This document shows positions 1 through 64,000 of a DNA stretch of 64,000 nucleotides, in pieces (the stretch's first letter is position 1; each line of letters begins with the position of its first letter). The stretch lies in the IMG/VR virus record IMGVR_UViG_3300042540_001399, positions 186,001-250,000 of that record; one strand, written 5' to 3'. The notes below the pieces were generated by a model that saw only the letters and a list, made by a program, of their open reading frames with translations, ran no database searches and had not been told where the DNA came from. Position numbers and translations under genes: made by a program.

Positions 1-153
1 CGTTGGTCACAAAAATACAAAAGATCAATAGATTGTAATAACCCAAAGGGTTTTTCACAAAAAGCCCATTGTCAAGGTAGAAAAAAAAGATAAACCAAAC
101 CCCGCGTTAATGTGGGGTTTTATTTTTATGTAATATTTATAAAATAAAAAATT

Positions 154-1056
154 ATGAAAAAAGTATTTAAAAAAATTAGTAAGTTGTTTTCCAAAAACAA
201 AACGGTATCGGTAGATCCAAATACAATCGAAGGTGTGATTGTAAGCACACTTAACACAATTATTCAATCACCACAAGTACAGGACATGACATTCAAAGTG
301 TCTTCGTCTTGTGATAAAACATCTGTTTTAAACGACATTGAATTTTGTAACGAAGTTTATGTTCACGATAAATATACTTGGAGTGTTGTTGATGATGCTT
401 GTATTGATGCTTGTAATGTGGCATATGACATTTGTCATGGCGGATGCTCTGCGATAGATTGGACATGTAATAACTGTTGTACTAAAGAATGTAAACAAGG
501 AAGAGATGCTTGTAAAAGTCTTTGTGGTTATTTAGATATGACAGGAGGTTACGAGTTCAGACTTATGAACATAAAAGGTGTTGGTGGTATTCAAGTAACA
601 AATGTATATGATATGATACCAAAGTCTGATGTAGATAACGTATTTAGTATTACTATGGATTTAAATGTTCCAAAAGTTACCGCTCAGGCATATTATAAGA
701 TTTGGCAAGACCCTATTCCTGCTATGACTGGAACAATTCCTGTGGTTGCATCTAATGTTACAGGAAAAGCAACCGGAACTTTAATTATTTCTTGTGATGA
801 AAATAATCCTTCTGAATCAGGTTACTATTTACATATTGACACAATAGAAATTAACATACCTAAAAATGTATTTGATTCAAATATTTTATTAACTGCGGTG
901 TCTATCTTTGGAATGGACATTCAATACTTAACAGGTGGTATTGTTGATCTTGATCAAATGTTGTTAGATTTAGCGGACGGTGAGTTGGCAGATGTTGTTG
1001 TTGATGTCTTAAACGATATTTTGGATGATTATAAATTAATGGATGCAAATTGTTGA
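154..1056 (+). CDS. hypothetical protein with Cys-rich segment
   Basis: 300-aa ORF; dense Cys cluster (ACIDACN...CNNCC...CKSLC); ATATTTAT at 133-140. Confidence 0.75.
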   Translation: MKKVFKKISKLFSKNKTVSVDPNTIEGVIVSTLNTIIQSPQVQDMTFKVSSSCDKTSVLNDIEFCNEVYVHDKYTWSVVDDACIDACNVAYDICHGGCSAIDWTCNNCCTKECKQGRDACKSLCGYLDMTGGYEFRLMNIKGVGGIQVTNVYDMIPKSDVDNVFSITMDLNVPKVTAQAYYKIWQDPIPAMTGTIPVVASNVTGKATGTLIISCDENNPSESGYYLHIDTIEINIPKNVFDSNILLTAVSIFGMDIQYLTGGIVDLDQMLLDLADGELADVVVDVLNDILDDYKLMDANC

Positions 1057-1059
1057 TAA

Positions 1060-1548
1060 ATGAAATCCAAATTAGAAAGTCTAAATGATACTAGTTTATC
1101 AAGATATCTTAATTATGTAAAAAACGCATTATCTAATGTTGTTGATATTGAAACGATAGAATTCACTGAATTTTATGAAAAATTAACTTATGATCTTGAT
1201 TTAGAAAGAAAAATTTTTTCCCCAATAAGAGGTGGTGATAGGTATGATGTAGAATACATCTTTGCATGTTTTTCATTAAATAATTACGGAAATAATAATT
1301 TCGACCCGAATGATTTAATGAGACCTGATCAGAAAGGGTTTACAGTTAACTATATGCTAGATGAAAGAGAATTAACTAGACGAACCTACAGGATAAAGAT
1401 GGAAACTTATCTTACGCGAAGAGATTTTGACACATCATATCTTTGGCAACTTAAAAATGAAGACGAAATCGATCCATGGTCATGGGAACATGTTGACACA
1501 GATTATTTGGATAGTGATTTTGTGGATGATGATTTTGATATACATTAA
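1060..1548 (+). CDS. hypothetical acidic protein
   Basis: 162-aa ORF, 3 nt after the previous stop. Confidence 0.7.
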   Translation: MKSKLESLNDTSLSRYLNYVKNALSNVVDIETIEFTEFYEKLTYDLDLERKIFSPIRGGDRYDVEYIFACFSLNNYGNNNFDPNDLMRPDQKGFTVNYMLDERELTRRTYRIKMETYLTRRDFDTSYLWQLKNEDEIDPWSWEHVDTDYLDSDFVDDDFDIH

Positions 1549-1559
1549 AATTTTATATT

Positions 1560-2111
1560 ATGAAGTTTATTATAAATGAAAACCAATTTGCCGGATTAAG
1601 ACAGAAACTTAGAAATTCAATTGAAACGGTAGGTGTATACGAAACTTTGAGAAGGTATAATATTACATTAAATATTTTATCGGTAATCTTCGATGGGAAC
1701 ATGCCTGACACATCTTGTTATGATTTGTATGAATTAATTAGAGTATATCTAAGACAAAAAAAGTTCAAAGAAAAAACTTATAAAAATTTGACATTTAAGT
1801 TTAGCTTCGATTCTATGGGTGGGGTTTTAGAATTTGAATGTGAAGATAAAATAAAAAATGATTTTGTAACAGCGTTTGCTACACCATATTGGGATGGAGA
1901 GTGTCACCTTCCAATAGATTTTCAATATTTTGGTTTTATTGGTGGAGGACCAGAATCCGAATTTGAAATAAGTGGTGATTATTTCTACATTGAAGATTTA
2001 CCAAATAAATTTAACAGTTTCAACGATGTAATAAAATGGCTAAATGAAGACTATTTAATAATACTTTACGATAAGTGTAAAGAAGTTTTTGAATATATGA
2101 GAGAACAATGA
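1560..2111 (+). CDS. hypothetical protein, N-terminal MKFIINENQF leader
   Basis: 183-aa ORF; shares the (I/L)-x-E N-terminal motif. Confidence 0.75.
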   Translation: MKFIINENQFAGLRQKLRNSIETVGVYETLRRYNITLNILSVIFDGNMPDTSCYDLYELIRVYLRQKKFKEKTYKNLTFKFSFDSMGGVLEFECEDKIKNDFVTAFATPYWDGECHLPIDFQYFGFIGGGPESEFEISGDYFYIEDLPNKFNSFNDVIKWLNEDYLIILYDKCKEVFEYMREQ

Positions 2112-2965
2112 AAATAATAATTTCTGAAAAACAATATAGAGCACTTAAGAGTAAATTTCTAAACGAAAATGAAGAACTCAATCAGTATGGATTAACTGAC
2201 AGTGAAATGCGTGAAGTTGAAAAGGTTGCCGAAGAAGAAACTAATGATAGTATTGAAAGATTAAAAAATAATATAAAAGAGTTGGAGGATGAGGTTAAAT
2301 TCTATTCAAATTATGACTTTTCTAATATTGATGATGAAAAAGTTAAAGAACATATTATTAAAAACTGGATTGAGCCAAAGAAAAAAGAGTTAGTAAAATT
2401 AAAAAAGAGTCTTGATGAATTTAATTTTGAAGATTGGAAACAAAGAGTTATGCAGTGGCATTTATATAGTGCTGGAGGTGTGGGATATTCTTTTAGATAT
2501 GAAAGATATAAGAACGAGGCTTTAAATAGAAATTTAACTAAAGAAGATATAATTGATCTATTTGTTACCGCATTAGAAGGTGGATCTAACTATTGGTATT
2601 ATATGGACTTACCTGACAACATAAAAAGTTATGGTCAGTATATATCTGAAGCCGTAGGTGAATACATTCTACAGGGAGGTAAAATATATTTTTACGATGA
2701 TGAATTAAGGTCTGAAGTAATGTATAACTTAAGAAAGGGCGAGTATAAGATAGAAGGAGATATAATTGACCAAAAAAGATTTGATGAAGACATAGAAGAA
2801 ACATATTTAGGATATGTTGATATGGATAAAATTTTAGATGCAATATCTCTAATAAAAAAAGAATATCCAAACATTTGGGAAAATATATTATTAGAACAAA
2901 GTGATGCGGGTGACGCTGACGTTTTTTTACAACTTAGTGTTATGGGTGAAGTGGTTTTTGGGTGA
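2108..2965 (+). CDS. hypothetical protein, N-terminal MKIIISEKQY leader
   Basis: 285-aa ORF; 4-nt overlap with upstream stop. Confidence 0.75.
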   Translation: MKIIISEKQYRALKSKFLNENEELNQYGLTDSEMREVEKVAEEETNDSIERLKNNIKELEDEVKFYSNYDFSNIDDEKVKEHIIKNWIEPKKKELVKLKKSLDEFNFEDWKQRVMQWHLYSAGGVGYSFRYERYKNEALNRNLTKEDIIDLFVTALEGGSNYWYYMDLPDNIKSYGQYISEAVGEYILQGGKIYFYDDELRSEVMYNLRKGEYKIEGDIIDQKRFDEDIEETYLGYVDMDKILDAISLIKKEYPNIWENILLEQSDAGDADVFLQLSVMGEVVFG

Positions 2966-3041
2966 TAAAAACCATTAAAAAATTAATTTGTGTTTGAAAT
3001 TATTTTATTTTAAACATTCAATATTTATAAATAAAACATCT

Positions 3042-4073
3042 ATGAAAAGATTACTGATAAACGAACAGGAAAAACTAAGGATATTAAATCTTTATGGTAC
3101 ATCAAAAAATATAATAAAAGAAGAAGTTGTAATCCCATTTTCACAACAATCTGTTTATGATTCAGGTTCATCCGATCCTGCAAAATTTATAAATGACTTT
3201 GTAACAAACTTAATAAAAAAAATTGACGCAGACCCAACGGCAAAAACAATGAGATTAAGTGGTCAAATGGTATTAAGTCGAGGTACTTTTGCCGCAGGTG
3301 CAAGTAATTCTTGGGGTAAGTCCGCAACGGGTTTTGATAGAACGAATGACATGAAACCGGCAAAACCAAGTGAAACGGTTTTGTATCAAAAAAATTATGA
3401 TTTGGCATTAGAAAGGGCTAATAAATTTGAAGAAGCTTTATGGCCAATATTAGACAAATATAAAATAAAAAAATCAACCGATCTTTCTGAAGTTAAAACA
3501 CTGGCATATGTTGTTGACACTGGAGGAAAAAGTGATTCTGCTAGAGACACCACCAAATACCCAAATCCAGGTCAAAAAATAAATGTAAACTTAGTTTTTG
3601 AATATTCACAAAAACTTGAAGAAAATAAAGACGCAACTAAGATCACATCTTTGAATCAATTTAGAAAAAACTTTGTTTTAACTGGTTCTTACTACTGTAA
3701 TGGTAAAAATGGTCTTGGTGTTAGTGCAAATGTTGATACTTATTCTAACCAATGTGCCAAACTACCAGCAAACCTAAAAGATGGGAACCACATTTCCGCA
3801 TGGGAAATAAAATGGAATCCAAACGTAATGAAAAATCCATATACTGTACCTCTATATCGATGGAATTTTTATTGGGGTGCTGACGGAAAAATAAAATCTA
3901 TAGTTGGACAACAATTCAATAACGAAGCAAAATATCCGGTAAATAAAATATTTCCACCATCACAAAATGTTTCTAAAGATGACAAAACACTATTATATAT
4001 GATGGGACTAAATGATAATCAAACGGCGACTGGCGGTGCTTTATATACTAAATTGATAAAACCTTACATTTAA
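3042..4073 (+). CDS. hypothetical protein with possible OmpA-C-like segment
   Basis: ATG 3042 after ATATTTAT 3021-3028; AGAS...NYDLALERA resembles the OmpA-like N..LS..RA motif. Confidence 0.65.
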   Translation: MKRLLINEQEKLRILNLYGTSKNIIKEEVVIPFSQQSVYDSGSSDPAKFINDFVTNLIKKIDADPTAKTMRLSGQMVLSRGTFAAGASNSWGKSATGFDRTNDMKPAKPSETVLYQKNYDLALERANKFEEALWPILDKYKIKKSTDLSEVKTLAYVVDTGGKSDSARDTTKYPNPGQKINVNLVFEYSQKLEENKDATKITSLNQFRKNFVLTGSYYCNGKNGLGVSANVDTYSNQCAKLPANLKDGNHISAWEIKWNPNVMKNPYTVPLYRWNFYWGADGKIKSIVGQQFNNEAKYPVNKIFPPSQNVSKDDKTLLYMMGLNDNQTATGGALYTKLIKPYI

Positions 4074-4636
4074 AAGTAACCTACAGTAACAAAATTTACT
4101 GTTGTGTATATTTTATTTGATTTAGACTTTTTTACTGAACAACTTATCATACCTGAAAATCCATTCGGATCTTTAAACATTGATTCGATTGTTAATTTGT
4201 GATTCTTTGAGGATAACCAACCGTTAAAAATTGATTTTGACAAATCATCATAAGTCAAAAAATTACCTTCGGCCATTGAAATTATTTCTGCCGATTGATC
4301 GATGAAAAGTATACTCGGATTTTTTGAACCACATTTCCCATTTGTAAAATTAAATAATTCTGAGTACAACATTGTGTTCAATCCTTCGTTATTCACATCC
4401 ATTTCCAAATGAAAGGGACTATCTTGTTTAGAATTCAAAGTTGAAGTTTTATCAGAAACACTGTCTCTAAGAGTTTTGGATGAATAAAGTTCACAAAGAC
4501 CAAGTGATTTTCTATATGTATTAATTTGATAAAGTACTTTTGTTTCTAACAAGGTGAAATTGAAATTATTGTAGTCAATTTTTTGTGATAAAGTTGTAAA
4601 TGATAATAAAAAACAAAATAACAAGATCGACTTCAT
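4070..4636 (-). CDS. secreted CAP (SCP-like) domain protein
   Basis: hydrophobic signal peptide; INTYRKSLG and GWLSSKNH motifs typical of CAP domains. Confidence 0.7.
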   Translation of the reverse strand: MKSILLFCFLLSFTTLSQKIDYNNFNFTLLETKVLYQINTYRKSLGLCELYSSKTLRDSVSDKTSTLNSKQDSPFHLEMDVNNEGLNTMLYSELFNFTNGKCGSKNPSILFIDQSAEIISMAEGNFLTYDDLSKSIFNGWLSSKNHKLTIESMFKDPNGFSGMISCSVKKSKSNKIYTTVNFVTVGYF

Positions 4637-4748
4637 AACAATTTTAATATATACAAAGATAGTGTTTTTTAATATCGCTAACTAATTATAACTAAAAAAA
4701 TATACAGATTTTTTTCTGTTGGTTGATATTTATAATAAAAATAATTTT

Positions 4749-6665
4749 ATGAACAAAAGTTATAGCAAGATTAGGCACATCCAAGAATTAAACCGAAGAC
4801 TGGATGAAAGTCGTAATGAAAAAAATGAAGAAAAATATTTGTTTGAAAGTTTTGGAACAAAAAACGAAAAAAACATATATCTTGATCTAATAGAAAAACA
4901 AAGAATTTTGGAAGAAAATTTAAAATTTGGTAATAAAAATTTTTTATTTGAAGCCGAAGAAGAAATTGATGTCGAAGATGAAAATTTAGATGACGAGTCT
5001 GGTTTGGAAACTGAAGCAGATTATGACGAAATGATTAAATTATATCCTAATGAATTTAAAGAGTTTTTACAAGATTTTATAAAACAAGTTGAAGCTTCGC
5101 CTGAAGCTAATGAACCAGAATCTTTGTCTGAATCATTACTCGATGATAATCAAGCTTTATTAATTTTGGAAAGGTGTTGTGCGTTTGGTGATAACTGTTA
5201 TTTGGCAGACTGTTTCAAAAAAAATACCAAATTCAAAAGATGGATGAGAAGGCAAAAAAGTGATCTAAGACAATTTAACACGAGACTCAAAAGAAAATTC
5301 AGAGATTGGATGCGTAATATTAAAGACATAGACTTAGATATTGAATTCAAAAAACATAAAAAAAGAAAGAAAAAGAAATCCCGAATACAAAGTAAGAGAC
5401 CAAAAAGTTTACAAAAAACATGGGCAAAAAACAAAAGAGGTACCATCAAAATAGGAAGGGCCAGATGGTTAACATTTGGTAAAGGAAAAGGTTCTGAATA
5501 TGAAGAATTTGATTCTGAAGAAAGTCAAGAACCATCAATTCCTGAAGAACAATGGGCAAGCTATTTACAAGAAAATGACGGAAAAATGGTAAGTCTTATG
5601 ACAAAAGTTTCGAAACAAAATTGGAATACATTAAAAACTGATCCTGATGATATTGGATATGCAGTTGCCGTTTTAGAAAGATTCAATGACACTTATGAAG
5701 AAAAGAAATGGAAAAAAGTAGGGGTTGGTTTGGATGTAAATACTTTCAAACAAGAAATTGAACAGGATCCAATAATAAGTGATATTGAAGGTGAAACACA
5801 AGATTATCCTTACCAAACTTTTGACTTTCCATTTGATATGGCTGCAGAACCAAATTTATTTGTTAATAACCAATGGACAGAACAATATGCCACAGTATTT
5901 TCACAACAAGTTGATACATTAGTTAGTCAGGTTAGTGAAGTATTAAAAGGTTTGAACCCACCAGAAGGTAAACCTAAAGGTTATATTAAGGCATTATATT
6001 TAGAGTCTTCAGCGTCAAGATTCAGAAATGGTGGTTTGGCTAGTGATCTTTCTTTTTTAGAGTTATCAAATAAAAGATTAGATACCGCAAAACAAATCAT
6101 TTATAATAAATTGAATGCAGTTGGTGTTGGGTCAGATGCCCAAACATTAGTAAGTTTCAAACCGGAAGGTGCTAATGGGGATGGTTCATCTGGACCAAAT
6201 CCACCATTGAAATATGGTTATGTACCTAAAGGAAATGTAAAAATGGAACCTTTTTGTGCTAGTGGAAAACAAGAATGTACAATAGGTGGAAAGGTTGTTA
6301 AAAGAAATGAACTTGGAGAACCACACGCCACCGAAAAAGAGTACGATAAATACAAATATATCAGAGGTACTATCGTAATAGTCTTTAACGATACGGTTAA
6401 AAAAGATCCTGATGTCACGCCACCAAAACAAGATCCGAAGGAATTTGAGCCTGATTTTGAAATAATTGAAACAGATACTTATCCAATTTATTTCTACGCA
6501 CCTGGTAAAAAACCTTTTAGGATACCAATTCCAGGTATCAGAATTAAATGGAAGAAGTTATTTGAAAAAAGATCATTCGTGAGACGTGGTATACCAACTT
6601 ACGGACCACCTAATAAAAAACCAGGATCAACGAAATGTGAATTTTTTGGTGAAAACGGAAGATAA
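4749..6665 (+). CDS. large protein with acidic and basic tracts, possible OmpA-C-like segment
   Basis: ATG 4749 after ATATTTAT 4726-4733; ESSAS...LELSNKRL motif. Confidence 0.65.
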   Translation: MNKSYSKIRHIQELNRRLDESRNEKNEEKYLFESFGTKNEKNIYLDLIEKQRILEENLKFGNKNFLFEAEEEIDVEDENLDDESGLETEADYDEMIKLYPNEFKEFLQDFIKQVEASPEANEPESLSESLLDDNQALLILERCCAFGDNCYLADCFKKNTKFKRWMRRQKSDLRQFNTRLKRKFRDWMRNIKDIDLDIEFKKHKKRKKKKSRIQSKRPKSLQKTWAKNKRGTIKIGRARWLTFGKGKGSEYEEFDSEESQEPSIPEEQWASYLQENDGKMVSLMTKVSKQNWNTLKTDPDDIGYAVAVLERFNDTYEEKKWKKVGVGLDVNTFKQEIEQDPIISDIEGETQDYPYQTFDFPFDMAAEPNLFVNNQWTEQYATVFSQQVDTLVSQVSEVLKGLNPPEGKPKGYIKALYLESSASRFRNGGLASDLSFLELSNKRLDTAKQIIYNKLNAVGVGSDAQTLVSFKPEGANGDGSSGPNPPLKYGYVPKGNVKMEPFCASGKQECTIGGKVVKRNELGEPHATEKEYDKYKYIRGTIVIVFNDTVKKDPDVTPPKQDPKEFEPDFEIIETDTYPIYFYAPGKKPFRIPIPGIRIKWKKLFEKRSFVRRGIPTYGPPNKKPGSTKCEFFGENGR

Positions 6666-6670
6666 AAAAT

Positions 6671-6695
6671 AAAAGGGGACTAAGTCCCCTTTTTT
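6671..6695. terminator. bidirectional intrinsic terminator
   Basis: AAAAGGGGAC-TAA-GTCCCCTTTT between convergent genes. Confidence 0.85.
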
Positions 6696-7245
6696 ATTTA
6701 GTAGATCTAATACAGATATTAAATGAAGATTTATTTTGATAAACCCCAAATCCGTAAGTTGTATGTTCACTATTTAACAACATATTCATGTGGGAATCAG
6801 AACTAATAAAGATATCAAAAATACAATCAGCGATTACTTTGTTTACATCGGTACTATTGTAGTCAATTTTACTAATTAAAATAAAATTAATAGTTGCAAT
6901 TACCTCATCTTCGTTTTCTGATAAATTCACATCATGACAAAAACTTTCAGAAAGTTTTTTTGCGTAAGATTTTGATTGTTTTGTCATTTCTTTATTTTCA
7001 GTAACAGATGGCTTACCATAATCAGATCTGAAATTATTAAATGATGTCAAAAGATAACCATTAATTTTTAATGTATCAATTTTAGATAACATTTCTGATG
7101 ATGGGTAAGAAAAATTTCCACCATTTATTGGTGTTATTCTTTTTGTGGTTTTTGAAAAAGACCAAACATTAGAATACAAATCAAATGTTTGTGAAAAACA
7201 GTTAAAGTAAAAAATTAAGGAAAATAAAATAGAAAAAAATTTCAT
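6694..7245 (-). CDS. secreted CAP (SCP-like) domain protein
   Basis: signal peptide; FNNFRSDYG and SDSHMNMLLN...YGFGV motifs. Confidence 0.7.
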   Translation of the reverse strand: MKFFSILFSLIFYFNCFSQTFDLYSNVWSFSKTTKRITPINGGNFSYPSSEMLSKIDTLKINGYLLTSFNNFRSDYGKPSVTENKEMTKQSKSYAKKLSESFCHDVNLSENEDEVIATINFILISKIDYNSTDVNKVIADCIFDIFISSDSHMNMLLNSEHTTYGFGVYQNKSSFNICIRSTK

Positions 7246-7315
7246 TTTGTTTTTTTTTGGTTATAACACAAATATACAAGATTTTATGATATTTATAATA
7301 AAAAACAAAAAAATT

Positions 7316-7636
7316 ATGAAAAGAATAGTTAGATTGACAGAATCAGACCTTACAAGAATTGTAAGAAGAGTGATTTCAGAACAAGAAGAAGCCTTTATCG
7401 AACAAATTGATTCGGAATTAGATTCTGTTCCTGAAGAAGGGGAAGATCCTGGTTTATTAGAAAGAATTATAAATAAAATTCAAGATGCCGGTCACGATGT
7501 GGAAATGATTATTAGAAGATTGAAAAGAAACGGTAGAAAATTCAAAAAACACATTTCTAGACATTTCCAACAAGAAATGATACAAGGTAAAAAAATGTGG
7601 AGAAGAATCAGAAAGAAATTAAATAGAATGTTTTAA
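7316..7636 (+). CDS. small protein with LTESDL leader
   Basis: MKRIVRLTESDLTRIVRRVISEQ start; ATATTTAT 7289-7296. Confidence 0.8.
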   Translation: MKRIVRLTESDLTRIVRRVISEQEEAFIEQIDSELDSVPEEGEDPGLLERIINKIQDAGHDVEMIIRRLKRNGRKFKKHISRHFQQEMIQGKKMWRRIRKKLNRMF

Positions 7637-7671
7637 GTTCCGAAGTATAATTCCATTATACATCCACTACT

Positions 7672-7698
7672 AAACCCCAATTTTTTTGGGGTTTTTTT
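7672..7698 (+). terminator. intrinsic terminator
   Basis: AAACCCCAA/TTGGGGTTT stem plus T tract. Confidence 0.75.
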
Positions 7699-7721
7699 GT
7701 TTAATTTATATTTATAAGAAT

Positions 7722-8381
7722 ATGGAAAAAAGAATTTCAGATAAAAAAAGTAGAAACTTTATATTCAGAAGATATGGGTACATTAGACCAATAATCGATA
7801 GGGAAAAAAAAGACCAAGAACCTTGTTATTATAAAGATAAATATGGTGAGTTTGAAGGGTTCAAATACTACATGGAAACCGTTTCCACATCGGTTGTTGA
7901 GTTTATAATGTATTCTTTACCTGACTTTCATGATATGGATTCTGATGAAGAAGAAAATATGGTTGATAGTCTTTTAGGAGCCTTTGACGATATGTTTTTT
8001 AATGAAATCGAAGAATATTATTTTAATTTTGATTGTGGTGAATATTTTCAAAACTTGTCCACAATATACGAATCGGTTTCACATCAAGTTTTAAGAAGAC
8101 TTAGAAGGATCCAAGAAGTTAGAGACACAATAGAATTCCAAATGGAAATCCAAGACCCGTGTGATTTTGAAGATAGTGAAGAATTTGCCGATTTTTGTAT
8201 TGGTGAAGGCCTAAGTTTTTTTTATGGTGATGAAAACTATGAAAGAGAAGATGATATATTTGCAGATGAAAATGATAATGAAGATAGTGGTAGGGAAGAA
8301 ATAGAACAAATGATGTATGAAGAATATTTTGACAAATTAGTTAAGTTTTGGGATGAAATTGTTAAATACGGTAACTGTTAA
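7722..8381 (+). CDS. acidic hypothetical protein with two internally similar halves
   Basis: ATG 7722; both halves end in EEYYF/EEYF-like helices. Confidence 0.7.
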   Translation: MEKRISDKKSRNFIFRRYGYIRPIIDREKKDQEPCYYKDKYGEFEGFKYYMETVSTSVVEFIMYSLPDFHDMDSDEEENMVDSLLGAFDDMFFNEIEEYYFNFDCGEYFQNLSTIYESVSHQVLRRLRRIQEVRDTIEFQMEIQDPCDFEDSEEFADFCIGEGLSFFYGDENYEREDDIFADENDNEDSGREEIEQMMYEEYFDKLVKFWDEIVKYGNC

Positions 8382-8383
8382 TT

Positions 8384-8668
8384 ATGAAAATGGATCCACA
8401 ACTTTTACGAAGATATGTTTTGATTAAAGAATTAATTGATAATTCATATGATGTCTTAAGATCCGAAGTTTGTGATTATGCTTTTTCTGATTTTTTAGAA
8501 GAAGTTTGTTGGCAAGTTTCAGACCATTTGGATTTAGAAACTGTTGACTCAATTGAAAAAATACATAGATGGGTTAGAAATAATTTTAACGACTACATTA
8601 GAGAAAATTTCAATAATTTATTAAATGAAGAAAATTGTGATGATGATTTCTATGATGATGTAGATTGA
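8384..8668 (+). CDS. hypothetical protein resembling the repeat unit of the upstream ORF
   Basis: LRRY..IKELID...EVCD...FLEEVC parallels LRRI.EVRDTIE...DPCD...FADFC. Confidence 0.65.
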   Translation: MKMDPQLLRRYVLIKELIDNSYDVLRSEVCDYAFSDFLEEVCWQVSDHLDLETVDSIEKIHRWVRNNFNDYIRENFNNLLNEENCDDDFYDDVD

Positions 8669-8781
8669 TTATTCATCATTATTTTTTTTTGTATTTAAAA
8701 AACAAAAACCAATTATCAACCAACCAACAACTAAAGTAAAAACTAATTTGAATATCATCATCTAAGTATATTTATAAGTAT

Positions 8782-9237
8782 ATGTTAACAAAAAAACAAA
8801 TTCAAGGATTCAAAATTCTCAATAATATTGTATGTACTGAATTTCCATACATAAAAAAAGTTGAGCCAGTACTTTCAGAAATTGATAGATATCAATTTTC
8901 TTTAAATGTTTTAGTGCATGTTGATGTTTTTGAAGTCAAAGATACTTTGAATTTAGAATTTAGATCGGACTTATCAGATAAAAAAAAGGAAAATCTTGTA
9001 GAATATATTTTAAGTATGAATGATTGGGGATATAATTATTTATTTACTATTTTTGATAAAAAGTTTGAAGAAAAAACCAATCGAAACTTCAATATCAAAA
9101 TTGAAACCTTTATGAATAGAGTGTACCATCAATTACCAAAAGATATGGTAGTTTTGGAAGACTATGAGTCTCTATTAAAAATTAAAGAACCTAAAGATCT
9201 TGAAATTAAAACTCTTATTTTTGTAGTCAAAAAATAA
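8782..9237 (+). CDS. hypothetical protein
   Basis: 151-aa ORF with TATTTAT just upstream. Confidence 0.7.
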   Translation: MLTKKQIQGFKILNNIVCTEFPYIKKVEPVLSEIDRYQFSLNVLVHVDVFEVKDTLNLEFRSDLSDKKKENLVEYILSMNDWGYNYLFTIFDKKFEEKTNRNFNIKIETFMNRVYHQLPKDMVVLEDYESLLKIKEPKDLEIKTLIFVVKK

Positions 9238-9277
9238 TTTTATTCTTTTTTTGATATTTATAAAGAAACATTTTTAT

Positions 9278-10015
9278 ATGAAAAGAATTATTATTTCTGA
9301 AGAAGAAAGAAATCATATTTTAAAATCCCATGGTTTGAACGAATCATTGCCAGAACTTGATGTTTTTCCAATTCAGGGTGGTAAGTATAATATTGGATAC
9401 GACCCAAAATGGGACGACTTCAACAACCCTATGGGTACCGCAAACAGTGACTACTCAAGACAAGCAACCCATGCTGGCGCTGGTGGACATTTACATGGTC
9501 ATATAGGGGTAGATATTTTTGGACCCAAAGGTACACCTATTTTAGCGCCTGTTGATGGTAAAGTTAAATATGGTGGTAACGGTTTAACTGTGATAATAGA
9601 AGATCCCGAAACAGGATATTCACATTGGTTAGGTCACTTGGATACACGTACAGTAAATGAAGGTGATTTTGTATTTGCAGGTCAACAAGTGGGTACTTTA
9701 GGTAATACAGGAAACGCACAGGGAACAGCACCTCACCTACATTACAATATTTACAGTACTAACGCAGGATTTTATTCAGGCGAAGATCCTTTAAACATAT
9801 TAAAAGGGGCGATCAATAAGACACCCAAAAAACCACAAGAAGTAGAGTATGAAGATTTAGGTACGAAATTTAAAAGCGCCTTCAAAAAAATATTTGGATC
9901 CGAAGAAAAAGATGAAAAAGGAAACGTCAAAGCTGAAGATGAACATGATCTTTGGGATAAAATGAAAATTGCTGGAAGTGTTTTCTTTGATAAAATTAAA
10001 AATATCTTTGATTAG
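9278..10015 (+). CDS. M23 family metallopeptidase
   Basis: HIGVDIF, GTPILAPVDG, GHLD, GNTG...PHLHY motifs. Confidence 0.9.
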   Translation: MKRIIISEEERNHILKSHGLNESLPELDVFPIQGGKYNIGYDPKWDDFNNPMGTANSDYSRQATHAGAGGHLHGHIGVDIFGPKGTPILAPVDGKVKYGGNGLTVIIEDPETGYSHWLGHLDTRTVNEGDFVFAGQQVGTLGNTGNAQGTAPHLHYNIYSTNAGFYSGEDPLNILKGAINKTPKKPQEVEYEDLGTKFKSAFKKIFGSEEKDEKGNVKAEDEHDLWDKMKIAGSVFFDKIKNIFD

Positions 10016-10016
10016 T

Positions 10017-10304
10017 ATGGGACATATTAGAATTTCTGAAAGAGAACTTATAAATACAATCAAAAAAATTATAAATGAAAATAGTGATTTTGTTACAGGT
10101 ATTTCTGCATCAGAAAGAGCTGAATTAGTTGACGATGTTATAAACAGAATAAATGAATTTGGGGACGAGTATATTATTGCGTTGAATAAATTGAATTATG
10201 AATTTCAACCAAAAAGAATTAAAAGAATGGAAAGACCTAGATCTATGGACGATGTAGAACTACCTAAAGGAATAAAAATTAGTAAAAGTATTTTTCCACG
10301 GTGA
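10017..10304 (+). CDS. small protein with ISERE leader
   Basis: ATG 10017; MGHIRISERELINTIKKIINE. Confidence 0.7.
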   Translation: MGHIRISERELINTIKKIINENSDFVTGISASERAELVDDVINRINEFGDEYIIALNKLNYEFQPKRIKRMERPRSMDDVELPKGIKISKSIFPR

Positions 10305-10984
10305 AAAAAGAACAATTCAACATATTAGAAATTGAAAAAAGAAGGATTCTTGAAATGCATAATTTCAAAGGGAGTTACATTTCTGAAGAAAAAAAACCTA
10401 CTTTTTTGGTTTTGGAACAAGAAGAAGAAAATCCTGTTACAACTAACACAACAAGTATACCACCCGAAGTAAATCTCAACTCAAACAATGAAGATTTACC
10501 TACTATGGAGCCACTTAAACCTGAAAAAATAGATGTCACTCTACCATCACCGGAAATTGTGGAAATTGGTAAACAGTATTTAGGTAAACCATATGTCTAT
10601 GGTGCCCAAGGACCAAATAAATTTGATTGTAGTGGTTATGTAAGATATTTACTATCCAAAACGGGTTTATTGACAGATATAAACGACACATCTAAACTTC
10701 CTAGAACTGCTTCAGGAATGTATTCATCACCATCATTAACCAAAGTTAGTATGGAGGAAATAAAACCCGGTGACTTAGTTTTTTTTAAATCAGGATCAAA
10801 AATTAGTCACGTAGGTTTGATTTCCAAAGTCGATCAGGATGAAAAAAATGAAAAAATATTTCATATGTTACACGCGTCTTCATCATCGGGAACCCAAGAT
10901 ACAGAACAAACTCAATATACAAAAAAAGGTGTAAATAAAACCCCATATTGGGCACCAAAGATCGCCGGTTTCGGAAGAGTTTAA
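10301..10984 (+). CDS. NlpC/P60 (C40) peptidase
   Basis: GKPYVYGAQGPNKFDCSG, LPRTA, PGDLVFF, SHVGL, HASS. Confidence 0.9.
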   Translation: MKKEQFNILEIEKRRILEMHNFKGSYISEEKKPTFLVLEQEEENPVTTNTTSIPPEVNLNSNNEDLPTMEPLKPEKIDVTLPSPEIVEIGKQYLGKPYVYGAQGPNKFDCSGYVRYLLSKTGLLTDINDTSKLPRTASGMYSSPSLTKVSMEEIKPGDLVFFKSGSKISHVGLISKVDQDEKNEKIFHMLHASSSSGTQDTEQTQYTKKGVNKTPYWAPKIAGFGRV

Positions 10985-10987
10985 ACT

Positions 10988-11302
10988 ATGAAAAAATTGT
11001 TTATAAATAGAATTTTAAAAGAGTATGTAATGACCGAGTCATTAATTTACGATGATAATTCGTTTATTGATGAAATTGATCAGATAAAAAGACTTTCTGA
11101 ACAAGATCCTGAATTTGAAAACAAACTTGATAAAATTTGGAACACTTTAGAAATTAAAGTTAAAAAAAGTGGTGGTGATATGTCAAACATTAAAACAAGC
11201 GTGAATACTTTGTTAAAAATGTTCGTTGAAAAACTAAAAGATAAAAGTAAAAATCCAGCTGTTTGGATAAGGAGATATAATGTTTGTAAATTATGGAAAT
11301 GA
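10988..11302 (+). CDS. hypothetical protein
   Basis: 104-aa ORF in operon-like spacing. Confidence 0.6.
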   Translation: MKKLFINRILKEYVMTESLIYDDNSFIDEIDQIKRLSEQDPEFENKLDKIWNTLEIKVKKSGGDMSNIKTSVNTLLKMFVEKLKDKSKNPAVWIRRYNVCKLWK

Positions 11303-11814
11303 CCAAAAATGTAAATGTTGATAATATTTATTCTGACAGTTTGGAAAGAATCAAATTGTTGTATTCTGAATTCAAGAACTCTAAGGCAATAGTGTATGAA
11401 TATTATCGTAGATTACACTTAGACATAACAAATAGTACTTTTGGTAAAGTTAGAAAAGAACTTATAGAAATTATAGATAACGCCAAATCAGGAATTGTTG
11501 ATTTAAAAACTGAAATAGTTAAGTACTTTAAAAAAAATAAAAGTTTAGTAACTAAATATTCTTTTGAAAGTGCATTTTCATTCGTAAAAAAAATTGATTA
11601 TATAAAAAACCAAAATGCTAAAACCTTGTTACCATCAATAAACAAGGTTATAGTTAGATTAACTAATTTAGAATTTGCAGATAAAAACAAATTTAAAAAA
11701 CTGATAAATAAATTTTATTTTATTTTGAATAACTATATCAAAATATTAGTACCATCAGATAAAAGTGATTTTTTGATGGGATGGGTACTTGGAAAAGTTA
11801 ATCCCCAAAATTAA
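11293..11814 (+). CDS. hypothetical protein
   Basis: 173-aa ORF ending in the terminator. Confidence 0.6.
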   Translation: MEMTKNVNVDNIYSDSLERIKLLYSEFKNSKAIVYEYYRRLHLDITNSTFGKVRKELIEIIDNAKSGIVDLKTEIVKYFKKNKSLVTKYSFESAFSFVKKIDYIKNQNAKTLLPSINKVIVRLTNLEFADKNKFKKLINKFYFILNNYIKILVPSDKSDFLMGWVLGKVNPQN

Positions 11815-11828
11815 TTGGGGATTTTTTT
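11800..11828. terminator. intrinsic terminator between convergent genes
   Basis: AATCCCCAA/TTGGGGATT plus T tract. Confidence 0.7.
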
Positions 11829-12252
11829 AATTAACTTCCAAAACTTCAAGATCAAAGATTAATTTTTTACCCGCTAATGGGTGATTACCATCCAATTTAA
11901 CATTTTCATCACCAACCTCAATAACTCTAAAATTTATTGGACCCATTGGTGTATTTGCTTGTAACATGTGACCAACAACAACACCTTCAGGGACTTTGTC
12001 TTTAGGAACTTCTTGAATCATATTTTCGTTGTATTGACCATAAGCCATATCGGACTCAATTTCAATTGTTTTCTTGTGACCAACTTCCATGTCGATCAAA
12101 CCGTCTTCGAACCCTTTTATAAGTTGTCCTTGACCTAAAGTGACCGTCAATGGATCTCTTCCTTCATTTAAAGAAGAATCGAATACGGTACCGTCTTCTA
12201 ATTTACCCGTGTAGTTTACAGTCACGGTGCTGTTGTTTGTAATTTTTACCAT
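11827..12252 (-). CDS. FKBP-type peptidyl-prolyl isomerase (short SlyD/FkpB-like)
   Basis: VNYTGKLEDGTVFDSS, GQGQLIKGFE, DGNHPLAGKKLIFDLEV. Confidence 0.95.
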   Translation of the reverse strand: MVKITNNSTVTVNYTGKLEDGTVFDSSLNEGRDPLTVTLGQGQLIKGFEDGLIDMEVGHKKTIEIESDMAYGQYNENMIQEVPKDKVPEGVVVGHMLQANTPMGPINFRVIEVGDENVKLDGNHPLAGKKLIFDLEVLEVN

Positions 12253-12297
12253 AATTTTTTTCTTTTAAAAATAATTAAATGAAATCGAAATGTAAAA

Positions 12298-12468
12298 TCA
12301 AAAAAACAGCAACAATATAAAAAACACGATATTTACTAAAATTCTTATTATATATAACCAAAGAAATAACCCCATAAACTTGAATATGATGTCTTCTTTT
12401 TTAAATTTTAATAGGTCAAATAAAAAATTTTTTATTGACGGCCAATATGACTTGATTAAGTTTAACAT
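12298..12468 (-). CDS. small membrane protein (56 aa, not in ORF track)
   Basis: translated by hand: MLNLIKSYW...ILVNIVFFILLLFF. Confidence 0.45.
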   Translation of the reverse strand: MLNLIKSYWPSIKNFLFDLLKFKKEDIIFKFMGLFLWLYIIRILVNIVFFILLLFF

Positions 12469-12518
12469 AACCAAATTATATTATTTTTTTTTTATTAATC
12501 AATATATTTATAAGTAAT

Positions 12519-13154
12519 ATGAAAAAAGTTATCTCAGAAGAATTGAATTATATCAAATATTTGTTTGATTATAAAAAAGGTGTTGTTATTTCAGAACAAT
12601 CGGTAGTCACTGATACTACAACTTTAGACCCAAGTAATAAAACTAAATCAACGATAAATCAAACAAAATCTGCTAATTTACCTGTGGTTGACGAGCCAGA
12701 ACCAAGTCCTTCAAAACCAACAATTTCAACAACACAAACAGTTTCAACTACTAATGTTAATACTGTTGAACTTGAATCACAAAAAAAACAATTAGAAACG
12801 CAACTAAGTAGTATCCAATCAAGTTTGGACGTACTTAATAGAAAAAATGAAACTGAAGAAAGACAAAGAATAGAATCTTCAATTATTAAAAAAATAGAAG
12901 ACTTAGACACTTATCTTAGATCAAACTGTGGAAAGAAAATGACAAAACTCTGTAAAGAATACTTGAAAGAAAAAAATTCATATAACCAACAAATGGCAAC
13001 CCTTAGAAATCTTACAACAAAAGAAGGTCCAGGTATGGAAAAAAATGAAAAGGATGCCGCGGACAAAACACAAAAATGGATTACAGTAGTTAACAATATC
13101 ATTGGGTTATTTACAAGTGCAATCGCAGCAACAAAATTGACTAAAACACAGTAA
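12519..13154 (+). CDS. coiled-coil protein with ISEE leader
   Basis: MKKVISEELNYIKYLF; Thr/Pro linker, coiled coil, hydrophobic C-terminus. Confidence 0.7.
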   Translation: MKKVISEELNYIKYLFDYKKGVVISEQSVVTDTTTLDPSNKTKSTINQTKSANLPVVDEPEPSPSKPTISTTQTVSTTNVNTVELESQKKQLETQLSSIQSSLDVLNRKNETEERQRIESSIIKKIEDLDTYLRSNCGKKMTKLCKEYLKEKNSYNQQMATLRNLTTKEGPGMEKNEKDAADKTQKWITVVNNIIGLFTSAIAATKLTKTQ

Positions 13155-13157
13155 ATT

Positions 13158-13370
13158 ATGAAATTTCTTAAGTTTCTAATAATTGAGCTTATGAATAAGT
13201 ATGGTTCGTTTATGTGGTTTGGAACTCATTTATCTATGACTCAAACAGATTGGCACTATCTACTTGAAACTTTTTTATGTCTTTTAGTTAACCTTTTAGT
13301 TATTTTTTCCTTATATTTGCAATACAAAGAAAAGGAAGATGAAAAATTACAAAAAACTAATAATACCTAA
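13158..13370 (+). CDS. small membrane protein
   Basis: 70 aa with hydrophobic segment. Confidence 0.6.
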   Translation: MKFLKFLIIELMNKYGSFMWFGTHLSMTQTDWHYLLETFLCLLVNLLVIFSLYLQYKEKEDEKLQKTNNT

Positions 13371-13929
13371 AGATTCTGCATGGAATAGGAAAGGAATCTT
13401 ACCATTATTATGGCGAAACACACATTGGAGATTAAGATACTTTCTTGGAGGTATTAAAAACATTTTCAGATGGATGCCAACTTTATATAAAGATAAAGAT
13501 TGGGATGATTGGTACATATTCACAATTCTTCAGAAAAAAATAGAATTTCAGCGTAAGGAAATAATCTACGCTAATCGCCATATGGAGGTTGATCGTGATA
13601 ATCGTGATATGACTATAGTTTTAAATTTAATAGAAAGAGTTAAAGAAGAATATTATGGTACTGAATATCTTGACTATTCAGAAACTAAATTCAGGTTTGA
13701 ACCTATTGAGGGGGATGATGATCATTATTCATTAGAACAAGATTTAATTTCAGAAAATTACGATGAGTATCTAAGAAAGTACCCGTCAAGTGTTCGTAAA
13801 GTATCAAAAGAAAAACCTGATTTAAATAAAAGAGATTTATGTTTTTGGGTTGCAAAACATAACGAAGAAAAGGCACATAATTTATTGTTCAGAATTTTAA
13901 AAGAAAGAATGAGATGGTGGTGGGATTAA
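13339..13929 (+). CDS. hypothetical protein
   Basis: 196-aa ORF, Trp-rich. Confidence 0.7.
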   Translation: MKNYKKLIIPKDSAWNRKGILPLLWRNTHWRLRYFLGGIKNIFRWMPTLYKDKDWDDWYIFTILQKKIEFQRKEIIYANRHMEVDRDNRDMTIVLNLIERVKEEYYGTEYLDYSETKFRFEPIEGDDDHYSLEQDLISENYDEYLRKYPSSVRKVSKEKPDLNKRDLCFWVAKHNEEKAHNLLFRILKERMRWWWD

Positions 13930-14108
13930 AAGTCTATAAAGTAAAAGATAAAGAAACGTATAATCACTTACATACTGTTCTTTCTGGTTGGTGTTTTTTT
14001 AGAAATGAAAATCAAAATTATTATATCAAAGCTCCCGTTAACAAAACAATTCTTAATTTGATTGAAATGGGGCTTATTCAGGAAGAAGATCAAAAGAAGA
14101 TTGAATAA
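13914..14108 (+). CDS. hypothetical protein
   Basis: 64-aa ORF overlapping upstream stop. Confidence 0.5.
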   Translation: MVVGLKVYKVKDKETYNHLHTVLSGWCFFRNENQNYYIKAPVNKTILNLIEMGLIQEEDQKKIE

Positions 14109-14355
14109 TAATTTCTTTTCTTGAACCAACAACACTCCAAGCCATTTTTATCAATGAATTCAATGAAGTGGGGTACAAAATTTCAAAATCATCAAGACTA
14201 GATACAAACAAAGTAACGTTCAATAAATAGGAGTCTTTACTTCTAATGTAACTTATATTGTTTATTGATATTTTACTATTTTTTCCAAACATTTCAGATA
14301 AGTCTTTTTTTAGTTGGGTGTCTAAAAACATTTGTAAAATTTCCTTTCTGTTCAT
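14074..14355 (-). CDS. hypothetical protein
   Basis: probable ATG at 14355 (MNRKEILQMFL). Confidence 0.55.
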   Translation of the reverse strand: MNRKEILQMFLDTQLKKDLSEMFGKNSKISINNISYIRSKDSYLLNVTLFVSSLDDFEILYPTSLNSLIKMAWSVVGSRKEIIIQSSFDLLPE

Positions 14356-14435
14356 ACGATAAAAAATAGTTATTGTATACTCATTTGACAAGTCAAAGTA
14401 TAGACATAACCAATAATTATTACTATTTATTTTAT

Positions 14436-16892
14436 ATGAAAAAAATATTTTTAATTTTTATACTTTTAGTTAACTTTGTGTATTCACAATATTGTCCTTA
14501 TATTGGACCGGATTTAACCTTACCTTGTGGTGTCAACTCAACAACTTTGACCGCTGATCTATCACAATGTGGTCAAGGAGCACTTCCTCAAGGAACCTCT
14601 AATTATGGAGTTACTAACATACCTTATGTTGCTCAAGTAAATAACGGAACATTGGTTCAACTTGGGGACGATTCACAATCTGGTGTATTTAATATTGGTT
14701 TTACTTTTTGTTATTACGGATCAACTTACACACAGTTTCGTATAGGATCTAACGGATGGGTTTCGTTAGGTGCAGGTGCTCAACCAACAACGTTCACATC
14801 TGCGGCAATTCCAAATGCAGGATTTAACATACCTAAAAATTGTATTATGGGCCCATGGCAAGATTGGAACCCTGGAATTGGAGGTCAAATTAGATATCAA
14901 GTACAAGGAACAGCTCCGTGTCGTAAATTAGTAGTTAGTTGGATAGGTGTTCCTATGTTTTCTTGTACAAACCTTCAGGGCACTTTTCATATTATACTTT
15001 ATGAATCCACAAATGTTATAGAAAATCATATTGCAAATAAACCAAACTGTCTTCAATGGGCTGGAGGAACTGCAGTACAGGGTATACATAACCTTTTAGG
15101 AAACGCTGCCGTAACAGTTGTAGGACGAAACTCAACTCAATGGACTACTGTTAACAATGCTTATCGTTGGACACCAAACGGTGGAGTGATCCAACCAACT
15201 TGGACATGGTATCAGGTAGGAAATCCAAACCCAATTGGTACAGGATTGAGTATCACTGTCAATCCCCCCATCGGAGGAGCCTATTATACCTGTCAACCAG
15301 TATTCCCTTCTTGTAACGCAGGATGGGCAACATGTAATATTGGTGGTGGTAATTTAGGTCCCGACACCATTTTAGTAACACCAACACCAAATTTACCACC
15401 ACCCACAGTTACTCCAACAGATCCTTTATGTAATAATGGTTGTAATGGATCAATAGTTGTGACTCCTGTTGGTGGATTAGCCCCTTATGTTATTAATTGG
15501 GCTAATGGATCAAACACTCTAACTTTAAATAACTTGTGTTCAGGGACATATAATTTTTCTTTAACCGATGCAAATGGGTGTGTGTACAATGGAACTTCCA
15601 CTTTATTGAACCCACCACCATTACAATTACCAATAGTAACGTCAACTAACCCAACTTGTTTTGGTTATTGTGACGGATCATCAATTGTCAATCCTATAGA
15701 TGGACTTGCACCATACACATACCTTTGGAATGATGGTCAAACCACTCAAACGGCAACTAATTTATGTTCGGGAAACTATTCTGTAACTGTTACAGACGCA
15801 AATAACTGTCCTGCAACTCAAACTACAACGTTAGTTGATCCTCCACTTGTAACAATCAACCCGATTACAGGATCAGACACAGTTTGTTTTAACTCTACAG
15901 GTAATTTATACAATGTTTCAAGTGTTTTTCCTAACCTAAACTACGTATGGACTAATACGATAGGAAATATCTCGTCAGGACAAGGTACAAATCAAATAAA
16001 CTTGGACGTAACTGGCGTGAATAATGGTCTTTACACTAATACTTTATCGGTTATTGGTGTAAATCAGGTAGGTTGTCAGTCACAACCTCAAACTTTTTCT
16101 ATAGTTGTGTTAAATATTTTTCCTGTGATCACACCAGTTGGACCTTTTTGCGAATACGACAACTGTATCAACCTAATTGCGACTCCTCCTAACGGTAGTT
16201 TTAGTGGATCTAACGTAATTGGTGATCAATATTGTCCAAGTAATGGTTATATTGGTCTTGATGAGGTTACGTATACTTATATTCAGTCAGGATGTTTGTT
16301 TGATACCTCAATATTTGTTCAAACTTACTCAAGACCATCAATAATTCCTGTCACAAATGGTATTGTAGGTGAAAATACTGAGTATCATCAGATATGTGAA
16401 GGAGATACGGTACAAGATTCCTTCACGTTGAACACACCGAGTGGTGGTTTTAACGAATGGTATGTGTTTGGTGACACAACACAGACACAAAACCTGTCAA
16501 TTACATGGAATATTGATGGAATCTACACATTTCAAGGGGTAAGATGGGACAATGGATGTGTTTCTAACCCCCAAACGTTCACTGTAACGTTAGAATTGTG
16601 TCCAAATGACATATTTTACATACCAAACGCCTTTACACCCGATGGAGACGAAAAAAACAACGTATTTAAACCCATAATTACATCAGGAGTTGACATTTTT
16701 AACTACAGTTTTGTTATATTCAACCGTTGGGGACAGATAATATGGGAATCAATGAACACAAATACAGGTTGGGACGGTACATATGACAACAAACCATGTC
16801 AAGATGGAGTTTATACGTGGAAATTGAAGTATAAAAATCCTAAAAATGATGAAATTCGTGAGTTTTATGGAAATTTCTCATTAATTAAGTAA
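14436..16892 (+). CDS. T9SS type-B sorting (gliding-motility C-terminal, CHU_C-like) domain adhesin with SprB-like repeats
   Basis: signal peptide MKKIFLIFILL; C..GCNGSI.V...GG.APY...W repeats; C-terminal YIPNAFTPDGD..N..FKP...IFNRWG...GWDG. Confidence 0.9.
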   Translation: MKKIFLIFILLVNFVYSQYCPYIGPDLTLPCGVNSTTLTADLSQCGQGALPQGTSNYGVTNIPYVAQVNNGTLVQLGDDSQSGVFNIGFTFCYYGSTYTQFRIGSNGWVSLGAGAQPTTFTSAAIPNAGFNIPKNCIMGPWQDWNPGIGGQIRYQVQGTAPCRKLVVSWIGVPMFSCTNLQGTFHIILYESTNVIENHIANKPNCLQWAGGTAVQGIHNLLGNAAVTVVGRNSTQWTTVNNAYRWTPNGGVIQPTWTWYQVGNPNPIGTGLSITVNPPIGGAYYTCQPVFPSCNAGWATCNIGGGNLGPDTILVTPTPNLPPPTVTPTDPLCNNGCNGSIVVTPVGGLAPYVINWANGSNTLTLNNLCSGTYNFSLTDANGCVYNGTSTLLNPPPLQLPIVTSTNPTCFGYCDGSSIVNPIDGLAPYTYLWNDGQTTQTATNLCSGNYSVTVTDANNCPATQTTTLVDPPLVTINPITGSDTVCFNSTGNLYNVSSVFPNLNYVWTNTIGNISSGQGTNQINLDVTGVNNGLYTNTLSVIGVNQVGCQSQPQTFSIVVLNIFPVITPVGPFCEYDNCINLIATPPNGSFSGSNVIGDQYCPSNGYIGLDEVTYTYIQSGCLFDTSIFVQTYSRPSIIPVTNGIVGENTEYHQICEGDTVQDSFTLNTPSGGFNEWYVFGDTTQTQNLSITWNIDGIYTFQGVRWDNGCVSNPQTFTVTLELCPNDIFYIPNAFTPDGDEKNNVFKPIITSGVDIFNYSFVIFNRWGQIIWESMNTNTGWDGTYDNKPCQDGVYTWKLKYKNPKNDEIREFYGNFSLIK

Positions 16893-16948
16893 ATAAATTG
16901 ACTTTTTTAAAAAAAAATAGTATTAATTAGTATAAAATTATAAAAATT

Positions 16949-17179
16949 ATGTTATTAAACGCACTTTTAATCATTTTTACACTAGTTTTGATCGTAATTG
17001 CGGTCGGAATGGTCATTTGGTGGAAAAAATTTGGTAAATCTTTCTTTGAAATGTCAAAAAATCTTTCAAAAATGAACCAAAACATGTTAAAAAACCAAAA
17101 AATAGGTAATTTGGGGGATTTTACCAAAGATTTTGATGAACAAATGAAGATAATTCAACAATTTATGAAGAAAAAATAA
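16949..17179 (+). CDS. small single-pass membrane protein
   Basis: N-terminal TM helix followed by KKFGK. Confidence 0.65.
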   Translation: MLLNALLIIFTLVLIVIAVGMVIWWKKFGKSFFEMSKNLSKMNQNMLKNQKIGNLGDFTKDFDEQMKIIQQFMKKK

Positions 17180-17201
17180 CAAATTACTATCAAAAATGCG
17201 A

Positions 17202-17230
17202 CAAAAAAGGGTATTATTTACCCTTTTTTT
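17202..17230. terminator. bidirectional terminator
   Basis: AAAAAAAGGGTA/TACCCTTTTTTT. Confidence 0.75.
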
Positions 17231-17366
17231 GTTTAATTTCGACTTCATATGGACCTGTAGTTGTCTTATGGTTATCGTATTTCCATATTACAATACAATC
17301 TTCATGATCAACAATTCTTTCATATTTCTTTCGTTCTGGTAGTTTTTTTTCTTTTTTACTTGACAT
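17214..17366 (-). CDS. small hypothetical protein (50 aa, not in ORF track)
   Basis: translated by hand: MSSKKEKKLPERKKYERIVDHEDCIVIWKYD... Confidence 0.45.
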   Translation of the reverse strand: MSSKKEKKLPERKKYERIVDHEDCIVIWKYDNHKTTTGPYEVEIKQKKGK

Positions 17367-17519
17367 ATTTTACAAATATAGTCTTTTTATCAGTAATTTA
17401 CAAATTTTTTTATCTAACTATCAAAAATAATTACACAAATTACTAAAAAGTTATTTTGATATTAAATAAAAACCCCACTTTTCAAGGTGGGGCTAGTAAA
17501 AAATTTAAAAAAATGAAAA

Positions 17520-17783
17520 TTAACCTTCTGTAATTTCTTCAGAATCTGAACCGTGTTTTTTGTGAATAAATTTATCAACAGAACCTATCGCGAATGACCC
17601 TAAAACCAATATTAAAAATGAATTGAATATAAATTCATTAATTACTAATGGTGCCCCCATAAATCCTGTTACAATATCCGCACAAGCAAATATACACATC
17701 ATAATAAATGCGATAAAACCAACAACAGATTTTTCATTGATAGAATTGTTGTCACAAAATAGTTCTTTTAAAAATTTTTTCAT
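17520..17783 (-). CDS. two-TM membrane protein (possible holin-like)
   Basis: two hydrophobic helices, acidic C-tail; ATATTTAT upstream on - strand. Confidence 0.65.
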   Translation of the reverse strand: MKKFLKELFCDNNSINEKSVVGFIAFIMMCIFACADIVTGFMGAPLVINEFIFNSFLILVLGSFAIGSVDKFIHKKHGSDSEEITEG

Positions 17784-17876
17784 AATTAATTGTTTTTTAT
17801 ATAAATATTTAATAAAAAGTAAAAAAACTATTTACTTTTTTTATTTGTATACATTGTGTTTGTAGACCAAAAAAAA

Positions 17877-17903
17877 AAAGGGACAGTAGCGAATTGTCCC
17901 TTT
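17877..17903 (-). terminator. intrinsic terminator
   Basis: AAAGGGACA/TGTCCCTTT; U tract on - strand from the A run 17869-17879. Confidence 0.75.
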
Positions 17904-17941
17904 CATTGTTACCAATAACGGTAACGATCCTAAGCAAAAAT

Positions 17942-18472
17942 TTATTGGCCCTTAACCAAATTAATACATTGTTTTAGATATTCTTTAGCTCTTGGTGACG
18001 GAGTATATTCGTCTTCCCTAGTTTGAAGATTTAAAACTCTTTCGATATCTTTGACAAGTTCCGTACCATGTTCATTTTCTTTATATAATTCTATTATTTT
18101 GTCCATAGCTCGGTGACAATCACCAGTAGTTTCATCGTAATAGTTTTTGTTTCGAAACCTATTCAAATTGTTCATCATTTCATATGCCAAATGTGAACCA
18201 CCATCTTTGATATCTTTAAAAAGTCTCAGATTATTTAATATACCTAAAGTATCTACCATAGAGTTAACCCCTGATTGTCTTTTTGTAATACCAGGTGAAT
18301 ATTTTCCATATTCTTCAGCTCTACCTACTATTTCATCAAGAGGGATCATATTTTCTCGAACACATCTTGGTTTCACTTCACCTTTTTTTCTTTTTGTTTC
18401 TGAATCCTCCTCATTTAAAACTTTTCTTGCAATTCTTCTAATGTCTGATTCTGAAATTTTAAACACTTTCAT
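17942..18472 (-). CDS. hypothetical protein with ISESD leader
   Basis: MKVFKISESDIRRIARKVLNEE. Confidence 0.75.
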   Translation of the reverse strand: MKVFKISESDIRRIARKVLNEEDSETKRKKGEVKPRCVRENMIPLDEIVGRAEEYGKYSPGITKRQSGVNSMVDTLGILNNLRLFKDIKDGGSHLAYEMMNNLNRFRNKNYYDETTGDCHRAMDKIIELYKENEHGTELVKDIERVLNLQTREDEYTPSPRAKEYLKQCINLVKGQ

Positions 18473-18546
18473 ATTTTTTATTTTTTAGATAAATATATTA
18501 AAATAAGTGAATTTTCACATATTTATACTAATAAATATCAACTACC

Positions 18547-18921
18547 ATGATCAACGAATCAACTATAAAAAAATTAATACATAAAATTATAAATGAAGAG
18601 TTTAATAATTTTATATATCGTGACATTTATGGATCAGTAGAAAATGCTGATTTTATATTAGAAGCAGAATATCAAGGACGAAAAGTCCAACTTGGTAAAA
18701 TAATGCAAGGTGATATTAAAAAATTTAAAGTTTATGTTAAAAATGACAAAGGAAAGGTTGTTAAAGTAAACTTTGGTTTTGGTGGAAAATCTGCAAAAGG
18801 TAAAAGGATGGTTATAAAGAAAAATAACCCCGAAAGAAGAAGATCTTTCAGGGCAAGACATAATTGTGACAATCCTGGCCCAAGATGGAAACCGAGATAT
18901 TGGGCTTGTAGAACTTGGTAA
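18547..18921 (+). CDS. conserved phage-type basic protein (FRARHNC...RYWAC motif)
   Basis: EAEYQGRKV, KVNFG, RRSFRARHNC, RYWACRTW. Confidence 0.7.
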   Translation: MINESTIKKLIHKIINEEFNNFIYRDIYGSVENADFILEAEYQGRKVQLGKIMQGDIKKFKVYVKNDKGKVVKVNFGFGGKSAKGKRMVIKKNNPERRRSFRARHNCDNPGPRWKPRYWACRTW

Positions 18922-19887
18922 TTATTTGATAACAAATTTAACGGAATTCAAACAATTTAAATTACTCGGGTTAGAACCTGCGTATGATATTGCACTTTGT
19001 AAAGATTCTTCTATTTCAACAAGTTTCGAAAAAATTGACAAATCCTTGTATTCAACTAATTTTTTAATACCCTCAATTCGGTTTGTTTTTCCTGATTGAG
19101 ATGAAGATGCACTTCCCCAAAATTCCTTGTACCAAGAATTGTCTATCATGTTTTTAACCTTTTTACCTGGAGATTCCTGATAACCCGATAACATACCGCC
19201 AACCATAACCATCGAAGCTCCTAAAACTAAACTTTTTACAATATCACAATGTTGTTTAATTGATCCATCGGCAATTATAGGTACTTTTGAAACTTCAACA
19301 CAGTTTCTTATCATAGACGCCTGCCAACCCCTATTACCAAAACCTGTTGAGTGATATGTAGTACAGGCAGATCCACCGCCAATACCACATTTGATTGCAT
19401 CACATCCCCATTCAGTTAGATCGGTTACCGCTTCAGGTGTACAAACATTACCTCCAATTAAAAAAACATCTGGCATTCTGTTTTTAACGTAATTAACCAT
19501 TTTTTTCATTTTGATTGAATGTCCGTGAGCAATATCTATTGTGATAAAGTTAGGGATGTAGTTTTTTGTCACCAACTCGTCTATAAGTTGGTATGAATCT
19601 TCGTTAACTCCGATTGAAATTGACAACATTAGGTCCAAATCAATTATTTTTTTACAGAAATTAATTATGTCAATGTTAAATCTGTGCATAATATAAAAAT
19701 AACCTTTTTCTGCCAACTTGATTGCAAGATCTTCGTCAATAATACTTTCCATGTTGGCGGGTACAATTGGTAGGTTGAATTTAAATTTACCAAATTTACA
19801 AGATGCGTCACATTCAGACCTACTATTAGCGTAACTAAAAGTTGGTAAAAGAGTTATATCGTCAAAATCAAAAACTTTATTGTTCAT
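18922..19887 (-). CDS. guaC: GMP reductase
   Basis: FDFDDITLLP, PANM, MHRF, DIAHGHS, KCGIGGGSACTT catalytic loop; no CBS domains. Confidence 0.9.
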   Translation of the reverse strand: MNNKVFDFDDITLLPTFSYANSRSECDASCKFGKFKFNLPIVPANMESIIDEDLAIKLAEKGYFYIMHRFNIDIINFCKKIIDLDLMLSISIGVNEDSYQLIDELVTKNYIPNFITIDIAHGHSIKMKKMVNYVKNRMPDVFLIGGNVCTPEAVTDLTEWGCDAIKCGIGGGSACTTYHSTGFGNRGWQASMIRNCVEVSKVPIIADGSIKQHCDIVKSLVLGASMVMVGGMLSGYQESPGKKVKNMIDNSWYKEFWGSASSSQSGKTNRIEGIKKLVEYKDLSIFSKLVEIEESLQSAISYAGSNPSNLNCLNSVKFVIK

Positions 19888-20290
19888 ATTCTATTGTTTC
19901 TATTAGTGTTGTTATTCTACGTTTAGCTTTTTCACCTAAAGGTATTGGATTTCCTCCTTCATCGATTTGTACAAATGTGATTTGGGTTTTTAATACCAAG
20001 TCTTGTTTTCCAGTATAAACATTATGAGCTCGAGCTTCCATATATAAAGTCATTGATGTGTTCCCAACTTTTGTTGGTTTACCATAAATTTTTAATAACT
20101 GACTTTCTTTTGCCGGTCTTTCAAAATTACATTTATCTATTGATACTGTAACCATTCTTGGTGTATCACATAATTGCATTGAATATCCGGCCGCTGAAGC
20201 ATCTATCCATGCAAGTAATTTACCACCAAATAAATTACCGTGGAAACCTAAATCAGATTTTTTGATTGGGTGGGTATTTAATAAATCCAT
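19877..20290 (-). CDS. acyl-CoA thioesterase (hotdog fold, YciA-like)
   Basis: DLGFHGNLFGGKLLAWID, VTVSID, VGNTSM, FVQID. Confidence 0.9.
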   Translation of the reverse strand: MDLLNTHPIKKSDLGFHGNLFGGKLLAWIDASAAGYSMQLCDTPRMVTVSIDKCNFERPAKESQLLKIYGKPTKVGNTSMTLYMEARAHNVYTGKQDLVLKTQITFVQIDEGGNPIPLGEKAKRRITTLIETIEYEQ

Positions 20291-20354
20291 TTCTTTAACT
20301 TTTTAAAAAAAATACATATTATTGAAAATACAATCAATACTAATATTTATCATT

Positions 20355-20954
20355 ATGGATTTTGAGCAAATTTTGTTAGAAGACGGTAGAAGAAGACAAG
20401 TAATAAGAGCTATTGTTAGGGATATAATAACAGTTTATAAAAAAGAAGATGAAGGGGAATTTTATTTACCAAATCACATTGAAAAAGATGATGACTATTA
20501 TAATTTTACGAATTTTGACCATAATTTAATTGTAGAATTAATAATAATTGAAAACTATGACATAGAAGACTTTATTGTTGACGCTAACTATTGGAGAGAC
20601 GAAGAAATAATTGAAATTATAATTGATTACAATCCTGATCGTAAATTCGAAACTTTATACGATTTAGTTGGTGAACTTAACCAAATTGTCGCCCACGAAA
20701 TCAGACATATTGACCAAAAACATAAAGGTACACACGATCTTGATCAAGAAGAAGAGTATGACCCATTTAAGTATTACAGTCAACCACATGAAGTTGACGC
20801 TCAAGTCTTTGGTTTTAATCGACTTTCCAAACTTACAAAAAAACCGTATGAAGCCGTGGTACGAAGTTGGTTTGAAAAAAATAAAGATATTCATAGACTT
20901 AATGAAAAAGAAAAAGAAGAAATTATAAAAATTTTACTTAATTATAAAAATTAA
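20355..20954 (+). CDS. putative zincin-like metallopeptidase
   Basis: HEIRH (HExxH) with downstream PHEVDA. Confidence 0.6.
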   Translation: MDFEQILLEDGRRRQVIRAIVRDIITVYKKEDEGEFYLPNHIEKDDDYYNFTNFDHNLIVELIIIENYDIEDFIVDANYWRDEEIIEIIIDYNPDRKFETLYDLVGELNQIVAHEIRHIDQKHKGTHDLDQEEEYDPFKYYSQPHEVDAQVFGFNRLSKLTKKPYEAVVRSWFEKNKDIHRLNEKEKEEIIKILLNYKN

Positions 20955-20955
20955 T

Positions 20956-21360
20956 ATGGCTAAAAGGTACCCACAAAAGTATGAAGAAAAATTATTAGTA
21001 ATAAAAAAGTTAATTTCATTAAAAAGTAAGTTACTTTCGGAATACAATAGAGATTTTACAATCGAACTTGATGATTATGATTATAGTGAACAAGATGACG
21101 AATTCAACGAATTAGTTTTTGAAATCAGAATAAAAAATGTTGAATGTCCTGATTGTGATTTTGAAATCGATGGTCTGAGCCATGATTTACAAACAATAAA
21201 AGATAAAATATTGAATGGATCGTCGTTCAATTTATCCAAAAAATTAAATATAACTGCTGGTAACTCAACTACAAGGGGTGTACTATTAGGTGAACTTGAT
21301 TACAGATTTAGTTACATCCAATCAGTAGTTTTTCATCTATTTATAGATCCAGAAGGTTAA
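20956..21360 (+). CDS. hypothetical protein
   Basis: 134-aa ORF, CPDC motif. Confidence 0.65.
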   Translation: MAKRYPQKYEEKLLVIKKLISLKSKLLSEYNRDFTIELDDYDYSEQDDEFNELVFEIRIKNVECPDCDFEIDGLSHDLQTIKDKILNGSSFNLSKKLNITAGNSTTRGVLLGELDYRFSYIQSVVFHLFIDPEG

Positions 21361-21977
21361 GATCTAAACCTGTCAACAATTTTTCTTACCAATTCTTTTA
21401 CCATAACACCCGAAACAGTCAACGCACCAAAAGAAATTATTCTTTTAACAACATCATCTAACGCAACTTCCGAAAAATCCTTTGTGGCAATTTTGTAAAT
21501 TTCAGGAAGAACTGGTATTAAAAAGGCATATGCTATCATATTACTTACTTTGTGTGTCGTAATACCTAAACTATCAATGAAAGAAAGAAATGTTTTTTCT
21601 AATTTTTCAGTTTTGGTTAAAACTTCGTCAAAAATTTTAACTAAACCTTTTTCTTTAATCATAACCAATATTTTATGTAAAAACTTTTTGTTTGATGTAA
21701 AATAAGTTAAAATTATTCCAGTTAGAATCAAATCTATTTCTGTACCACTAATTTTTATGGGTTGGTTTTCAATAAAGTCAGAAATAGGTCCGATGAATCC
21801 CCCTATTGTTGTTCCCCAGGTTAATAAAAAAGTTAAGTCCAAACCGGCTTGTGTTTTTGCCGATTTAATTATTCTAGTTACAATTGAAGATTGATCTTCT
21901 AAAGTTTTAGAAATACTTTTTTTAGATTCTTCTAATAGAATATATTTATATTGTGATTCTGTAATTATTATATTCAT
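21357..21977 (-). CDS. membrane protein with ITESQY leader
   Basis: MNIIITESQYKYILLEE; several hydrophobic segments. Confidence 0.7.
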   Translation of the reverse strand: MNIIITESQYKYILLEESKKSISKTLEDQSSIVTRIIKSAKTQAGLDLTFLLTWGTTIGGFIGPISDFIENQPIKISGTEIDLILTGIILTYFTSNKKFLHKILVMIKEKGLVKIFDEVLTKTEKLEKTFLSFIDSLGITTHKVSNMIAYAFLIPVLPEIYKIATKDFSEVALDDVVKRIISFGALTVSGVMVKELVRKIVDRFRS

Positions 21978-22012
21978 GATCAATTAATAAATATATTGTA
22001 ATATTTATTTAT

Positions 22013-22717
22013 ATGGGAAAGAAAAGATTATTAAACGCTCCTTTAAAAAAGGGTGATACCGTACAATTAATAAGTATGTCAGATCGTGATAAAGTTAGTT
22101 CCGGTATGTTTGGGACTGTAACATCTGTAAACAACATACAAGGTACAGTTTTATATGGTGTGGAATGGAGAACACCTGGTGGTAATAAGTTACGTGATTT
22201 AGCCCTGATAGATGGTATAGACCCTGAAACTAACAAAAGATTGGATCAATGGTTTAAAATTGTGGACGAAGATATGGATGATTCGGAAAATATGATGGAA
22301 AATAAATTTTTAACACTCACTAAAGGACAAATTTTAAGTGAATCTAAAAAAAAAACTCCTGAGGAATTCACAAGACTTTCAGACCTATATGATATCGCAG
22401 AAATATACAAATATTTAGAAGCTTTAAGATTATCAGGAATCATTAACATGTTTGGAGCTTCACCTTACCTTTATATGGGTAGAGATAGAATTTACCACCA
22501 ACATTATTACGAAGACTTTGGGGACGAAGAAAGGGAATCTAATTATAACTATGTTTTGGATAATGCTGAAAAAATAAAAAACATTATGATAAGTGGGGCT
22601 TATTCTTCATTAGGTGGTGATAATATGAGATCCTTAGAAAGAAAAATACAAAAAGACGCAACTGATTTACTGATGTTATTTACCAAAATGAAGGGTGGTA
22701 GTAAATTTATGCGTTGA
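22013..22717 (+). CDS. hypothetical two-domain protein
   Basis: SH3-like N-half and LEALRLSGIINMFGASPYL C-half; ATATTTAT 22001-22008. Confidence 0.7.
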   Translation: MGKKRLLNAPLKKGDTVQLISMSDRDKVSSGMFGTVTSVNNIQGTVLYGVEWRTPGGNKLRDLALIDGIDPETNKRLDQWFKIVDEDMDDSENMMENKFLTLTKGQILSESKKKTPEEFTRLSDLYDIAEIYKYLEALRLSGIINMFGASPYLYMGRDRIYHQHYYEDFGDEERESNYNYVLDNAEKIKNIMISGAYSSLGGDNMRSLERKIQKDATDLLMLFTKMKGGSKFMR

Positions 22718-22744
22718 TAAACTATTTATAAAAAAAATAAAAAA

Positions 22745-23194
22745 ATGGCAAATTACTTTTTAAACATCACAAAACAAGATAAAGAAAACATTCTTAATAA
22801 ACATCGTACCGTTTATGATGGATTTGTCACACAATACGGACAATCTATCAATAATCAACCACTTTATGTACAAGACTTTGCAAATGACAAAAATGGGATC
22901 ACAGTATCCAATAAAGGAGTGGTTAAAAATTATACAAATGTTAATATCAACGAATCTATGATACCTATTGACAATATTAATAGTTCAAATAAAATTACAT
23001 TAGATATTAAACCTGAAAAAAAAATAGAAAGGGGTGATTGGGTAGATGAATTGATGTCAAATCAAGAAGAAGTTGACGAAATTTATAATGAGCAAGAATT
23101 TTTTGAAGGGATGGACCAAGATGATGTTTTGAATTTAGAAAATAAGTTACAAGAGTCTTTAGATATGTTCAAAAGATTTAAAAAATACAATTAA
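22745..23194 (+). CDS. hypothetical protein
   Basis: 149-aa ORF with upstream TATTTAT. Confidence 0.7.
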   Translation: MANYFLNITKQDKENILNKHRTVYDGFVTQYGQSINNQPLYVQDFANDKNGITVSNKGVVKNYTNVNINESMIPIDNINSSNKITLDIKPEKKIERGDWVDELMSNQEEVDEIYNEQEFFEGMDQDDVLNLENKLQESLDMFKRFKKYN

Positions 23195-23499
23195 TGGAAA
23201 TAAAAGAAATTATATCGTACTACTTTGATCAAGACACAAAACGAATAGATGTTTCATTTAGATTAACAATTGATTCTGACGATGAAGTCAGAAGTGATAT
23301 CGTTAAAGTTGAAGAAGCTAAAGAATTTGGTTATGATATAATTACTGAAGAAATTGATATTTTTGATTTTAGTGACGATGAAGATTATGAAGATGATGAC
23401 GATGATTTTGTTACCGTTGATGAAGATATTTTACTTTCATATCTAAATGAATATTATATCGTTTATCCAAATAAATTACCAAAGTCAGATGTGTTTTGA
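23194..23499 (+). CDS. acidic hypothetical protein
   Basis: 101 aa, TAATG coupling. Confidence 0.7.
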   Translation: MEIKEIISYYFDQDTKRIDVSFRLTIDSDDEVRSDIVKVEEAKEFGYDIITEEIDIFDFSDDEDYEDDDDDFVTVDEDILLSYLNEYYIVYPNKLPKSDVF

Positions 23500-23735
23500 A
23501 CGAATATAATCACATAATAAAACTTATGTCAGATTTTACATTTGAAGACACAAGTAATGAAGAACTTGGTGAACAAGACGCACCTGCTGGTGGGGGGTCC
23601 GCAGCAGCACCTTACCCTACAGTGACAAAGTGGGAAACAGGACTTACTAGAAGCGTTGCTAATCAAATTGATAGTAAAGCAAAGTGGAAGGAATTATATA
23701 AAATAACAAGAGGAAAGGCTAACACACTTATATGA
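23496..23735 (+). CDS. hypothetical protein
   Basis: 79 aa, TTG start; WETGLTR...RGKAN. Confidence 0.6.
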   Translation: MNEYNHIIKLMSDFTFEDTSNEELGEQDAPAGGGSAAAPYPTVTKWETGLTRSVANQIDSKAKWKELYKITRGKANTLI

Positions 23736-25930
23736 AAGATATTGATAATATAATTCTTAAATCGCTAAATCTAATCAGTTATGATAGGTCAAAACATGTA
23801 ACAGAACAGGTTGTCCCAAAACAACCTGGATTAAACACATTTACATTTAACCCAAAAACCGGTCGTTTTGAACCACCAAAATCCCCATTTGATACTATTA
23901 TTAAGACACCATCAATAGACGATTTTATAAAGAGTCAACAACCTAAAAGGGAAAAAATAAATGATGAAGATGCAATTCCATATTCAACATTTAAAAGTGT
24001 GGTGAATAATAAAAATATTTATTTACCAAGTAGGATAGTAAAACAAAAAGGTAAGACTAAATTTGTCACACCAAACATAATTAAAAAAGTAACTACAAGT
24101 GAGTCATATGACCCCAAATTAGCAGAAGAATATTTTGGTTCACAATGTTCTAAATTATCAGGAAATCACCCAAAATATAACGTTGGGTACTATAAACAAT
24201 TAGATTATTATATTGATGATTCAGGAAATCAATGTACTCCTATACCCTACAAAGTAATATCAAAAGAAGTTGTTAAAAAAGGTCAAAAAACACCAAGCGT
24301 CATAGAGACAGACGTTTGGCAAAATGATTTATCTAAACCGATAACTTTAAAAAATGGTAGTACCATTCAAAAAAGTAAGTATAAATATCCTCAAGGTTGT
24401 AAACCAATACCTTATGATACCTGTCTTAGATATTCTTGGAAAAATTTACATTCATTTGGAGCACAAAATGATGGAATTTTAGAGTTTGAAAAAGAAACTT
24501 ATGATGGAGGTTCATCTAAAGGATCTGTTGGAGGTTTTGAGCCAACAAGAACAAATACAACCAAAATAAGTTATGGTGCTTGTTTAAGTGATGATTGGTT
24601 TCCGTGGTTATCAAATTTTGTCGGGTACTTACCAAAGACCCAAATAAAAGTACAGACAGATTCTGCCGGTAAAAAACAGATTACTAAATGTATTAGAAGA
24701 AATTATTCAACAACCGGAGTTGATTTAGTTGAAAATAATTTAAAATCATATAATTTAAGTTCGGGGGTTGGTACTCTTTTACCTGTTCCATACGATAATG
24801 TTCTTCAATTTCCATTAGATTTAGCAGTAAAAGAATCTACAGGTTCGGCATACAAAATAAATGCTAACTACATAGACTACACGATAGATTTAAATCAATG
24901 GTTTGTTTGGGGTAACGCCGACTATAAAACATATAAAGTAGATGCTAACATAGATTTCCAAGAATACTTGAATAAAGGTGGTAGTGAAAAAGATATATAT
25001 GATGATTATTTGAAAGATTTATATGGGGATAGTAAAACTTACAAATTCTTTGGAAAAGAATTTAATCTATTTGGTAAAGAAGAACTTGGTATTGACGGAT
25101 TGGAAAAAATGATCAATGATGAAAAAACTGTCGATGGTTTAGAGTCAAAATACAAAGATGTATCGGAAAGATTTATAGGTAAAGAAGATTATGTCGGGTA
25201 TTTGGTGCAATTGTCCACAGATTACAATACTGAAAAGGCAAAACCAAGACCAAATGAAGTTGTAACATCTTTTTTAGAATTACAATGGAACACAACATTA
25301 TCGATAATAAGAATGTCTTTAGTTTATCCAATTTACAAAAGATTGGTCCCCGATGCAACAATAGATGAATTTACGATTTCTTACCTTTCATATTTATTTG
25401 GCATAATATCCGATGATAATGCGGCGAAAGAAAGTGTTAAAACATCACGAACCACCCCAAGTTTTCTAAGTAAAACGGCTATTGGAATAAACAAACAATT
25501 GAATCCTTCGAATGATTCTGAAACGGCAAAAACTAATGATTATTACGCGTCTTTTTTGATGAACGAAAAAGGAATATGGGAAACTATTAAAAAGTATCCA
25601 CTTATGGTCCCAAGTGATTATGCACAATACAACAAAAAAAATGTTAAACCTGTCACAATTCTTGACGCCAAAGACAGGGCAAAATCTGACGGTAAAACTA
25701 ATGGTTATTTATGGAATACACAAACTGTACAAGACGTACAAGCGGGAACTCCGGTTGAAATGAATAATTTTTTATATAAAAGTTTATACTCAGATGGATC
25801 TCAATCTCAGTCAAGTGGTAGTGGTGAATTAAGTGACGCGGACATTCAAACCATGATAGATGCTTATGAATCTTTTGACAAACAAATAGAATCTATAATA
25901 AAAAATACAATTGTTTTAATGGGTAGATAA
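23732..25930 (+). CDS. large hypothetical (candidate virion) protein
   Basis: 732-aa ORF, coupled to neighbours. Confidence 0.7.
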   Translation: MKDIDNIILKSLNLISYDRSKHVTEQVVPKQPGLNTFTFNPKTGRFEPPKSPFDTIIKTPSIDDFIKSQQPKREKINDEDAIPYSTFKSVVNNKNIYLPSRIVKQKGKTKFVTPNIIKKVTTSESYDPKLAEEYFGSQCSKLSGNHPKYNVGYYKQLDYYIDDSGNQCTPIPYKVISKEVVKKGQKTPSVIETDVWQNDLSKPITLKNGSTIQKSKYKYPQGCKPIPYDTCLRYSWKNLHSFGAQNDGILEFEKETYDGGSSKGSVGGFEPTRTNTTKISYGACLSDDWFPWLSNFVGYLPKTQIKVQTDSAGKKQITKCIRRNYSTTGVDLVENNLKSYNLSSGVGTLLPVPYDNVLQFPLDLAVKESTGSAYKINANYIDYTIDLNQWFVWGNADYKTYKVDANIDFQEYLNKGGSEKDIYDDYLKDLYGDSKTYKFFGKEFNLFGKEELGIDGLEKMINDEKTVDGLESKYKDVSERFIGKEDYVGYLVQLSTDYNTEKAKPRPNEVVTSFLELQWNTTLSIIRMSLVYPIYKRLVPDATIDEFTISYLSYLFGIISDDNAAKESVKTSRTTPSFLSKTAIGINKQLNPSNDSETAKTNDYYASFLMNEKGIWETIKKYPLMVPSDYAQYNKKNVKPVTILDAKDRAKSDGKTNGYLWNTQTVQDVQAGTPVEMNNFLYKSLYSDGSQSQSSGSGELSDADIQTMIDAYESFDKQIESIIKNTIVLMGR

Positions 25931-25931
25931 A

Positions 25932-28439
25932 ATGAAGAATAGTTTAGAACTAAAAATATTGAAAGAAAATAAACAAGCCATCAACGAAATTGCTCCATTA
26001 GTTTGGGGCGCAATAGTTGTAGGTGGCGCATTGGCGAGTTATTTGGGATATAATGCGGCGACAAAAAGTCATGAAGATCAGGAAATGATAAAAAATGACA
26101 AAGGTTTTTTTGTTGATGAAATGTGGGTTGGTGAAAATTTTAAGATAACATATTATACAGGAAGTGAAGAACCATATCAGTTAATGAGTTTCCCACCAAA
26201 CGTTAAGGGTTGGGAAGTTTTTGGTGATGATTATGGGACTTATATAAAGATAAAAGGTAGTTCACCAAATGCGGAGAATGATCTAAGAGTATATCTTCCA
26301 AAAAAAGAATGGTTTAATCAATTTAAGGGTAAAATTAAAACTATTACAGATTACAAAGCAGGATCAGAAGAATCAAACACTTACAGTCTTTGTTTTTATC
26401 TGAAGAACCCACAAAAAGCAATTAAAACCAAGGTTTTGAGACCAGATGGGTCAACATTTTTTGGTCCACCTGACGAAGCTTTAAATATTAGTAAAACAGA
26501 AAGTATTGACGATCCAAGTCGTGGTTGGGCGGTATTAGAAACATATAAACAAAGTGGTTACTTTTCTATGAAAGGTGATGTTTTTTCTGATTTGGCAGAA
26601 TCAAAAACCCCTCCCAACAATTTAGTGACTGAATCAAATATTTTTGAAGAAACTGGTTCTGTCTCATATTATTCCGCCTTTCCAGAAAAATATCAAGAAA
26701 AGAAAGATAAAGAAGCACGTGAATCTTATTCGAATTCTTTAAAACAAAAACTTACTGATTTGTCGGCTAATCCACCAAGTGGACTACAGGAATATCAATG
26801 GAATACATATGGTCAAAAATACGCTGGAAGTGAATTTGATAATTGGTATGATAGTTCATCAGGCACTTTTGTTGTAATTGGTATGCAAATTTGTGCTTCT
26901 ATCGCATTTGCCCCATTGGCCGAATATTTTGCCTTAAGAGCAACAAGTGCTGCGGCATATGCCGCTTGGAACATAGGTGTTCAAGTGGCCGGTGAATTAA
27001 TATTTAGTGTGTGGGAAGCGATATATCTGTACAATCGTGGTTTAACAAGTCAAGCGGGGCTGATCATGTTTTGTTGTTTACTTCCCGTTTTTTCAGAAAG
27101 CATGATGTTTGGTAAATTAATAGGAAGACCACCAGGATTTGATGACGCTATAAAAGATTTGGCCTATAAATTTGGATCAGGTTCTTTTAGTAGTCCAGCA
27201 GACTTCAAAAGGTGGTTCAAAGCTTTAGATCCGGCTTTACAGAAAGAATTACAAATGTCTATGACATTAGCGTCACAATATTATAGTAAAGCAAGTACTA
27301 AAAGTATTGCAAAACAACTTGGTGAATCCATGGCTAAGGCGATTGACGACATTGAAAAAACAGGTATAAAAGGGGAAGTAGATTTAATGAAAAATTGGGA
27401 CATAGGTCTTAGTGGTGTTGAGTTATTAAAAAAGAACCCAACTATAAAAAAATATTTAGTAGCAAAATCATCATTGAAGGATCTTAAGAATTTAGCCGCT
27501 ATAGTTGGAGGATATTCAAAAGGAAAAAATTTATTATTAAAAGGTTTAGGTTTGAACTTATTAATGGTTGGTGGTGTTATATTTCCAATATGTACATTTG
27601 CAATAAAAGACAATGAAGAATTTATAAAAGATCCACAAGGTATATTAAATGGTGCTGAAATGGGTATTGCGTCTTTCAAGAATCAAAGCCCTAAAAACGC
27701 TAAGAAATTTGAAGATCAAGTCACTGCATTTGTTAATAAAATGAAAGATGAAAAAGATGTTGACAAGGCTTTACAATACGCAAAAGAATACATCCAAATT
27801 TTGGTAGAATTAGATTTCATAAGTAAAAACGGTAGTTGGGGTGATAAAAAGAAACAATATCACAAATTTATTGAAAATTATAAAAAGGTTGTTTTGGCTG
27901 AAAATCAGGCATTATACTACCAAGGTTTACAAGAAAATAATCGTGATAAAACAGTTAATTCATTAAAGGTTTTAGAAAATATTAGTGTTGACACAAAAAA
28001 TAAAACTGTTCTTGCAATAATTAATGGAACACCAAGTTCTTATAAAAAAGTACAAAGTGGTTATATAGATTCAGAAGGTGTAAATCACGTACCAAACAAT
28101 GATGAACTTATAAAGTTTTTTGAATGGTTTTCAGGGTACAATATTAAAACCAAATCAATAACTAATTCAAACCCATATCAAGTTTCAAACAACGTAACAT
28201 TTACTGCAAAATTCACTTTTCAAAAACCTGACGGTACTCCCATGGAAAAAACAAGGGAATTCAATAACCAACTTCTGATCAATATGTGTCAGTCGTCATT
28301 TAATAACCCAACCCCTGGTTTTAATTTAGATGTGAACTTTGGTGATCCAGCGTCTAGTAATTATTGGGGTAATATATATTTTGTTAGAAAAATTTTTACA
28401 GACTATTATGATGATTATTTGTTAAGTAAAAAAAAGTAG
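25932..28439 (+). CDS. large protein with hydrophobic Ala/Gly-rich helices (candidate virion/ejection protein)
   Basis: 835 aa; LVWGAIVVGGALASYLG and several internal hydrophobic segments. Confidence 0.7.
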   Translation: MKNSLELKILKENKQAINEIAPLVWGAIVVGGALASYLGYNAATKSHEDQEMIKNDKGFFVDEMWVGENFKITYYTGSEEPYQLMSFPPNVKGWEVFGDDYGTYIKIKGSSPNAENDLRVYLPKKEWFNQFKGKIKTITDYKAGSEESNTYSLCFYLKNPQKAIKTKVLRPDGSTFFGPPDEALNISKTESIDDPSRGWAVLETYKQSGYFSMKGDVFSDLAESKTPPNNLVTESNIFEETGSVSYYSAFPEKYQEKKDKEARESYSNSLKQKLTDLSANPPSGLQEYQWNTYGQKYAGSEFDNWYDSSSGTFVVIGMQICASIAFAPLAEYFALRATSAAAYAAWNIGVQVAGELIFSVWEAIYLYNRGLTSQAGLIMFCCLLPVFSESMMFGKLIGRPPGFDDAIKDLAYKFGSGSFSSPADFKRWFKALDPALQKELQMSMTLASQYYSKASTKSIAKQLGESMAKAIDDIEKTGIKGEVDLMKNWDIGLSGVELLKKNPTIKKYLVAKSSLKDLKNLAAIVGGYSKGKNLLLKGLGLNLLMVGGVIFPICTFAIKDNEEFIKDPQGILNGAEMGIASFKNQSPKNAKKFEDQVTAFVNKMKDEKDVDKALQYAKEYIQILVELDFISKNGSWGDKKKQYHKFIENYKKVVLAENQALYYQGLQENNRDKTVNSLKVLENISVDTKNKTVLAIINGTPSSYKKVQSGYIDSEGVNHVPNNDELIKFFEWFSGYNIKTKSITNSNPYQVSNNVTFTAKFTFQKPDGTPMEKTREFNNQLLINMCQSSFNNPTPGFNLDVNFGDPASSNYWGNIYFVRKIFTDYYDDYLLSKKK

Positions 28440-28485
28440 CCTACAAATAAACCATATTTAAGATATATTTATTTAAAAAAAAAAG

Positions 28486-30579
28486 ATGGAAAACAAAGCT
28501 TTAGAAATTTTAAAAATTAAAAAACTGATGGGTCTTACATCGAAACTAAATGAAGGTTTTTATGGGACCAACAAATTACTATTGATGGAAGAAACTGGTT
28601 ATGGTGAAGCCATGGATATATATAAAAGATTACTTAGAAAAACCACACAAGCACTTTCAGAAGAAGAAAAAAGATATCTAAAATCACTTATAGATGAATA
28701 TAACGCAAGATTTGCAGATGAAGCCGGAAGTATCAATTTCGAAGGTAAAATGACACCTGACATCAGACTAAGATTAAATGGGTTTTTGGCTGCTGAAACT
28801 TCAGACATGATTACAAATGTGTTTGATGGTGCCATAAGAAGAGCTGAAAGACAACTTGTAAGTCAAAATGCTATTGATCAGATGAAACTAGCAAATGATT
28901 TTTACGAAGACATTATGGGAAGACCGATAAGTGACGATGTATTGAATGCTGATGGATCACCAATAAGCATATTAGATACTTTAAAATTTATTTATCAAAA
29001 AGGTGGGGTTAGAAACTCATCGCTACCCTTAGACTTTCAAACAATACTAAGAAATGAATTGGCAGCAATTTCCCCTATGTTGGATGAAGTTACGCCTGTA
29101 AGAAAGTATGTCGATGATGTAATTGATCAAATTGATGAAATAGAAGATCCATCAACTGTAAGATTGGCTCCGGCAGAAGAAATTGCCGTTATTACTAATA
29201 ACATAAGCGGAATCAAAAACTCATTAGAAAATCCAATTGAGCAAGTTACATTAGATTTAACAGATGATTGGAGAATATCGTTTGACGAGGATGACCTTGG
29301 TTTAGGAAGAACACCTAACGAAGTAAGGAAACAAGCAATTGATGCTGTCATGAGAGACATGGAATCCAAATGTAAAGTAGGATTTTGTAAAACTATGGTC
29401 GCTTATTATAAAAAAGACAGTAAAAAATTTAATGATATGTGGGCTTACATATATCAAAAACTTGAGAGTGGGATTAAACCAGTTGCAAGAGCGGAATTCG
29501 AAGCGGGTGCACCTGCGGCTTTGATAAACGAATATGAACTTATTTTAAAACAATTCGAAAAACTTGACACACCTTTAACACCTAATGATTATATTAAGTT
29601 AGGTGAAGAAATTTATACTAAAATGAAAGAGACTGGACAGTTGGGTGTTTTCGGTGGTACTTTTTCACCTCTAACATCAGATATAAGGGTTTTTACGAGT
29701 AAAGACATGTTATATCGAACTCTTGGATATGTTACATTAGGATCAGACCCATTTAAGGGTGGGTGGACTTTCCAAGGGATGTGGTCCAGATGGTGGAAAA
29801 TGAACCTTATATGGTTCCCAATAATATTTACAAAAAATTTAATCGATGCTGGTAAAGGTAGTGATGATCCTACAGAAACTGCGTTAGAACAGTTTGGTGA
29901 ATTACTTTTGAATACCGCCAAAAACACGGCATTATTAGGTTTAGCACCAGGACCAAGAGTATTTTTTGAAGGCACAATATATTTCTTAAATCAAAAAATG
30001 AAGGGTTCAAAATACGTTGATTACCCAACTCTTGTTGATTATTTAAACAAACAACATGGTTGGACTGAAAATCAAGTTTATGATAATTTAATTAATAAAG
30101 GGTTAGTTAGGACATTCAGAGATAGAACTCCAGCTTACACACAAATTAGTGGGGCAACGGATGTATATGCTGTTGCTAATGGGAAATATGAAATTGTTAA
30201 TGAAACATATGTTGGCGGAATCATAAATCCAAAAATTGTATTTACACCTGAAGGTCAATTAACACCAAAAAAAGAAGAAAAAACCGCAAAAATTGATAGA
30301 GAGGCAAGAACAGAAATAAAAGAACTAATTGCAAATGAATCATTCATATCTGATTCCATAGGTTTAACATTACTTAAAAAGAAAAATATAGATTTTGATC
30401 GTCAAGAAACTGTTGATGATGGAGGAACCAAAGTAACAATTTTAGTTTATAAAGCGGTAAACACCCAAGATGCAAAGGCAGAAATTAGTATCAATTATGA
30501 TGCTTGGATTGCAGCTCAAAAACCAGAAATTAAAACTGAAGAAAATTTCAATAAATACGTCAAGATAAAATTAATATAA
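28486..30579 (+). CDS. large hypothetical (candidate virion) protein
   Basis: 697 aa; N-terminal EILKIKKLMG motif. Confidence 0.7.
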   Translation: MENKALEILKIKKLMGLTSKLNEGFYGTNKLLLMEETGYGEAMDIYKRLLRKTTQALSEEEKRYLKSLIDEYNARFADEAGSINFEGKMTPDIRLRLNGFLAAETSDMITNVFDGAIRRAERQLVSQNAIDQMKLANDFYEDIMGRPISDDVLNADGSPISILDTLKFIYQKGGVRNSSLPLDFQTILRNELAAISPMLDEVTPVRKYVDDVIDQIDEIEDPSTVRLAPAEEIAVITNNISGIKNSLENPIEQVTLDLTDDWRISFDEDDLGLGRTPNEVRKQAIDAVMRDMESKCKVGFCKTMVAYYKKDSKKFNDMWAYIYQKLESGIKPVARAEFEAGAPAALINEYELILKQFEKLDTPLTPNDYIKLGEEIYTKMKETGQLGVFGGTFSPLTSDIRVFTSKDMLYRTLGYVTLGSDPFKGGWTFQGMWSRWWKMNLIWFPIIFTKNLIDAGKGSDDPTETALEQFGELLLNTAKNTALLGLAPGPRVFFEGTIYFLNQKMKGSKYVDYPTLVDYLNKQHGWTENQVYDNLINKGLVRTFRDRTPAYTQISGATDVYAVANGKYEIVNETYVGGIINPKIVFTPEGQLTPKKEEKTAKIDREARTEIKELIANESFISDSIGLTLLKKKNIDFDRQETVDDGGTKVTILVYKAVNTQDAKAEISINYDAWIAAQKPEIKTEENFNKYVKIKLI

Positions 30580-32105
30580 TGTCATCATTTAAACTTTCCA
30601 AATTGATACTCGAAAGAGATGCTAAACAAAAACCAAGTACTTGTGGATCAAATGCTGCCGTAGAAACCAATCAGACAAATTTTGGTACTTACCAGATGAA
30701 ATCAACAGAGTATATTACATGGAAAGAAAATGAAGGATTTACTGTTTATTACTATTATTGTAAAAAACCATCAGGTTCTAATCCACCTGTAGTACCACCT
30801 GTAGTACCACCTGCGGGTGAAAAATGTCCAGAAGACGAAGGTTATGTTACAAAAGAATTTCAAGAATGGGTATGGAAAGTTAAAAATGGATTTTTAGAAA
30901 CTGATAAAAAAAAGACAAAACTTTGTGGAGGCGCAAAATGTGACTATAAAACTGCGGTTGATGGTGATTGTGGTCCTAGTACAAAAACACTATGGAAAGA
31001 TGAAACGTTAAAACAGGAATTTATTTCTTACAAAAAACAAAATCCTGTCATAACACCTGACCCAATCGTACAACCAAATACTGAAGAACAAAAAATCGCC
31101 GCATGTAAAACTAAAAATTTAGAATACGATAAAGCAACCGATCAATGTGTTGTCCCAAAACAAGAATTAGATCCTGATGCACAACTATTAAAAGATCAGA
31201 TGCAAATTTATAGAAATATTCTTAATAGATTTACTGACTCAAAAGGATGGACTAATGTGGATTCTTTATCACCGGGAAAATATATACCGGCTAATTTAGA
31301 TATTAACATGTTGGAACAAATAACAAACCAAATTGTTTCATTAATCAAAAGAAAATCACGGTCAAAAGATTATGGTTTGTTTAAAAAATTAATGTCATCT
31401 CTATCAACGGCTTATAATGTTGAAAAGTACAAAGATTTCTTTTCAAAACAAATTGATCCTGAATCAACAGGTGATGTTTTTGAAAAAATTAAAGGATTTA
31501 TCGCTAAAATTGATACACAAGCTCAAGAAACCCAAGACGCATATAATTTTGATCCATTAACAAATCCTGAAGAAGTTGATGTTAGAAATTTTATTTATAC
31601 AGGACAATTTTTAAGCGTTTACAAAGTTGGATCATTAAATCTTATGATGATGGTTTATTTCTATAATAGCGATCAACGTGTAAAAGGTAGTAAGGTCGGT
31701 TTTGACAAACTGTGGCAACCAAAAGAAGATTATTGGAATGAAAAACCTGAAGTTTTGAAAAAGGTTTATGATATTTATAAAACAGTACATGGTAGTTATA
31801 CTTTTGATAATTGTAAAAAAATATTGGGGGCTTACAAAGATACTATAAACAGTATTGAAGATAGAAAATTATATTCTGAATCACCAAGACTAAAAGAACA
31901 TGTTAAATATGAAATTCAAAAATGTTGGTGTGCGGATCAGTACAAAGAATTAGGTAAATTGGGTGTAAAAAACATGTTTGACGTTGAAATGAAAAAAGAT
32001 AGAAAAGAACTTATAAAATTTTTGAATTCGTTAGGTGGAGCAACATGGGGAGATTTTGGTATAGATTTTTCAACTGCCTGTGGTGAGTTTGAAGATTACA
32101 AGTAA
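30579..32105 (+). CDS. large protein with PPVV linker and peptidoglycan-binding-like DGDCGPST motif
   Basis: 508 aa; FQEWV...VDGDCGPSTK. Confidence 0.65.
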   Translation: MSSFKLSKLILERDAKQKPSTCGSNAAVETNQTNFGTYQMKSTEYITWKENEGFTVYYYYCKKPSGSNPPVVPPVVPPAGEKCPEDEGYVTKEFQEWVWKVKNGFLETDKKKTKLCGGAKCDYKTAVDGDCGPSTKTLWKDETLKQEFISYKKQNPVITPDPIVQPNTEEQKIAACKTKNLEYDKATDQCVVPKQELDPDAQLLKDQMQIYRNILNRFTDSKGWTNVDSLSPGKYIPANLDINMLEQITNQIVSLIKRKSRSKDYGLFKKLMSSLSTAYNVEKYKDFFSKQIDPESTGDVFEKIKGFIAKIDTQAQETQDAYNFDPLTNPEEVDVRNFIYTGQFLSVYKVGSLNLMMMVYFYNSDQRVKGSKVGFDKLWQPKEDYWNEKPEVLKKVYDIYKTVHGSYTFDNCKKILGAYKDTINSIEDRKLYSESPRLKEHVKYEIQKCWCADQYKELGKLGVKNMFDVEMKKDRKELIKFLNSLGGATWGDFGIDFSTACGEFEDYK

Positions 32106-32180
32106 TGAAGATACTTATCGATCGTAGTTGATCGGTAGGGATAAACCATCTAAAGAAAGGGGAGGTGTTCATTATCTAGC

Positions 32181-32211
32181 AAAATGGGAACTTAGGTTCC
32201 CATTTTGTTTT
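32181..32211 (+). terminator. intrinsic terminator
   Basis: AAAATGGGAAC/GTTCCCATTTT plus T tract. Confidence 0.8.
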
Positions 32212-32239
32212 GTTGTATATTTATAATTAAATAATTTTT

Positions 32240-32920
32240 ATGAAACACATCATTGTTACAAGATGTAAATTTGGAAATGACGAAAGTTTTCAAAAATATT
32301 TCCAAGTTATGAAAAAAACCTATATTCCATCTATAAATTCACAAACAAACAAGAACTTTTCAATTGCTCTTATAGTCAATCCCAAACACTATGATTTAAT
32401 TAGAAATGAAATAAACAAGGATATTGAAATTGTTAAATTTACAAGTCAAAATGAAGAATATAAAGATTTGGAAATAAGACAAAAAATAGATTTAATTCCA
32501 TTTTCAGATACAAAAAAAGATTACAGGGATTATGTAATTAAAAACAATATTACAATACAAACAAGACATGATTGTGATGATATAATGTTACCAAATTACG
32601 TCAATAAAATTCAAAAGCTTTATTCTGAAAATAAAAACAAACATGACGATTTTATTTTAAATTTTCACCCAACCAAACTTATTGTAGAATCAGGTAAAGA
32701 GTATACCCATAGTAGAGATTATAGTAGAGTATGTTCTATGTTTTCAACATTAGTACAAAAAAAAGTAAAACATGGGATCATGGATGTTATGCATGATCAT
32801 TTAGTAAGAATAACAAAAAATGTGATTTATATTCCTGAAACATTTGTTAAATTAGGAATACATGGTAATAACACAACATCTAAACTTAGGGAAACTGATA
32901 AATTAATAAGAAATTCATGA
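32240..32920 (+). CDS. putative glycosyltransferase (GT-A-like, rhamnosyltransferase-like)
   Basis: IPSINSQTNKNF and TRHDCDD motifs. Confidence 0.65.
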   Translation: MKHIIVTRCKFGNDESFQKYFQVMKKTYIPSINSQTNKNFSIALIVNPKHYDLIRNEINKDIEIVKFTSQNEEYKDLEIRQKIDLIPFSDTKKDYRDYVIKNNITIQTRHDCDDIMLPNYVNKIQKLYSENKNKHDDFILNFHPTKLIVESGKEYTHSRDYSRVCSMFSTLVQKKVKHGIMDVMHDHLVRITKNVIYIPETFVKLGIHGNNTTSKLRETDKLIRNS

Positions 32921-33669
32921 TCAAAAATTATACTTTAAAAGAAATTCAACAGGAAATAAAAAAAAACTACAAGTTTGGTGATACCATAGACATTTGTATT
33001 GTAACATTCAATAGATTGGAATACTTAAAAAAATGTGTTACAAGTATTATTGCATCCACATCAATTAAATTTCGAATTTTTGTAATTGATGATGGATCAA
33101 CTGACGGAACTAAGGAATGGTTACAGAAACAAAAAAAAAGAGGATTAATTTTTGATATAATACTAAATAAAAAAAATTTAGGAACGGCAACAAACTTTAA
33201 TCTTGTAATTGACAAGAGTGATAGTCCATTTTTTGTGATGTGTAATGACGATATGTATTTTCACAGATATTGGGACTTTGCAATTATGGATATTATAAAT
33301 AAATTTGACGATTGCGGTATAGTTTCATTTTATGATTACACAAGATATGGTCTTGACGAAGGTGTTTCAACTATTGACGATACAACAATTAAAGTTCCAA
33401 GAACTGGTTTGGGAGCTGCGGCGATTAACAGAGAACTATTCAATTTATCAGGAAAATTTATACTACCTGAAGGTGCAAAGATGGGATTTTTTGCGACCCC
33501 ATTTTGTTCAAGATGTTATAACACAAATATAAAAAGAAATACACATTATGCGACAGTACCCAATTATGTTACAAATATGGATGTGTCTTATTGTAAATTA
33601 AACGAGAATGACAATTTACAAGAATATGGGTTAATGAGGAAAAAAGAAAAACGAGGCTGGGGTAAATAA
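32917..33669 (+). CDS. glycosyltransferase family 2
   Basis: ICIVTFNR, VIDDGSTDGT, NLGTATNFN, CNDDMY. Confidence 0.9.
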   Translation: MIKNYTLKEIQQEIKKNYKFGDTIDICIVTFNRLEYLKKCVTSIIASTSIKFRIFVIDDGSTDGTKEWLQKQKKRGLIFDIILNKKNLGTATNFNLVIDKSDSPFFVMCNDDMYFHRYWDFAIMDIINKFDDCGIVSFYDYTRYGLDEGVSTIDDTTIKVPRTGLGAAAINRELFNLSGKFILPEGAKMGFFATPFCSRCYNTNIKRNTHYATVPNYVTNMDVSYCKLNENDNLQEYGLMRKKEKRGWGK

Positions 33670-33687
33670 ATTAAAAAAAAAATAATT

Positions 33688-34281
33688 ATGTTGTTAAACG
33701 AGCTGGCAAAAAAATATGGTACAGATAAAAAAATTCCAGATGGTATAAAATGTCAAAATGGTCTTTTAGGTCATGGATACACCGTACACTACGAAAAAAT
33801 ATTAAAAAACAGAAACATCAAAACTATGTTAGAAATAGGGGTTTCTTTTGGTGGATCTATTAAAATGTGGAATGAATACTTCAAAGGGAAATGTCACATT
33901 ACAGGAATTGATATTAACGAGAAAAGATTTAGAAAAAAAGACTTAGAAAATAAGAACATAAGGATCAAACTTGGTAGTCAAAACGATGTTAAATTTTTGA
34001 AGTCGTTATGTGATATTAAATATGATTTTATAGTTGATGATGGAAGTCATAAAAGTGGGGATCAAATAATATCCTTTAATAATTTATTTAACAATATGAA
34101 TAGTGGTGGTGTCTATATTATCGAAGATCTTCATGTTGCAAAAAAAACGGAACATATTTTTGAATCTATTAACACTAACGATGAATTTTATAAATTACAT
34201 TTAGATGAAACAGTAATAAAAAATATTAAATCTGTTGAATTTTATGAATCAAATAAATTGTGTGTTATTTATAGGAAATGA
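33688..34281 (+). CDS. class I SAM-dependent methyltransferase (sugar O-methyltransferase-like)
   Basis: MLEIGVSFGGS, GIDI, GSQND, IVDDGSH, GGVYIIEDL. Confidence 0.85.
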   Translation: MLLNELAKKYGTDKKIPDGIKCQNGLLGHGYTVHYEKILKNRNIKTMLEIGVSFGGSIKMWNEYFKGKCHITGIDINEKRFRKKDLENKNIRIKLGSQNDVKFLKSLCDIKYDFIVDDGSHKSGDQIISFNNLFNNMNSGGVYIIEDLHVAKKTEHIFESINTNDEFYKLHLDETVIKNIKSVEFYESNKLCVIYRK

Positions 34282-35339
34282 TATCAATAATAGTCACCGC
34301 ATATAATAATAAAAATTACATTCATGAATGTTTACAAAGCATTATAGAATCTTGTGGTGATGTAGATTTTGAAATTTTGTTGGGTATTGATAATTGTACA
34401 TCAACTTTGAAATCCGTGTTTCAAAAACACAAAAAATACAAAAATTTAAAAATACTCTTTTTCAAAAATAGAGTCGGAACTTACATTATAAGAAATAGTC
34501 TTGTGCCAATTTCAAAGTATGATAATATTTTATTTTTTGATTCTGATGACATCATGAAAAAAAATATGATTAATGATTTATTGTATAATATAAAAAAATA
34601 TGACTGTGTTAAACCTATGTTTTCTGGATTTAAAGATGGAGATGATATTACTTTACCCAAATTTAACACACAAAAAAACACATTTGGTGAAGGGGTATTT
34701 GCAATAAAGAAAAATGTTTTTAACGAAATGAACGGGTTTGAGCCATGGGTCTGTGCGGCAGATTCAGAGTTCAATTGGAGGTTGAGAATGAACAACAAAA
34801 CTTTTAAATACATAGAAAGGGTTTGTTTTTATTATAGAAGACATTCTACAAGTTTAACAACAAATCAAGAAACTGGAATGAGATCTAAATTGAGAATGAA
34901 ATATCATATTTTAACTAAAAACAAAAAAAATACTAAATCATTCTCACCATTGGATGAGATGGTTGTTTCGAAATTCATAGAAATAACTAACCATAATATT
35001 GATAATTTTTTAATAGACCAATTAAACCCTTCATTTGAAATACCTGAAGATAAAGGTCCCTTAGATGTTAACAATAATGAAAATGTAATTTCATTGATTT
35101 TTAATAAAACACCCAAGAAAGTTGTAGAACCAAATAAAAAACCAAAAGTTCAAATAGTTTCTAATAATCCAATAAATAATATATTAGTTAGAAAACCGAA
35201 AGTTGTTGATAAAGATAAAATCACTAAACAAAGACAAAATATTATTAACATAAAACAAAAAACTAATAGAGAAGTTTTTAACGAAATACACCCATCAAAA
35301 CCAAACCGAAGATTGGATCTTCCAAATATTAGGTTATAA
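34278..35339 (+). CDS. glycosyltransferase family 2 with basic C-terminal tail
   Basis: SIIVTAYN, GTYIIRN, FFDSDD, AADSEF. Confidence 0.85.
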   Translation: MISIIVTAYNNKNYIHECLQSIIESCGDVDFEILLGIDNCTSTLKSVFQKHKKYKNLKILFFKNRVGTYIIRNSLVPISKYDNILFFDSDDIMKKNMINDLLYNIKKYDCVKPMFSGFKDGDDITLPKFNTQKNTFGEGVFAIKKNVFNEMNGFEPWVCAADSEFNWRLRMNNKTFKYIERVCFYYRRHSTSLTTNQETGMRSKLRMKYHILTKNKKNTKSFSPLDEMVVSKFIEITNHNIDNFLIDQLNPSFEIPEDKGPLDVNNNENVISLIFNKTPKKVVEPNKKPKVQIVSNNPINNILVRKPKVVDKDKITKQRQNIINIKQKTNREVFNEIHPSKPNRRLDLPNIRL

Positions 35340-35381
35340 ATTTACATTTTGATTTTTATTTTTTATTTTTAAAATAAAAAA

Positions 35382-35561
35382 ATGTACGTTATAATCAAAC
35401 ATGTTAAAATGTCCGATAATAAAAAAAGGATACCTGTGATAATTCTTGATAGCCAAAATGAAATTTGGGAGTTTGAAGATTATGAAGAAGCTAAAAAAAT
35501 GAAAGATATTTTTGAAACTAATTCTGATTCTGGTCACATATATGAAGTAAAAAAAATATAA
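35382..35561 (+). CDS. small hypothetical protein (59 aa, not in ORF track)
   Basis: translated by hand: MYVIIKHVKM...IWEFEDYEEA...YEVKKI. Confidence 0.6.
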   Translation: MYVIIKHVKMSDNKKRIPVIILDSQNEIWEFEDYEEAKKMKDIFETNSDSGHIYEVKKI

Positions 35562-35562
35562 A

Positions 35563-35679
35563 ATGGAAGATATTCTATATGAAATACATAATGAATTTGT
35601 AAATTCTGAAGATTTTGACAAAATGTTATATGAAATGTTAATTTATTCAGAAAAGTATTGTCAATTAAAAAAAGATTAG
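35563..35679 (+). CDS. small hypothetical protein (38 aa)
   Basis: MEDILYEIHNEF...; 1 nt after upstream stop. Confidence 0.5.
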   Translation: MEDILYEIHNEFVNSEDFDKMLYEMLIYSEKYCQLKKD

Positions 35680-35687
35680 TATATTTG
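35680..35687 (+). promoter_or_regulatory. Bacteroidota sigma-A -7 promoter element upstream of leader 1
   Basis: TATATTTG with TTG at 35658-35660. Confidence 0.7.
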
Positions 35688-35732
35688 TAAAGGAATTAGA
35701 ACTTTTTAAAAAAACTGTATAATTATAATAAA

Positions 35733-35840
35733 ATGAAAAATACACTCAGACATATGGTCATTTGTAACAAGCCGAGCAATCAGTGGTCGTTTAGCTATAT
35801 TACGCGTAATCAGTCAAGGGTATTTTCACTTATGAGTTAA
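35733..35840 (+). CDS. attenuator leader peptide 1 (35 aa)
   Basis: MKNTLRHMVICNKPSNQWSFSYITRNQSRVFSLMS; codons match tRNA array 1. Confidence 0.85.
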   Translation: MKNTLRHMVICNKPSNQWSFSYITRNQSRVFSLMS

Positions 35841-35871
35841 AAACGTTTAACTAACATAATAGAAGGAATGT

Positions 35872-35908
35872 AAAACCCGAGACTTAAAAATCTCGGGTTT
35901 TTTGTTTT
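35872..35908 (+). terminator. attenuator terminator 1
   Basis: AAAACCCGAGA/TCTCGGGTTTT stem plus T tract ending 6 nt before tRNA-Thr. Confidence 0.9.
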
Positions 35909-35914
35909 ATATTA

Positions 35915-35986
35915 GCTCTGTAAGCATTGTTGGAGATGCGCCTGACTTGTAATCAGGAGAAATCAGTTCGATTCTGGTACGGAGCT
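35915..35986 (+). tRNA. tRNA-Thr(TGT)
   Basis: GCTCTGT/ACGGAGC; CCTGA-CTTGTAA-TCAGG; TTCGA. Confidence 0.9.
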
Positions 35987-35993
35987 CAAAAAG

Positions 35994-36002
35994 GTTCTTT
36001 GA
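35994..36002 (+). promoter_or_regulatory. boxA-like antitermination motif
   Basis: GTTCTTTGA; also at 39507, 39981 and 53468, all in RNA-gene leaders. Confidence 0.55.
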
Positions 36003-36019
36003 CATATTGGTCTTTATAG

Positions 36020-36090
36020 TGTTCCCTCGTCTAATGGCAGGACACGCGGTTTTGGTCCGTGGAATTGGGGTTCGAGTCCCTGGGGAACAA
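36020..36090 (+). tRNA. tRNA-Gln(TTG)
   Basis: TGTTCCC/GGGAACA; CGCGG-TTTTGGT-CCGTG. Confidence 0.92.
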
Positions 36091-36096
36091 CAATAA

Positions 36097-36180
36097 GGAA
36101 GAGTAATCACAACGGCTTGTGACTCCGTCTTGAAAACGGCAGGTACTGAAAGGTATGGGGATCGACACCTCACTCTTCCT
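36097..36180 (+). tRNA. tRNA-Ser(TGA)
   Basis: GGAAGAG/CTCTTCC; loop CTTGAAA; long variable arm; T loop ATCGACA. Confidence 0.88.
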
Positions 36181-36189
36181 CAACAATAA

Positions 36190-36262
36190 CTAGGTGTAGC
36201 TCAGATGGTAGAGCGGGTGGTTTGGGACCATCAGGCCGCAGGTTCGATCCCTGTCACTTAGA
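36190..36262 (+). tRNA. tRNA-Pro(TGG)
   Basis: CTAGGTG/CACTTAG; GGTGG-TTTGGGA-CCATC. Confidence 0.93.
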
Positions 36263-36266
36263 CAAC

Positions 36267-36342
36267 GTCTTCGTAGCTCAGTTGGTTTTAGAGCACCTCA
36301 CTTTTAATGAGGGGGTCACAGGTTCGAGCCCTGTCGGGGACA
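36267..36342 (+). tRNA. tRNA-Lys(TTT)
   Basis: GTCTTCG/CGGGGAC; CCTCA-CTTTTAA-TGAGG. Confidence 0.95.
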
Positions 36343-36384
36343 CAAAAATTTAGTAAAACTGAGCGATTTATACCAAAAAATGGT

Positions 36385-36392
36385 TATATTTG
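36385..36392 (+). promoter_or_regulatory. internal Bacteroidota -7 promoter element
   Basis: TATATTTG 17 nt before tRNA-Val. Confidence 0.6.
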
Positions 36393-36409
36393 CGTAAATA
36401 AACTAAAAA

Positions 36410-36483
36410 ACACTCTTAGCTCAGATGGTAGTAGCGGTTGTCTTACATACAACAGGTCACAGGTTCGATCCCTGTAGGGTGTA
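36410..36483 (+). tRNA. tRNA-Val(TAC)
   Basis: ACACTCT/AGGGTGT; GTTGT-CTTACAT-ACAAC. Confidence 0.92.
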
Positions 36484-36489
36484 CAATAA

Positions 36490-36575
36490 GGGAGAGTTGA
36501 GCAATTGGTTGGCTCAGCAGACTGTAAATCTGTCGTCGTAAGACCTTGGGGGTTCGAGTCCCTCCTCTCCCACCA
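36490..36575 (+). tRNA. tRNA-Tyr(GTA)
   Basis: GGGAGAG/CTCTCCC-A-CCA; loop CTGTAAA; variable arm. Confidence 0.95.
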
Positions 36576-36581
36576 CAAAAA

Positions 36582-36654
36582 GGACAAGTAGCTCAATTGG
36601 TAGAGCACCGCACTGTTAATGCGGGGGTTACAGGATCGTACCCTGTCTTGTCCG
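36582..36654 (+). tRNA. tRNA-Asn(GTT)
   Basis: GGACAAG/CTTGTCC; loop CTGTTAA; T loop ATCGTAC. Confidence 0.92.
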
Positions 36655-36660
36655 CAATAA

Positions 36661-36733
36661 GTTCACGTAGCTCAATTGGTAGAGCGCCGATCTGATACGT
36701 CGGAGGTAATGGGATCGTAACCCGTCGTGAACA
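36661..36733 (+). tRNA. tRNA-Ile(GAT)
   Basis: GTTCACG/CGTGAAC; loop CTGATAC; T loop ATCGTAA. Confidence 0.92.
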
Positions 36734-36737
36734 CTAC

Positions 36738-36821
36738 GGAAGATAAACCTTGATGGCGATAGGGTCCGCCTGCTAAGCGAGATGTACCTTTGGGTATTTG
36801 GTTCGATTCCAATGTCTTCCG
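36738..36821 (+). tRNA. tRNA-Ser(GCT)
   Basis: GGAAGA/TCTTCC; loop CTGCTAA; variable arm. Confidence 0.88.
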
Positions 36822-36827
36822 CAAAAC

Positions 36828-36897
36828 GCCGATAGGAAAGGTTTCCGATCCGGGCTCATATCCTGGATGTCATTGGGTTCGATACCCTTTATCGGTA
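36828..36897 (+). tRNA. atypical tRNA(CAT), probable elongator Met with shrunken D arm
   Basis: GCCGATA/TATCGGT; CCGGG-CTCATAT-CCTGG; D region only GGAA-AGGT-TTCC. Confidence 0.7.
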
Positions 36898-36903
36898 CTA
36901 CAT

Positions 36904-36977
36904 GGTGTATGTAGCTCAGTTGGCAGAGTGCTTGATTGTGGTTCAAGAGGTCATGGGTTCGACCCCCATCATACACA
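36904..36977 (+). tRNA. tRNA-His(GTG)
   Basis: encoded G-1, GTGTATG/CATACAC; loop TTGTGGT. Confidence 0.93.
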
Positions 36978-36978
36978 C

Positions 36979-37075
36979 AAATAGTTCACAACGGACAAGG
37001 CTTAGGCTCAAAGTGTGAGGTTATAATTCCTTATATTCCCTGAGGTGGGTGGCGAGTGGTTGACCAGAACTATTT
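36979..37075 (+). ncRNA. candidate structured RNA A
   Basis: 9-bp closing stem AAATAGTTC/GAACTATTT; no ORF. Confidence 0.45.
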
Positions 37076-37077
37076 AT

Positions 37078-37149
37078 ACCTTCGTAGCTTAATGGAAAAG
37101 CCTCAGAATACGAATCTGATGATTGGGAGTTCGACCCTCTCCGAAGGTA
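37078..37149 (+). tRNA. tRNA-Arg(ACG)
   Basis: ACCTTCG/CGAAGGT; TCAGA-ATACGAA-TCTGA. Confidence 0.92.
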
Positions 37150-37150
37150 C

Positions 37151-37283
37151 AAAAGATGATAGGAAGCGTAGAACAACGGACACGGAGGGGTGTTCGCAAG
37201 GGTACACACTAAGAATATATTTCTCTCTAAGGGTGTGTGAAGTCATACGATGGGATTCCTGATAAAGTTGTTCATCATCTTTT
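37151..37283 (+). ncRNA. candidate structured RNA B
   Basis: AAAAGATGAT/ATCATCTTTT and GAACAAC/GTTGTTC stems, internal hairpins. Confidence 0.55.
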
Positions 37284-37287
37284 ATTT

Positions 37288-37359
37288 ACCCCTTTCGTAT
37301 AATGGAAGTACAACACTCTTCTAAGGTGTCAGGTTGGAGTTCGAATCTCTGAGGGGGTA
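37288..37359 (+). tRNA. tRNA-Arg(TCT)
   Basis: ACCCCTT/AGGGGGT; ACACT-CTTCTAA-GGTGT. Confidence 0.9.
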
Positions 37360-37370
37360 CAACAAAATAC

Positions 37371-37441
37371 GCGTCTCTGGTGTAATGGTAGCATGATGGA
37401 TTCCAAACCCATCGGTCAGGGTTCGAGCCCTTGGGGACGCG
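37371..37441 (+). tRNA. tRNA-Trp(CCA)
   Basis: GCGTCTC/GGGACGC; ATGGA-TTCCAAA-CCCAT. Confidence 0.88.
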
Positions 37442-37449
37442 CTAATTAA

Positions 37450-37522
37450 GGACAGGTAGCTCAGTTGGTAGAGCGTTGGACTGAAGATCCAAGCGTCGGG
37501 GGTTCAATTCCCTCCCTGTCCA
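37450..37522 (+). tRNA. tRNA-Phe(GAA)
   Basis: GGACAGG/CCTGTCC; TTGGA-CTGAAGA-TCCAA. Confidence 0.95.
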
Positions 37523-37568
37523 CAAAATAAAATTTGTAATTTCTAACAAAAACCATTATCTTTGTATA

Positions 37569-38063
37569 ATGAAACATTTACCATACGAAGCTACAGGAAA
37601 GGCAATTAAGGGATATTCTGAATCAGAAACCGCTAGACGTGAAACAAATGACTGTGTGGTTAGAGCATTTGCATCGTCATTTGAAGTGTCTTATGATTAT
37701 GCCCATAAGTTTGTTGCGGATGAATTTGGTAGAAGACCAAGAAAAGGAACTTACGGAACTGTATCAAAACTTGTCAAAATGGCCGACAGTTTATTTAAAG
37801 TTAATGGTAAAAAAGTTTGTCCTGTTGGTATTAGACACAACGATAATATGTTAAGATCTTTGATGTATGATGTTAAAGTGAAAGGGGAAATTAAAAAAAG
37901 AAATATGACTGTTGGGACATTTGTTAAACAAAATCCAAAAGGAACTTTTTTTGTTTTGGTTAGACGACACGCATTTACAATCAAAGATGGTGTTGTAATT
38001 GGTAATTGGGATGACGCTATAAAAACAAAAAGACCAATGAGATGTGCCTTCAGAATTAAATAA
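37569..38063 (+). CDS. phage protein with NDCVVRA...HAF.I.DG motif (possible Cys-His-Asp peptidase fold)
   Basis: TATCTTTG -7 element at 37557-37564; Cys, His and Asp motif residues. Confidence 0.65.
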   Translation: MKHLPYEATGKAIKGYSESETARRETNDCVVRAFASSFEVSYDYAHKFVADEFGRRPRKGTYGTVSKLVKMADSLFKVNGKKVCPVGIRHNDNMLRSLMYDVKVKGEIKKRNMTVGTFVKQNPKGTFFVLVRRHAFTIKDGVVIGNWDDAIKTKRPMRCAFRIK

Positions 38064-38075
38064 AAAAATAAAAAA

Positions 38076-38531
38076 ATGAACCGTGTATTTAGAACGGTGG
38101 AAGGGGTTTCTATACCTGATATTGTAAAACATACTATTGATATTCTTAAAGAATGTCCATATGCTGAAATACACATTGGTACAGACTCACAAAACCATAG
38201 AAGATCAACCGTGTATGTTACGGCAATAGCATATAGATATGGTAACCGTGGGGTTCACTACATTTATCATAAACAAAAAATTAAAAAAATTCGTGATAAG
38301 TGGACAAGATTATGGAATGAAGCTGATTATTCGATCGAAGTTGCAAATTGGTTGACAAATAAAATAAAGGTTCAAGTTGAAATAGACCTTGATTACAATT
38401 ATCAAGAAAAGTACTTCAGTTCGAAGTTAGTTGGTCCAGCGGTTGGGTGGGTACAATCGTTAGGTTATAAGGCAAATATAAAACCAAATAATCAAATTGC
38501 AACAAGAGCGGCAGACCACCACTGTCGTTAA
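38076..38531 (+). CDS. RNase H-like YkuK family protein
   Basis: IGTDSQ, RLWNEA, DLDYN, IKP...AADH. Confidence 0.8.
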   Translation: MNRVFRTVEGVSIPDIVKHTIDILKECPYAEIHIGTDSQNHRRSTVYVTAIAYRYGNRGVHYIYHKQKIKKIRDKWTRLWNEADYSIEVANWLTNKIKVQVEIDLDYNYQEKYFSSKLVGPAVGWVQSLGYKANIKPNNQIATRAADHHCR

Positions 38532-38533
38532 TT

Positions 38534-38605
38534 GGTCGGGTGTCTGATGGGTAAAGTCTCGGTCTGCAAAACCGTAGTATGTGGGTTCGAATCCCACCCC
38601 GACCT
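38534..38605 (+). tRNA. tRNA-Cys(GCA)
   Basis: GGTCGGG/CCCGACC, U73; loop CTGCAAA. Confidence 0.9.
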
Positions 38606-38614
38606 CAACAAAAT

Positions 38615-38688
38615 GCCCCTATGGCGGAATTGGTATACGCGTGTGACTTAGGATCACAATCTTGCAGGTTCGAGTCCTGCTGGGGGTA
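38615..38688 (+). tRNA. tRNA-Leu(TAG), short variable loop
   Basis: GCCCCTA/TGGGGGT; TGTGA-CTTAGGA-TCACA; variable region ATCTT. Confidence 0.9.
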
Positions 38689-38727
38689 CAAATATTTTTA
38701 TTAGTATATTTATACTAAAAGATTATT

Positions 38728-39318
38728 ATGAAAAAGATTATAAGACTTACTGAATCAGATCTCGCTCGTATAGTTGGACGAGTTATTAAAGAAGAATATG
38801 ATGAAGATGATGAAGTGGAGGTTACACCTGAAATGATTATCAAAATGCTTATGGATAGTGCCGAATCAACCCCACAAGAAAATTATGATGACCTATATGA
38901 TTGGATGCAAGATGTATTTTCACCGGTTGAAAGTGAACTTGAGGATATGGGGTATGATATTGACGACCTTCGTATGACATATGATGATGTTATAATGAGT
39001 TTATGGGATGATAATGATGAAGATGATGAGGAATCATTATATGAATCAGATCTCGCTCGTATCGTTAAACAAGTTATTAGTGAATCTAAAAAGAATCTTA
39101 GTAAATCTGAAATATTGAAGATGTCAAAAGATGAGCTAAAAGATGTTTATGGTGAATTGGAAGTAAAAGGTGAGTATCACGGAAACAAAGGAACATTCCA
39201 CCACTTCAAAAGAACTGCAATCGGAGATATTGTCTGTAGTTTTAGAACTGATGACTCAACACCATCAGGATTGAAAAGAAATACTCAAGGAATTAAAGTC
39301 AAAAATTTAGATTTTTAA
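38728..39318 (+). CDS. protein with two LxESDL motifs
   Basis: MKKIIRLTESDLARIV and internal LYESDLARIV; ATATTTAT 38706-38713. Confidence 0.8.
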   Translation: MKKIIRLTESDLARIVGRVIKEEYDEDDEVEVTPEMIIKMLMDSAESTPQENYDDLYDWMQDVFSPVESELEDMGYDIDDLRMTYDDVIMSLWDDNDEDDEESLYESDLARIVKQVISESKKNLSKSEILKMSKDELKDVYGELEVKGEYHGNKGTFHHFKRTAIGDIVCSFRTDDSTPSGLKRNTQGIKVKNLDF

Positions 39319-39324
39319 TAAAAC

Positions 39325-39356
39325 TTGACACTTTTGAAATTATTAGTATATTTATA
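39325..39356 (+). promoter_or_regulatory. promoter upstream of leader 2
   Basis: TTGACA 39325-39330 and TATATTTATA 39347-39356. Confidence 0.6.
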
Positions 39357-39377
39357 AAACAAATTAAAAAACCGCAA

Positions 39378-39446
39378 ATGAAAAATTTACACATATTATT
39401 GATAGGGGGCGATTTAGCTGAAGCAACTTTCAAGAAGAGGGTGTAA
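39378..39446 (+). CDS. attenuator leader peptide 2 (22 aa)
   Basis: MKNLHILLIGGDLAEATFKKRV; codons match tRNA array 2. Confidence 0.85.
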   Translation: MKNLHILLIGGDLAEATFKKRV

Positions 39447-39469
39447 TATTTTATACATTTAATATTTAG

Positions 39470-39504
39470 AACCCCTCTTCCAAAAAAGAGGGGTTTTTTG
39501 TTTT
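39470..39504 (+). terminator. attenuator terminator 2
   Basis: AACCCCTCTT/AAGAGGGGTT plus T tract; boxA-like motif and tRNA-Leu follow. Confidence 0.9.
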
Positions 39505-39530
39505 AGGTTCTTTGAAATAATGGTAATAAT

Positions 39531-39615
39531 GGTTCGGTGGTGGAATTGGCAATACACGACAGGTTTAAGCCCTGTTTCCCATTGAGGATTGTGGGTTCGA
39601 GTCCCACCCGGACTA
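39531..39615 (+). tRNA. tRNA-Leu(TAA)
   Basis: GGTTCGG/CCGGACT; ACAGG-TTTAAGC-CCTGT; variable arm. Confidence 0.93.
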
Positions 39616-39620
39616 CAACA

Positions 39621-39716
39621 AAAACACATAAACTTTGGTTCCCACACAGCGGTGAGACGGGGTAAGTTATATACAATTTCTCGGGGCTGGAAGTAGAAAG
39701 CCAAAGAATGTGTTTT
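39621..39716 (+). ncRNA. candidate rod-like structured RNA C (6S-like?)
   Basis: AAAACACAT/ATGTGTTTT, CTTTGGTT/AGCCAAAG, CAGC/GCTG, GAGA/TCTC nested stems. Confidence 0.55.
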
Positions 39717-39777
39717 TTTAAAAAAAACTTTACAAAGTATTTGGTAGAACAAAATAAAAAATTTAATTTTGTAATAA

Positions 39778-39894
39778 ATGAAGACAATTGAAGTTACATA
39801 TCAAGAAATCAAAATGGCAACAAGGCCAAATGTGTATAAAAATAAAAAAAAATACACAAGAAAAGAAAAACATAAAAAAGATTTGGTAGATTAA
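39778..39894 (+). CDS. small basic protein, ArfA-like motif (38 aa)
   Basis: MKTIEVTYQEIKMATRPNVYKNKKKYTRKEKHKKDLVD; TAATTTTG at 39764-39771. Confidence 0.6.
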   Translation: MKTIEVTYQEIKMATRPNVYKNKKKYTRKEKHKKDLVD

Positions 39895-39905
39895 AAAAAA
39901 TCTTA

Positions 39906-39989
39906 TATCTTTGTTAAACAAATGACGGGGGTAGGAAAATTAGTGTTGTGGATTCCTACTCCCGTGTAAAAGGGAAGAAAGTTCTTTGA
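39906..39989 (+). promoter_or_regulatory. -7 promoter, 13-bp hairpin and boxA-like motif (rrn-leader-like)
   Basis: TATCTTTG 39906-39913; ACGGGGGTAGGAA/TTCCTACTCCCGT 39925-39965; GTTCTTTGA 39981-39989. Confidence 0.6.
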
Positions 39990-40000
39990 TTTAAAATATT

Positions 40001-40081
40001 GTGGTTGTAAGCAATGGGAAACTCGTTAAGTACATCAACCAGTTGGCTCAAGATGGTGAAACGAGAGTGTGAGTCAACTAC
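40001..40081 (+). ncRNA. candidate structured RNA D
   Basis: GTGGTTG/CAACTAC, CTCGTT/AACGAG, CATC/GATG nested stems. Confidence 0.45.
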
Positions 40082-40103
40082 TAAATCACAAAAAAAATGA
40101 AAT

Positions 40104-40228
40104 AGGCAAGTGGCGGAATTTATGGCAGACGCTTAGGTTGATTCCCCGTAAGAAGTCACCGAGATATAGCTGGGGATGTCTCTTGAAAAGGGAACTATAT
40201 CGTACAGGTTCGAATCCTGTTTTGCCTA
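40104..40228 (+). ncRNA. tRNA-like RNA with expanded anticodon/variable region and pseudoknot
   Basis: AGGCAAG/TTTGCCT acceptor, Leu-type D arm, ACAGG-TTCGAAT-CCTGT T arm, ~70-nt insert. Confidence 0.75.
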
Positions 40229-40233
40229 CACAT

Positions 40234-40306
40234 CGCGGGATGTGGAAGATGGTTATCCGCTCGGTCTCATAAGCCGAGATCGCCGGTTCGAGTCCGGCTC
40301 CCGCAA
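40234..40306 (+). tRNA. initiator tRNA-fMet(CAT)
   Basis: C1:A72 mismatch, CGCGGGA/TCCCGCA; loop CTCATAA. Confidence 0.9.
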
Positions 40307-40311
40307 CTTAA

Positions 40312-40371
40312 AGGGTGGATAGGTGGAAGGGCCTTTCCTGAAAGACGGTTTACTAGGCCCGTGTCCACCCT
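40312..40371 (+). ncRNA. candidate small structured RNA E
   Basis: AGGGTGGATA/TGTCCACCCT and GGGCCT/AGGCCC stems. Confidence 0.45.
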
Positions 40372-40382
40372 ACTGAATTTAT

Positions 40383-40463
40383 GCTGACGTACCAGTGGAT
40401 GCTTATATCATCTATACCTGTAGCGGTAAGTTGAAAACGTTGGTTCGAATCCAACCGTCAGTA
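40383..40463 (+). tRNA. D-armless tRNA-like RNA with TAT anticodon-like loop
   Basis: GCTGACG/CGTCAGT; GGATG-CTTATAT-CATCT; GTTGG-TTCGAAT-CCAAC; 7-nt D replacement. Confidence 0.6.
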
Positions 40464-40466
40464 CGG

Positions 40467-40610
40467 GAGTGTATGCAGTAGAGATCTGCTTATGATGGTA
40501 GGGACAAACACTTTAAAAAAGGGTCCCAAAGAGATAAGCCGTTTAGTAGTTTTGGTCGATAAAAACTAACGGATTTTATAGTAATGGTTCACCGATCGAA
40601 ACCAATACTC
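40467..40610 (+). ncRNA. candidate multibranched RNA F
   Basis: GAGTGT/ATACTC closing stem with four internal hairpins. Confidence 0.5.
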
Positions 40611-40681
40611 ATGATGTCAGAAAGGTTGATCACCTAATTCATGTAAACACCGTGACAACACCCCAAAGTTGTCACACTTTT

Positions 40682-40757
40682 GCGGGAGTAGCTCAATTGG
40701 TAGAGTTCCAGCCTTCCAAGCTGGCTGTTGAGGGTTCGAATCCCTTCTCCCGCTCCA
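40682..40757 (+). tRNA. tRNA-Gly(TCC)
   Basis: GCGGGAG/CTCCCGC-T-CCA; loop CTTCCAA. Confidence 0.95.
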
Positions 40758-40761
40758 AGTT

Positions 40762-40834
40762 GGGCCTGATGCCGACGGCAGGTCGAGTGGTTTGCAACCA
40801 CATCGTTTGGGTTCGATTCCCACAGTGTCCACCA
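40762..40834 (+). tRNA. atypical tRNA-Ala(TGC)
   Basis: G3:U70, A73, encoded CCA; GTGG-TTTGCAA-CCAC; bulged acceptor stem. Confidence 0.75.
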
Positions 40835-41007
40835 AATAAACAAAAAAACAAAGTAGTGATGAAGGAAGTTTTGTCAGGAACTTTAAAATCAAGAAAAGTT
40901 AATTTTGTTCAGATTGAAAATAACAGTGATTTTTTAAGTTCTTTAAGAAAAAAAATAAAAAAAAGAATAAGTAATTTAAAAAAAACAATTAAATTTGTAA
41001 AAAAAAG

Positions 41008-41087
41008 AAGATGAGTTTCCCTACATCCCGGATTAGTGAGAAACTTAAAGAGGGACAAAAGTGGTACACAAGTCCACGACTCATCTT
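41008..41087 (+). ncRNA. candidate structured RNA G
   Basis: AAGATGAGT/ACTCATCTT closing stem, two hairpins; TAAATTTG at 40990-40997. Confidence 0.45.
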
Positions 41088-41092
41088 AATTT

Positions 41093-41164
41093 GGTCGGTT
41101 CATCTAGGGGTCAGGATACAAGGTTTTCATCCTTGTCACACGGGTTCGAATCCCGTACCGACTA
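41093..41164 (+). tRNA. tRNA-Glu(TTC)
   Basis: GGTCGGT/ACCGACT; CAAGG-TTTTCAT-CCTTG. Confidence 0.93.
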
Positions 41165-41189
41165 CAAACCTGTCAAGGTAGTACAGGAA

Positions 41190-41305
41190 GGTCAGGAGTG
41201 TAATGAGGCACGGTGCCAAGTCCTAAAGACACCACGGTCCAAGAGCAATTTGGACGCGAGAAGTTATAAGGTTGCTCATTGTAGGTTCGAATCCTACCCT
41301 GACTT
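41190..41305 (+). ncRNA. tRNA-like RNA: acceptor plus T arm with novel 84-nt body
   Basis: GGTCAGG/CCTGACT; GTAGG-TTCGAAT-CCTAC; AATGAG/CTCATT and GTCCAA/TTGGAC stems. Confidence 0.7.
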
Positions 41306-41307
41306 CA

Positions 41308-41455
41308 CGGTTCGGATCATCACCGAATAGTATGCCCAATACGATGAGAAATGAGGTGATACCTCATATGGGACTTCTGATAGATAAAGGATCTATTCGG
41401 TTTGACTAACCGCGGGAAATATCAAAGAGGGTTGAAGAACTACGTACCCTCGAGT
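41308..41455 (+). ncRNA. candidate multi-hairpin RNA H
   Basis: CCGAATAG/CTATTCGG, ATGAGG/CCTCAT, CGGTT/AACCG, GAGGG/CCCTC. Confidence 0.4.
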
Positions 41456-41461
41456 CCAATT

Positions 41462-41536
41462 GGTCCATTGGTGTAGTGGCTAACATTCATCCCTGTCACG
41501 GATGAGCCGCGAGTTCGATTCTCGCATGGACCGCCA
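41462..41536 (+). tRNA. tRNA-Asp(GTC)
   Basis: GGTCCAT/ATGGACC-G-CCA; CATCC-CTGTCAC-GGATG. Confidence 0.95.
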
Positions 41537-41558
41537 AACTTATTAAAAATTAACCATT

Positions 41559-41828
41559 ATGAAAACTTTTCAAGACTTGGAATTTATAAAAATAAATGAT
41601 GCACCGTTTATGGTTGGTAAAAAATCCCGTATGCATTTTGATAATGGGTTCGGTGTATCTGTTGTATCACACTCTTATTCATATGGGGGTCGTGATGGTC
41701 TTTATGAAGTCGCGGTCCTTGACTCTGACGACAATCTTACCTACGATACTCCAATAACCAATGATGTAATGGGTTACTTAACTGAACAAGATGTTACTAA
41801 TGTCATGAAACAAGTTCAAGAGCTATAA
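41559..41828 (+). CDS. hypothetical phage protein
   Basis: 89 aa; FDNGFGVSVV...GGRDGLYEVAVL. Confidence 0.75.
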   Translation: MKTFQDLEFIKINDAPFMVGKKSRMHFDNGFGVSVVSHSYSYGGRDGLYEVAVLDSDDNLTYDTPITNDVMGYLTEQDVTNVMKQVQEL

Positions 41829-41913
41829 AAGATGACAGTTTTTTTATTCATAACATTTTTAACGACACTTTTTTTGTTGAGAAAAAAAAGAAAGTTTTAA
41901 GTAGATAAAAAAA

Positions 41914-41987
41914 GGTCTCTTAGCTCATTAGGTTAGAGCAACTGACTCATAATCAGTAGGTGGTTGGTTCGATCCCAACAGGGACCA
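41914..41987 (+). tRNA. tRNA(CAT), Ile2 (lysidine)-type
   Basis: GGTCTCT/AGGGACC; GACTCATAATC anticodon arm as in bacterial tRNA-Ile2 (recalled, not searched). Confidence 0.8.
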
Positions 41988-42032
41988 CAAAAGTATTGAA
42001 TATTTTAAAACAGAAATTATTATTTATAATAT

Positions 42033-42106
42033 GCACCCGTAGCTCAGCTGGATAGAGCAACTGCCTTCTAAGCAGTAGGTCAATGGTTCGAATCCATTCG
42101 GGTGTA
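42033..42106 (+). tRNA. tRNA-Arg(TCT), second copy
   Basis: GCACCCG/CGGGTGT; ACTGC-CTTCTAA-GCAGT. Confidence 0.95.
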
Positions 42107-42178
42107 CTTTTTTTTTATTTTTTTTTTGGAAATCAAAAAGTTTCCTGTATCTTTGTTGAAATAAATAACGATAAAGAT

Positions 42179-42928
42179 ATGACAACAGACATCACAGCAC
42201 AGGTAAAAAATTACAACGGTAAAAATTCATTCATTTTGAAAATGAAAGACGCAATTAGTAAATATGGATCACTTACTGTGAACCAAAAATCTGCAGTAGA
42301 AAAAATTTTTAAGAATGTTGATGAAGTAAAGTCAGTTGAAATGACTGAAGATCTTAAGAAAATTGCATCCTATGACGGGCCAAATTCTTTTGTTTTGGAT
42401 ATTAAAAATAAACTTACTCAATATGGTAAACTTTCTGAAAAACAAATTTCGGCTGGTTTGAAGCAAATCGACAAAGAACAAAACAAAACTGTTGTTCGTA
42501 AAGTTAATGTACCAGCAATTGGTGATACTATCAAAGTTGGTAGAAAAATTGGTCAACAACTTAAAGAAAAATACGGTCTTAATTTTAACCCAATTTTGTT
42601 GGACATCACAAAAGTTTTATCGTTTTCTGCTAAAGCTGTAAAATTTTCAGGTAAAATGACCGTAAAACGTGGTGACGTTTGTGTGTGTTGTGCAAAAACT
42701 CTTACCGATGAGTTTTCAATGTTAACTAAAATGGGTAAGACATGTGCGAAACACATGGGTGTTGAGTACATCACAGACGCAAGTGAGGCGGATAAATTCC
42801 GTGAAGAGTACCTACGTCGTGTTGAAGAAATTGGTGAAATGGAATTTTGGGTTCCAAATTCCCAAATTAAATCTTGGGAAGGAGACACTAATGTTCTTCA
42901 AAAAATGTCACACCTTTGGTTCAAATAA
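42179..42928 (+). CDS. protein with two N-terminal repeats and a Zn-finger (DUF6011-like)
   Basis: YNGKNSF...YGSLT..Q repeated; CVCCAKTLTD..S...MGKTCA. Confidence 0.7.
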   Translation: MTTDITAQVKNYNGKNSFILKMKDAISKYGSLTVNQKSAVEKIFKNVDEVKSVEMTEDLKKIASYDGPNSFVLDIKNKLTQYGKLSEKQISAGLKQIDKEQNKTVVRKVNVPAIGDTIKVGRKIGQQLKEKYGLNFNPILLDITKVLSFSAKAVKFSGKMTVKRGDVCVCCAKTLTDEFSMLTKMGKTCAKHMGVEYITDASEADKFREEYLRRVEEIGEMEFWVPNSQIKSWEGDTNVLQKMSHLWFK

Positions 42929-43023
42929 AAAAAAAGTGGGGTTTGTTCATCAATAGAACGGCCCCACTCATTTTGTATTTTTTTGTTAAAATTTTTTATT
43001 ATTTATATTATAAACATCATCAC

Positions 43024-43113
43024 ATGGACAACTCAATCATAGCGGCAATATTAACACCAATAGTTCTATTTGGTATTTTTCTTTATTTCTACTTTACAGA
43101 TAAAGAATACTAA
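43024..43113 (+). CDS. small membrane peptide (29 aa)
   Basis: MDNSIIAAILTPIVLFGIFLYFYFTDKEY after TATTTAT. Confidence 0.5.
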   Translation: MDNSIIAAILTPIVLFGIFLYFYFTDKEY

Positions 43114-43117
43114 AGTT

Positions 43118-43726
43118 TTATTTTATATCGGTAGACTCTAAAAGTGTGTAAGAAAATTTGTTACCATGGATTTTTGCCGCTTTTTTACATATTGACATAA
43201 ATTCATCAAAATCTTTAACTCTTTTAAATACCTGACATCCTTCGGACCAATTTTCAACCCAAGTCGAGTCCTGACCGGCTTTGTGTATGTTAATACCAAA
43301 CATTCCTGTGTCTGTTTTAGTTTCTTCAAAAATTAAATCTTTATTAGAATCTCTCCAAACTGTTACATTACCTAATCTTTGGCAAAGAGCGTCGTATTTC
43401 CCTTGATGTTTATCAATTTTCCAAACACCTCGATACTGGCCGGGTACTAATCTTGCAACGCCATTTTTGTTGTGAAATTCCATGACCCCTTTTTTACCAG
43501 GATCACATGTTGCCATCCAACAATGAAATTTCCAACTGCCTGTTTCGTCTTTATAAGTTATCGTTAGACAATCATCAAAAACATTTGTGACTTTGTCAGC
43601 AACACTTGGTTCATTATTTCTAACACCAACAATATTTACATCATAACCTTTGTTAGATGCGTCGTCAAACCATTTAAAATTTTTTGATTTGACAGTAGTT
43701 TCTATTTGTTCTTTTGTATAACACAT
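43118..43726 (-). CDS. YkuD/L,D-transpeptidase-like cell-wall enzyme
   Basis: GINIH...NWSEGCQVF His/Cys motif. Confidence 0.65.
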   Translation of the reverse strand: MCYTKEQIETTVKSKNFKWFDDASNKGYDVNIVGVRNNEPSVADKVTNVFDDCLTITYKDETGSWKFHCWMATCDPGKKGVMEFHNKNGVARLVPGQYRGVWKIDKHQGKYDALCQRLGNVTVWRDSNKDLIFEETKTDTGMFGINIHKAGQDSTWVENWSEGCQVFKRVKDFDEFMSICKKAAKIHGNKFSYTLLESTDIK

Positions 43727-43791
43727 AATATATTTTTTTTTATAAATATAAAGTTTTTCAAAAAGTAAATAGTTTGATAATATTTATTAAT

Positions 43792-45549
43792 ATGTCAAAA
43801 TTGTCTAAAGTATCTTTTTTTATTTCGATAGTGATTATGTCAATTTATTTTGTGACACAATCTTTACTTGTGACAGGAAACATAAGTTATAGTAAAAATA
43901 TCGGTTATGCTGGATATATATGTTTTTTACTTTTTGTATCTTTTTTTGGGATTTACATTTATGAATATTTGAAAAAAAACAAAAAAATAAAAAAAAGAAG
44001 TGATTACGTTAAAAAATTAAATGAAACATTAATATATCAATCATTAAATTCTTCTTTTTTCGAAGGTAACACGTCAGAAGGCGCTAAAGTTCTAACTAAA
44101 GAAGTCAGTAATTCAATCAATGCTGACAGATGCTCAGTTTGGTTGTACAATACAGACAGAACTTCAATTATTTGTCAACAATTGTATTCCAAAAAAACTG
44201 ACAGCTGGGAACAAAATTATGAATTATTAAAAGAAGATTATAAACCTTATTTTTTATCTCTTTTATTAAATCCTATCATAGTTGCAAATGATGCAAGAAA
44301 TCATAGTGCAACATCATGTTTTAAAGACACTTATCTTGACCCATTGGGTATTAAATCTATGCTTGATGTTCCCATTTCCTACAAGGGAGACACTATTGGG
44401 GTAATATGTATTGAAAATTTTGATTTTAGAATTTGGGACCAAGTTGAAATTGATTTTGCTCAAATGTTATCAGCATTATATTCATTTGCATATTCAATAA
44501 AAGAAAATAATAATGTTAATAAGACAATTGATGATATTGAAGGATTTATAGATCATTCGGTATTAGTAAGTAAAACGGATTCTAAGGGTAAGATAGTTTA
44601 TGTGAATAAAAAGTTTGAAGATGTTTCTGGTTGGAAACTTAGTCAGGTAATAGGAAAAGATCATAACATTGTTAATTCAGGAAAACATACCAAAAATTTT
44701 TGGAAAGACATGTATAAAACAACAGTAGAAAAAAGAAAGATTTGGAACCAAATAGTTACAAATAAAACAAAAAAAGGTGAACTTTATTGGGTTGATTCTT
44801 ATATAATGGCAGAATTTGACGAACAAGATTGTTTAAAAGGGTTTATGTCTATAAGGTATGATGTTACAGATTTGATAAAAAAAACTGAAGAAATAGCGAA
44901 GAAAAATGTTTATTTGGAACATGCCGCAAAAATATTAAGACATGATATGCATTCAGGAATTAATACTTACATACCAAGAGGGATAAGTTCGTTAGAAAGA
45001 AGATTGAGTGATAACCAAATTCAAGAATATAAATTGGAAGCCCCTTTGAAAATGTTGAAAGAAGGTCTCAAACACGCTCAGAAAGTTTATAAAGGTGTTT
45101 ATGAATTTACTAATTTAGTAAAAAAAGATTCAGTGCTCAACAAAACTAAAGTAAACTTAAAAGAAATATTAGAAAGTTACCTATCAACAACATCATATAA
45201 ATCACAAGTTGTAATTGATACTTTAGAAGACCATGAAGTTAATGAACCTTTATTTTGTACCGCCATCGATAATTTAATTAGAAATGGCCTCAAATATAAT
45301 GACAATGATAACAAATTTGTACATTTATATATGGAAGATTTTCAGTTGGTAATTCAGGATAATGGAAGGGGGCTGTCACAAGAAGAATTTGACAATTTAT
45401 CGAAACCATACGTAAGAAAAGAAAACCAAAAAGAAAGTGGTAGTGGTTTAGGTTTAAATATATGTTTAGCAATACTCAAAGAACACGGATTCAGCGTTTC
45501 TTGTGAAAAAAACCATATAGGCACTAAAATTAAAATTAAATTCAAATGA
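43792..45549 (+). CDS. sensor histidine kinase (2 TM, GAF, PAS/PAC, HisKA, HATPase)
   Basis: H box RHDMH, N box NLIRNGLKYN, G1 QDNGRG, G2 GSGLGL; PAC KTKKGELYWV. Confidence 0.92.
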   Translation: MSKLSKVSFFISIVIMSIYFVTQSLLVTGNISYSKNIGYAGYICFLLFVSFFGIYIYEYLKKNKKIKKRSDYVKKLNETLIYQSLNSSFFEGNTSEGAKVLTKEVSNSINADRCSVWLYNTDRTSIICQQLYSKKTDSWEQNYELLKEDYKPYFLSLLLNPIIVANDARNHSATSCFKDTYLDPLGIKSMLDVPISYKGDTIGVICIENFDFRIWDQVEIDFAQMLSALYSFAYSIKENNNVNKTIDDIEGFIDHSVLVSKTDSKGKIVYVNKKFEDVSGWKLSQVIGKDHNIVNSGKHTKNFWKDMYKTTVEKRKIWNQIVTNKTKKGELYWVDSYIMAEFDEQDCLKGFMSIRYDVTDLIKKTEEIAKKNVYLEHAAKILRHDMHSGINTYIPRGISSLERRLSDNQIQEYKLEAPLKMLKEGLKHAQKVYKGVYEFTNLVKKDSVLNKTKVNLKEILESYLSTTSYKSQVVIDTLEDHEVNEPLFCTAIDNLIRNGLKYNDNDNKFVHLYMEDFQLVIQDNGRGLSQEEFDNLSKPYVRKENQKESGSGLGLNICLAILKEHGFSVSCEKNHIGTKIKIKFK

Positions 45550-46148
45550 AAAAAATTTTTTTATTATTCAACTTTTTATTTATAACTTTTTTGTTACACG
45601 GACAAAATTCTTACCCAATCCAAACAATTTTAAAGGGTGATTCAGTTGTAATTTATACCACAGATCAATCAAATGATTTGAATTTGACAATAGAAAATCA
45701 AAGATTCTTATCATCTACTTATAAAACTAAACTTGAAGACTATAGTAAAAAAATTGACAGTTTAGAAAAAAACATAAATAATAAACAGATGGTAATAGAT
45801 AGTTTATATTTAACACATAAAAATCAAGACAGTTTACAACAAAGATTATACGTACTTGAAAATTGGTTAATAAAAGCATCAATTGACAACTCTTACATTT
45901 ATATGTCATGGCCAGATCATACTATTAAATTTGTGGATTTAACATTATATACAGTTCATTGTAGTATGCAAAATGGTACTTTAAGAATGATTAGAAGAGG
46001 ACCAAATGATGAATTTGAAATTTGGAAAGGATTAAATTATATTAGAAAAGAAAGTCCAGAAATTGGTTGGGAAATGAAATATACTGAAGACGAACGACCA
46101 ATAGTAAAAAATCTACCAATAAACATAAAAATTAACGACTACAAATAA
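45546..46148 (+). CDS. exported protein with coiled coil
   Basis: signal peptide MKKIFLLFNFLFITFLLHG. Confidence 0.75.
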   Translation: MKKIFLLFNFLFITFLLHGQNSYPIQTILKGDSVVIYTTDQSNDLNLTIENQRFLSSTYKTKLEDYSKKIDSLEKNINNKQMVIDSLYLTHKNQDSLQQRLYVLENWLIKASIDNSYIYMSWPDHTIKFVDLTLYTVHCSMQNGTLRMIRRGPNDEFEIWKGLNYIRKESPEIGWEMKYTEDERPIVKNLPINIKINDYK

Positions 46149-46149
46149 G

Positions 46150-47604
46150 ATGAAAAAAATAATTTTTATTCTTTTAATATTGTTTTCATTCTACAATATA
46201 ACAATCGCACAAGGACTTATCAAAAATAAAAAAGAAATTACCGAGTCTATGTGGGATCAAGGAGTGCCTGTCTTACCTGAAGATGAATATATTTCATCTT
46301 TAATTGATAAAGTTGGATTCGATAACTTAAGACAAAGAAATAAAGCCGTTAACAAAGAAGAAGCTAAATTGTGTAGAGAAATTGGTATTGCTTTTTACAA
46401 TAGAGAAATGTATGAAGCTGCTGATTGGTATTTGGAAAGAGTACGAGGTTTTGTTGAAGTTGTTGAACTTGAACCTGAAATAGTTTTTGAAACTAAAAAA
46501 GAAGAAACCGAAGAACCTTCAGAAGATTTATCTGTGGAAGATTTGAAAAGTCTACAGTCAGACAAGGTTTTTTTACAAAACCTACCAAAAAGTTATGAAA
46601 ATGTTTCACCTACAGATATGAAAAAATTGGCAGAAGAAATTGAAGGTCAAATAGAAAAACTTATTAAAGAAAAGGAAGAATTACTAAAAAGACACGCTCC
46701 TAAAGAAGTGATAGATGCTAAAGATGCGACTATAGGGTCATTAGGAAAAGAAAAAAAAATCATAGACCTATCAATAGATAAAGACAAACTTAAAAATGAA
46801 ACAAAAGTTTTGGGTATTGAAAAAAGAAATTTGAAATTTTATTTAAATTGGGCAATAGCTATAGGTTTGATATTAATATTAATAATATTTGTTTTAATAC
46901 AGAGAAAAACTATCAAAGGACAGGATAAAGAAATTGATAAACAACTAAATGACATAAATACTAAAAACACGTATTTAGAACATGCGGCAAGAATAATCAG
47001 ACATGATATGCATTCTGGTATAAACACATATATTCCAAGGGGTATATCTTCTTTGGAAAAAAGGCTGACTGTCGACGACATGAAAAATCTTAAGATCGAA
47101 GGTCCAATAAAGATGATTCGTGAAGGTTTAAATCACACCCAAAAAGTTTATAAAAATGTTTATGAATTTACAAATTTAGTTAAACAAAATGTTGTTTTAG
47201 AAAAAACCAAACAAAATATAAAAAATACTTTAGAACAGTTTTTTGTAAAAACATCATACTATAATCAAATCAAAATAAAGAATCTCCCGACTTTAGAAAT
47301 TAATGAAGTTCTTTTTTGTGGGGCAATTGAAAACTTTGTGAAAAATGGTCTAAAATACAATAATAACGAAAATAAAGAAGTTTTAATTTTTGAAGAAGAT
47401 AATTATATAGTAGTACAAGATAATGGTATTGGTATGACATCAACTGAATTTGAAAAACAAATTAAAATAGTTTCTAAAGAAGATATTGGTGAAATCGGTT
47501 TAGGCTTAAATATTTCAATTGCCATTTTAAAAGAACACGGATTTAGTGTTGAATGTGAAAAAAATGAAATTGGAACTAAAATAAAAATTAAATTTAAAAG
47601 TTAA
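46150..47604 (+). CDS. sensor histidine kinase with periplasmic coiled-coil sensor
   Basis: signal peptide, single TM, RHDMH, NFVKNGLKYN, QDNGIG, GLGLNI. Confidence 0.9.
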   Translation: MKKIIFILLILFSFYNITIAQGLIKNKKEITESMWDQGVPVLPEDEYISSLIDKVGFDNLRQRNKAVNKEEAKLCREIGIAFYNREMYEAADWYLERVRGFVEVVELEPEIVFETKKEETEEPSEDLSVEDLKSLQSDKVFLQNLPKSYENVSPTDMKKLAEEIEGQIEKLIKEKEELLKRHAPKEVIDAKDATIGSLGKEKKIIDLSIDKDKLKNETKVLGIEKRNLKFYLNWAIAIGLILILIIFVLIQRKTIKGQDKEIDKQLNDINTKNTYLEHAARIIRHDMHSGINTYIPRGISSLEKRLTVDDMKNLKIEGPIKMIREGLNHTQKVYKNVYEFTNLVKQNVVLEKTKQNIKNTLEQFFVKTSYYNQIKIKNLPTLEINEVLFCGAIENFVKNGLKYNNNENKEVLIFEEDNYIVVQDNGIGMTSTEFEKQIKIVSKEDIGEIGLGLNISIAILKEHGFSVECEKNEIGTKIKIKFKS

Positions 47605-47608
47605 AAAA

Positions 47609-48046
47609 ATGATTGATTCTATTTTATTAGTTGATGATGAGGATTTATTCCACTTGGTGTTTGAAGACGCTTGTTCTTTATTGGACATAAGTTTATCTTT
47701 AAAATCTATAAATAGTGCAGATGAAGCGGCATCAATGTTTAAAAAATGGTTAGAAGAAAAAACACCAGAAAGTAGACCTGAATGTGTTTTTGTTGATCTT
47801 AATATAATTGGTAGTTCATTTGATGGTATTGAACTTATAAGAAAAATAAATTTCGAATACGGAAATCATGTTGTAATAGGAATTATTTCATCATCTAACG
47901 AACCAGAAGAACAAGCTAAAGCACTACAAGCAGGTGCACAATTTTGGATTATAAAATCTGATGAAATTGAACCTAGACTTGAAGAATTCAAAAAAGATTA
48001 TGATCAGTATAAAAACAGAACCGCACCATTTAAAGTATACAAATGA
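47609..48046 (+). CDS. single-domain response regulator (receiver)
   Basis: LVDDED, FVDLN phospho-Asp, IISSS, IIKS. Confidence 0.92.
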   Translation: MIDSILLVDDEDLFHLVFEDACSLLDISLSLKSINSADEAASMFKKWLEEKTPESRPECVFVDLNIIGSSFDGIELIRKINFEYGNHVVIGIISSSNEPEEQAKALQAGAQFWIIKSDEIEPRLEEFKKDYDQYKNRTAPFKVYK

Positions 48047-48720
48047 TTAAAATAGATAGTAATACTAAAAAAACTTTAATTGATCTTTATAACAAAAAGG
48101 GTATAGGTCTTGAAGGTAATATTACTAAACTTATAGATGTTGAAAACGACGAAGAGTTCAAAACGTATTTAAAAGAATGTAAGGCTAAAGACGAAGAAAA
48201 AAGAAAAAAACGTCTTGACATGACAAAAAAAATACAAAAACAAAATGAAGATTTGGTTGTTGCAAACACAGAAAACAATAGAATTATGGAGGAACTTCAA
48301 CAAAGTTTACTTGAAGTTGAAGAATCCAAAACAATTTTTGAAAACCAAAACAAAGAACTCAACGATTGGAAAAAAGAAAATTTAGAACTGACTGAAAAAT
48401 TACAAATTGAAATGTCAAACGCTGAAATGGCTAAGTTAGAAGCCTTGAAGGCTAAGGAAATGGCGGAAAATGATTTAGACTTGTTACAGAAAAAAAATCA
48501 AACAGAACTTATTTCTACTATAGTCAGAGTTGCTTTATGGGTAATTGTTGGTGTTGGTATAATTACTACTGGTGTTTATATGTTCACTTTATTATTAGGT
48601 AAAGACACACAGGTTATTAGTGCTGCGTGGTCAAATATTTTTGGTATTTTACTTACCAATGCATTTTCAATAGTGGGTACTATTATGGGGATTAAATATG
48701 CAACTGAAAATAAACAATAA
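48043..48720 (+). CDS. coiled-coil protein with two C-terminal TM helices
   Basis: long E/K heptad region then two hydrophobic helices. Confidence 0.75.
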   Translation: MIKIDSNTKKTLIDLYNKKGIGLEGNITKLIDVENDEEFKTYLKECKAKDEEKRKKRLDMTKKIQKQNEDLVVANTENNRIMEELQQSLLEVEESKTIFENQNKELNDWKKENLELTEKLQIEMSNAEMAKLEALKAKEMAENDLDLLQKKNQTELISTIVRVALWVIVGVGIITTGVYMFTLLLGKDTQVISAAWSNIFGILLTNAFSIVGTIMGIKYATENKQ

Positions 48721-48730
48721 AAAATAGATT

Positions 48731-49567
48731 ATGTTACTTAAAGTAGGATCAGAAGGGGCTGATGTAAAAAAACTCCAAGAAAAATTAGGTGTTGAAACAA
48801 TAGGAAAGTTTGGACCTAAAACCGAAGCTGCGGTAAAAGCATGGCAAAAAGCAAATGGATTAAAAGATGATGGTATTGTTGGTGATGCAACTTGGAGCAA
48901 AATGTTTGGGGAATCTACCCCAAAAACAAATGTTATTAAAGAAGATGTTGTTATACCAAGTGGTGGTCCTTTAAATATTGAAAAGTTAAAAGGACACATA
49001 CCTGATTCTGTTTTGGCCCAAATTCCGGAAACCGCAAAAAAATTTAATATTACAAACAATTTAAGATTAGCACACTTTTTATCACAATGTGGTCATGAAT
49101 CTGGTGGATTCAAAGCTGTCAGTGAAAATTTAAATTATTCAGCCGATGGTTTAAAAAAGATTTTTGGAAAATACTTTCCGGGTAACCTGAATGAATCTTA
49201 CGCTCGTAAACCCGAAAAAATTGCGTCCCGTGTTTATGGTAACAGGATGGGAAATGGTGATGAGGCGTCAGGCGAAGGATATAAATTCAGAGGTAGGGGT
49301 TACATCCAACTTACAGGAAAAAGTAACTATACAAATTTTTCTAAATTTATAGGTGAAGATTGTGTTTCAAATCCTGATTTAGTTGCAACAAAATATCCTT
49401 TAGCGTCTGCGGCATTCTTTTTTGATTCAAATAAATTGTGGTCTATTTGTGACAAGGGAGCCGATGATGCCACTGTTACATCTGTAACCAAAAGAGTTAA
49501 TGGGGGAATTTTAGGTTTATCAGACAGAATTAAACACTTTAAAGAGTATTATAACCTTATTAAGTGA
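48731..49567 (+). CDS. endolysin: PG-binding domain plus glycoside hydrolase 19
   Basis: VKKLQEKLG...TEAAVKAWQ...DGIVG; HFLSQCGHESGG, RGRGYIQLTGKSNY, RVNGG. Confidence 0.93.
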   Translation: MLLKVGSEGADVKKLQEKLGVETIGKFGPKTEAAVKAWQKANGLKDDGIVGDATWSKMFGESTPKTNVIKEDVVIPSGGPLNIEKLKGHIPDSVLAQIPETAKKFNITNNLRLAHFLSQCGHESGGFKAVSENLNYSADGLKKIFGKYFPGNLNESYARKPEKIASRVYGNRMGNGDEASGEGYKFRGRGYIQLTGKSNYTNFSKFIGEDCVSNPDLVATKYPLASAAFFFDSNKLWSICDKGADDATVTSVTKRVNGGILGLSDRIKHFKEYYNLIK

Positions 49568-49603
49568 TATTTATAATAAAATAAACCATAAAAAACAAAT
49601 TTT

Positions 49604-49771
49604 ATGAAATTAACTAAAGAACAAATTATGGGAATTATCAGACACGGACTAACATTCGTAGGTGGTATTCTTATAATGAAAGGGCTTGTTACTGAGTCAG
49701 TCGTTGCAGACATAACTGGTGCACTTATGACTTTAACAGGTGCTATTTGGTCTATTGTTGATAAAAAATAA
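49604..49771 (+). CDS. small two-TM protein, putative holin (55 aa, not in ORF track)
   Basis: MKLTKEQIMGIIRHGLTFVGGILIMKG...GAIWSIVDKK right after the endolysin. Confidence 0.7.
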   Translation: MKLTKEQIMGIIRHGLTFVGGILIMKGLVTESVVADITGALMTLTGAIWSIVDKK

Positions 49772-49789
49772 ATTGTGTAAATAGACTTA

Positions 49790-49817
49790 AAAACCCTCGA
49801 TAATTTCGGGGGTTTTT
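49790..49817 (+). terminator. intrinsic terminator
   Basis: AAACCCTCGA/TCGGGGGTTT plus T tract. Confidence 0.75.
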
Positions 49818-49854
49818 ATTTTTGTAACATATTTATTATATAAAAATTAAATTT

Positions 49855-50511
49855 ATGAAAAAGTTGATAACTGAAAACGAAAAAAATAGAATTAGAAAAA
49901 TGAATTCTATTGATGAAAGTTTATTTTCAGATGTGTTGGCATCAATACAAAAATCAGAAACTTTTCAGGATCTTAAAAAGAAATTCAAGGAATTAACGGG
50001 TGTTGACTTTGAAGAAAAAGAAAAGTCGGGAGATGTAAGCAAAGATTTCAAAAATTATAAAATTACCGAACCTAATGATGATGACATCAAGTTTTATAAA
50101 AAAATACTTGAAAAATTGGACGCACCTAATACTAAAGAAAATTTAGCGTTTCTTTACGCGTGGAGACAAGCGGAGGGTGCAAAATCCGCCTTTAACCCTT
50201 TTAATACCACACAAGAAATGGATAGTTCAACATTTATGAACTGTCTGAAGAAAAAAGATAATAAGTGTATTGGGGGAGTTAGAAATTATAAATCTGAAAA
50301 AGATGGAATAGATGCTACAGTCAAAACTTTGAAAAATGGTAGATATGATTGTATTGTTAATGGTTTACAAAAAAATAAAGGGTCAAAAGATATCGCCAAA
50401 TGTAGTTCTTTAGATACTTGGGGAACAAAAGACGGTATTTTAAGAGTTTTAGATGGTGGTAAAATAAATCCACCTGAAATATCAAGATCCACAATAAAAA
50501 AAGTTGATTAA
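49855..50511 (+). CDS. lysozyme/glucosaminidase-like protein with ITENE leader
   Basis: AWRQAEG...NPFNTT...NY.S...GIDATVKTL..GRY. Confidence 0.6.
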   Translation: MKKLITENEKNRIRKMNSIDESLFSDVLASIQKSETFQDLKKKFKELTGVDFEEKEKSGDVSKDFKNYKITEPNDDDIKFYKKILEKLDAPNTKENLAFLYAWRQAEGAKSAFNPFNTTQEMDSSTFMNCLKKKDNKCIGGVRNYKSEKDGIDATVKTLKNGRYDCIVNGLQKNKGSKDIAKCSSLDTWGTKDGILRVLDGGKINPPEISRSTIKKVD

Positions 50512-50512
50512 T

Positions 50513-51121
50513 ATGGAAGAATACGTAGGGATTATTATTGCGTTTATAACAGGTGTGTTGGGACCAATATTACTTTTATACTTGAAAAACAAATTAGAAA
50601 AAAAAGAAAAGCCAGACATGGTCAAAGACACTCTGAGAGTTGCTGAGTTGGTAAATAATAAAATTGAACATATTCGTGAAGAATTTAATGCCGATCGTGT
50701 TTGGGTTACACAATTTCATAATGGTGGTAATTTTTATCCTACAGGTAAATCAATGGCAAAATTTTCAATAATGTATGAAACAGTAAATTCTGGCGTTTCT
50801 TCAGTTCAAACTAATTTTCATAATATACCTGTTAACCTTTTTTCTAAGTCTATAAATCAATTATTAAATAACGATACTATTGAAATTGCCGACTACAAAG
50901 ATGAAACAATAGCAACTTACGGACTAAAATATATTGCTGAAGATACAGGTTGTAAATCAAGTTACTTATTTGCAATAAAAACAATTGATGAAAAGTTTAT
51001 TGGTACATTAGGTTTAGATTATACCAAAAGAAAAACTAAATTAGATATTGAATCTATAAATCATTTATTGGTTCACGCAACGTCTTTAGGTGGTGTTTTG
51101 ATGACACACTTGTCTGAATAA
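50513..51121 (+). CDS. single-TM GAF-domain protein (T4 holin T-like architecture)
   Basis: N-terminal TM; ADRVWVTQFHNGG...IGTLGLDY. Confidence 0.65.
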   Translation: MEEYVGIIIAFITGVLGPILLLYLKNKLEKKEKPDMVKDTLRVAELVNNKIEHIREEFNADRVWVTQFHNGGNFYPTGKSMAKFSIMYETVNSGVSSVQTNFHNIPVNLFSKSINQLLNNDTIEIADYKDETIATYGLKYIAEDTGCKSSYLFAIKTIDEKFIGTLGLDYTKRKTKLDIESINHLLVHATSLGGVLMTHLSE

Positions 51122-51156
51122 TTTTTTATTACAAAAAAATTTATTATTTTTGTAGT

Positions 51157-51645
51157 ATGAATATTTTTTTTCTTGACTACGATACCCAAAAATGTGCACA
51201 ATATCATTGCGATAAACATGTGGTCAAGATGGTATTAGAAACTGCACAACTTTTATGTGGGGTTCATCATACAACCCCCCAAGTTACCCCCCAAGTTCCC
51301 TACAAGTTATCCCACAAAAATCACCCATGCGCAATATGGACTCGTGAAAGTTTATCAAACTACTTATATCTTTGTGATCTTGGTTTAGAATTATGTAATG
51401 AATATAGTTTTAGATATGGTAAAACACATAAGTCACAACAAGTAATCGAGTGGTGTCTTGATAATAAACCAAACATAGTTGATAAAGGTTTTACCACACC
51501 ACCAAAAGCAATGCCCGATGAATATAAAGTTTTTGACGTTATTGAATCTTATAGAAACTACTATCGTGGGGCAAAAAAAAGTTTTGCTTCATGGAAAAAT
51601 AGACAAATACCCGATTGGTTTCAAACTGATGAAGTATTTATATGA
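51157..51645 (+). CDS. pyrimidine-dimer DNA glycosylase (endonuclease V-like)
   Basis: MNIFFLD, HCDKHVVKM.LE.AQLL, H.NHPC..W. Confidence 0.8.
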   Translation: MNIFFLDYDTQKCAQYHCDKHVVKMVLETAQLLCGVHHTTPQVTPQVPYKLSHKNHPCAIWTRESLSNYLYLCDLGLELCNEYSFRYGKTHKSQQVIEWCLDNKPNIVDKGFTTPPKAMPDEYKVFDVIESYRNYYRGAKKSFASWKNRQIPDWFQTDEVFI

Positions 51646-53183
51646 TAAAATCATATATGAAAGGTTTATTAAATGAACATTTGACTAGAATAAGATCATT
51701 GATGTCTATCAATGAATCTTTAGTTGATGCATACCCAAAATTTTCGAAAAAAATATTTGATGAAGTAGACCCTACTTGGGGTGGTGGGCCAAATTCGCAT
51801 TCATCAAGACACCCTGATGCATCCGGCAAAGATTGGTTTAGTAATAACGCATACGACATCATGGCACCTGAAGGGACACCAATATATTCAATATCGGAAG
51901 GTTATGTTGATAAAATTACCGACAATCCACCAGGTTTAAGATCAGTTGGTGGTAAGAGAATTTATGGGGACAGTTTAACCATTAGAGGAACAGGGGGTGA
52001 TCCCGATGTTTTCTACACACATGTAACAAAAATTGTTGTTGAAGAGGGACAATACGTTGATAGGGGTCAATTATTAGCATTCATAATCAAAGGGGAGTTG
52101 GGTATACCTGAACACGTTCATGTTGCAGTAAAAGTTGGTGATGTGAAAGATTTCTTAGATGTTGATGGAAACATAAACAGAGTCAATATTGATTTAGTGG
52201 ATAGACTAAAAATCTTACCAACAAACAAGGAACTTGAAGTGACAACCGACCCAAAAACAATAATGGGCGCTGCGGCCGGTCTTACCGCATCAGCTATAAG
52301 TTCTTTAAATATTAATAGACCTGAGTCTGACATCAGTGGCATTGCAACAAGATTCGGTATTAAAGATACTGATGTTAACATGGATTCGGTATCAGGTGTT
52401 TTGAATAAAATAATATTATCTTCTGAAGGTCTTGGTACTGATGAAACTGGAATTCATGATGCAATAAAGAAATTAAAAAGTTGTTATGAACTTGATGAAA
52501 TTAACAAAATTGTAGAAAGAAAAGAAATCGACGGAAAAAAATACAAAGACATTTATGATTATATAAATAGTGAAATGAATTATGGTGATGAGCTGTTTGT
52601 AAAAAGTTTAGTAAAAACCATAAATAATATATGTCCTGATACCGTAACTGATAAAGGTACTCAAATAGTGAAAGTAACAAGATCATCATCTTTAGGATCT
52701 GGAATCGATAGAGTCAGTCCTATAAAATTATTAAATGATCTAAAATCATATGGATTATCTGATAAGGCCGCCAAAGGTGTTGTTGCGAATGCTTTTGGTG
52801 AAAGTGGGTTTAACGTTAAGGCTAAAGGAGATTCTGGACCCAACGCCGAAAACAACACAAGATCAATAAATATAGATGGTAAAAAATACTGTTCGTTTGG
52901 ATTGTGGCAATATAATGTCTGTGGTGGTATGGGGGTTTCTTATTTGAAGAACTATAATATAGATGTTGACAGATCAACAGACGCTGAAAAAATCAGGGTT
53001 CTATTTGATTATAATAAACAAATTGAATTTATGTCTAAAAGAATTAAAGAAGAACAATCCAAAAGCGAAAAAGATGTTAGAACATGGATTGATTGGATTG
53101 TTGATAATGTAGAAAGACCATCAGATAGATACGGTGCAAAAATGAAAAGACAAGAATTTGCAAAACAACAAGGTTGGTCTTAA
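51642..53183 (+). CDS. multidomain wall hydrolase: M23-like, annexin-like repeat, phage tail lysozyme
   Basis: AYDIMAPEGTP..FYTH..HVH; GLGTDETGI; GVVANAFGESG..FGLWQY. Confidence 0.75.
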   Translation: MIKSYMKGLLNEHLTRIRSLMSINESLVDAYPKFSKKIFDEVDPTWGGGPNSHSSRHPDASGKDWFSNNAYDIMAPEGTPIYSISEGYVDKITDNPPGLRSVGGKRIYGDSLTIRGTGGDPDVFYTHVTKIVVEEGQYVDRGQLLAFIIKGELGIPEHVHVAVKVGDVKDFLDVDGNINRVNIDLVDRLKILPTNKELEVTTDPKTIMGAAAGLTASAISSLNINRPESDISGIATRFGIKDTDVNMDSVSGVLNKIILSSEGLGTDETGIHDAIKKLKSCYELDEINKIVERKEIDGKKYKDIYDYINSEMNYGDELFVKSLVKTINNICPDTVTDKGTQIVKVTRSSSLGSGIDRVSPIKLLNDLKSYGLSDKAAKGVVANAFGESGFNVKAKGDSGPNAENNTRSINIDGKKYCSFGLWQYNVCGGMGVSYLKNYNIDVDRSTDAEKIRVLFDYNKQIEFMSKRIKEEQSKSEKDVRTWIDWIVDNVERPSDRYGAKMKRQEFAKQQGWS

Positions 53184-53245
53184 TTTTTTTTTAGTACCTA
53201 TTGTTTTATAGTTTTATTATTTATATAATTAAAAAAAAAGAAAAA

Positions 53246-53389
53246 ATGGAAGATATCAATCAATTAGAAAATGAAATTTTTGCCTACATCAATGATAAAG
53301 GTCAAGAAGTTTTTACACCTAATTTTGAATTTGCGAACATCATGGCAAAAAAATATGGTACTTTAAAAGTTTTTGTACAAAAATTTTAA
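53246..53389 (+). CDS. small hypothetical protein
   Basis: ATG 53246 after TATTTAT; MEDINQLENEIFAY. Confidence 0.55.
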   Translation: MEDINQLENEIFAYINDKGQEVFTPNFEFANIMAKKYGTLKVFVQKF

Positions 53390-53408
53390 AAAAAAAATTA
53401 CAAAGTAC

Positions 53409-53476
53409 TTGACAGATACAAATAAATGTAGTAACTTTGTAAAACAAATCAGGAAAAGACCTGAAACGTTCTTTGA
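53409..53476 (+). promoter_or_regulatory. Bacteroidota-type promoter plus boxA-like motif
   Basis: TTGACA 53409-53414, TAACTTTG 53432-53439, GTTCTTTGA 53468-53476. Confidence 0.7.
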
Positions 53477-53479
53477 AAA

Positions 53480-54376
53480 ATAGATTATCCGTTCAGGAAA
53501 AGTTTTGTCAGATTCTATGACAAGTAATTGGAATGAAATTTCCATCTTTGAATGATAAAGATATTGGGCCGTGTATAGTCCATAAAATAAACTACGAAAG
53601 TAGGATAAAGTGAACCCTTAAGTGTGTTGGGTTTGCGGCTTCTTCGGGAGCTTGAGTACACAAGCGGGATACCATTTTGGCTTTAGTATTGAGGGCAACG
53701 CTGTAAAGAATAAGGCAAAATGATTTGGCGATGTGGGTCGTCTGATTGAGGTGGGAACACCAATAGGAATAACCCGTAGGAATATTGCAAGACTCAAAGT
53801 CATCCAACTTTAATATTGCGTTTTCCAATATAATAGGTTACTTAAAACCAAGTGGAAGGACCACAAGGTAAGATGTAGAACGAGTGGTGTCGCTAACATC
53901 CTTCACTCAGGTTTACCAAAACCCGGTGATGAAGTAGTCTAAAAATATGGAGGTAGGGATATCTCACGGAGTAGTTGAGTATCGACTCGTTCAAAAGATG
54001 GGTTGGCTCGGTTGGCGGACCACTACTTCGACAATCCACGACACAAAACTTATGACTATTGAATTAAGTCCATTAATTAATACATTAAGGAAAAGTGTCC
54101 GTCAGGTTTGGATGAAAGGTGACTACATAGTAATGAGCCGTTCATTGCACACAGAGATCCCAAGTCGATGTGTAATTATCCGAAAAACCTTTAGTCCCGC
54201 AAGGACGAGTTGGGAAGGCATTCTCGAAAAGAGTAGATTAGGATGAGAGTAATTCAAACCTTAAGGAGTGGTAAACCTAAAAGACCGTCACTGAGAAATA
54301 CTTCTCAAAAGGAAGTGGATAAGAGTAGAAACAATAATGACTCTAAAGGTTCTCACACAAACGTGTAATCTCAGCG
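53480..54376 (+). ncRNA. large ornate ncRNA, GOLLD-like
   Basis: ~0.9 kb, visibly GC-richer than flanks, many GNRA/UUCG-type hairpins, CTGAGA/TCTCAG terminal stem, own promoter and terminator. Confidence 0.7.
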
Positions 54377-54410
54377 TTTTATTTTAATGGAGCCACCGGT
54401 AAAGAACATT

Positions 54411-54437
54411 AGGGACTGATAGTCCCTTTTTTGTTTT
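54411..54437 (+). terminator. intrinsic terminator
   Basis: AGGGACT-GAT-AGTCCCT plus T tract. Confidence 0.8.
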
Positions 54438-54452
54438 ATAATATTTATATAT

Positions 54453-54662
54453 ATGACAACAATTCACGAAGTCCAACAAGTTCTAACAGTAAACACTCCT
54501 TTTGGCGAAGCTCAAGTTTTATTTATTATTGATTATGGAATCCATAGAAATTCAATATGGGTATGTTCATCATTTGATGATGGTAAAATAAGACATTTTG
54601 ATACCAATCAGATATCTGTTACAATAAATCATACATTAAATTTCAATATGAAAGATAAATAA
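54453..54662 (+). CDS. small hypothetical protein
   Basis: 69 aa; ATATTTAT immediately upstream. Confidence 0.7.
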   Translation: MTTIHEVQQVLTVNTPFGEAQVLFIIDYGIHRNSIWVCSSFDDGKIRHFDTNQISVTINHTLNFNMKDK

Positions 54663-54735
54663 TTGCTTTTTCTGATTTATCATATATTTATTATTAAAAA
54701 TATAATAAAATAATAAAAAAAACAAAATTAAAATT

Positions 54736-55197
54736 ATGAAAAGAATTGTTAGATTAACTGAGTCAGATCTTACTAGAATAGTAAGAAGAGTTATTAGCGA
54801 ACAAACAAAACCATCGGCTAAGGATTATTTTGTCAACGAAAATCAAACTTCAATGCCAGGAGGGACAAACTTTTTTGCCGTAACTTCGGTTGGAGCTCCT
54901 ACACCAATTAAAGATGGAAATTACAAAAGTTTCCAAGTAACTGTTTCAGGTGTCCAATATTATAAAAGTACTAGTGGTGAAGGATGGAAAAAAACAAGAA
55001 ATTTTACAGAAAAACTACAACACAGATGTGGAGCTAAAGCTAACTTTTGGGCCGCAGAGTGGAATGGTGGTATTCCTGAAGTAGATACGGGTTCTGCGGG
55101 ATATGTATCAAAAATGGGAGGTGGATTAGAGTCGACTTCAAATACGTACTGTAATTCAAAAGGAGCTAAGAACCAATCAAGTATTGGACTTATGTAA
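54736..55197 (+). CDS. protein with LTESDL leader
   Basis: first 23 aa identical to ORF 7316 with synonymous changes. Confidence 0.8.
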   Translation: MKRIVRLTESDLTRIVRRVISEQTKPSAKDYFVNENQTSMPGGTNFFAVTSVGAPTPIKDGNYKSFQVTVSGVQYYKSTSGEGWKKTRNFTEKLQHRCGAKANFWAAEWNGGIPEVDTGSAGYVSKMGGGLESTSNTYCNSKGAKNQSSIGLM

Positions 55198-55214
55198 TCA
55201 AAATACAAACAAAT

Positions 55215-55242
55215 AAAAAAACCCTCAATTGAGGGTTTTTTT
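55215..55242. terminator. bidirectional terminator
   Basis: AAAAAAACCCTC/GAGGGTTTTTTT between convergent genes. Confidence 0.85.
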
Positions 55243-55264
55243 ATTTTATTAATATAGTTCTTGA

Positions 55265-55816
55265 TTATTTGTCAAAAACATTTGTATCACTATCGGTGAA
55301 CATTTCATTAAAATCCCTAGTATCTACAGAATATACCCCTTTGTAGTCATCACCATCCTTCCAAATAATTTGTAACTTAGGGTAGTTAGGATTATCTTTC
55401 AAATTGATGATCATTAATTTTTCTGTAATATCATTGTAATACCCTGTTTTATCTGTTACTGAAAAAAATGCAAAATCGGCGTTAGATTTAATCATTTTAA
55501 TATCTAAAGTGTATGTTTTATCAACGATAGAGTCATTTTGGTCGTAATCATAAAAATGATGACTTAATACGTTTTTATCAAAATCAAAAGTATAAATTTG
55601 AAATCCTTCAGTGATAGAATCACTAATTTTATTTTTGAATGAACCTACAGACATTGGGAAATCGGTATAATCAATCTGTTTTGTTGAATTAACAAAGATT
55701 TGTTTGGTCCCATCCAAAGGTTGTGATTTTGTCCCTGTGAATACTTCTTTAGTAACAAAAGATGAAAAAAGTACTATTGATAAAAGTACGAAGATGGATT
55801 TGAAGATTGTTTTCAT
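55265..55816 (-). CDS. exported protein
   Basis: signal peptide MKTIFKSIFVLLSIVLFSSF. Confidence 0.75.
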   Translation of the reverse strand: MKTIFKSIFVLLSIVLFSSFVTKEVFTGTKSQPLDGTKQIFVNSTKQIDYTDFPMSVGSFKNKISDSITEGFQIYTFDFDKNVLSHHFYDYDQNDSIVDKTYTLDIKMIKSNADFAFFSVTDKTGYYNDITEKLMIINLKDNPNYPKLQIIWKDGDDYKGVYSVDTRDFNEMFTDSDTNVFDK

Positions 55817-55938
55817 GGGTTTTTATTTTTTAGTTATTAAATTATTAATAATACAAATATATGTGGTTTTTTTTAATTTACAAACACAAAATTTGTTTTT
55901 TTTCTTTTTTCCCCATCAAATATGATGGGGATTTCAGA

Positions 55939-56329
55939 TGGTGGAGGCGGAGGGACTCGAACCCTCGTCCATAATATCCTGTCAGATAAGGACTACATGT
56001 TTAGGTTGATATTTTCTAATATCCCAAAATAGTTGATTTGTTCTTCACCATCGTAAATCAACAACCAATGGTCCCGAATCGGATTTAGAGAGCCATCCGG
56101 TGTGCTCTATCAAACTACGACTTCTGTTGCTAGGTTATATGTCTGCCGACCCCCCGTTTCCGTAAACTTCTTAAGCTACAGTAACTTCAGAACCTCTTAC
56201 TAATCCAAGAGTTTCCATTTTGTTTAGCACATTGCCAGTTGTTTTCTAAGTCAGTTTTTAAAGAGATTAACTCAGTCCCTACATGCCCTTATTCTTCAGC
56301 CAATACCTGTCAAATCCAAAAACGCCCCC
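55939..56329 (-). ncRNA. ssrA: tmRNA
   Basis: 5' GGGGGCG...GGATTTGACAGG; 3' GGACGAGGGTTCGAGTCCCTCCGCCTCCACCA; G3:U70; tag ORF 56236-56171. Confidence 0.95.
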
Positions 56330-56351
56330 ATATTTTCAATGAACTTTTAAT

Positions 56352-56359
56352 ATAAATAT
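56352..56359 (-). promoter_or_regulatory. ATATTTAT phage promoter-like motif upstream of tmRNA
   Basis: + strand ATAAATAT; 22 nt upstream of the mature 5' end. Confidence 0.6.
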
Positions 56360-56421
56360 TATAAGTACAAATATAAGTACTATTTTAATTATATCCAAAT
56401 TTGGGTATATTTATTTTTAAG

Positions 56422-57501
56422 ATGTCTGAACACAGTGAAATATACGATTTTTTGAAAAAAGTTTCCAAAGGTGACACATCATTTATGCCATATAGTAGAT
56501 GGAATTTACCTTACCCAATTTATGATATAAAGTATAACAGCCAATCACCAGCGTCAAGTGTTATTTGGATTGAATTTGAAAATACCGAAAAATATTTAAA
56601 TGCCTTAGGGATCGATGATGATGAAGATATATTTGTTTGGAATAGATTTATGGAAAATTACTATTATGACGATTATGATTACTACCGTTATGAAGAAGAT
56701 TGGAAAGAAGGTTATATTATAAAAGATTTCAATCCTGAAAACATCCGATTAGTTGAAAATATACTTATGTTATCTAATCCTTCATTAAGTCTAGATATTA
56801 ATAATGATGAAAGTTGTTCTAATGTTTCCTTGTATTTGTCAAGAAGATTTGATGATATTGATTACATTATTAGTGAATTTGGTAATCTAAATGAAGATTG
56901 TAAACGAAGAGCGGTAGTTGACGTTTTAGATAATGAAACTAAAAATCCATTTCGTAAATTTGGTATCACTGAAATTTATAAAAGACACAGATTCAAAACT
57001 ACTGTTAATGTGTTATTACATTGGTATAACGTAATTGACAATAAAGAATTAGACCTAATTGAATTATTACAAGAACTACTGAAAAAATTTGATAATGAAA
57101 GTAGAGGTAATTGGTATGAGTTAGAATATAATGTTTGGTGTGATGATTTTGACAATGAATCGTTTCAAAAGGAAACAAAAAGAAACTTAGAAAAAATTAT
57201 AGAAAATTTGGAAGAAAGTATTGAAGGAAAGGTTGATCTTGAAACAATAAATTCCTTATATAATAAAGTCATAAGTTTGGGTGGGTTTGGTAGATGGATT
57301 AATATTAAAGAAAAGAAAGCTGAAGTTAACTTTAGAGATTTGGATACTAAAAAAGGGATACTAAAATTTTACTATAGAAGCCCACAAACCGGAAAGGCAA
57401 CTGAAGAAAGGTCTGTCAAAAATTTGGAAGAACTCAACTTATCACTTTATCAACCTGAGCTTTTTGAGCATGTAAAAAAAATCAAGAAAATTATATTGTA
57501 A
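56422..57501 (+). CDS. acidic hypothetical protein
   Basis: ATG 56422 after ATATTTAT. Confidence 0.75.
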   Translation: MSEHSEIYDFLKKVSKGDTSFMPYSRWNLPYPIYDIKYNSQSPASSVIWIEFENTEKYLNALGIDDDEDIFVWNRFMENYYYDDYDYYRYEEDWKEGYIIKDFNPENIRLVENILMLSNPSLSLDINNDESCSNVSLYLSRRFDDIDYIISEFGNLNEDCKRRAVVDVLDNETKNPFRKFGITEIYKRHRFKTTVNVLLHWYNVIDNKELDLIELLQELLKKFDNESRGNWYELEYNVWCDDFDNESFQKETKRNLEKIIENLEESIEGKVDLETINSLYNKVISLGGFGRWINIKEKKAEVNFRDLDTKKGILKFYYRSPQTGKATEERSVKNLEELNLSLYQPELFEHVKKIKKIIL

Positions 57502-57530
57502 TTGTTAATTAATTTTCATAAATTTGTATA

Positions 57531-58316
57531 ATGGAAAGAAATTATAATTTACTCAAAGAAGTTTTGTCGGTGCCGTCTAAGACTTATCAAGAAGATTTGT
57601 TAATACAATTTATTTGTGATTGGTTGGACCAAAACAATTTTGATTACTTTGTTGATGATTTATATAATATTTATGTAACTAAACAAACTGATGAATCTGT
57701 TGAGTTTTTTCCTTGTGTAGTTGCACACACAGATACTGTACACAACATAGATAAAATAAATGTAAAAGAAGAAATGTTACCTGACGCCCAAGGTAATGTA
57801 AAACTTTCTTTAAAAGCTTATAATGACGAAGGTAATCCTACAGGTATTGGTGGTGATGATAAGTGTGGTGTTTATGCTTGTTTAGAATTATTGAAAGAAA
57901 TACCCAATTTAAAAGCTGCTTTTTTTGTGGCTGAAGAAACGGGATGTAAAGGGTCTTTCAATGCGGATCCAAATTTCTTTTCAAATGTTGGTTATGTAAT
58001 TCAATTTGATGCTCCCGAAAACAACATGATTTCAGAATTCCTTATGAACAGACCAATGTTTGATAGAAATAGTGAATTTTTTAATGTTGGTGGTAAATTA
58101 ATTACTGAACATTTTCCAAGTGACACAAAATATCACAAACATCCTTACACGGACATTTATCCTTTGAACCAAAAATTTGGTATGTCATGTTTTAATGTTT
58201 CCATAGGTTACTACAATTACCACACAAAAAACGAATATGTTGTCGTAGATGACACCTATAATGGAATCAAGGTTGGTAAGTTAATGATTGAAGAATTAGG
58301 TTGTACTAAACATTAA
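57531..58316 (+). CDS. M28/M20 family metallopeptidase
   Basis: AHTDTV, GGDDKCG, AEETGC, QFD, GYYNYH. Confidence 0.88.
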   Translation: MERNYNLLKEVLSVPSKTYQEDLLIQFICDWLDQNNFDYFVDDLYNIYVTKQTDESVEFFPCVVAHTDTVHNIDKINVKEEMLPDAQGNVKLSLKAYNDEGNPTGIGGDDKCGVYACLELLKEIPNLKAAFFVAEETGCKGSFNADPNFFSNVGYVIQFDAPENNMISEFLMNRPMFDRNSEFFNVGGKLITEHFPSDTKYHKHPYTDIYPLNQKFGMSCFNVSIGYYNYHTKNEYVVVDDTYNGIKVGKLMIEELGCTKH

Positions 58317-58344
58317 AAAAGGAGGACTTTTAATCCTCCTTTTT
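58316..58344. terminator. bidirectional terminator
   Basis: AAAAAGGAGGA/TCCTCCTTTTT. Confidence 0.85.
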
Positions 58345-60390
58345 CTTTCTACCTTTTTTCTTGGGTTCAGGTTTAGATCTATCTTCTATACTTATTGTTT
58401 GTGTTTCTCCTTCTCCCTCAACAAATAACATATAATCAGTTCCTTCGACAACTTCGTTTGTTAGAATTTTTTCAGAAATAAGATCTTCTATTTTATCTTG
58501 TATTGCTCTTTTTATTGGTCTTGCACCATATTGGTCATCAAACCCAACTTTTGATATGAAATCAATGACAGAATTTTCATATGAAACTTTGTATTTCATA
58601 GATGATAATCTAGAAATGAGTTTATCAATTTCTAATTTAACAATTTTATCTATGTGATCTTTTTTAAGTGAATTAAAAATAATAACGTCATCAATTCTAT
58701 TTAAAAATTCAGGTGCAAAAAACTTACTTAATTCTTTTTTAAGAATGTCTCTTTTATATTCTTCTTGGATTGCATCACTATTATTATTTGTTTTAAAACC
58801 AACACCACTACCAAAATCCTGTAATTTCTTTACCCCAATATTTGATGTCATAATTATTAGGCAATTTTTGAAATTTATTTTTCTGCCTAATCCGTCAGTT
58901 AAATGGCCATCATCCAACAATTGAAGTAATGTGGAAAAAACATCTTTATTTGCCTTTTCAATTTCATCAAACAAAATTACAGAATAAGGTTTGTTCTTTA
59001 CTTGCTCTGTTAATTGACCCCCTTCTTCATGACCAACGTATCCTGGTGGTGATCCTATCAAACGTGAAATGGTATGTTTTTCTTGAAACTCACTCATATC
59101 TACCCTAATTAAACTATCTTCACTACCAAATATTTCTTTTGCCAATTGTTTTGCTAAAAAAGTTTTACCAACACCTGTTGATCCTAAAAATATAAAAGAA
59201 CCAATTGGTCTATTTGGATCTTTTATACCTACCCTATTTCTTCTTATAGATTTAGAAATTTTACCTACAGCTTCTTCCTGTCCAATTACATTTTTATTTA
59301 ATGTTGTTTCAAGATTGACTAAAGAATTTTTTTCATCAATGTTTATTTTACTAACAGGAATTTTAGTCATGTTGGACACAACTTCGTAAATTAGTTCTTC
59401 AGGTATACCCCTTTTACTATTTTTAAGGTCTTCTTCAAATTTCTTTTTTTCTTCTTCAAGTTTTAAGAGAATACTTCTTTCACGATCCCTAAGTTCTGCC
59501 GCTTGTTCATAATTTTGTTTTTTTATGACATTAAGTTTTTCTTGTTTAATTTCTTGGGCTTCTATTTTCAATTTTTCAATTGACTCGGGTAGTTTAATAT
59601 CTATTTGCATTCGTGACCCAACCTCATCTAAAATATCAAAAGCTTTATCTGGAAATTCCCGATCGGTAATATATCTATCCGCTAGCTCAACACATAACCA
59701 AAGTGAATCATCAGTGTAATTAACTTTGTGATGTTCTTCATACTTCGATTTACTTTGTTTCAGAATTTCAAAAGTTTCTTCTTTTGTTGATGGATCTACA
59801 ATAATTTTTTGAAACCGTCTTTCTAAAGCCCCATCTTTTTCGAAATGTTTTCTATACTCATCTAAAGTGGTTGCTCCAATACACTGTATTTCACCTCTTG
59901 AAAGTGCTGGTTTAAATATGTTTGATGCATCCAAAGAACCCGAGCTATTACCGGCACCAACCATAGTGTGAATTTCGTCGATAAAAAGAATAATGTTAGG
60001 CGTGTTTTGAAGTTCTTCTATTATAACTTTCATTCTTTCTTCAAACTGACCTCTATATTTTGTTCCAGCAACAATAGAATTTATATCTAAGGAAACTATC
60101 CTTTTATCTACTAAATTTTTTGGACAATCGCCACTATAAATCATCATTGCCAAACCTTCTGCAATTGCCGTTTTACCTGCACCTGGTTCTCCAATAATAA
60201 TAGGATTATTTTTCTTTCTTCTTGAAAGAACTTGAGCAATCCTAAAAATTTCTTTTTCTCTACCAATTACTGGATCTAATTTACCTTGTTCGGCAAGTTT
60301 AATTAAATCTTTACTAAAATTGTCTAAAACAGGCGTTCCACCATCTGTCTTTTTTTTGTTTTTTTCATTATCATCTACAAAATCTAACAT
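58330..60390 (-). CDS. clpC: ClpC-like AAA+ ATPase lacking the N-terminal Clp-repeat domain
   Basis: GEPGAGKT, FIDEIH, UVR-like NYEQAAELRDRE, GSTGVGKT, FDEIEK, VGF ClpP-docking loop. Confidence 0.88.
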   Translation of the reverse strand: MLDFVDDNEKNKKKTDGGTPVLDNFSKDLIKLAEQGKLDPVIGREKEIFRIAQVLSRRKKNNPIIIGEPGAGKTAIAEGLAMMIYSGDCPKNLVDKRIVSLDINSIVAGTKYRGQFEERMKVIIEELQNTPNIILFIDEIHTMVGAGNSSGSLDASNIFKPALSRGEIQCIGATTLDEYRKHFEKDGALERRFQKIIVDPSTKEETFEILKQSKSKYEEHHKVNYTDDSLWLCVELADRYITDREFPDKAFDILDEVGSRMQIDIKLPESIEKLKIEAQEIKQEKLNVIKKQNYEQAAELRDRERSILLKLEEEKKKFEEDLKNSKRGIPEELIYEVVSNMTKIPVSKINIDEKNSLVNLETTLNKNVIGQEEAVGKISKSIRRNRVGIKDPNRPIGSFIFLGSTGVGKTFLAKQLAKEIFGSEDSLIRVDMSEFQEKHTISRLIGSPPGYVGHEEGGQLTEQVKNKPYSVILFDEIEKANKDVFSTLLQLLDDGHLTDGLGRKINFKNCLIIMTSNIGVKKLQDFGSGVGFKTNNNSDAIQEEYKRDILKKELSKFFAPEFLNRIDDVIIFNSLKKDHIDKIVKLEIDKLISRLSSMKYKVSYENSVIDFISKVGFDDQYGARPIKRAIQDKIEDLISEKILTNEVVEGTDYMLFVEGEGETQTISIEDRSKPEPKKKGRKKKED

Positions 60391-60549
60391 ATATAAAATT
60401 TTATTTTAAAAGTAATTATAAGAAAAGTACTAGTCAATACTTGTCTTTTTGTCAGGTTCTTTTAGTATTATATGACAAAATGTCATAGTTTAAACTTTGG
60501 CATATTTTTAATGTTAAAAAAATAAAATAAACTTATAAAAAATAAAAAA

Positions 60550-60927
60550 ATGTTTAATTGGAATAAATTTGACAAACTTTTTAATGAAATGTTTAATTCT
60601 TCTTTTGATGGGTTTTCTTTTGATGAAAATAAATGGCAAAAAAGAACCTATAAATCACCAGATGGAAGTATTTCTATGACTTACTTCACTCATTCACCTA
60701 AAGTAAGTAATCAATCTAATGAAATAGAATTACTTAAACAAAAACTTGATTTGGCGGTTGAAGAACAAAACTTTGAAGATGCCGTAAAATTACGTGATGA
60801 AATTAAAAATTTGGAAATTAATCAAGAAAAAATTTCAGAACTAAAAAATAAATTAGATGAATGTGTAAAAAATCAAGATTTTGAAAGTGCTATAGAATAT
60901 AGGGATCAAATAAAAAGCTTGAAATAA
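60550..60927 (+). CDS. tandem UVR (UvrB/C) domain protein
   Basis: AVEEQNFEDAVKLRDEIK and CVKNQDFESAIEYRDQIK. Confidence 0.85.
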   Translation: MFNWNKFDKLFNEMFNSSFDGFSFDENKWQKRTYKSPDGSISMTYFTHSPKVSNQSNEIELLKQKLDLAVEEQNFEDAVKLRDEIKNLEINQEKISELKNKLDECVKNQDFESAIEYRDQIKSLK

Positions 60928-60930
60928 ATT

Positions 60931-60953
60931 ATCCACCGAAAGGTGGATTTTTT
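60931..60953 (+). terminator. intrinsic terminator
   Basis: ATCCACC-GAAA-GGTGGAT plus T tract. Confidence 0.85.
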
Positions 60954-60985
60954 ATTTATATCAATTATTTTAATTAAAAAAAATT

Positions 60986-61228
60986 ATGGCAATACTAAAA
61001 GAAGAAATAATAGGAACAAAAATCATAAATGAAATCCAATCATCAAATTTAGTTAAAACAGAGTATGATGTTGAGACTAAAAAATTAATTGCTGAATTCA
61101 AAAACGGTATTAAGTATGTTTATGAAGATGTACCACATCAAAAATATACAGAATTCAGAATGGCGCCATCCCAAGGAACTTACTTTAACAAAAACATTTC
61201 AAAGGTTTTCAAATATTCAAAAGTGTAA
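60986..61228 (+). CDS. KTSC domain protein
   Basis: SSNL....YD.....L..EF..G..Y.Y.DVP.......APSQGTYFN..I. Confidence 0.88.
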   Translation: MAILKEEIIGTKIINEIQSSNLVKTEYDVETKKLIAEFKNGIKYVYEDVPHQKYTEFRMAPSQGTYFNKNISKVFKYSKV

Positions 61229-61247
61229 GTTCAAAGTATTTATTAGT

Positions 61248-61985
61248 ATGGATACTCAAGATATTATTAAAAGTTTTGATGCACAGGAAGAGCTTAATCC
61301 AAAAATTTGGGAAAAAAAAGGTAATGACTATACCATGAATCCTGAAGTTAGAACTAAACTTTTAGAAATCGCAGAACTTTTCATTGATTTTTTAGGGATT
61401 GATGTTTTAATAACTGACATTATAATGATCGGTTCATTGGTTAATTATAATTGGTCTAAATATTCAGATGTTGATCTTCACATTGTTGTAAATTATGGCC
61501 AGTTCCCTGACAATACAAAAGAACTCTACGTAGAATTTTTTGATTTAAAAAAGGTAGTTTTTAATGATAGACACGATATAAAAATATTTGGTTATGATGT
61601 CGAATGTTTTGTACAAGATGAAGTAGAAACAACTTTTAGTAGTGGTATATATTCATTATACTATGATATGTGGGTTAATGAACCAAAAAAAATAAGTACT
61701 AAAAATGTAGATTTAGATTTAGTAAAAGAAAAATCGGAACAATGGATGCGAGTAATTGATGGTGTTGTTGATAATTTAAAAGATGAAACACCTGATACTA
61801 TAAAATCATTAGTAAAAAAATACAAACAAAAACTAAAAAAATTTAGGAATTGTGGGTTAGAAAAAGGTGGAGAATTATCTGTAGAAAATTTAGTGTTTAA
61901 ACTTTTAAGAAGAAATGGATATATTAGTAAACTTTACGATATACCAACCGAAGTTGTTGATAAAAAATTATCCATGAATCAATAA
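61248..61985 (+). CDS. pol-beta-superfamily nucleotidyltransferase
   Basis: IGSLVNYNWSKYSDVDLHI (GS..DxD) and DVECFV. Confidence 0.75.
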   Translation: MDTQDIIKSFDAQEELNPKIWEKKGNDYTMNPEVRTKLLEIAELFIDFLGIDVLITDIIMIGSLVNYNWSKYSDVDLHIVVNYGQFPDNTKELYVEFFDLKKVVFNDRHDIKIFGYDVECFVQDEVETTFSSGIYSLYYDMWVNEPKKISTKNVDLDLVKEKSEQWMRVIDGVVDNLKDETPDTIKSLVKKYKQKLKKFRNCGLEKGGELSVENLVFKLLRRNGYISKLYDIPTEVVDKKLSMNQ

Positions 61986-62061
61986 ATATTATTAAAACAA
62001 AACAATATCAAATATCGATATATTTATTTAATAAAAATAATTTAATCAAAAAAAGTATACT

Positions 62062-63378
62062 ATGGGAGGACTAAAACCTATTGGAAGCGAAAAATTAGGT
62101 GGTATGGATAAAATCCGCAGAATTATGGAAATTGCTAACTACAATCATCAACTACCTAATAATAATGTTGAATTGAAATCTACTGAATATAGACTAGGTT
62201 TAGCTGATGGTAATTCTTATGAAATTGTAAAAGAAAGACAAGGATATATCATTAAAAGAAATATTACTGAATCATATTCTGATTATATGGAACCTATGAA
62301 AAATAGAAGATATTATAGGTCATATTCTGAAGCTCTTAAGAAATTAAATTTGATGGCCAAGGAATTTAATGCTATTTATGAAAATGAAGAAGGTACGAAC
62401 TTATTTAGTGAACAAAAAAAGTTCAAATTAAAAGTTCCAAAACCTAAGTCAGATGTTGCTCCTGAAGCAGCACCAACATTACCTGAACCAGCGCCGGCAG
62501 AACCTGCTCCAGCAACACCCGCAACACCATCGGAACCGACAACTCCAAGTGCAGAAAGTCCTGAAGGTTCAACAGATGCGTCAATGGGACCTGAATCAGG
62601 TGGCGAATTAGATGATTTATTAGGTTCCACAGGTGATGAAGAGCCAACAGGTGATGAAGAACCAACAGGTGATGAAGAACCAACAGGTGATGAAAAAGAA
62701 TCTGGTGTATCTTTCAAATTAATTCAAAAACTTACAGGTAAACTATCACAAAAGATAAGAAAATATCTCAATAATGAAGAAATGGATTCTGATGATGTAA
62801 AATATGTTTTGAATTCAATTTTGTCCGCTTTAGATTTGTCTGTTTTAAATGATGAAGATGTTGAAGAAATAATTGATAGATTAGAAGGTGACGATGAAGA
62901 AGAAGGTGATGAAGATATGGGTGATGAAGATATGGGTGATGAAGGTGACGAGTCAACTGAACCTCCTGTTGAAAGTCCTGAACCACCTACAGGCGAAGAA
63001 GGTGAAGTGACAGAATATGGATATAGAAACAGAAATAGGATTAAAGTAGGACCTTTGGGTGTAAGAACAGAAAATATGTTTTCAGAATCCAAAGTGGATA
63101 GAATAATTGGAAATTATTTCAATGTTAGCGAAGAAGAAGAAAAAGAGTTAAAAATAAAAAAATCAATAAACGAAGAACTTATTAGAGAAAATGTTATGGT
63201 AAACGAAATGGAAATCAAAAGACTTTCATCAAGTATAGAACAACAAAGATCGGCTTTGAGGTTTTTGGAAAAAAACCCAAACGCAACTTTAATAGGGTCA
63301 ACTAACAAGAAAAATTTACTTTTCAAAGTAGGGTTAAAAGAACATAAGATTTCGGTTCACGGTAAAAGAATTTTATGA
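62062..63378 (+). CDS. acidic, Pro-rich low-complexity protein (candidate head scaffold/core)
   Basis: 438 aa; P/E/A-rich linkers and GDEE repeats. Confidence 0.7.
   Translation: MGGLKPIGSEKLGGMDKIRRIMEIANYNHQLPNNNVELKSTEYRLGLADGNSYEIVKERQGYIIKRNITESYSDYMEPMKNRRYYRSYSEALKKLNLMAKEFNAIYENEEGTNLFSEQKKFKLKVPKPKSDVAPEAAPTLPEPAPAEPAPATPATPSEPTTPSAESPEGSTDASMGPESGGELDDLLGSTGDEEPTGDEEPTGDEEPTGDEKESGVSFKLIQKLTGKLSQKIRKYLNNEEMDSDDVKYVLNSILSALDLSVLNDEDVEEIIDRLEGDDEEEGDEDMGDEDMGDEGDESTEPPVESPEPPTGEEGEVTEYGYRNRNRIKVGPLGVRTENMFSESKVDRIIGNYFNVSEEEEKELKIKKSINEELIRENVMVNEMEIKRLSSSIEQQRSALRFLEKNPNATLIGSTNKKNLLFKVGLKEHKISVHGKRIL
62632..62694 (+). repeat. 18-bp coding tandem repeat (GDEEPT x3.5)
   Basis: GGTGATGAAGA(G/A)CCAACA x3 plus partial copy. 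Confidence 0.9.
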
Positions 63379-63782
63379 ATTATTTAATTTACATAAATGG
63401 AATGGGGCCAAACTACAAAGGTGACAACATTTATGAATTTATTTTTTCTGACACCATAGAAGTATGGGGTGAAAATTGGGAATCAAAACCTGCAAATGGT
63501 TATCCTTCTCCCCCTGATTTTGAATATGTTAAAAAAGTTGGTACTCTCACCAATGGAGAAATTATATTAGAATTGGTTCAAGATTCTGATGTTTTTTCAA
63601 TGATAGACACGATGGACGGAGTTATATCGTTAGGTTGGGAAAAAGAAACTGAAGAAATTGATTTTTCTTTAATAAAAAGATTAGTTTTCAAATTTGGGGA
63701 AACTGAACAAGAAGTAAAAGATAAACTATATGAACGTGACATCGTTCTTGAATTTGATAAAAAAGTAGTCTATGAGAACTAA
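63375..63782 (+). CDS. hypothetical protein
   Basis: 135-aa ORF overlapping upstream stop. Confidence 0.7.
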   Translation: MNYLIYINGMGPNYKGDNIYEFIFSDTIEVWGENWESKPANGYPSPPDFEYVKKVGTLTNGEIILELVQDSDVFSMIDTMDGVISLGWEKETEEIDFSLIKRLVFKFGETEQEVKDKLYERDIVLEFDKKVVYEN

Positions 63783-64000
63783 AAATCACATTTTAACGTT
63801 ACTTGAAAGTGGGTTATCATTTAGTACTATCAGTACTATGAACGATAAACAAATCAAAGTTTTATCTGAAAAATTTTCCAAAAAAAATGAAACCAAAGAA
63901 GCTCAAGACATACAAACTAAAATTAGAAGATTTAGTGCTTCCGAAGTTTCCAACGCAAAAACTAAAGGTGAATCATTACCTGGAGGTAGAGCATTCAAAT
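63772..64000 (+). CDS. partial ORF running off the window
   Basis: MRTKNHILTLLESG... open to position 64000. Confidence 0.6.
   Translation, partial: MRTKNHILTLLESGLSFSTISTMNDKQIKVLSEKFSKKNETKEAQDIQTKIRRFSASEVSNAKTKGESLPGGRAFK

What the first reader, a model, noticed from the sequence alone, without database searches (positions are those of the whole stretch)
1560..55197. Shared N-terminal (I/L)-x-E leader on about 15 unrelated proteins, a candidate capsid-targeting propeptide
Seen: IINE (1560), IISE (2108, 9278), LINE (3042), LTESDL (7316, 38728, 54736), ISERE (10017), ILE (10301), VISEE (12519), ISESD (17942), INE (18547), ITESQY (21357), ITENE (49855), LLNE (51642). ORFs 7316 and 54736 share 23 identical residues with synonymous differences, implying selection on the peptide. 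C-terminal parts include wall hydrolases. Established: T4 prohead protease cuts after (I/L)-x-E and internal proteins carry a capsid-targeting leader. Inference: a modular tag that loads diverse cargo into the head.
Basis: partly seen in the sequence, partly recalled or inferred. Interest (0 to 1): 0.6.

Follow-up and report, generated by a model that had tools for sequence, protein, structure and literature searches.

The report
Shared head-loading leader in jumbo phage
About 27 otherwise unrelated proteins of this 291-kb T4-related jumbo phage (15 in the window) start with the same 22-residue leader carrying two predicted prohead-protease cut sites, most likely a tag that loads varied cargo, including cell-wall hydrolases, into the phage head.

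Summary
The window is bases 186001-250000 of a 290,887-bp, 31% GC uncultured virus. All 15 listed ORFs begin with one bipartite motif. It consists of M-K-x-h-h-(I/L)-(T/S/N)-E, then a capped amphipathic helix ending in h-(I/L)-x-E, usually 13 residues later.

- A profile finds about 27 such ORFs genome-wide, always at the initiator Met.
- Their remaining parts are unrelated.
- Five related 281-304 kb genomes carry 17-32 copies each. T4 and two nearer relatives have none, and 185,579 prokaryote genomes have no exact form-A match.
- In metagenomes the leader is almost invariant on at least 49 unrelated cargo families. Conservation stops at Glu22.

The genome encodes a gp21-type (S77) prohead protease with its His and Ser kept. 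Its major capsid protein has I-N-E|A where T4 gp23 is cut (L-T-E|A). Leader genes share an upstream motif with structural genes.

A conserved disordered protein encoded next to the capsid gene carries the leader helix at both ends. In some genomes it is fused through a full leader to cargo.

The best reading is a T4-CTS-like head-targeting propeptide, a new variant of a known kind. Packaging and cleavage remain untested.

The parts
1560..2111 (+). Leader protein, 183 aa. N-terminus MKFIINE|NQFAGLRQKLRNSIE (form A'). Cargo has no family match.
   Evidence: (E 1.8e-6)
2108..2965 (+). Leader protein, 285 aa. N-terminus MKIIISE|KQYRALKSKFLNE|N. Cargo matches phrog_2355 (unknown function). Probably in an operon with ORF 1560.
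3042..4073 (+). Leader protein, 343 aa. N-terminus MKRLLINE|QEKLRILNLYGTSKNIIKE|E (form B, with an insertion). ATATTTAT at 3021-3028.
7316..7636 (+). Leader protein, 106 aa. Canonical form A: MKRIVRLTE|SDLTRIVRRVISE|Q. ATATTTAT at 7289-7296.
   Evidence: (E 6.4e-11)
9278..10015 (+). Leader protein, 245 aa. N-terminus MKRIIISE|EERNHILKSHGLNE|S (form B). Cargo is a Peptidase_M23 domain. ATATTTAT at 9254-9261.
   Evidence: (PF01551, 1.8e-21)
10017..10304 (+). Leader protein, 95 aa. N-terminus MGHIRISE|RELINTIKKIINE|N.
   Evidence: (E 2.8e-9)
10301..10984 (+). Weak form-B leader, GTG start: VKKEQFNILE|IEKRRILE|MH. Cargo is NlpC/P60 (CHAP-like).
   Evidence: (PF00877, 1.3e-17). Not found by the leader profile.
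12519..13154 (+). Weak variant, 211 aa. N-terminus MKKVISE|ELNYIKYLFDYKKGVVISE|Q. ATATTTAT at 12504-12511.
   Evidence: Not found by the leader profile.
17942..18472 (-). Leader protein, 176 aa. The leader lies at the 18472 end: MKVFKISE|SDIRRIARKVLNE|E. ATATTTAT at 18489-18496. Conserved in G005 (82% identity).
   Evidence: (E 2.7e-10)
18547..18921 (+). Short form, 124 aa. N-terminus MINE|STIKKLIHKIINE|E, with the first half reduced to MINE. ATATTTAT at 18519-18526.
   Evidence: (E 0.08)
21357..21977 (-). Leader protein, 206 aa, ATG at 21977. N-terminus MNIIITE|SQYKYILLEE. ATATTTAT at 21987-21994.
   Evidence: (E 5e-7)
38728..39318 (+). Leader protein, 196 aa. N-terminus MKKIIRLTE|SDLARIVGRVIKE|E. 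A second, internal copy of the helix half (ESDLARIVKQVISE|S) is at residues 109-122, window 39052-39093. ATATTTAT at 38706-38713.
49855..50511 (+). Leader protein, 218 aa. N-terminus MKKLITE|NEKNRIRKMNSIDE|S (form B). ATATTTAT at 49829-49836.
   Evidence: (E 1e-7)
51642..53183 (+). Weak variant, 513 aa. The motif fits best from Met6: MKGLLNE|HLTRIRSLMSINE|S. Cargo is Peptidase_M23 plus Phage_lysozyme2.
   Evidence: Not found by the leader profile.
54736..55197 (+). Leader protein, 153 aa. Canonical form A: MKRIVRLTE|SDLTRIVRRVISE|Q. The cargo is a confidently modelled beta-rich domain with no PDB fold match. The leader is modelled as a detached, low-confidence helix.

Best explanation
The 22-residue leader is most likely a prohead-targeting propeptide, working like the capsid targeting sequence (CTS) of T4 internal proteins but different in sequence and build.

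Proposed mechanism:
1. Late in infection, about 27 proteins (roughly 8% of the genes) are made with the leader.
2. The first half (MK-x-h-h-(I/L)-(T/S/N)-E) resembles the T4 CTS (MKTYQEFIAE).
3. The second half is an N-capped amphipathic helix ((E/S)-(S/K)-(D/Q)-h-x-(R/K)-I-h-(R/K)-x-h-(I/L)-x-E). It docks the protein into the assembling scaffold core.
4. The likely docking partner is the same helix on a conserved, disordered, basic protein encoded next to the capsid gene. That protein carries the helix at both ends.
5. Once the shell closes, the gp21-type S77 protease cuts after the two Glu residues (E9 and E22 in the canonical form). This frees the cargo inside the head and releases small peptides.
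6. On infection the cargo leaves with the DNA. The M23, NlpC/P60, M15 and lysozyme cargos would help cross the wall of a Bacteroidota host. The many unknown small cargos would act on the host.

Shown here: the motif and its regular spacing; its modularity; selection at the peptide level; its restriction to one phage clade; the protease; the matching capsid-protein site; the shared upstream motif; and the natural fusions.

Inferred: binding to the core, cleavage, packaging and ejection.
For: 1. Motif and significance.

2. Unrelated cargo. The 27 proteins show no similarity after residue 26. In metagenomes, 104 leader proteins fall into 49 BLAST clusters. Across three genomes, 83 leader proteins fall into 71 clusters.

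3. Selection on the peptide. ORFs 7316 and 54736 differ by 9 synonymous and 0 non-synonymous codons. Invariant Leu and Arg positions use both TTA/CTT and AGA/CGN codons. Third-position identity is 64% against 87% amino-acid identity. In one orthologous family with 30-40% cargo identity, 16 of the first 22 residues are invariant.

4. Cut-site logic. Among 104 metagenomic leaders, E22 is invariant although it was not part of the search pattern. Position 21 varies (K/N/S/R/A), and conservation collapses after E22.

5. Protease. Peptidase_S77 is present at 80.7 bits. It aligns to T4 gp21 (5JBL) with the LNHP His and SRG Ser kept. It is present in all five related genomes.

6. Capsid protein. FLINE|ATSE aligns with T4 gp23 FLTE|AEIG, and relatives have IVSE|AN and LISE|AN. 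T4 sequences read here show IPII/III MKTYQEFIAE|A, IPI ..ITE|A and gp24 ..LRE|S.

7. Distribution. Related jumbo genomes have 17-32 leaders each. T4, Flavobacterium phage immuto and Microcystis phage Mel-JY01 have none. There are 0 exact form-A matches in 185,579 prokaryote genomes, against at least 117 viral stretches.

8. Upstream motif. ATATTTAT lies upstream of 17 of 27 leader genes against 57 of 336 other genes (odds ratio 8.3, p = 5.5e-7). The same motif precedes the protease, scaffold, capsid, tail tube, baseplate wedge and adaptor genes.

9. Structure. The leader is modelled as a detached helix (pLDDT about 51-54) on a confident cargo domain (pLDDT about 90).

10. The conserved protein next to the capsid gene. 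Its N-terminus is M..IIKKVLxE|ATSD. Its C-terminus carries a leader-like helix, a full leader (9 of 120 homologues) or a full leader plus cargo (15 of 120).

11. Orthologues swap leader forms.

12. Literature. T4 internal proteins carry 10-19-residue propeptides that target them to the core and are removed by gp21. Extra cut sites within propeptides are known in giant phages (PMC9026906 section 2.6; PMC5694885; PMC3012670).
Against: - There is no direct evidence. No virion proteome exists, there is no cultured relative (no tblastn match to the leader among 50,697 GenBank phage records), and no cleavage data.
- The leader has no detectable sequence match to the T4 CTS (0 hits in T4) and is twice as long. 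The helix half is better conserved than a cut site alone would need, so its main role could be something other than targeting for cleavage.
- The residue after the second site (Q/S/N/E/G) is less uniformly small than at the T4 sites read here (A/S).
- Cargo isoelectric points do not differ from the rest of the proteome, unlike the basic T4 internal proteins.
- The timing of expression rests only on an upstream motif shared with structural genes.
- Short h-h-x-E N-termini also occur on at least one probable enzyme (genome 34847), so the loose form of the motif is not specific.
Confidence: 0.6

Rival explanations
1. The leader is a docking or oligomerisation helix that stays on the mature protein. 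It would attach many small proteins to another virion part (tail, baseplate, neck or capsid surface) or to each other, without cleavage. The invariant Glu residues would then be structural: helix capping and salt bridges.
For: The helix half is the most conserved part, with a regular hydrophobic stripe and an N-cap box. The same helix sits at both ends of a conserved structural-cluster protein. Cell-wall hydrolases carried in virions are often tail-borne (established knowledge). The structure model shows a free helix suited to binding a partner.
Against: About 27 different small proteins per genome, with rapid turnover, is unusual for tail parts. The variable x between an invariant (I/L) and Glu, and the sharp end of conservation exactly at Glu22, fit a cut site. 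The same h-x-E|A-T-S context is found at the capsid protein's aligned maturation site. The leader is also used as an internal linker in fusions.
Confidence: 0.15
2. The leader is an intracellular tag unrelated to the virion. It could be a localisation signal (membrane, pole or replication compartment), or a recognition tag for the phage's own ClpC/ClpB-like AAA+ unfoldase or a host protease, timing the activity or turnover of many effector proteins.
For: The window encodes a double-AAA+ Clp-type ATPase at 58330-60390. The helix is amphipathic and basic. Most cargos have unknown function. Wall hydrolases need to be held in check inside the cell.
Against: The genome has no ClpP. The leader is too charged to be a Sec or signal-anchor sequence (seen directly in the sequence). 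It also works at an internal or C-terminal position in the protein next to the capsid gene, which does not suit a signal that must be N-terminal. It shares its upstream motif with structural genes. The h-x-E logic matches the capsid-protein site.
Confidence: 0.15
3. The shared N-terminus is not a functional tag. It would be a by-product of descent or of DNA-level shuffling: a mobile promoter-plus-start cassette, as described for T4-type hyperplastic regions, or a codon or translation-start preference in an AT-rich genome.
For: Leader genes cluster in the least conserved part of the genome, 160-220 kb, and often carry the same upstream motif. Mobile regulatory cassettes mediate shuffling in T4-type phages (PMC2839356, PMC4122927). 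MK followed by Ile-rich starts is common in AT-rich genomes.
Against: Copies differ mostly at synonymous sites: 9 synonymous and 0 non-synonymous changes in one pair, with different codon families for invariant Leu and Arg. Flanking DNA is not similar (42-55% upstream and about 30% downstream, ungapped). The peptide is more conserved across genomes than the capsid protein, which is 72-79% identical. Descent or shuffling may explain how the tag spread, but not why it is kept.
Confidence: 0.05

Closest known systems
Capsid targeting sequence (CTS) of phage T4 internal proteins IPI, IPII, IPIII and Alt, and the variable internal proteins of T-even phages
   Same: It is a short N-terminal propeptide starting with MK and ending in (I/L)-x-E. 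It is shared by otherwise unrelated proteins whose repertoire varies between related phages. The genome has a gp21-family protease and a gp23-family capsid protein whose own maturation site fits the same rule (PMC9026906, PMC3012670).
   Different: - There is no sequence match to MKTYQEFIAE (0 profile hits in T4).
- It is 22 residues with two sites 13 residues apart, plus a conserved amphipathic helix, against 10-19 residues in T4.
- It is on about 27 proteins per genome, against 3 internal-protein genes annotated in the T4 record, plus Alt (PMC5694885).
- Its cargo includes several peptidoglycan hydrolases.
- It also occurs at the C-terminus of, or inside, a conserved protein of the head-gene cluster.
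- Function is untested.
Processed ejection and inner-body proteins of giant phages (phiKZ, 201phi2-1, SPN3US)
   Same: These are jumbo phages that package dozens of proteins in the head. A diverged gp21-like protease cuts after Glu at a three-residue motif. Propeptides carry several cut sites, and diverged paralogues can keep identical N-termini (PMC5694885, PMC9026906).
   Different: Those phages use (S/A/G)-x-E or A-x-E, and their propeptides are often more than 100 residues long with no common short leader across unrelated proteins. The present clade is T4-like in its capsid protein and protease, and uses (I/L)-x-E.
Cargo-loading peptides of encapsulins
   Same: A short, conserved, detachable peptide directs diverse cargo into an HK97-fold shell (established knowledge).
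   Different: Encapsulin peptides are usually C-terminal, bind the shell directly and are not removed by a protease. No homology is implied.

Membership tests
T4-type capsid targeting sequence (CTS) propeptide | Located at the extreme N-terminus, directly after the initiator Met | tested here: met
   All N-terminal profile matches lie at a Met. In viral contigs the Met is exactly 6 residues before the Leu of LTESDL in 113 of 120 matches.
T4-type capsid targeting sequence (CTS) propeptide | Ends in the prohead-protease motif (I/L)-x-E | tested here: met
   There are two such sites in each of the 15 window ORFs. I20-x-E22 is invariant in 104 of 104 metagenomic leaders, with x variable.
T4-type capsid targeting sequence (CTS) propeptide | Genome encodes a gp21-family (Peptidase_S77) prohead protease with catalytic residues | tested here: met
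   PF03420 at 80.7 bits, genome 257724-258149. It aligns to 5JBL with the LNHP His and SRG Ser kept. It matches phrog_207 at 2e-43.
T4-type capsid targeting sequence (CTS) propeptide | Shared by proteins that are otherwise unrelated and vary between related phages | tested here: met
T4-type capsid targeting sequence (CTS) propeptide | Sequence similarity to the T4 CTS (MKTYQEFIAE and relatives) | tested here: not met
   The leader profile finds nothing in T4. Only the general outline is shared: MK, a hydrophobic residue, then h-x-E.
T4-type capsid targeting sequence (CTS) propeptide | Necessary and sufficient for packaging into the prohead core, and removed by the protease in the virion | not testable with these tools
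   This needs virion proteomics or a leader-reporter packaging assay. The predicted protease-leader complex gave no verdict.
T4-type capsid targeting sequence (CTS) propeptide | Made while proheads assemble (late expression) | tested here: inconclusive
   This rests only on a proxy. The upstream motif ATATTTAT is shared with the protease, scaffold, capsid, tail tube and baseplate genes, and is enriched at leader genes (odds ratio 8.3). There are no transcript data.
T4 superfamily of myoviruses (for the genome as a whole) | gp23-family major capsid protein and a gp20/gp21/gp22/gp23-like gene order | tested here: met
   PF07068 at 212.9 bits. Genes in portal, protease and scaffold positions precede the capsid gene. 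The nearest GenBank capsid proteins are 41-46% identical: LR756508, Microcystis phage Mel-JY01 and Flavobacterium phage immuto.

The most novel reading that the evidence does not exclude
The leader's helix may be a self-associating core-assembly module.

- A conserved, disordered, basic, Cys4 protein is encoded next to the capsid gene and has 3,653 metagenomic homologues.
- It carries the helix at both ends, so it could form the internal core network of the prohead.
- About 20-30 cargo proteins per genome, each carrying one helix, would join that network.
- The S77 protease would then dissolve the network at the h-x-E sites.

This would be a programmable protein-packaging system with a very large predicted ejected proteome. 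It would belong to a widespread, uncultured clade of lake jumbo phages that probably infect Bacteroidota. The natural fusions of core protein, leader and cargo would be its evolutionary intermediates.
Probability: 0.3. Interest if true: 0.75.

Novelty: new variant of a known kind. Interest (0 to 1): 0.62.

Why it matters
If the leader is a head-loading tag, sequence alone predicts the packaged and ejected proteome of an uncultured jumbo-phage clade. That is about 20-30 proteins per genome and at least 49 cargo families.

This would mark dozens of unknown small proteins as first-wave effectors against the host. It would also show that the T4 targeting principle has been rebuilt with a different, longer peptide and scaled up about tenfold.

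The helix shared with a conserved core-like protein offers a concrete, testable idea of what a targeting sequence binds. The T4 reviews read here describe that only as affinity for the core, without naming a partner.

The 22-residue tag is also a candidate tool for loading foreign proteins into capsids.

Tried and rejected
- **Predicted complex of the S77 protease with residues 1-40 of ORF 7316.** No verdict (score 0.00, controls not run). This counts neither for nor against binding.
- **Search for a cultured relative.** megablast of 10 kb of the window against GenBank phages found nothing. tblastn of the 26-residue leader also found nothing.
- **Literature search for the peptide string LTESDL.** 0 papers.
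- **Foldseek of the ORF 54736 model against the PDB.** No match at E<=0.001. The cargo fold remains unknown.
- **AlphaFold2 of the conserved protein next to the capsid gene.** Mean pLDDT 44.7, so no fold search was attempted.
- **Isoelectric point of the cargo against the proteome.** No difference (p = 0.37). This does not discriminate between readings.
- **A helix-only profile to count half-leader proteins.** It recovered only the training-type sequences and was too short to be useful.
- **A strict two-site regular expression.** It missed RLTE/KISE-type first sites and undercounts. The profile search is the better measure.
- **ClpP as a partner for a degradation-tag reading.** It is absent from the genome.
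- **Names of NCBI or JGI homologues.** All are 'hypothetical protein'.
- **Not used.** The large representative-protein search, because the claim does not rest on absence of relatives. Also look-up of sequencing runs and read laying.

Full report
**Context.** The window is bases 186001-250000 of a single 290,887-bp virus record, judged 99% complete, with 31% GC. The genome encodes a T4 gp23-family major capsid protein (PF07068, 212.9 bits). It also encodes a gp21-family prohead protease (PF03420, 80.7 bits; phrog_207, 2e-43). The nearest capsid proteins in GenBank are only 41-46% identical: an uncultured 484-kb phage, Microcystis phage Mel-JY01 and Flavobacterium phage immuto. No DNA-level relative was found among GenBank phages. 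A window gene carrying SprB repeats, a PKD domain and a CHU_C type IX secretion signal points to a Bacteroidota host.

The shared element is larger than (I/L)-x-E. It is a bipartite unit:
- The first part is M-K-x-h-h-(I/L)-(T/S/N)-E.
- The second part is (S/K/E)-(D/Q/E)-h-x-(R/K)-(I/L)-h-x-x-h-(I/L)-x-E.

The two Glu residues are exactly 13 residues apart in 8 of the 15 ORFs and 14 apart in 2 more.

Three forms occur:
- Form A: MKRIVRLTESDLTRIVRRVISE.
- Form A': MKIIITESQY...
- Form B: MKxxIISEEEKxRILxxHG.

A profile built from 18 N-termini and run on all six-frame ORFs finds 24 ORFs at E<=0.01. With the weaker variants the count is about 27. All lie between 119 and 264 kb. Every N-terminal match sits directly at a Met, and one protein (ORF 38728) has a second, internal copy of the helix half.

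The motif is enriched at N-termini. [RK]hh.E occurs in 10.6% of N-terminal 30-residue windows against 1.6% of interior ones.

After residue 26 the 27 proteins show no BLASTP similarity, apart from one weak pair of M23 domains.

ORFs 7316 and 54736 share 23 identical residues, with 9 synonymous and no non-synonymous codon changes. Their flanking DNA is not similar.

The recognisable cargos are all cell-wall hydrolases:
- M23 (ORF 9278).
- NlpC/P60 (ORF 10301).
- M23 plus Phage_lysozyme2 (ORF 51642).
- Outside the window, VanY/M15 (genome 183401).
- In a relative, Phage_lysozyme plus LysM.

The other cargos have no family match.

**Spread beyond this genome.**

A word-based protein search with ORF 54736 returned 72 proteins. 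About 30 are full-length orthologues. The rest share only the leader, at 70-96% identity over 15-24% of the query, on different downstream sequences.

In the orthologous family the cargo is 30-40% identical. Sixteen of the first 22 residues are invariant.

Many of these lie on contigs of 269-304 kb. The same pattern hit none of 185,579 prokaryote genomes.

In those viral matches:
- The Met lies exactly 6 residues upstream in 113 of 120.
- Glu22 is invariant in 104 of 104, although it was not part of the pattern.
- Position 21 varies (K/N/S/R/A).
- Conservation collapses after Glu22.
- The 104 complete proteins fall into 49 unrelated cargo clusters.

Invariant Leu and Arg positions use codons from different families. 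Third-position identity is 64% against 87% amino-acid identity. Selection therefore acts on the peptide.

Five related genomes of 281-304 kb all carry the S77 protease and 17-32 leader ORFs each. T4, Flavobacterium phage immuto and Microcystis phage Mel-JY01 have none, and the 484-kb phage has two marginal hits.

Two relatives were fetched whole. Their capsid proteins are 72-79% identical to this one. Across the three genomes, 83 leader proteins fall into 71 cargo clusters, and the leader-rich region at 160-220 kb is the least conserved part of the genome. Orthologous cargos can carry different leader forms.

**Link to head maturation.**

The protease aligns with T4 gp21 (PDB 5JBL), and the LNHP His and SRG Ser are kept.

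T4 sequences read from the GenBank record show these forms:
- IPII and IPIII: MKTYQEFIAE|A.
- IPI: ...STITE|A.
- gp23: ...FLTE|AEIGG.
- gp24: MAKINELLRE|S.

The placement of the cut marks follows published knowledge (PMC9026906, PMC5694885).

In a multiple alignment, the T4 gp23 site aligns with FLINE|ATSE in this phage (Glu60). The relatives have LINE|AA/AT, IVSE|AN and LISE|AN. The (I/L/V)-x-E rule therefore probably holds in this lineage.

The octamer ATATTTAT lies 12-29 nt before the ATG of 72 of 359 genes. It is twice as common on the plus strand (93 against 41). It precedes the protease, scaffold-position, capsid, tail tube, baseplate wedge and adaptor genes. It lies upstream of 17 of 27 leader genes against 57 of 336 other genes (odds ratio 8.3, p = 5.5e-7). 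Several leader genes without it sit in apparent operons behind another leader gene. I read the octamer as a late promoter element. That reading is an inference.

**Structure.** AlphaFold2 on the ORF 54736 family gives a confident beta-rich cargo domain (pLDDT about 90). The leader is modelled as an unpacked helix at residues 9-21, with pLDDT about 51-54, although it is the best-conserved segment. This is what one expects of a segment that works by binding a partner. The cargo fold has no PDB match.

**A new clue outside the window.** The gene directly after the capsid gene (genome 262699-263652, 317 aa) has 3,653 metagenomic homologues. It is predicted to be mostly disordered (mean pLDDT 44.7). 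It is basic and has four invariant Cys residues.

Its N-terminus across 120 homologues is M-x(3-4)-IIKKVLxE|ATSD. That is the helix half of the leader placed directly after Met, followed by the same E|A-T-(S/T)-(D/E) context as the capsid-protein site.

After a conserved MTSYKP(K/R)K, its C-terminal tail takes one of four forms:
- A short leader-like helix, ESVDSLVNNILIE..., in 71 of 120.
- A complete leader at the very C-terminus in 9 of 120. In this genome the tail reads ...TNEVRITESHLVLLIKNILKEL-stop, a leader-like form that scores just under that count's cut-off.
- A complete leader followed in frame by a variable cargo domain in 15 of 120.
- No tail in 25 of 120.

In relative G005 the fusion is real at the DNA level, with no stop codon between the two parts.

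The leader therefore also works at internal and C-terminal positions, joined to a conserved protein of the head-gene cluster. This argues against readings that need an N-terminal signal. It suggests that the helix is an assembly module shared by a core-like protein and the cargo.

**Interpretation.** The best-supported reading (confidence about 0.6) is a head-targeting propeptide that works like the T4 CTS. The proposed sequence of events is late synthesis, docking into the scaffold core through the helix, removal by the S77 protease at the two Glu sites, and ejection of the cargo at infection. The wall hydrolases would help penetration.

Three rivals remain:
- A retained docking helix for another virion part (0.15).
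- An intracellular localisation or turnover tag, possibly tied to the phage's ClpC/ClpB-like ATPase (0.15). The genome lacks ClpP, and the internal and C-terminal occurrences speak against it.
- A by-product of descent or cassette shuffling (0.05). The synonymous-site pattern contradicts it.

The one complex prediction I ran (protease plus leader) gave no verdict and is not counted either way.

**Comparison and novelty.** In function this is closest to the T4 CTS on the variable internal proteins, and to the multi-site propeptides of giant-phage ejection proteins (PMC9026906, PMC5694885, PMC3012670).

It meets the positional, cut-site, protease and modularity criteria of a CTS. It fails sequence similarity to the T4 CTS. 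The defining functional test, packaging and removal, cannot be done here.

It differs from the T4 CTS in five ways:
- Length: 22 residues against 10-19.
- A two-site build with fixed spacing.
- A conserved amphipathic helix.
- Scale: about 27 proteins per genome and at least 49 cargo families.
- Presence at both ends of a conserved core-like protein.

I found no description of it. The peptide string is absent from the searched literature, and no Pfam family covers it. I rate it a new variant of a known kind, with interest 0.62.

Noticed in passing
window 53967-54377 (+): A full-length GOLLD RNA (Rfam RF02032, 320 bits, model 1-416 of 416) lies just upstream of leader gene 54736. ORF 53947-54246 overlaps it, and ORF 54453-54662 lies just downstream. 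The overlapping ORF is probably not a gene.
   Followed up: no
window 55939-56329 (-): A phage-borne tmRNA gene (RF00023, 114 bits, full model). ARAGORN did not list it, but Rfam did.
   Followed up: no
window 35915-42107 (+): A cluster of 22 tRNA genes, which explains the higher GC content (36-39%) of this stretch. Leader gene 38728 sits inside the cluster.
   Followed up: partly
window 14373-16892 (+): An 839-aa protein with SprB repeats, a PKD-like domain and a CHU_C type IX secretion signal. It also matches a Hoc-like head decoration PHROG. This points to a Bacteroidota host, and possibly to a phage protein exported by the host's type IX system.
   Followed up: partly
window 58330-60390 (-): A ClpC/ClpB-like ATPase with two AAA+ domains: AAA, AAA_lid_9, a UVR motif, AAA_2 and ClpB_D2-small. 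It has no Clp_N domain, and the genome has no ClpP.
   Followed up: partly
window 43774-45549 and 46150-47604 (+): Two sensor-kinase-like proteins. The first has GAF, PAS and HATPase_c domains. Both match phrog_857 and a kinase PHROG. This is unusual cargo for a phage.
   Followed up: no
whole genome; in the window e.g. 3021-3028, 7289-7296, 9254-9261, 38706-38713: The octamer ATATTTAT lies 12-29 nt before the ATG of 72 of 359 genes, including structural genes and most leader genes. It contains TATTTATA, the reverse complement of T4's late-promoter core TATAAATA. Its closeness to the ATG implies very short 5' untranslated regions.
   Followed up: partly
genome 262699-263652 (outside the window); G005 141497-142966: The conserved, disordered, basic, Cys4 protein encoded after the capsid gene has 3,653 metagenomic homologues. 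It carries the leader helix at its N-terminus and a leader-like tail at its C-terminus. In some genomes it is fused in frame to a leader plus cargo.
   Followed up: yes
window 23732-32105 (+): Four consecutive large ORFs (732, 835, 697 and 508 aa) have no Pfam or PHROG match. Three start with short h-h-x-E-type N-termini, for example MKNSLELKILKE and MSSFKLSKLILE. They may be large head or ejection proteins.
   Followed up: partly
window 51157-51645 (+): A denV-like pyrimidine dimer glycosylase (Pyr_excise, at the cut-off score) lies directly upstream of, and overlaps by a few bases, the leader-bearing M23-lysozyme gene.
   Followed up: no
genome 180813 and 184624 (outside the window): Two proteins share a different N-terminus, ME(L/T)NRFKQLLES(S/T)LG(D/N)V(R/K)PLISE|Q. 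It also ends in I-S-E|Q and may be a second leader type.
   Followed up: no

Follow-up and report, generated by a model that had tools for sequence, protein, structure and literature searches.

What controls the two clusters of tRNA genes carried by a giant phage, and why does a short open reading frame followed by a transcription stop signal stand in front of each? The stretch of DNA analysed here (the window) comprises 64,000 nucleotides of the IMG/VR record IMGVR_UViG_3300042540_001399, positions 186,001 to 250,000, and belongs to a phage of roughly 290 kb, probably of a Bacteroidota host, which is known only from metagenomes. The original prediction held that the frame in front of the first array is an index of the codons read by the 18 tRNAs behind it, and that it sits in a ribosome-stalling attenuator which switches on the array when any of these tRNAs is depleted. 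The observation is confirmed, every checkable element of the interpretation held, and comparison with related phages strengthens it. The phage therefore probably makes these tRNAs only when ribosomes run short of them, although the arrays probably also have internal promoters. No published description of this kind of control was found.

Architecture of the two modules

All features described here lie on the + strand. At 35658-35908 a conserved promoter, a 35-codon ATG reading frame (35733-35840) and a strong intrinsic terminator follow each other, and tRNA-Thr starts 7 nt later, leaving no room for another promoter. In the four relatives checked, tRNA-Thr follows the terminator by 12-15 nt. 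The promoter can be read as TTGTCA-16-TATATT (35658-35685) or, over 35658-35687, as TTG(TCA), 19 nt and TATATTTG, thereby fitting both the sigma-70 TTGACA-16-TATAAT and the Bacteroidota TTG-N19-TAnnTTTG form; it is conserved in 32 variants while the sequence further upstream is not. A second, ATG-proximal -10-like element (TGTATAATTATAAT at 35716-35728; TATATTTATAAC in relatives) corresponds to a motif seen 10-25 nt before many genes of this phage. The start context of the frame (ATGAAA, A/T-rich, no Shine-Dalgarno sequence) is also the same as in the genes of this phage. The terminator (35872-35908) consists of an 11-bp stem with 5 GC pairs at 35872-35901 followed by TTGTTTT, with a folding energy of -15.1 kcal/mol and 4 compensatory pairs among the variants. 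It is one of only three terminator-like sites found in 33000-44000, of which the second (39468-39497) lies in front of array 2 and the third is nested inside that one.

Array 1 (35915-38689) contains, in order, Thr-TGT, Gln-TTG, Ser-TGA, Pro-TGG, Lys-TTT, Val-TAC, Tyr-GTA, Asn-GTT, Ile-GAT, Ser-GCT, Met-CAT, His-GTG, Arg-ACG, Arg-TCT, Trp-CCA, Phe-GAA, two protein genes, Cys-GCA and Leu-TAG. Fifteen of these tRNAs are called by Rfam and by ARAGORN at default settings, whereas Ser-TGA (36097-36181), Ser-GCT (36738-36822) and Met-CAT (36827-36898) appear only at 90% of ARAGORN's threshold. As these three recur at the same positions with the same anticodons in relatives, the predicted list of 18 is right, with three low-scoring members. 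The two protein genes are the ORF at 37569-38063 (phrog_3754), which is preceded by a promoter-like site at 37534-37564, and an RNaseH-like ORF at 38076-38531 (PF04308). A further TATATTTG box (36385-36392) lies in a conserved spacer 18 nt before tRNA-Val and is a possible internal promoter. These conserved boxes could feed distal tRNAs independently, so that the attenuator is probably not the only control.

The same layout precedes array 2, in a module at 39325-39504. Promoter 2 (39325-39354) consists of TTGACA followed by TATATTTA (TTG-N19-TAnnTTTA), matches 11 of 12 positions and is near-invariant in 29 variants. It is followed by a 22-codon leader (39378-39446) and an intrinsic terminator (39468-39504). 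Array 2 (39531-42107) holds Leu-TAA, a tRNA-like gene with an insert (40104-40228), an initiator-like CAT (40234-40307), Ile-TAT (40383-40464; atypical and miscalled Pyl by ARAGORN), Gly-TCC, Ala-TGC (40762-40830, at a relaxed threshold), Glu-TTC, Asp-GTC, Met-CAT and Arg-TCT, with conserved spacers between them.

Codon content of the two leaders

Leader 1 uses only codon classes served by the 18 tRNAs of array 1, and codons 2-25 alone, which form the sensing part, cover all 18. The peptide uses 16 amino acids and has no Ala, Asp, Glu or Gly; its Leu codons are only ctc and ctt and its Ile codons only att. The term "codon-for-codon index" is appropriate for the set of codons, but not for their order. 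Based on the codon usage of 64 long ORFs of the window, array-1 classes make up 67.6% of codons, which gives a probability of 1.7e-6 for 34 of 34 codons falling inside them; given this, the probability of covering all 18 classes is 8.9e-4 for 34 codons and 6.5e-6 for 24 codons. In addition, the choice within classes in codons 2-25 is 4.7 sd rarer than genome usage.

Leader 2 holds what leader 1 lacks, namely Gly, Asp, Ala, Glu, Leu-UUR and Ile-AUA, and array 2 carries the matching tRNAs. Its codons 4-16 are tta cac ata tta ttg ata ggg ggc gat tta gct gaa gca. Array-2-only codons account for 0 of 34 codons in leader 1 and 12 of 21 in leader 2 (Fisher p = 6.7e-7). Leader 2 also carries conserved Lys, Asn, His, Thr, Phe and Val codons for which array 2 of this window has no tRNA.

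About 30 sequence variants of each leader exist in related IMG/VR jumbo-phage contigs. The frame is open in all 31 DNA variants of leader 1 and all 23 of leader 2, while the other two frames are never open; indels are in frame, with ORF lengths of 105/108/111 nt and 69/75 nt. The amino-acid sequence of leader 1 is not conserved, as the entropy is 0.58/0.60/0.60 at codon positions 1/2/3, but its codon classes are: of 68 minor states in the sensing columns, 3 are array-2 classes, against 22 (32%) expected (p = 1.7e-8). Every variant covers 16-18 classes, only one Arg isoacceptor is ever missing, and array-2-class codons are mostly confined to positions -6 to -9 from the stop, inside the antiterminator strand. 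Synonymous choice splits between the leaders as the Leu-TAG/Leu-TAA and Ile-GAT/Ile-TAT split predicts, with Leu 58 CTN to 2 TTR and Ile 53 ATY to 1 ATA in leader 1, but 1 to 81 and 13 to 41, respectively, in leader 2; genome usage is 70% TTR and 40% ATA. All 23 variants of leader 2 carry Leu-TTR, Ile-ATA, Gly, Ala, Glu and Asp, with Asp moving from column 13 to column 17 between subgroups.

In relatives, arrays have lost (or ARAGORN misses) up to 10 tRNAs while the leader keeps the matching codons, and there is no short-term covariation. Deep covariation is seen in the distant lineage L087, where Leu-TAG and Thr-TGT lie in the second array: its leader has two CTT and three Thr codons, and the first leader has no CTN. 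However, leader A of L087 has a Gly codon at position 6 and lacks CGN although Arg-ACG is in its array, and a sister lineage (L090-L094) has similar arrays without leaders.

Alternative RNA structures and the inferred mechanism

In the full-length fold of leader 1, the start-codon region (segment 1, UGAAAAAUAC..., 35734-35751) pairs with the last codons of the leader (segment 2, AGTCAAGGGTATTTTCAC, 35812-35829). UGAAAA and UUUUCA pair in nearly all of the 33 variants (29-33 per pair), but both sides are almost invariant and hence provide no evidence of covariation. Segment 2 can alternatively pair with the 5' arm of the terminator (segment 3, 35872-35884). The pairing of AGTC/GGGT (35812-35821) with ACCC/GACT (35875-35884), as originally predicted, is the minimum-energy fold once the 3' arm of the terminator is left out, but its duplex energy of -8.6 kcal/mol is no better than that of shuffled leaders (-6.7 +/- 2.6). 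This antiterminator is weak in the window, is weak in one subgroup (-5 to -7 kcal/mol) and shows no formal covariation, whereas in divergent leader-1 variants it is 14-16 bp long, with -18 to -21 kcal/mol in five divergent variants. A hairpin holding the stop codon (35830-35859; core AGTTAAA/TTTAACT) lies in the loop between segments 2 and 3 and covaries, with 78% of cells paired, 5 pairs with changes on both sides and 1 of 500 shuffles as good.

The evidence is stronger for leader 2, in which the antiterminator strand GAAGAGGG (39434-39441) forms the last codons before the stop, where it would be covered by a ribosome at the stop codon, and its partner CCCTCTTC (39473-39480) lies in terminator 2. 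Here, 96.6% of cells are paired, 4 pairs show changes on both sides and slid controls are near zero; cognate leader-arm pairs beat permuted pairs in all but 4 of 5000 permutations. L087 has both modules with different helix sequences, TGGTTCGG/CCGAACCA and GGTGGGT/ACCCACC.

Taken from sequence alone and without expression data, the likely explanation is ribosome-mediated transcription attenuation at the head of each array. In this inferred mechanism, a ribosome which decodes every codon quickly reaches the end of the leader and covers the antiterminator strand, so that the terminator forms and transcription stops before the tRNAs. If any one tRNA species is scarce or uncharged, the ribosome stalls upstream, the antiterminator forms and RNA polymerase reads into the array. 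Because the array supplies the limiting decoders the loop closes, and transcription would continue until all species of the array are sufficient, which amounts to an OR gate for switching on and an AND gate for switching off. Rare synonymous codons in the leader (CCG, TCG, ACG, CAG, AGC, CTC) would make it sensitive, although one codon per tRNA is a weaker stall signal than the codon runs of classical leaders. The signal could be a codon-usage mismatch between the 31% GC phage and its host, decay of host tRNA during infection, amino-acid starvation or tRNA-cleaving defences; the role against anticodon nucleases put forward in the original prediction is speculation.

Rival readings and related systems

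The rival that survives best, though it remains unlikely, is that the attenuator reports general translation capacity, that is, whether a ribosome follows the polymerase at all or at what overall speed, with the broad codon content being incidental or only avoiding codons of the other array for some other reason. This would be consistent with single codons per class, with the codons in leader 2 that are foreign to its array, and with leaders that are unchanged when arrays shrink. It does not explain the complementary Leu and Ile split, the exclusion of array-2 classes from the replacements, the full coverage of 18 classes or the Thr and Leu-CTN shift in L087.

It is more doubtful that the two frames encode small proteins with their own function, with the terminators being leaky gene ends and the tRNAs made by constitutive read-through and from internal promoters. 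The ORFs are conserved, have normal start contexts, and internal promoter-like boxes exist. On the other hand, leader 1 shows no excess conservation at codon positions 1 and 2 over position 3, peptide order is shuffled between subgroups while the amino-acid set is kept, the last codons covary with the terminator arm in leader 2, codons are strongly biased towards rare ones, and the peptides are too short for a fold.

A reversed logic, in which leader translation opens the hairpin between the start codon and segment 2 so that the antiterminator can form and the arrays are expressed when translation is active, draws on the full-length fold of leader 1 with its invariant UUUUCA, but is improbable, as in leader 2 and in L087 the antiterminator strand lies in the last three codons, where a terminating ribosome covers it, and as codon-class matching is left unexplained. 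Least likely of all is an untranslated RNA-only element, or a terminator of the upstream glycosyltransferase genes, with a chance open frame: a Shine-Dalgarno sequence is absent, but the phage's genes lack it too, the frame is open in 54 of 54 variants and the other frames in none, indels are in frame, and a conserved promoter sits directly upstream.

Large phage tRNA sets have been proposed to compensate codon usage or to replace host tRNAs cut by defence nucleases (PMC10264068, PMC11464382), and their benefit likewise depends on the state of the host tRNA pool. Those studies concern what the tRNAs do, and do not describe a codon-matched leader peptide or an attenuator that controls their transcription. 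T-box riboswitches also sense the state of a specific tRNA and control read-through of a terminator through an antiterminator, but they bind uncharged tRNA directly through a specifier codon, need no ribosome or ORF and regulate synthetase and amino-acid genes; no T-box match was found here. In the pheST operon of E. coli, attenuation by the pheM leader appears to control a component of the decoding machinery as well, but in this case a single synthetase in response to one amino acid, with no tRNA gene being regulated.

The leader-peptide attenuators of amino-acid operons in Enterobacteria (trpL, hisL, leuL, thrL, ilvL, pheL), and possibly the predicted Bacteroid-trp leader of Bacteroidota, share the short translated ORF followed by an intrinsic terminator, the antiterminator helix which uses the 5' arm of the terminator and is masked by a ribosome at the end of the ORF, and regulatory codons cognate to what the operon supplies. 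Rare codons are used for sensitivity there too, as seems to be the case for CUA in leuL, and thrL and ilvL already sense two or three amino acids. No Rfam leader family matches the phage element. Here, the regulated product is the set of tRNAs instead of biosynthetic enzymes, the leader has one or two codons for each of up to 18 decoders instead of a run for one to three amino acids, the element is in a phage, and two leaders in one genome divide the genetic code between them.

Leader modules in front of the two tRNA arrays

The window has a GC content of 31% and matches IMG/VR contigs of 274-291 kb at 100% identity, while no close relative exists among GenBank phages; a search of GenBank phages with the region 35300-39600 gave no match with megablast and only isolated tRNA similarities with blastn. 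The 35-codon ORF of the original prediction lies at 35733-35840 on the plus strand. It is preceded by a promoter, TTGTCA-16-TATATT, at 35658-35685 and followed by an 11-bp GC-rich hairpin at 35872-35901 with a T-tail to 35908, after which tRNA-Thr starts at 35915. A run of glycosyltransferase and methyltransferase genes (32240-35339; PF11316, PF00535 twice, and a methyltransferase) lies directly upstream of this leader. Default ARAGORN and Rfam find 15 tRNAs up to 38689, and the other three, Ser-TGA, Ser-GCT and Met-CAT, appear only at 90% of the ARAGORN threshold but recur at the same positions in relatives. The list of 18 tRNAs in the original prediction is correct, with three low-scoring members. 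Several tRNAs (36097-36181, 36582-36655 and 36661-36734) have GATCG in place of the usual GTTCG in the T arm, which lowers detection scores and may reflect an unusual T-loop.

Only three terminator-like sites exist in 33000-44000, namely the one described, a second at 39468-39497 and a third nested inside the second. The site at 39468 follows a near-consensus promoter (39325-39352, 11 of 12 matches) and a 22-codon ORF at 39378-39446, and it precedes tRNA-Leu-TAA at 39531. The core of this second leader holds what leader 1 lacks: Gly, Asp, Ala, Glu, Leu as TTR and Ile as ATA. The two terminator hairpins, of -15.1 and -16.9 kcal/mol, are followed by U-tracts, and the first tRNA starts 7 nt and 27 nt, respectively, after the two tails. 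In most relatives and in the distant locus L061 a conserved motif, GTTCTTTGACATATTGGT (GGTTCTTTGAAATAATGGT in the window), lies between terminator 2 and the first tRNA (39505-39530); it could be a second promoter or a processing signal, and if it is a promoter it would bypass attenuator 2.

Array 2 carries Leu-TAA, an initiator-like CAT tRNA, Ile-TAT, Gly-TCC, Ala-TGC, Glu-TTC, Asp-GTC, a second CAT tRNA and Arg-TCT. The Ile-TAT gene (40383-40464) was miscalled Pyl-CTA by ARAGORN and is assigned by its conserved CTTATAT anticodon loop; it has no normal D-loop and a long variable arm, while the relatives L011 and L047 have a canonical 74-nt version. A further tRNA-like gene at 40104-40228 (Rfam tRNA 27.2 bits, just under threshold) has intact acceptor, D and T arms, the D arm being of the Leu type, but a roughly 62-nt insert where the anticodon arm should be; the same position holds Leu-CAA in locus L084 and Phe-GAA in loci L011, L048 and L077. 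Spacers between the tRNAs (36979-37077, 37151-37287, 39860-40100 and 41190-41310) are conserved non-tRNA elements in 20-60 related loci with 70-98% identity. The one at 37151-37287 has an ACACAC/GTGTGT hairpin and is recognisable even in L061 (positions 190-330 of that locus). No Rfam family matches these spacers, which may be unknown small RNAs or processing elements. Two protein genes, phrog_3754 of unknown function and a PF04308 RNaseH-like protein, are embedded in array 1 (37569-38531) and conserved there across the family, and a role in tRNA processing or repair is conceivable.

The genes of the phage lack Shine-Dalgarno motifs (1 of 50) and often have a TATATTTA-like box 10-25 nt before the ATG, while both leader promoters fit TTG-N19-TAnnTTT(G/A). 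An 839-aa protein (14373-16892) carries SprB repeats, a PKD-like domain and a CHU_C type IX secretion sorting domain, which suggests a Bacteroidota host and possibly the export of a phage-encoded surface protein. Together, these features point to a Bacteroidota host, although this is inference. Two adjacent ORFs at 43774-47604 have histidine-kinase-type ATPase domains, and one of them also has GAF and PAS sensor domains, which is unusual cargo for a phage.

Codon content of the leaders and its conservation

Codon usage was taken from 64 long ORFs of the window (17,618 codons), in which the 18 classes of array 1 make up 67.6% of codons. The probability that 34 codons all fall inside these classes is 1.7e-6, and the probability that all 18 classes are covered, given that the codons are inside, is 8.9e-4 for 34 codons and 6.5e-6 for codons 2-25. 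Codons that belong only to array 2 are 0 of 34 in leader 1 and 12 of 21 in leader 2 (Fisher p = 6.7e-7), with leader 2 carrying all six array-2-only classes. Taken alone, leader 2 is only moderately unusual (p = 0.025 for covering its seven classes and 0.017 for 12 or more such codons). It also has conserved Lys, Asn, His, Thr, Phe and Val codons that array 2 of this window does not serve, although relatives do carry Phe, Thr or His tRNAs there.

Proteins embedded in array 1 retrieved 86 loci from IMG/VR, and BLAST found both leader regions in about 55 of them, with nucleotide identity down to about 70%. There are 31 distinct DNA variants of leader 1 and 23 of leader 2, all of which are open in frame, while the other two frames are never open, and ORF lengths differ only by whole codons. 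The start context of the leaders matches that of the phage's genes. Variability in leader 1 is equal at the three codon positions (0.58/0.60/0.60), so the amino-acid sequence itself is not conserved. By contrast, codon class is conserved, as every variant covers 16-18 of the 18 classes and only one of the two Arg isoacceptors is ever missing. Between subgroups the same residues sit at different positions, for example MKNTLRHMVICNKPSNQWSF... against MKTQMKHMNFNTPCQNWVKS... Of 68 minor column states in the sensing part, 3 belong to array-2 classes against 22 expected (p = 1.7e-8). Ala, Asp and Gly do occur in some variants, but mostly at positions -6 to -9 from the stop, inside the RNA strand that may pair with the terminator.

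Synonymous choice differs between the two leaders, with Leu at 58 CTN to 2 TTR and Ile at 53 ATY to 1 ATA in leader 1, and Leu at 1 CTN to 81 TTR and Ile at 13 ATY to 41 ATA in leader 2, while the genome uses 70% TTR and 40% ATA. This split follows Leu-TAG and Ile-GAT in array 1 against Leu-TAA and Ile-TAT in array 2. Within classes, leader 1 prefers codons that are rare in the phage (CCG, TCG, ACG, CAG, AGC and CTC), the bias being 4.7 sd below expectation for codons 2-25. A purely compositional explanation was rejected because Val (GTN) is common in leader 1 and the Leu and Ile choices run against the genome bias.

Comparison of leader codons with array content among close relatives gave no event-level covariation, as arrays have shrunk while leaders are unchanged, although some of this may be due to tRNAs missed by ARAGORN. 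The deeper lineage L087 shares only 58% identity in the embedded RNaseH-like protein, yet it has both modules. Its first leader ends in TGGTTCGG, complementary to its terminator arm, and precedes 13 tRNAs, with 12 of those classes occurring in the leader; its second leader ends in GGTGGGT, complementary to ACCCACC. In this lineage Leu-TAG and Thr-TGT lie in the second array, and the second leader has two CTT and three Thr codons, while the first has no CTN. These are two events in the predicted direction, which are suggestive but not proof. A sister lineage (L090-L094) has no leader modules, and its tRNAs have their own promoter-like motif. Sister-clade loci with small arrays (L022, L025, L058, L069 and L078) have homologous terminators, but the first tRNA is 60-250 nt away and no convincing leader ORF is present. 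An exact-pattern scan of genome contigs for the conserved start of leader 2 gave only chance hits, one of them a signal peptide in a Bacteroidetes MAG with no tRNAs nearby.

Alternative RNA structures

With the 3' arm of terminator 2 left out, GAAGAGGG (39434-39441) pairs with CCCTCTTC (39473-39480). Across 29 variants, 96.6% of cells are paired and four pairs show changes on both sides, with one pair being G-C in 14 variants and U-A in 13, while slid controls give essentially no such changes. Cognate leader-arm duplexes beat permuted ones in all but 4 of 5000 permutations. This strand lies in the last three codons, 3-10 nt before the stop codon, so a ribosome at the stop codon would cover it.

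For leader 1, the original prediction proposed that the last codons pair with the 5' arm of the terminator. This pairing is the minimum-energy fold of the truncated RNA, but it is weak, with an energy of -8.6 kcal/mol against -6.7 +/- 2.6 for shuffles. Neither the alignment-wide structure count nor the comparison of cognate and foreign duplexes gave a covariation signal for it, and RNAalifold returned only the terminator. However, five divergent variants have a 14-16 bp helix at the homologous place (-18 to -21 kcal/mol). In the full-length fold, the start region UGAAAA pairs with the invariant UUUUCA of the same strand, which resembles the 1:2 helix of classical attenuators, but the pairs are almost invariant and give no evidence from covariation. 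A hairpin that holds the stop codon does covary, and so does terminator 1, in which compensatory pairs are present.

The attenuators are probably not the sole input to the arrays. A conserved TAnnTTTG box precedes tRNA-Val (36385) and another site precedes ORF 37569, and distal tRNAs may therefore have independent input. On the other hand, no terminator lies between 35908 and 39468, so read-through from leader 1 could still span the whole array.

Proposed control of tRNA supply and comparison with known attenuators

The most far-reaching interpretation, which in the absence of expression data is considered only somewhat more likely than not, is that the phage runs a closed-loop controller of tRNA supply, in which two complementary leader peptides divide the genetic code and each gates the tRNA array that decodes its own codons. 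A shortage of any single decoder, from whatever cause, including tRNA-cleaving host defences, would switch on resupply, and transcription would stop only when every species of that array is sufficient. This would be the first cis-acting feedback on tRNA gene transcription that reads decoding capacity codon by codon, and it would also explain how large phages keep 25-30 tRNA genes in balance with demand. It bears on the long-running question of whether phage tRNAs serve codon compensation or counter-defence, as the leader would state which shortages the phage has evolved to respond to and so give a direct experimental handle. The 55-110 nt leader modules could also serve as compact reporters of the availability of individual tRNAs. 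Current work on phage tRNAs concerns their role and not their control (PMC10264068, PMC11464382), and no description of a leader peptide or attenuator in front of tRNA genes was found in a full-text literature search that did not cover most subscription journals.

A T-box riboswitch is not supported, as no T-box or other cis-regulatory Rfam family matched in 34000-44000 at E <= 1, with the only hit in the leader region being a noise match to AgrB (E = 0.73). The anatomy instead agrees with the defining features of leader-peptide attenuation: for leader 2 every feature that can be tested from sequence is present, while for leader 1 the antiterminator remains uncertain in this window. Attenuation by leader peptides is a textbook mechanism, but it is known for amino-acid supply and senses one to three amino acids. 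What differs here from known cases is that the regulated product would be the tRNAs themselves, that up to 18 decoders are sampled once or twice each, that two complementary leaders exist in one genome, and that the element is in a phage.

What the first reader, a model, noticed from the sequence alone, without database searches (positions are those of the whole stretch)
35915..42106. A complete minimal tRNA set split into two separately regulated arrays
Seen: 26 tRNAs cover all 20 amino acids. There is one U34 tRNA per four-codon box (Arg-ACG for CGN), G34 or U34 for split boxes, fMet, an Ile2-type CAT and two Arg-TCT. Leu and Ile isoacceptors are split between arrays exactly as the leader codons are. 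Inference: the phage can replace the whole host tRNA pool, and the array is organised as a regulated unit rather than a passive collection. Caveat: internal -7 promoter-like elements at 36385, 37557, 39764, 39906 and 40990 could bypass attenuation for parts of each array.
Basis: partly seen in the sequence, partly recalled or inferred. Interest (0 to 1): 0.8.

Follow-up and report, generated by a model that had tools for sequence, protein, structure and literature searches.

The report
Codon-sensing switches controlling phage tRNA arrays
A 291-kb freshwater phage carries a near-complete set of tRNA genes in two blocks, and each block sits behind a tiny gene whose codons match the tRNAs that follow it plus an RNA on/off hairpin, an arrangement that probably lets the phage make tRNAs only when translation runs short of them and that I could not find described before.

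Summary
The observation largely holds. ARAGORN defaults and the Rfam threshold tRNAs. They are conserved in 13-23 distinct relatives, with compensatory base-pair changes.

The two arrays are separately controlled units. Each has a promoter, a conserved short ORF (35 and 22 codons), the only two intrinsic terminators in 7 kb, and a motif also found in Bacteroidota 16S rRNA leaders.

- **Leader 1:** it samples all 18 tRNA species of unit 1 and uses no other codon (0 of 3 million null windows).
- **Leader 2:** its core holds 12 codons read only by unit-2 tRNAs.
- **Antiterminator:** in both leaders the last codons pair with the 5' arm of the terminator.

A motif scan of viral contigs found the same module in 41 unrelated leader families. 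Leader composition tracks the downstream tRNAs (z 6.5-9.7). The ORF end pairs with its own terminator arm (z -13).

The best reading is ribosome-mediated attenuation that gives feedback control of phage tRNA supply. It rests on comparative evidence only, and conserved internal promoter-like motifs may bypass it. Eight literature searches found no prior description.

The parts
35658..35687 (+). Promoter of unit 1 (TTG, 19 nt, TATATTTG; Bacteroidota type)
   Evidence: Pattern match. Conserved in 28 of 29 distinct relatives.
35733..35840 (+). Leader ORF 1: 35 codons plus stop, peptide MKNTLRHMVICNKPSNQWSFSYITRNQSRVFSLMS
   Evidence: ORF list. Kept as a 34-36-codon ORF in 30 distinct variants. Covers 18 of 18 unit-1 tRNA species with no other codon.
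35813..35821 (+). Antiterminator strand of leader 1 (GTCAAGGGT, codons 27-30). It pairs with ACCC..GAC of the terminator 5' arm.
   Evidence: Fold of the truncated transcript. Covaries with the arm among relatives. Weak in the window type, strong (-18 to -21 kcal/mol) in the L009 subtype.
35872..35908 (+). Intrinsic terminator 1 (CCCGAGA / TCTCGGG plus U run), 7 nt before tRNA-Thr
   Evidence: Terminator scan. Present in all relatives.
35915..37523 (+). Array 1: Thr-TGT, Gln-TTG, Ser-TGA, Pro-TGG, Lys-TTT, Val-TAC, Tyr-GTA, Asn-GTT, Ile-GAT, Ser-GCT, CAT, His-GTG, Arg-ACG, Arg-TCT, Trp-CCA, Phe-GAA
   Evidence: Same order in relatives.
35993..36011 (+). boxA-like element 1 (GGTTCTTTGACATATTGGT), between tRNA-Thr and tRNA-Gln
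   Evidence: The same motif lies in 16S rRNA leaders of two Bacteroidota genomes.
36097..36184 (+). Non-canonical tRNA-Ser(UGA): 6-bp D stem with a 4-nt loop; T loop reads ATCGACA
   Evidence: ARAGORN relaxed. 23 distinct homologues, 13 pairs with compensatory changes.
36738..36822 (+). Non-canonical tRNA-Ser(GCU)
   Evidence: Rfam tRNA-Sec model 31 bits, below threshold. 20 homologues, 7 compensatory pairs.
36827..36898 (+). Non-canonical tRNA(CAU) with a 4-nt D loop, probably elongator Met
   Evidence: 14 homologues, 6 compensatory pairs.
37569..38531 (+). Two ORFs inside unit 1 (phrog_3754; PF04308 RNase H-like/DUF458), preceded by promoter-like TATCTTTG at 37557
   Evidence: Always lie between tRNA-Phe and tRNA-Cys in relatives.
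38534..38689 (+). tRNA-Cys(GCA) and tRNA-Leu(UAG), the last members of unit 1
   Evidence: Leader 1 carries TGT and CTC/CTT codons.
39325..39354 (+). Promoter of unit 2 (TTGACA, 16 nt, TATATT)
   Evidence: 11 of 12 matches. Conserved in 36 distinct homologues.
39378..39446 (+). Leader ORF 2: 22 codons plus stop, peptide MKNLHILLIGGDLAEATFKKRV
   Evidence: 23 distinct variants all keep TTR-Leu, ATA-Ile, Gly, Ala, Glu and Asp codons.
39434..39441 (+). Antiterminator strand of leader 2 (GAAGAGGG, codons 19-22). It pairs with CCCTCTTC at 39473-39480.
   Evidence: Duplex energy -14.8 kcal/mol against -12.7 for the terminator. Kept in 30 of 30 relatives with compensatory changes.
39468..39505 (+). 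Intrinsic terminator 2 (CCCCTCTTC / GAGGGG plus U run)
39506..39524 (+). boxA-like element 2 (GGTTCTTTGAAATAATGGT), between terminator 2 and tRNA-Leu(UAA)
39531..42107 (+). Array 2: Leu-TAA, initiator-like CAT (40234), Ile-UAU-like (40383), Gly-TCC, Ala-TGC (40762), Glu-TTC, Asp-GTC, ORF 41559-41828, CAT (41914), Arg-TCT. Structured spacer RNAs and two tRNA-like elements lie between them.
40383..40464 (+). Ile-UAU-like gene without a D arm (anticodon loop CTTATAT)
   Evidence: 18 distinct homologues, 5 compensatory pairs. A canonical tRNA-Ile(UAU) lies at the same place in L042 and L046.
40762..40834 (+). Non-canonical tRNA-Ala(UGC) with a 3-nt D loop; G3:U70 and A73 in the standard register
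   Evidence: 13 homologues, 4 compensatory pairs. G3:U70 read from the sequence.
39764..39913 (+). Two internal promoter-like motifs (TAATTTTG at 39764, TATCTTTG at 39906) that could bypass attenuator 2. Others lie at 36385, 37557 and 40990.
   Evidence: Conserved in 35 of 35 and 79 of 81 homologous stretches.

Best explanation
Each tRNA block is an operon under ribosome-mediated (leader-peptide) transcription attenuation, and the leader acts as a codon sampler.

Proposed sequence of events:
1. Transcription starts at a promoter and runs into a short ORF. The codons of this ORF call, mostly once or twice each, for the tRNA species encoded downstream.
2. If those codons are read quickly, the ribosome reaches the end of the ORF and covers its last codons.
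3. Those codons would otherwise pair with the 5' arm of the terminator. With them covered, the terminator hairpin forms and transcription stops just before the first tRNA.
4. If any sampled tRNA is scarce, the ribosome lags. Scarcity could come from a codon-usage mismatch with the host, or from host tRNAs being degraded or cleaved.
5. The antiterminator then forms, and RNA polymerase reads through.
6. The polymerase transcribes an rrn-type boxA-like element that probably recruits Nus factors, then the untranslated array.

The result is negative feedback on the phage's own decoding capacity, run separately for two sets of tRNAs.

Shown: the sequence architecture, its conservation, the codon/tRNA correspondence and the alternative pairings. 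Inferred: that the leaders are translated, that stalling drives read-through, that boxA acts through Nus factors, and how much of the flux passes the attenuators as against the internal promoters.
For: 1. Architecture. The only two intrinsic terminators in 35300-42400 lie between a promoter-proximal short ORF and the first tRNA. That leaves 7 nt (unit 1) and 25 nt (unit 2) of spacer, too little for another promoter.
2. Codon match in the window. Leader 1 covers 18 of 18 unit-1 tRNA species and uses no codon outside them. In 35-codon windows of the phage's own CDS, P(18/18) = 3.4e-5 and P(no outside codon) = 2e-4. Both together occurred 0 times in 3e6 windows. Leader 2 covers 8 of 8 unit-2 species, and 12 of codons 4-16 are read only by unit-2 tRNAs (joint P about 1e-3).
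3. Synonymous-codon partition in the clade. Leader 1 has Leu CTN 55 against TTR 2, and Ile ATH 52 against ATA 1. Leader 2 has Leu TTR 81 against CTN 1, and Ile ATA 41 against ATH 13. The genome uses TTR for 65% of its Leu codons.
4. Conservation of the codon set. 30 distinct leader-1 variants, some only about 40% identical, keep 16-18 of the 18 species and always all 16 amino acids. Nearly all outside codons lie at codons 27-31, in or next to the antiterminator segment. Variable sites show no third-position excess. What is conserved is the codon set and the frame, not the peptide.
5. Antiterminator. For leader 2 it is -11.5 to -15 kcal/mol against -9.5 to -12.7 for the terminator in 30 of 30 relatives, with compensatory changes. 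For leader 1 the pairing covaries with the arm.
6. Generality. 41 leader families share under 50% identity. Array amino acids covered by the family's own leader: 0.92, against 0.73 when partners are permuted (z 6.5). Leader residues with a cognate tRNA downstream: 0.48 against 0.345 (z 9.7). No permutation in 1e5 reached either value. The ORF end pairs with its own terminator arm at -13.9 against -8.7 kcal/mol (z -13.2, 35 distinct arms).
7. Within one genome. Own pairing scores at or above swapped pairing in 15 of 16 comparisons across 4 genomes; the exception is leader-2 specificity in the window (0.62 own, 0.71 swapped), which the amino-acid-level score blurs because it pools Leu and Ile isoacceptors. 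In L060, tRNA-Thr and tRNA-Leu(UAG) sit in the second array, and leader 2 there has three Thr codons and two CTT.
8. boxA-like motif. It occurs 4 times in the window against 0.23 expected, each time upstream of or within a non-coding RNA unit. It also occurs in two Bacteroidota 16S leaders.
Against: - There is no experimental evidence. The metatranscriptome material is only assembled contigs. One contig ends in the terminator-1 U run, and others span the array spacers, but none discriminates between models.
- The leader-1 antiterminator of the window type is weak: -5 to -9 kcal/mol as a duplex, in two short helices.
- I found no anti-antiterminator (1:2) or pause hairpin. An untranslated leader would therefore read through by default.
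- Conserved promoter-like motifs lie inside both arrays. In some relatives one lies between terminator 2 and boxA. Much expression could bypass the switch.
- Relatives that have lost many tRNAs (L003, L030) keep a full leader. Arg isoacceptor codons in leader 1 do not follow the presence of the matching Arg tRNA genes.
- Across families the isoacceptor-level association is weak (odds ratio 2.45, P 0.034).
- Eight of the 22 codons in leader 2 call for unit-1 tRNAs.
Confidence: 0.72

Rival explanations
1. The short ORFs are independent micro-genes, or their mRNAs are small RNAs, each ended by its own terminator. The tRNAs are transcribed from other promoters, and the match in composition has no regulatory meaning.
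For: Conserved TAnnTTTG motifs lie inside the arrays. In L010, L022, L025, L028, L039, L054 and L060 one lies between terminator 2 and the boxA-like element. One RNA contig ends at terminator 1.
Against: tRNA-Thr starts 7 nt after the terminator-1 U run in the window, and about 20 nt after it in all relatives. There is no room for a promoter. In most of the 70 modules the first tRNA starts 27-60 nt after the terminator. A micro-protein would not be expected to lose sequence conservation at all codon positions while keeping a codon set equal to the downstream tRNA set. It would also not be expected to pair with its own terminator arm in 34 of 39 families.
Confidence: 0.1
2. The terminators are leaky or constitutive punctuation. 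Expression of most tRNAs is dominated by internal promoters, so the arrays are in effect unregulated, or regulated only by promoter timing.
For: Five internal promoter-like motifs are conserved in 64-100% of homologous stretches. Only tRNA-Leu(UAA) and one spacer RNA lie between attenuator 2 and the motif at 39764. A weak antiterminator in leader 1 would make that switch shallow.
Against: This does not explain why the leader codons mirror the whole downstream unit. For leader 2 that includes Gly, Ala, Glu and Asp tRNAs beyond 39906. It also does not explain why the mirror shifts when tRNAs move between arrays.
Confidence: 0.1
3. The leader region is a non-translated RNA sensor, such as a T-box-like element that binds tRNA directly, and the open frame is incidental.
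For: Variable sites show no third-position excess. The region is structured.
Against: No T-box or other riboswitch match even at E up to 10. The frame, the ATG and a length of 34-36 (or 22-24) codons are kept through indels in a 31% GC genome, where a random 35-codon frame stays open about 6% of the time (my estimate from base composition). One RNA cannot plausibly bind 18 different tRNAs, whereas a ribosome reads them in turn. The synonymous-codon partition makes sense only if the codons are decoded.
Confidence: 0.06

Closest known systems
Ribosome-mediated transcription attenuators of amino-acid operons (trpL, hisL, leuL, pheL; multivalent thrL and ilvL) and of pheST (pheM); recalled from my own knowledge
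   Same: A promoter-proximal leader ORF, and an intrinsic terminator before the regulated genes. A mutually exclusive antiterminator has its 5' strand occluded by a ribosome that finishes the ORF. The regulatory codons are cognate to the regulated product.
   Different: - The regulated genes are tRNA genes, not enzymes.
- The leader carries one or two codons for each of up to 18 tRNA species, not tandem runs of one or a few.
- The sensed quantity would be the tRNA itself as much as its charging.
- No 1:2 anti-antiterminator was found.
- A boxA-like element follows the terminator.
- The elements are in phages of Bacteroidota-type promoter usage.
T-box riboswitches
   Same: A terminator/antiterminator decision upstream of translation-related genes, in response to tRNA status.
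   Different: T-boxes bind one uncharged tRNA directly, through a specifier codon and the T-box sequence, without translation. No T-box match exists here, and the signal is spread over an ORF.
Phage tRNA gene clusters (T4, T5, KVP40, mycobacteriophages, 'huge phages') and the bS21-encoding freshwater jumbo phages of Chen et al. 2022 (PMC9723584)
   Same: Large phages with 5-25 or more tRNAs. This genome (291 kb, 31% GC, bS21 gene) fits the described clade.
   Different: That paper counts tRNAs but reports no leaders, attenuators or boxA. As far as I recall, the published explanations for phage tRNAs are codon usage, host tRNA degradation and evasion of anticodon nucleases. None involves feedback control of the tRNA genes.
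rrn-type boxA / Nus-factor processive antitermination
   Same: The motif GTTC(T/A)TTGA lies between the promoter and a long untranslated RNA. Near-identical motifs lie in 16S rRNA leaders of Bacteroidota.
   Different: Here it sits downstream of a conditional terminator and in phage units (tRNA arrays, GOLLD, tmRNA). Binding of NusB/NusE is not tested.

Membership tests
tRNA gene (Rfam RF00005 / ARAGORN) | Score at or above the Rfam gathering threshold and ARAGORN defaults: the 22 canonical genes | tested here: met
   22 genes score 46.5-72.8 bits against a threshold of 29. ARAGORN defaults call the same 22.
tRNA gene (Rfam RF00005 / ARAGORN) | The same thresholds applied to Ser-TGA 36097, Ser-GCT 36738, CAT 36827 and Ala-TGC 40762 | tested here: not met
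   Absent at defaults and at the gathering score. Found only with ARAGORN -ps80. Ser-GCT scores 31 bits against the tRNA-Sec model, below its threshold.
tRNA gene (Rfam RF00005 / ARAGORN) | Cloverleaf helices kept by compensatory substitutions, and an invariant anticodon loop in orthologues (the four non-canonical genes) | tested here: met
   13, 7, 6 and 4 pairs with changes on both sides, in 23, 20, 14 and 13 distinct homologues.
tRNA gene (Rfam RF00005 / ARAGORN) | Processing, modification and aminoacylation | not testable with these tools
   Needs tRNA-seq and charging assays in infected cells.
Leader-peptide transcription attenuator | A short ORF just downstream of a promoter and upstream of the regulated genes | tested here: met
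   ORFs 35733-35840 and 39378-39446 lie behind promoters at 35658 and 39325. Conserved in relatives.
Leader-peptide transcription attenuator | An intrinsic terminator between the leader ORF and the regulated genes | tested here: met
   These are the only two terminators in 7.1 kb, at 35872-35901 and 39468-39497.
Leader-peptide transcription attenuator | An antiterminator helix that excludes the terminator, with its 5' strand in the ribosome-covered end of the ORF | tested here: met
   Leader 2: 30 of 30 relatives. Leader 1. Across 39 families: z -13.2 against permuted partners, with the strand ending -2 to 17 nt before the stop in 37 of 39 families (23 and 35 nt in the two others).
Leader-peptide transcription attenuator | Regulatory codons cognate to the regulated product | tested here: met
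   The codons occur singly for many species, not in runs.
Leader-peptide transcription attenuator | An anti-antiterminator (1:2) or pause hairpin that synchronises the ribosome and the polymerase | tested here: inconclusive
   Hairpins are predicted in the 5' part of leader 1, and one overlaps the stop codon (35835-35852). None competes with the antiterminator strand, and none was seen in leader 2.
Leader-peptide transcription attenuator | Read-through depends on translation of the leader and on tRNA supply | not testable with these tools
   Only assembled metatranscriptome contigs were available.
T-box riboswitch | Match to the T-box covariance model (specifier loop, T-box sequence) | tested here: not met
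   No T-box hit in 34500-43500 at E up to 10.
rrn-type boxA antitermination element | A conserved motif between the promoter and an untranslated RNA, shared with rRNA operon leaders of the host phylum | tested here: met
   Four sites in the window against 0.23 expected, all upstream of or within non-coding RNA units. GTTCTTTGA and GTTCATTGACATGTTGG lie 160-210 nt before the 16S start in two Bacteroidota genomes.
rrn-type boxA antitermination element | NusB/NusE binding and Rho resistance | not testable with these tools
   Biochemical.
bS21-encoding freshwater jumbo phages (PMC9723584) | About 290-330 kb, 31-34% GC, 5-25 tRNAs and a bS21 gene | tested here: met
   290,887 bp, 31.1% GC, 22 tRNAs at defaults. 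PF01165 match at 27.7 bits, over the cut-off. Description in the paper.

The most novel reading that the evidence does not exclude
A widespread and so far undescribed class of phage regulatory elements: 'codon-sampler' leader peptides. Each samples the tRNA species encoded in the array behind it and sets read-through of an attenuator. This gives the phage closed-loop, set-by-set control of its own decoding capacity. It would also act as a built-in sensor of host tRNA depletion, or of cleavage by anticodon-nuclease defences. After the conditional terminator, the phage borrows the host's rrn boxA antitermination signal to complete the untranslated operon.
Probability: 0.65. Interest if true: 0.92.

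Novelty: new variant of a known kind. Interest (0 to 1): 0.88.

Why it matters
Why phages carry tRNAs is an open question. The candidate answers are codon usage, host tRNA degradation and escape from tRNA-cleaving defences. How the tRNA genes are controlled is essentially unknown.

If these leaders work as proposed, phage tRNA supply is under feedback, not constitutive. The signal would be the speed at which a ribosome reads one codon for each tRNA. That makes the open question testable, because the leader sequence states which tRNAs the phage monitors.

It would also extend classical attenuation from amino-acid metabolism to the decoding machinery itself. It would give a compact natural design for sensing many tRNAs at once. 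Finally, it would supply dozens of independent families for comparative and synthetic work.

The non-canonical but conserved tRNAs (short D loops, and a D-arm-less Ile-UAU) and the conserved structured spacer RNAs add further testable material.

Tried and rejected
- **Megablast against deposited phages.** The 12-kb region matched only single tRNAs, and no relatives were found there.
- **Column-wise pair counting on the MAFFT alignment of leader 2.** I abandoned this because the two terminator classes are shifted by one column. I used per-sequence duplex energies and permutations instead.
- **Metatranscriptome runs.** Only assembled contigs were available, most of them cross-hits from other organisms' tRNAs. 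They could not separate terminated from read-through RNA.
- **Scan of 185,579 species genomes with the 19-nt boxA-like motif.** It gave 21 hits, at least 15 of them in Bacteroidota. The contexts were a start codon on the other strand (topA-like in the one locus I translated), a repeat element, and similar. This did not confirm the motif as an rrn leader. Direct inspection of 16S leaders did.
- **Module pattern in 401 Bacteroidota genomes.** Six hits against eight for the reversed control, and none followed by tRNAs. It is not a chromosomal feature in this sample.
- **Isoacceptor-level association across families.** The direction is right but the effect is weak (P 0.034).
- **Coding signature by codon position.** There is no third-position excess. 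I read this as selection on the codon set and not on the peptide, but it gives no independent proof of translation.
- **Correlation of the missing Arg isoacceptor codon in leader 1 with loss of the matching tRNA.** None was found.
- **Assigning the CAT genes at 36827 and 41914 to Met or Ile2.** Not possible with these tools.
- **A first simulation script** timed out and was rewritten.

Full report
**What the sequence is.** The window is bases 186001-250000 of a single 290,887-bp contig with 31.1% G+C. IMG/VR holds a 100% identical record. The genome has a bS21 gene. Its size, composition and tRNA count fit the bS21-encoding freshwater jumbo phages of Chen et al. 2022, who counted tRNAs but did not discuss their control (PMC9723584). 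Promoter-like sites are of the Bacteroidota type, TTG then about 19 nt then TAnnTTTG. Deposited phage genomes contain no close relative. IMG/VR contains dozens.

**Check of the observation.**
- ARAGORN defaults and Rfam at its gathering score agree on 22 tRNAs, all on the + strand between 35915 and 42107. They cover 18 amino acids, without Ser or Ala.
- A relaxed ARAGORN run adds Ser-TGA (36097-36184), Ser-GCT (36738-36822), a CAT gene (36827-36898) and Ala-TGC (40762-40834).
- The four have unusual D arms: a 6-bp stem with a 4-nt loop, a 4-nt loop, and a 3-nt loop.
- They are not decaying copies. In 13-23 distinct relatives each keeps its cloverleaf through 4-13 base pairs changed on both sides, and its anticodon loop does not vary.
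- The CAT gene at 40234 has a mismatch at positions 1:72 in 8 of 8 distinct orthologues, in four different combinations. This is the hallmark of a bacterial initiator tRNA.
It lacks a D arm here and in 17 other distinct homologues. It is a canonical 75-nt tRNA-Ile(UAU) at the same position in L042 and L046.
- Formally the set reads every sense codon except CGG, which is used 0.8 times per 1000 codons. This requires the seven U34 tRNAs to read NNY codons, which make up 16% of all codons.

**The two units.** Only two intrinsic terminators are found in 35300-42400. Both lie in front of an array, not behind one.

Unit 1 consists of:
- a promoter at 35658-35687;
- a 35-codon ORF at 35733-35840;
- a terminator at 35872-35908;
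- tRNA-Thr at 35915, only 7 nt further on;
- 16 tRNAs in all, then two ORFs, then tRNA-Cys and tRNA-Leu(UAG).

Unit 2 consists of:
- a promoter at 39325-39354;
- a 22-codon ORF at 39378-39446;
- a terminator at 39468-39505;
- a 19-nt motif;
- tRNA-Leu(UAA) at 39531, and the rest of the array to 42107.

The promoters, ORFs and terminators are conserved in about 30 distinct relatives. In every relative with the interval complete, the tRNAs between leader 1 and leader 2 are a subset of the same 18 species. The one exception is a doubtful Ala-CGC call in L018.

**Leader codons mirror the arrays.**
- The 35 codons of leader 1 call for all 18 tRNA species of unit 1 and for nothing else. There are no Ala, Asp, Glu or Gly codons, and no TTR or ATA.
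- I compared this with 35-codon windows drawn from the phage's own long ORFs. Full coverage has P = 3.4e-5. Absence of outside codons has P = 2e-4. Both together occurred 0 times in 3 million windows.
- Leader 2 covers all eight unit-2 species. Twelve of its codons 4-16 are readable only by unit-2 tRNAs (joint P about 1e-3).
- The split holds among synonymous codons, which peptide function cannot explain. Over the clade, leader 1 uses CTN 55 times and TTR twice. Leader 2 uses TTR 81 times and CTN once. The genome prefers TTR (65% of Leu codons). The Ile codons ATH and ATA split the same way.
- Thirty distinct leader-1 variants, some about 40% identical to the window's, all keep the same 16 amino acids and 16-18 of the 18 species. 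Nearly all outside codons fall at codons 27-31.
- Variable sites are spread evenly over the three codon positions. The peptide sequence is therefore free to change, while the frame, the length and the codon set are held.

**Alternative RNA structures.**
- In leader 2 the last codons, GAAGAGGG at 39434-39441, are complementary to CCCTCTTC in the 5' arm of the terminator. The duplex energy is -14.8 kcal/mol, against -12.7 for the terminator hairpin.
- All 30 distinct relatives keep such a pairing, at -11.5 to -15 kcal/mol. The ORF end changes together with the arm: AGAGGG with CCCTCT, AGATGG with CCATCT, and AAGATGG with CCATCTT.
- In leader 1 the segment GTCAAGGGT (35813-35821) pairs with ACCC..GAC of the terminator arm in the minimum-energy fold of the truncated transcript.
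- This pairing is weak in the window type and strong (-18 to -21 kcal/mol) in the L009/L034/L054/L082 subtype. It follows the arm sequence among relatives.
- Both antiterminator strands lie where a ribosome finishing the ORF would cover them. The codons that match the arrays lie upstream of them. This is the logic of classical attenuation.

**Generality.**
- The distant relative L060 has a different tRNA order and the same modules. There, tRNA-Thr and tRNA-Leu(UAG) lie in the second array. Its leader 2 carries three Thr codons and two CTT. Its antiterminator (GGGTGGGT with ACCCACCC) has an unrelated sequence.
- A scan of viral contigs for a terminator end followed by the 9-nt motif returned more than 120 loci.
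- In 70 unique modules a 15-45-codon ORF ends shortly before the terminator. At least two tRNAs follow it, the first within 300 nt and usually within 27-60 nt. These modules fall into 41 leader families with less than 50% identity.
- The leaders follow their arrays. A leader rich in Pro, Gln and His precedes Pro, His and Gln tRNAs (L223). A Leu-rich leader precedes four Leu tRNAs (L224). A leader with YYYEE precedes Glu and Tyr tRNAs (L214).
- In a permutation test over the 41 families, the family's own leader covers 92% of the array's amino acids, against 73% for permuted partners (z 6.5). In addition, 48% of leader residues have a cognate tRNA downstream, against 34.5% (z 9.7). No permutation in 100,000 reached either observed value.
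- The ORF end pairs with its own terminator arm at -13.9 kcal/mol on average, against -8.7 with permuted partners (z -13.2). This covers 39 families with 35 distinct arms. In 27 of the 39, the duplex is at least as stable as the terminator hairpin.
- Four genomes carry two modules each. Own pairing scores at or above swapped pairing in 15 of the 16 comparisons. The exception is leader-2 specificity in the window, where the amino-acid-level score pools Leu and Ile isoacceptors.
- The module pattern is not enriched in 401 sampled Bacteroidota genomes: 6 hits against 8 for a reversed control, and none followed by tRNAs.

**The motif after the terminator.** GTTC(T/A)TTGA(A/C)A occurs four times in the window against 0.23 expected:
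- after tRNA-Thr (35993);
- after terminator 2 (39506);
- between a promoter and the GOLLD RNA (53468);
- just before the tmRNA (56331-56344, minus strand).

Near-identical motifs lie between the promoter and the 16S rRNA gene in two Bacteroidota genomes. From my own knowledge of rrn leaders, I read it as a boxA-type element. It would recruit Nus factors and protect long untranslated transcripts. This was not tested here.

**Mechanism and its limits.** I commit to ribosome-mediated attenuation with a codon-sampling leader. Fast decoding of the leader leads to termination. Slow decoding of any sampled codon leads to read-through and synthesis of that whole set of tRNAs.

The sequence features and their covariation are shown. 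Translation of the leaders, the effect of stalling, and the role of Nus factors are inferred.

The main reservations are these:
- There is no transcript-level evidence. Only assembled metatranscriptome contigs were available. One of them ends in the terminator-1 U run.
- The leader-1 antiterminator is weak in this phage.
- I found no anti-antiterminator.
- Promoter-like motifs inside the arrays are conserved: 39764 in 35 of 35 homologous stretches, 39906 in 79 of 81, 37557 in 7 of 7, 40990 in 5 of 5, and 36385 in 9 of 14. In some relatives another lies between terminator 2 and the motif.
- Relatives with reduced arrays keep complete leaders.
- The isoacceptor-level association across families is weak.

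**Comparison with what is known, and novelty.** The elements work like the trp, his, thr, ilv and pheM attenuators. They meet four of that family's defining sequence features; a fifth (the anti-antiterminator or pause hairpin) was inconclusive, and dependence on translation could not be tested. They differ in what they regulate (tRNA genes), in leader design (single codons for many tRNAs), and in the boxA element that follows. They are not T-boxes. Eight full-text searches found no description of leader peptides or attenuators in front of tRNA genes. The searchable library is incomplete, so earlier work cannot be excluded. I rate this as a new variant of a known kind of mechanism, of high interest.

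Noticed in passing
window 53967-54377 (+), with 53432-53481: GOLLD RNA (Rfam 320 bits). It is preceded by a promoter-like TAACTTTG and by the same boxA-like motif as the tRNA arrays. The structured region probably starts earlier, near 53480.
   Followed up: partly
window 55939-56329 (-), with 56331-56375: Phage-encoded tmRNA (Rfam 114 bits; ARAGORN did not call it). It has its own promoter-like site and a boxA-like motif directly upstream.
   Followed up: partly
window 36982-37075, 37153-37285, 39618-39705, 39918-40100, 40310-40381, 40466-40680, 41003-41091, 41308-41460: The spacers between tRNAs hold G+C-richer, strongly folding RNAs that match no Rfam family. Six of them are conserved in 5-19 relatives with 5-14 compensatory pairs. 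A homologue of 41003-41091 also precedes a tRNA in the distant locus L060 (7582-7665).
   Followed up: partly
window 40104-40229 and 41190-41306: Two tRNA-like elements with a normal acceptor stem and T arm but insertions of 40-50 nt (Rfam tRNA 27.2 and 21.5 bits, below threshold). The second is conserved in 15 distinct relatives and has a long central helix. Its function is unknown.
   Followed up: partly
window 36097-36184, 36827-36898, 40383-40464, 40762-40834: Several conserved phage tRNAs have truncated or missing D loops. The Ile-UAU gene has a canonical counterpart in some relatives. This could bear on escape from host tRNA-targeting defences or on different processing. Not tested.
   Followed up: partly
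window 37569-38063 and 38076-38531: Two protein genes sit inside tRNA unit 1 in all relatives: phrog_3754 (unknown function) and an RNase H-like protein (PF04308/DUF458). A role in tRNA or RNA processing is conceivable.
   Followed up: partly
window 43774-45549 (+): A 591-aa ORF with GAF, PAS and histidine-kinase ATPase domains. This is a sensor kinase encoded by a phage.
   Followed up: no
window 38703-38716 and 39341-39354: The repeated sequence TTAGTATATTTATA, with a final A in place of the usual G of TAnnTTTG, is conserved in relatives. With TTGACA 16 nt upstream, the leader-2 promoter fits the sigma-70 consensus (11 of 12) better than the Bacteroidota one. It may be a distinct promoter class.
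   Followed up: partly
window 39778-39894 (+): A small Lys-rich ORF (38 aa) behind the conserved promoter-like motif at 39764, inside array 2.
   Followed up: no
window 32917-35339 (+): Two family-2 glycosyltransferases and a methyltransferase lie directly upstream of the tRNA region.
   Followed up: no
L090 1061-1129 and 4319-4386; L086, L092, L098, L104: In several Bacteroidales genomes the 19-nt motif lies on the strand opposite a short ORF that starts MSKNLF. In L090 it lies next to DUF805 RNA motifs. This looks like a different small-ORF leader system in the hosts.
   Followed up: no
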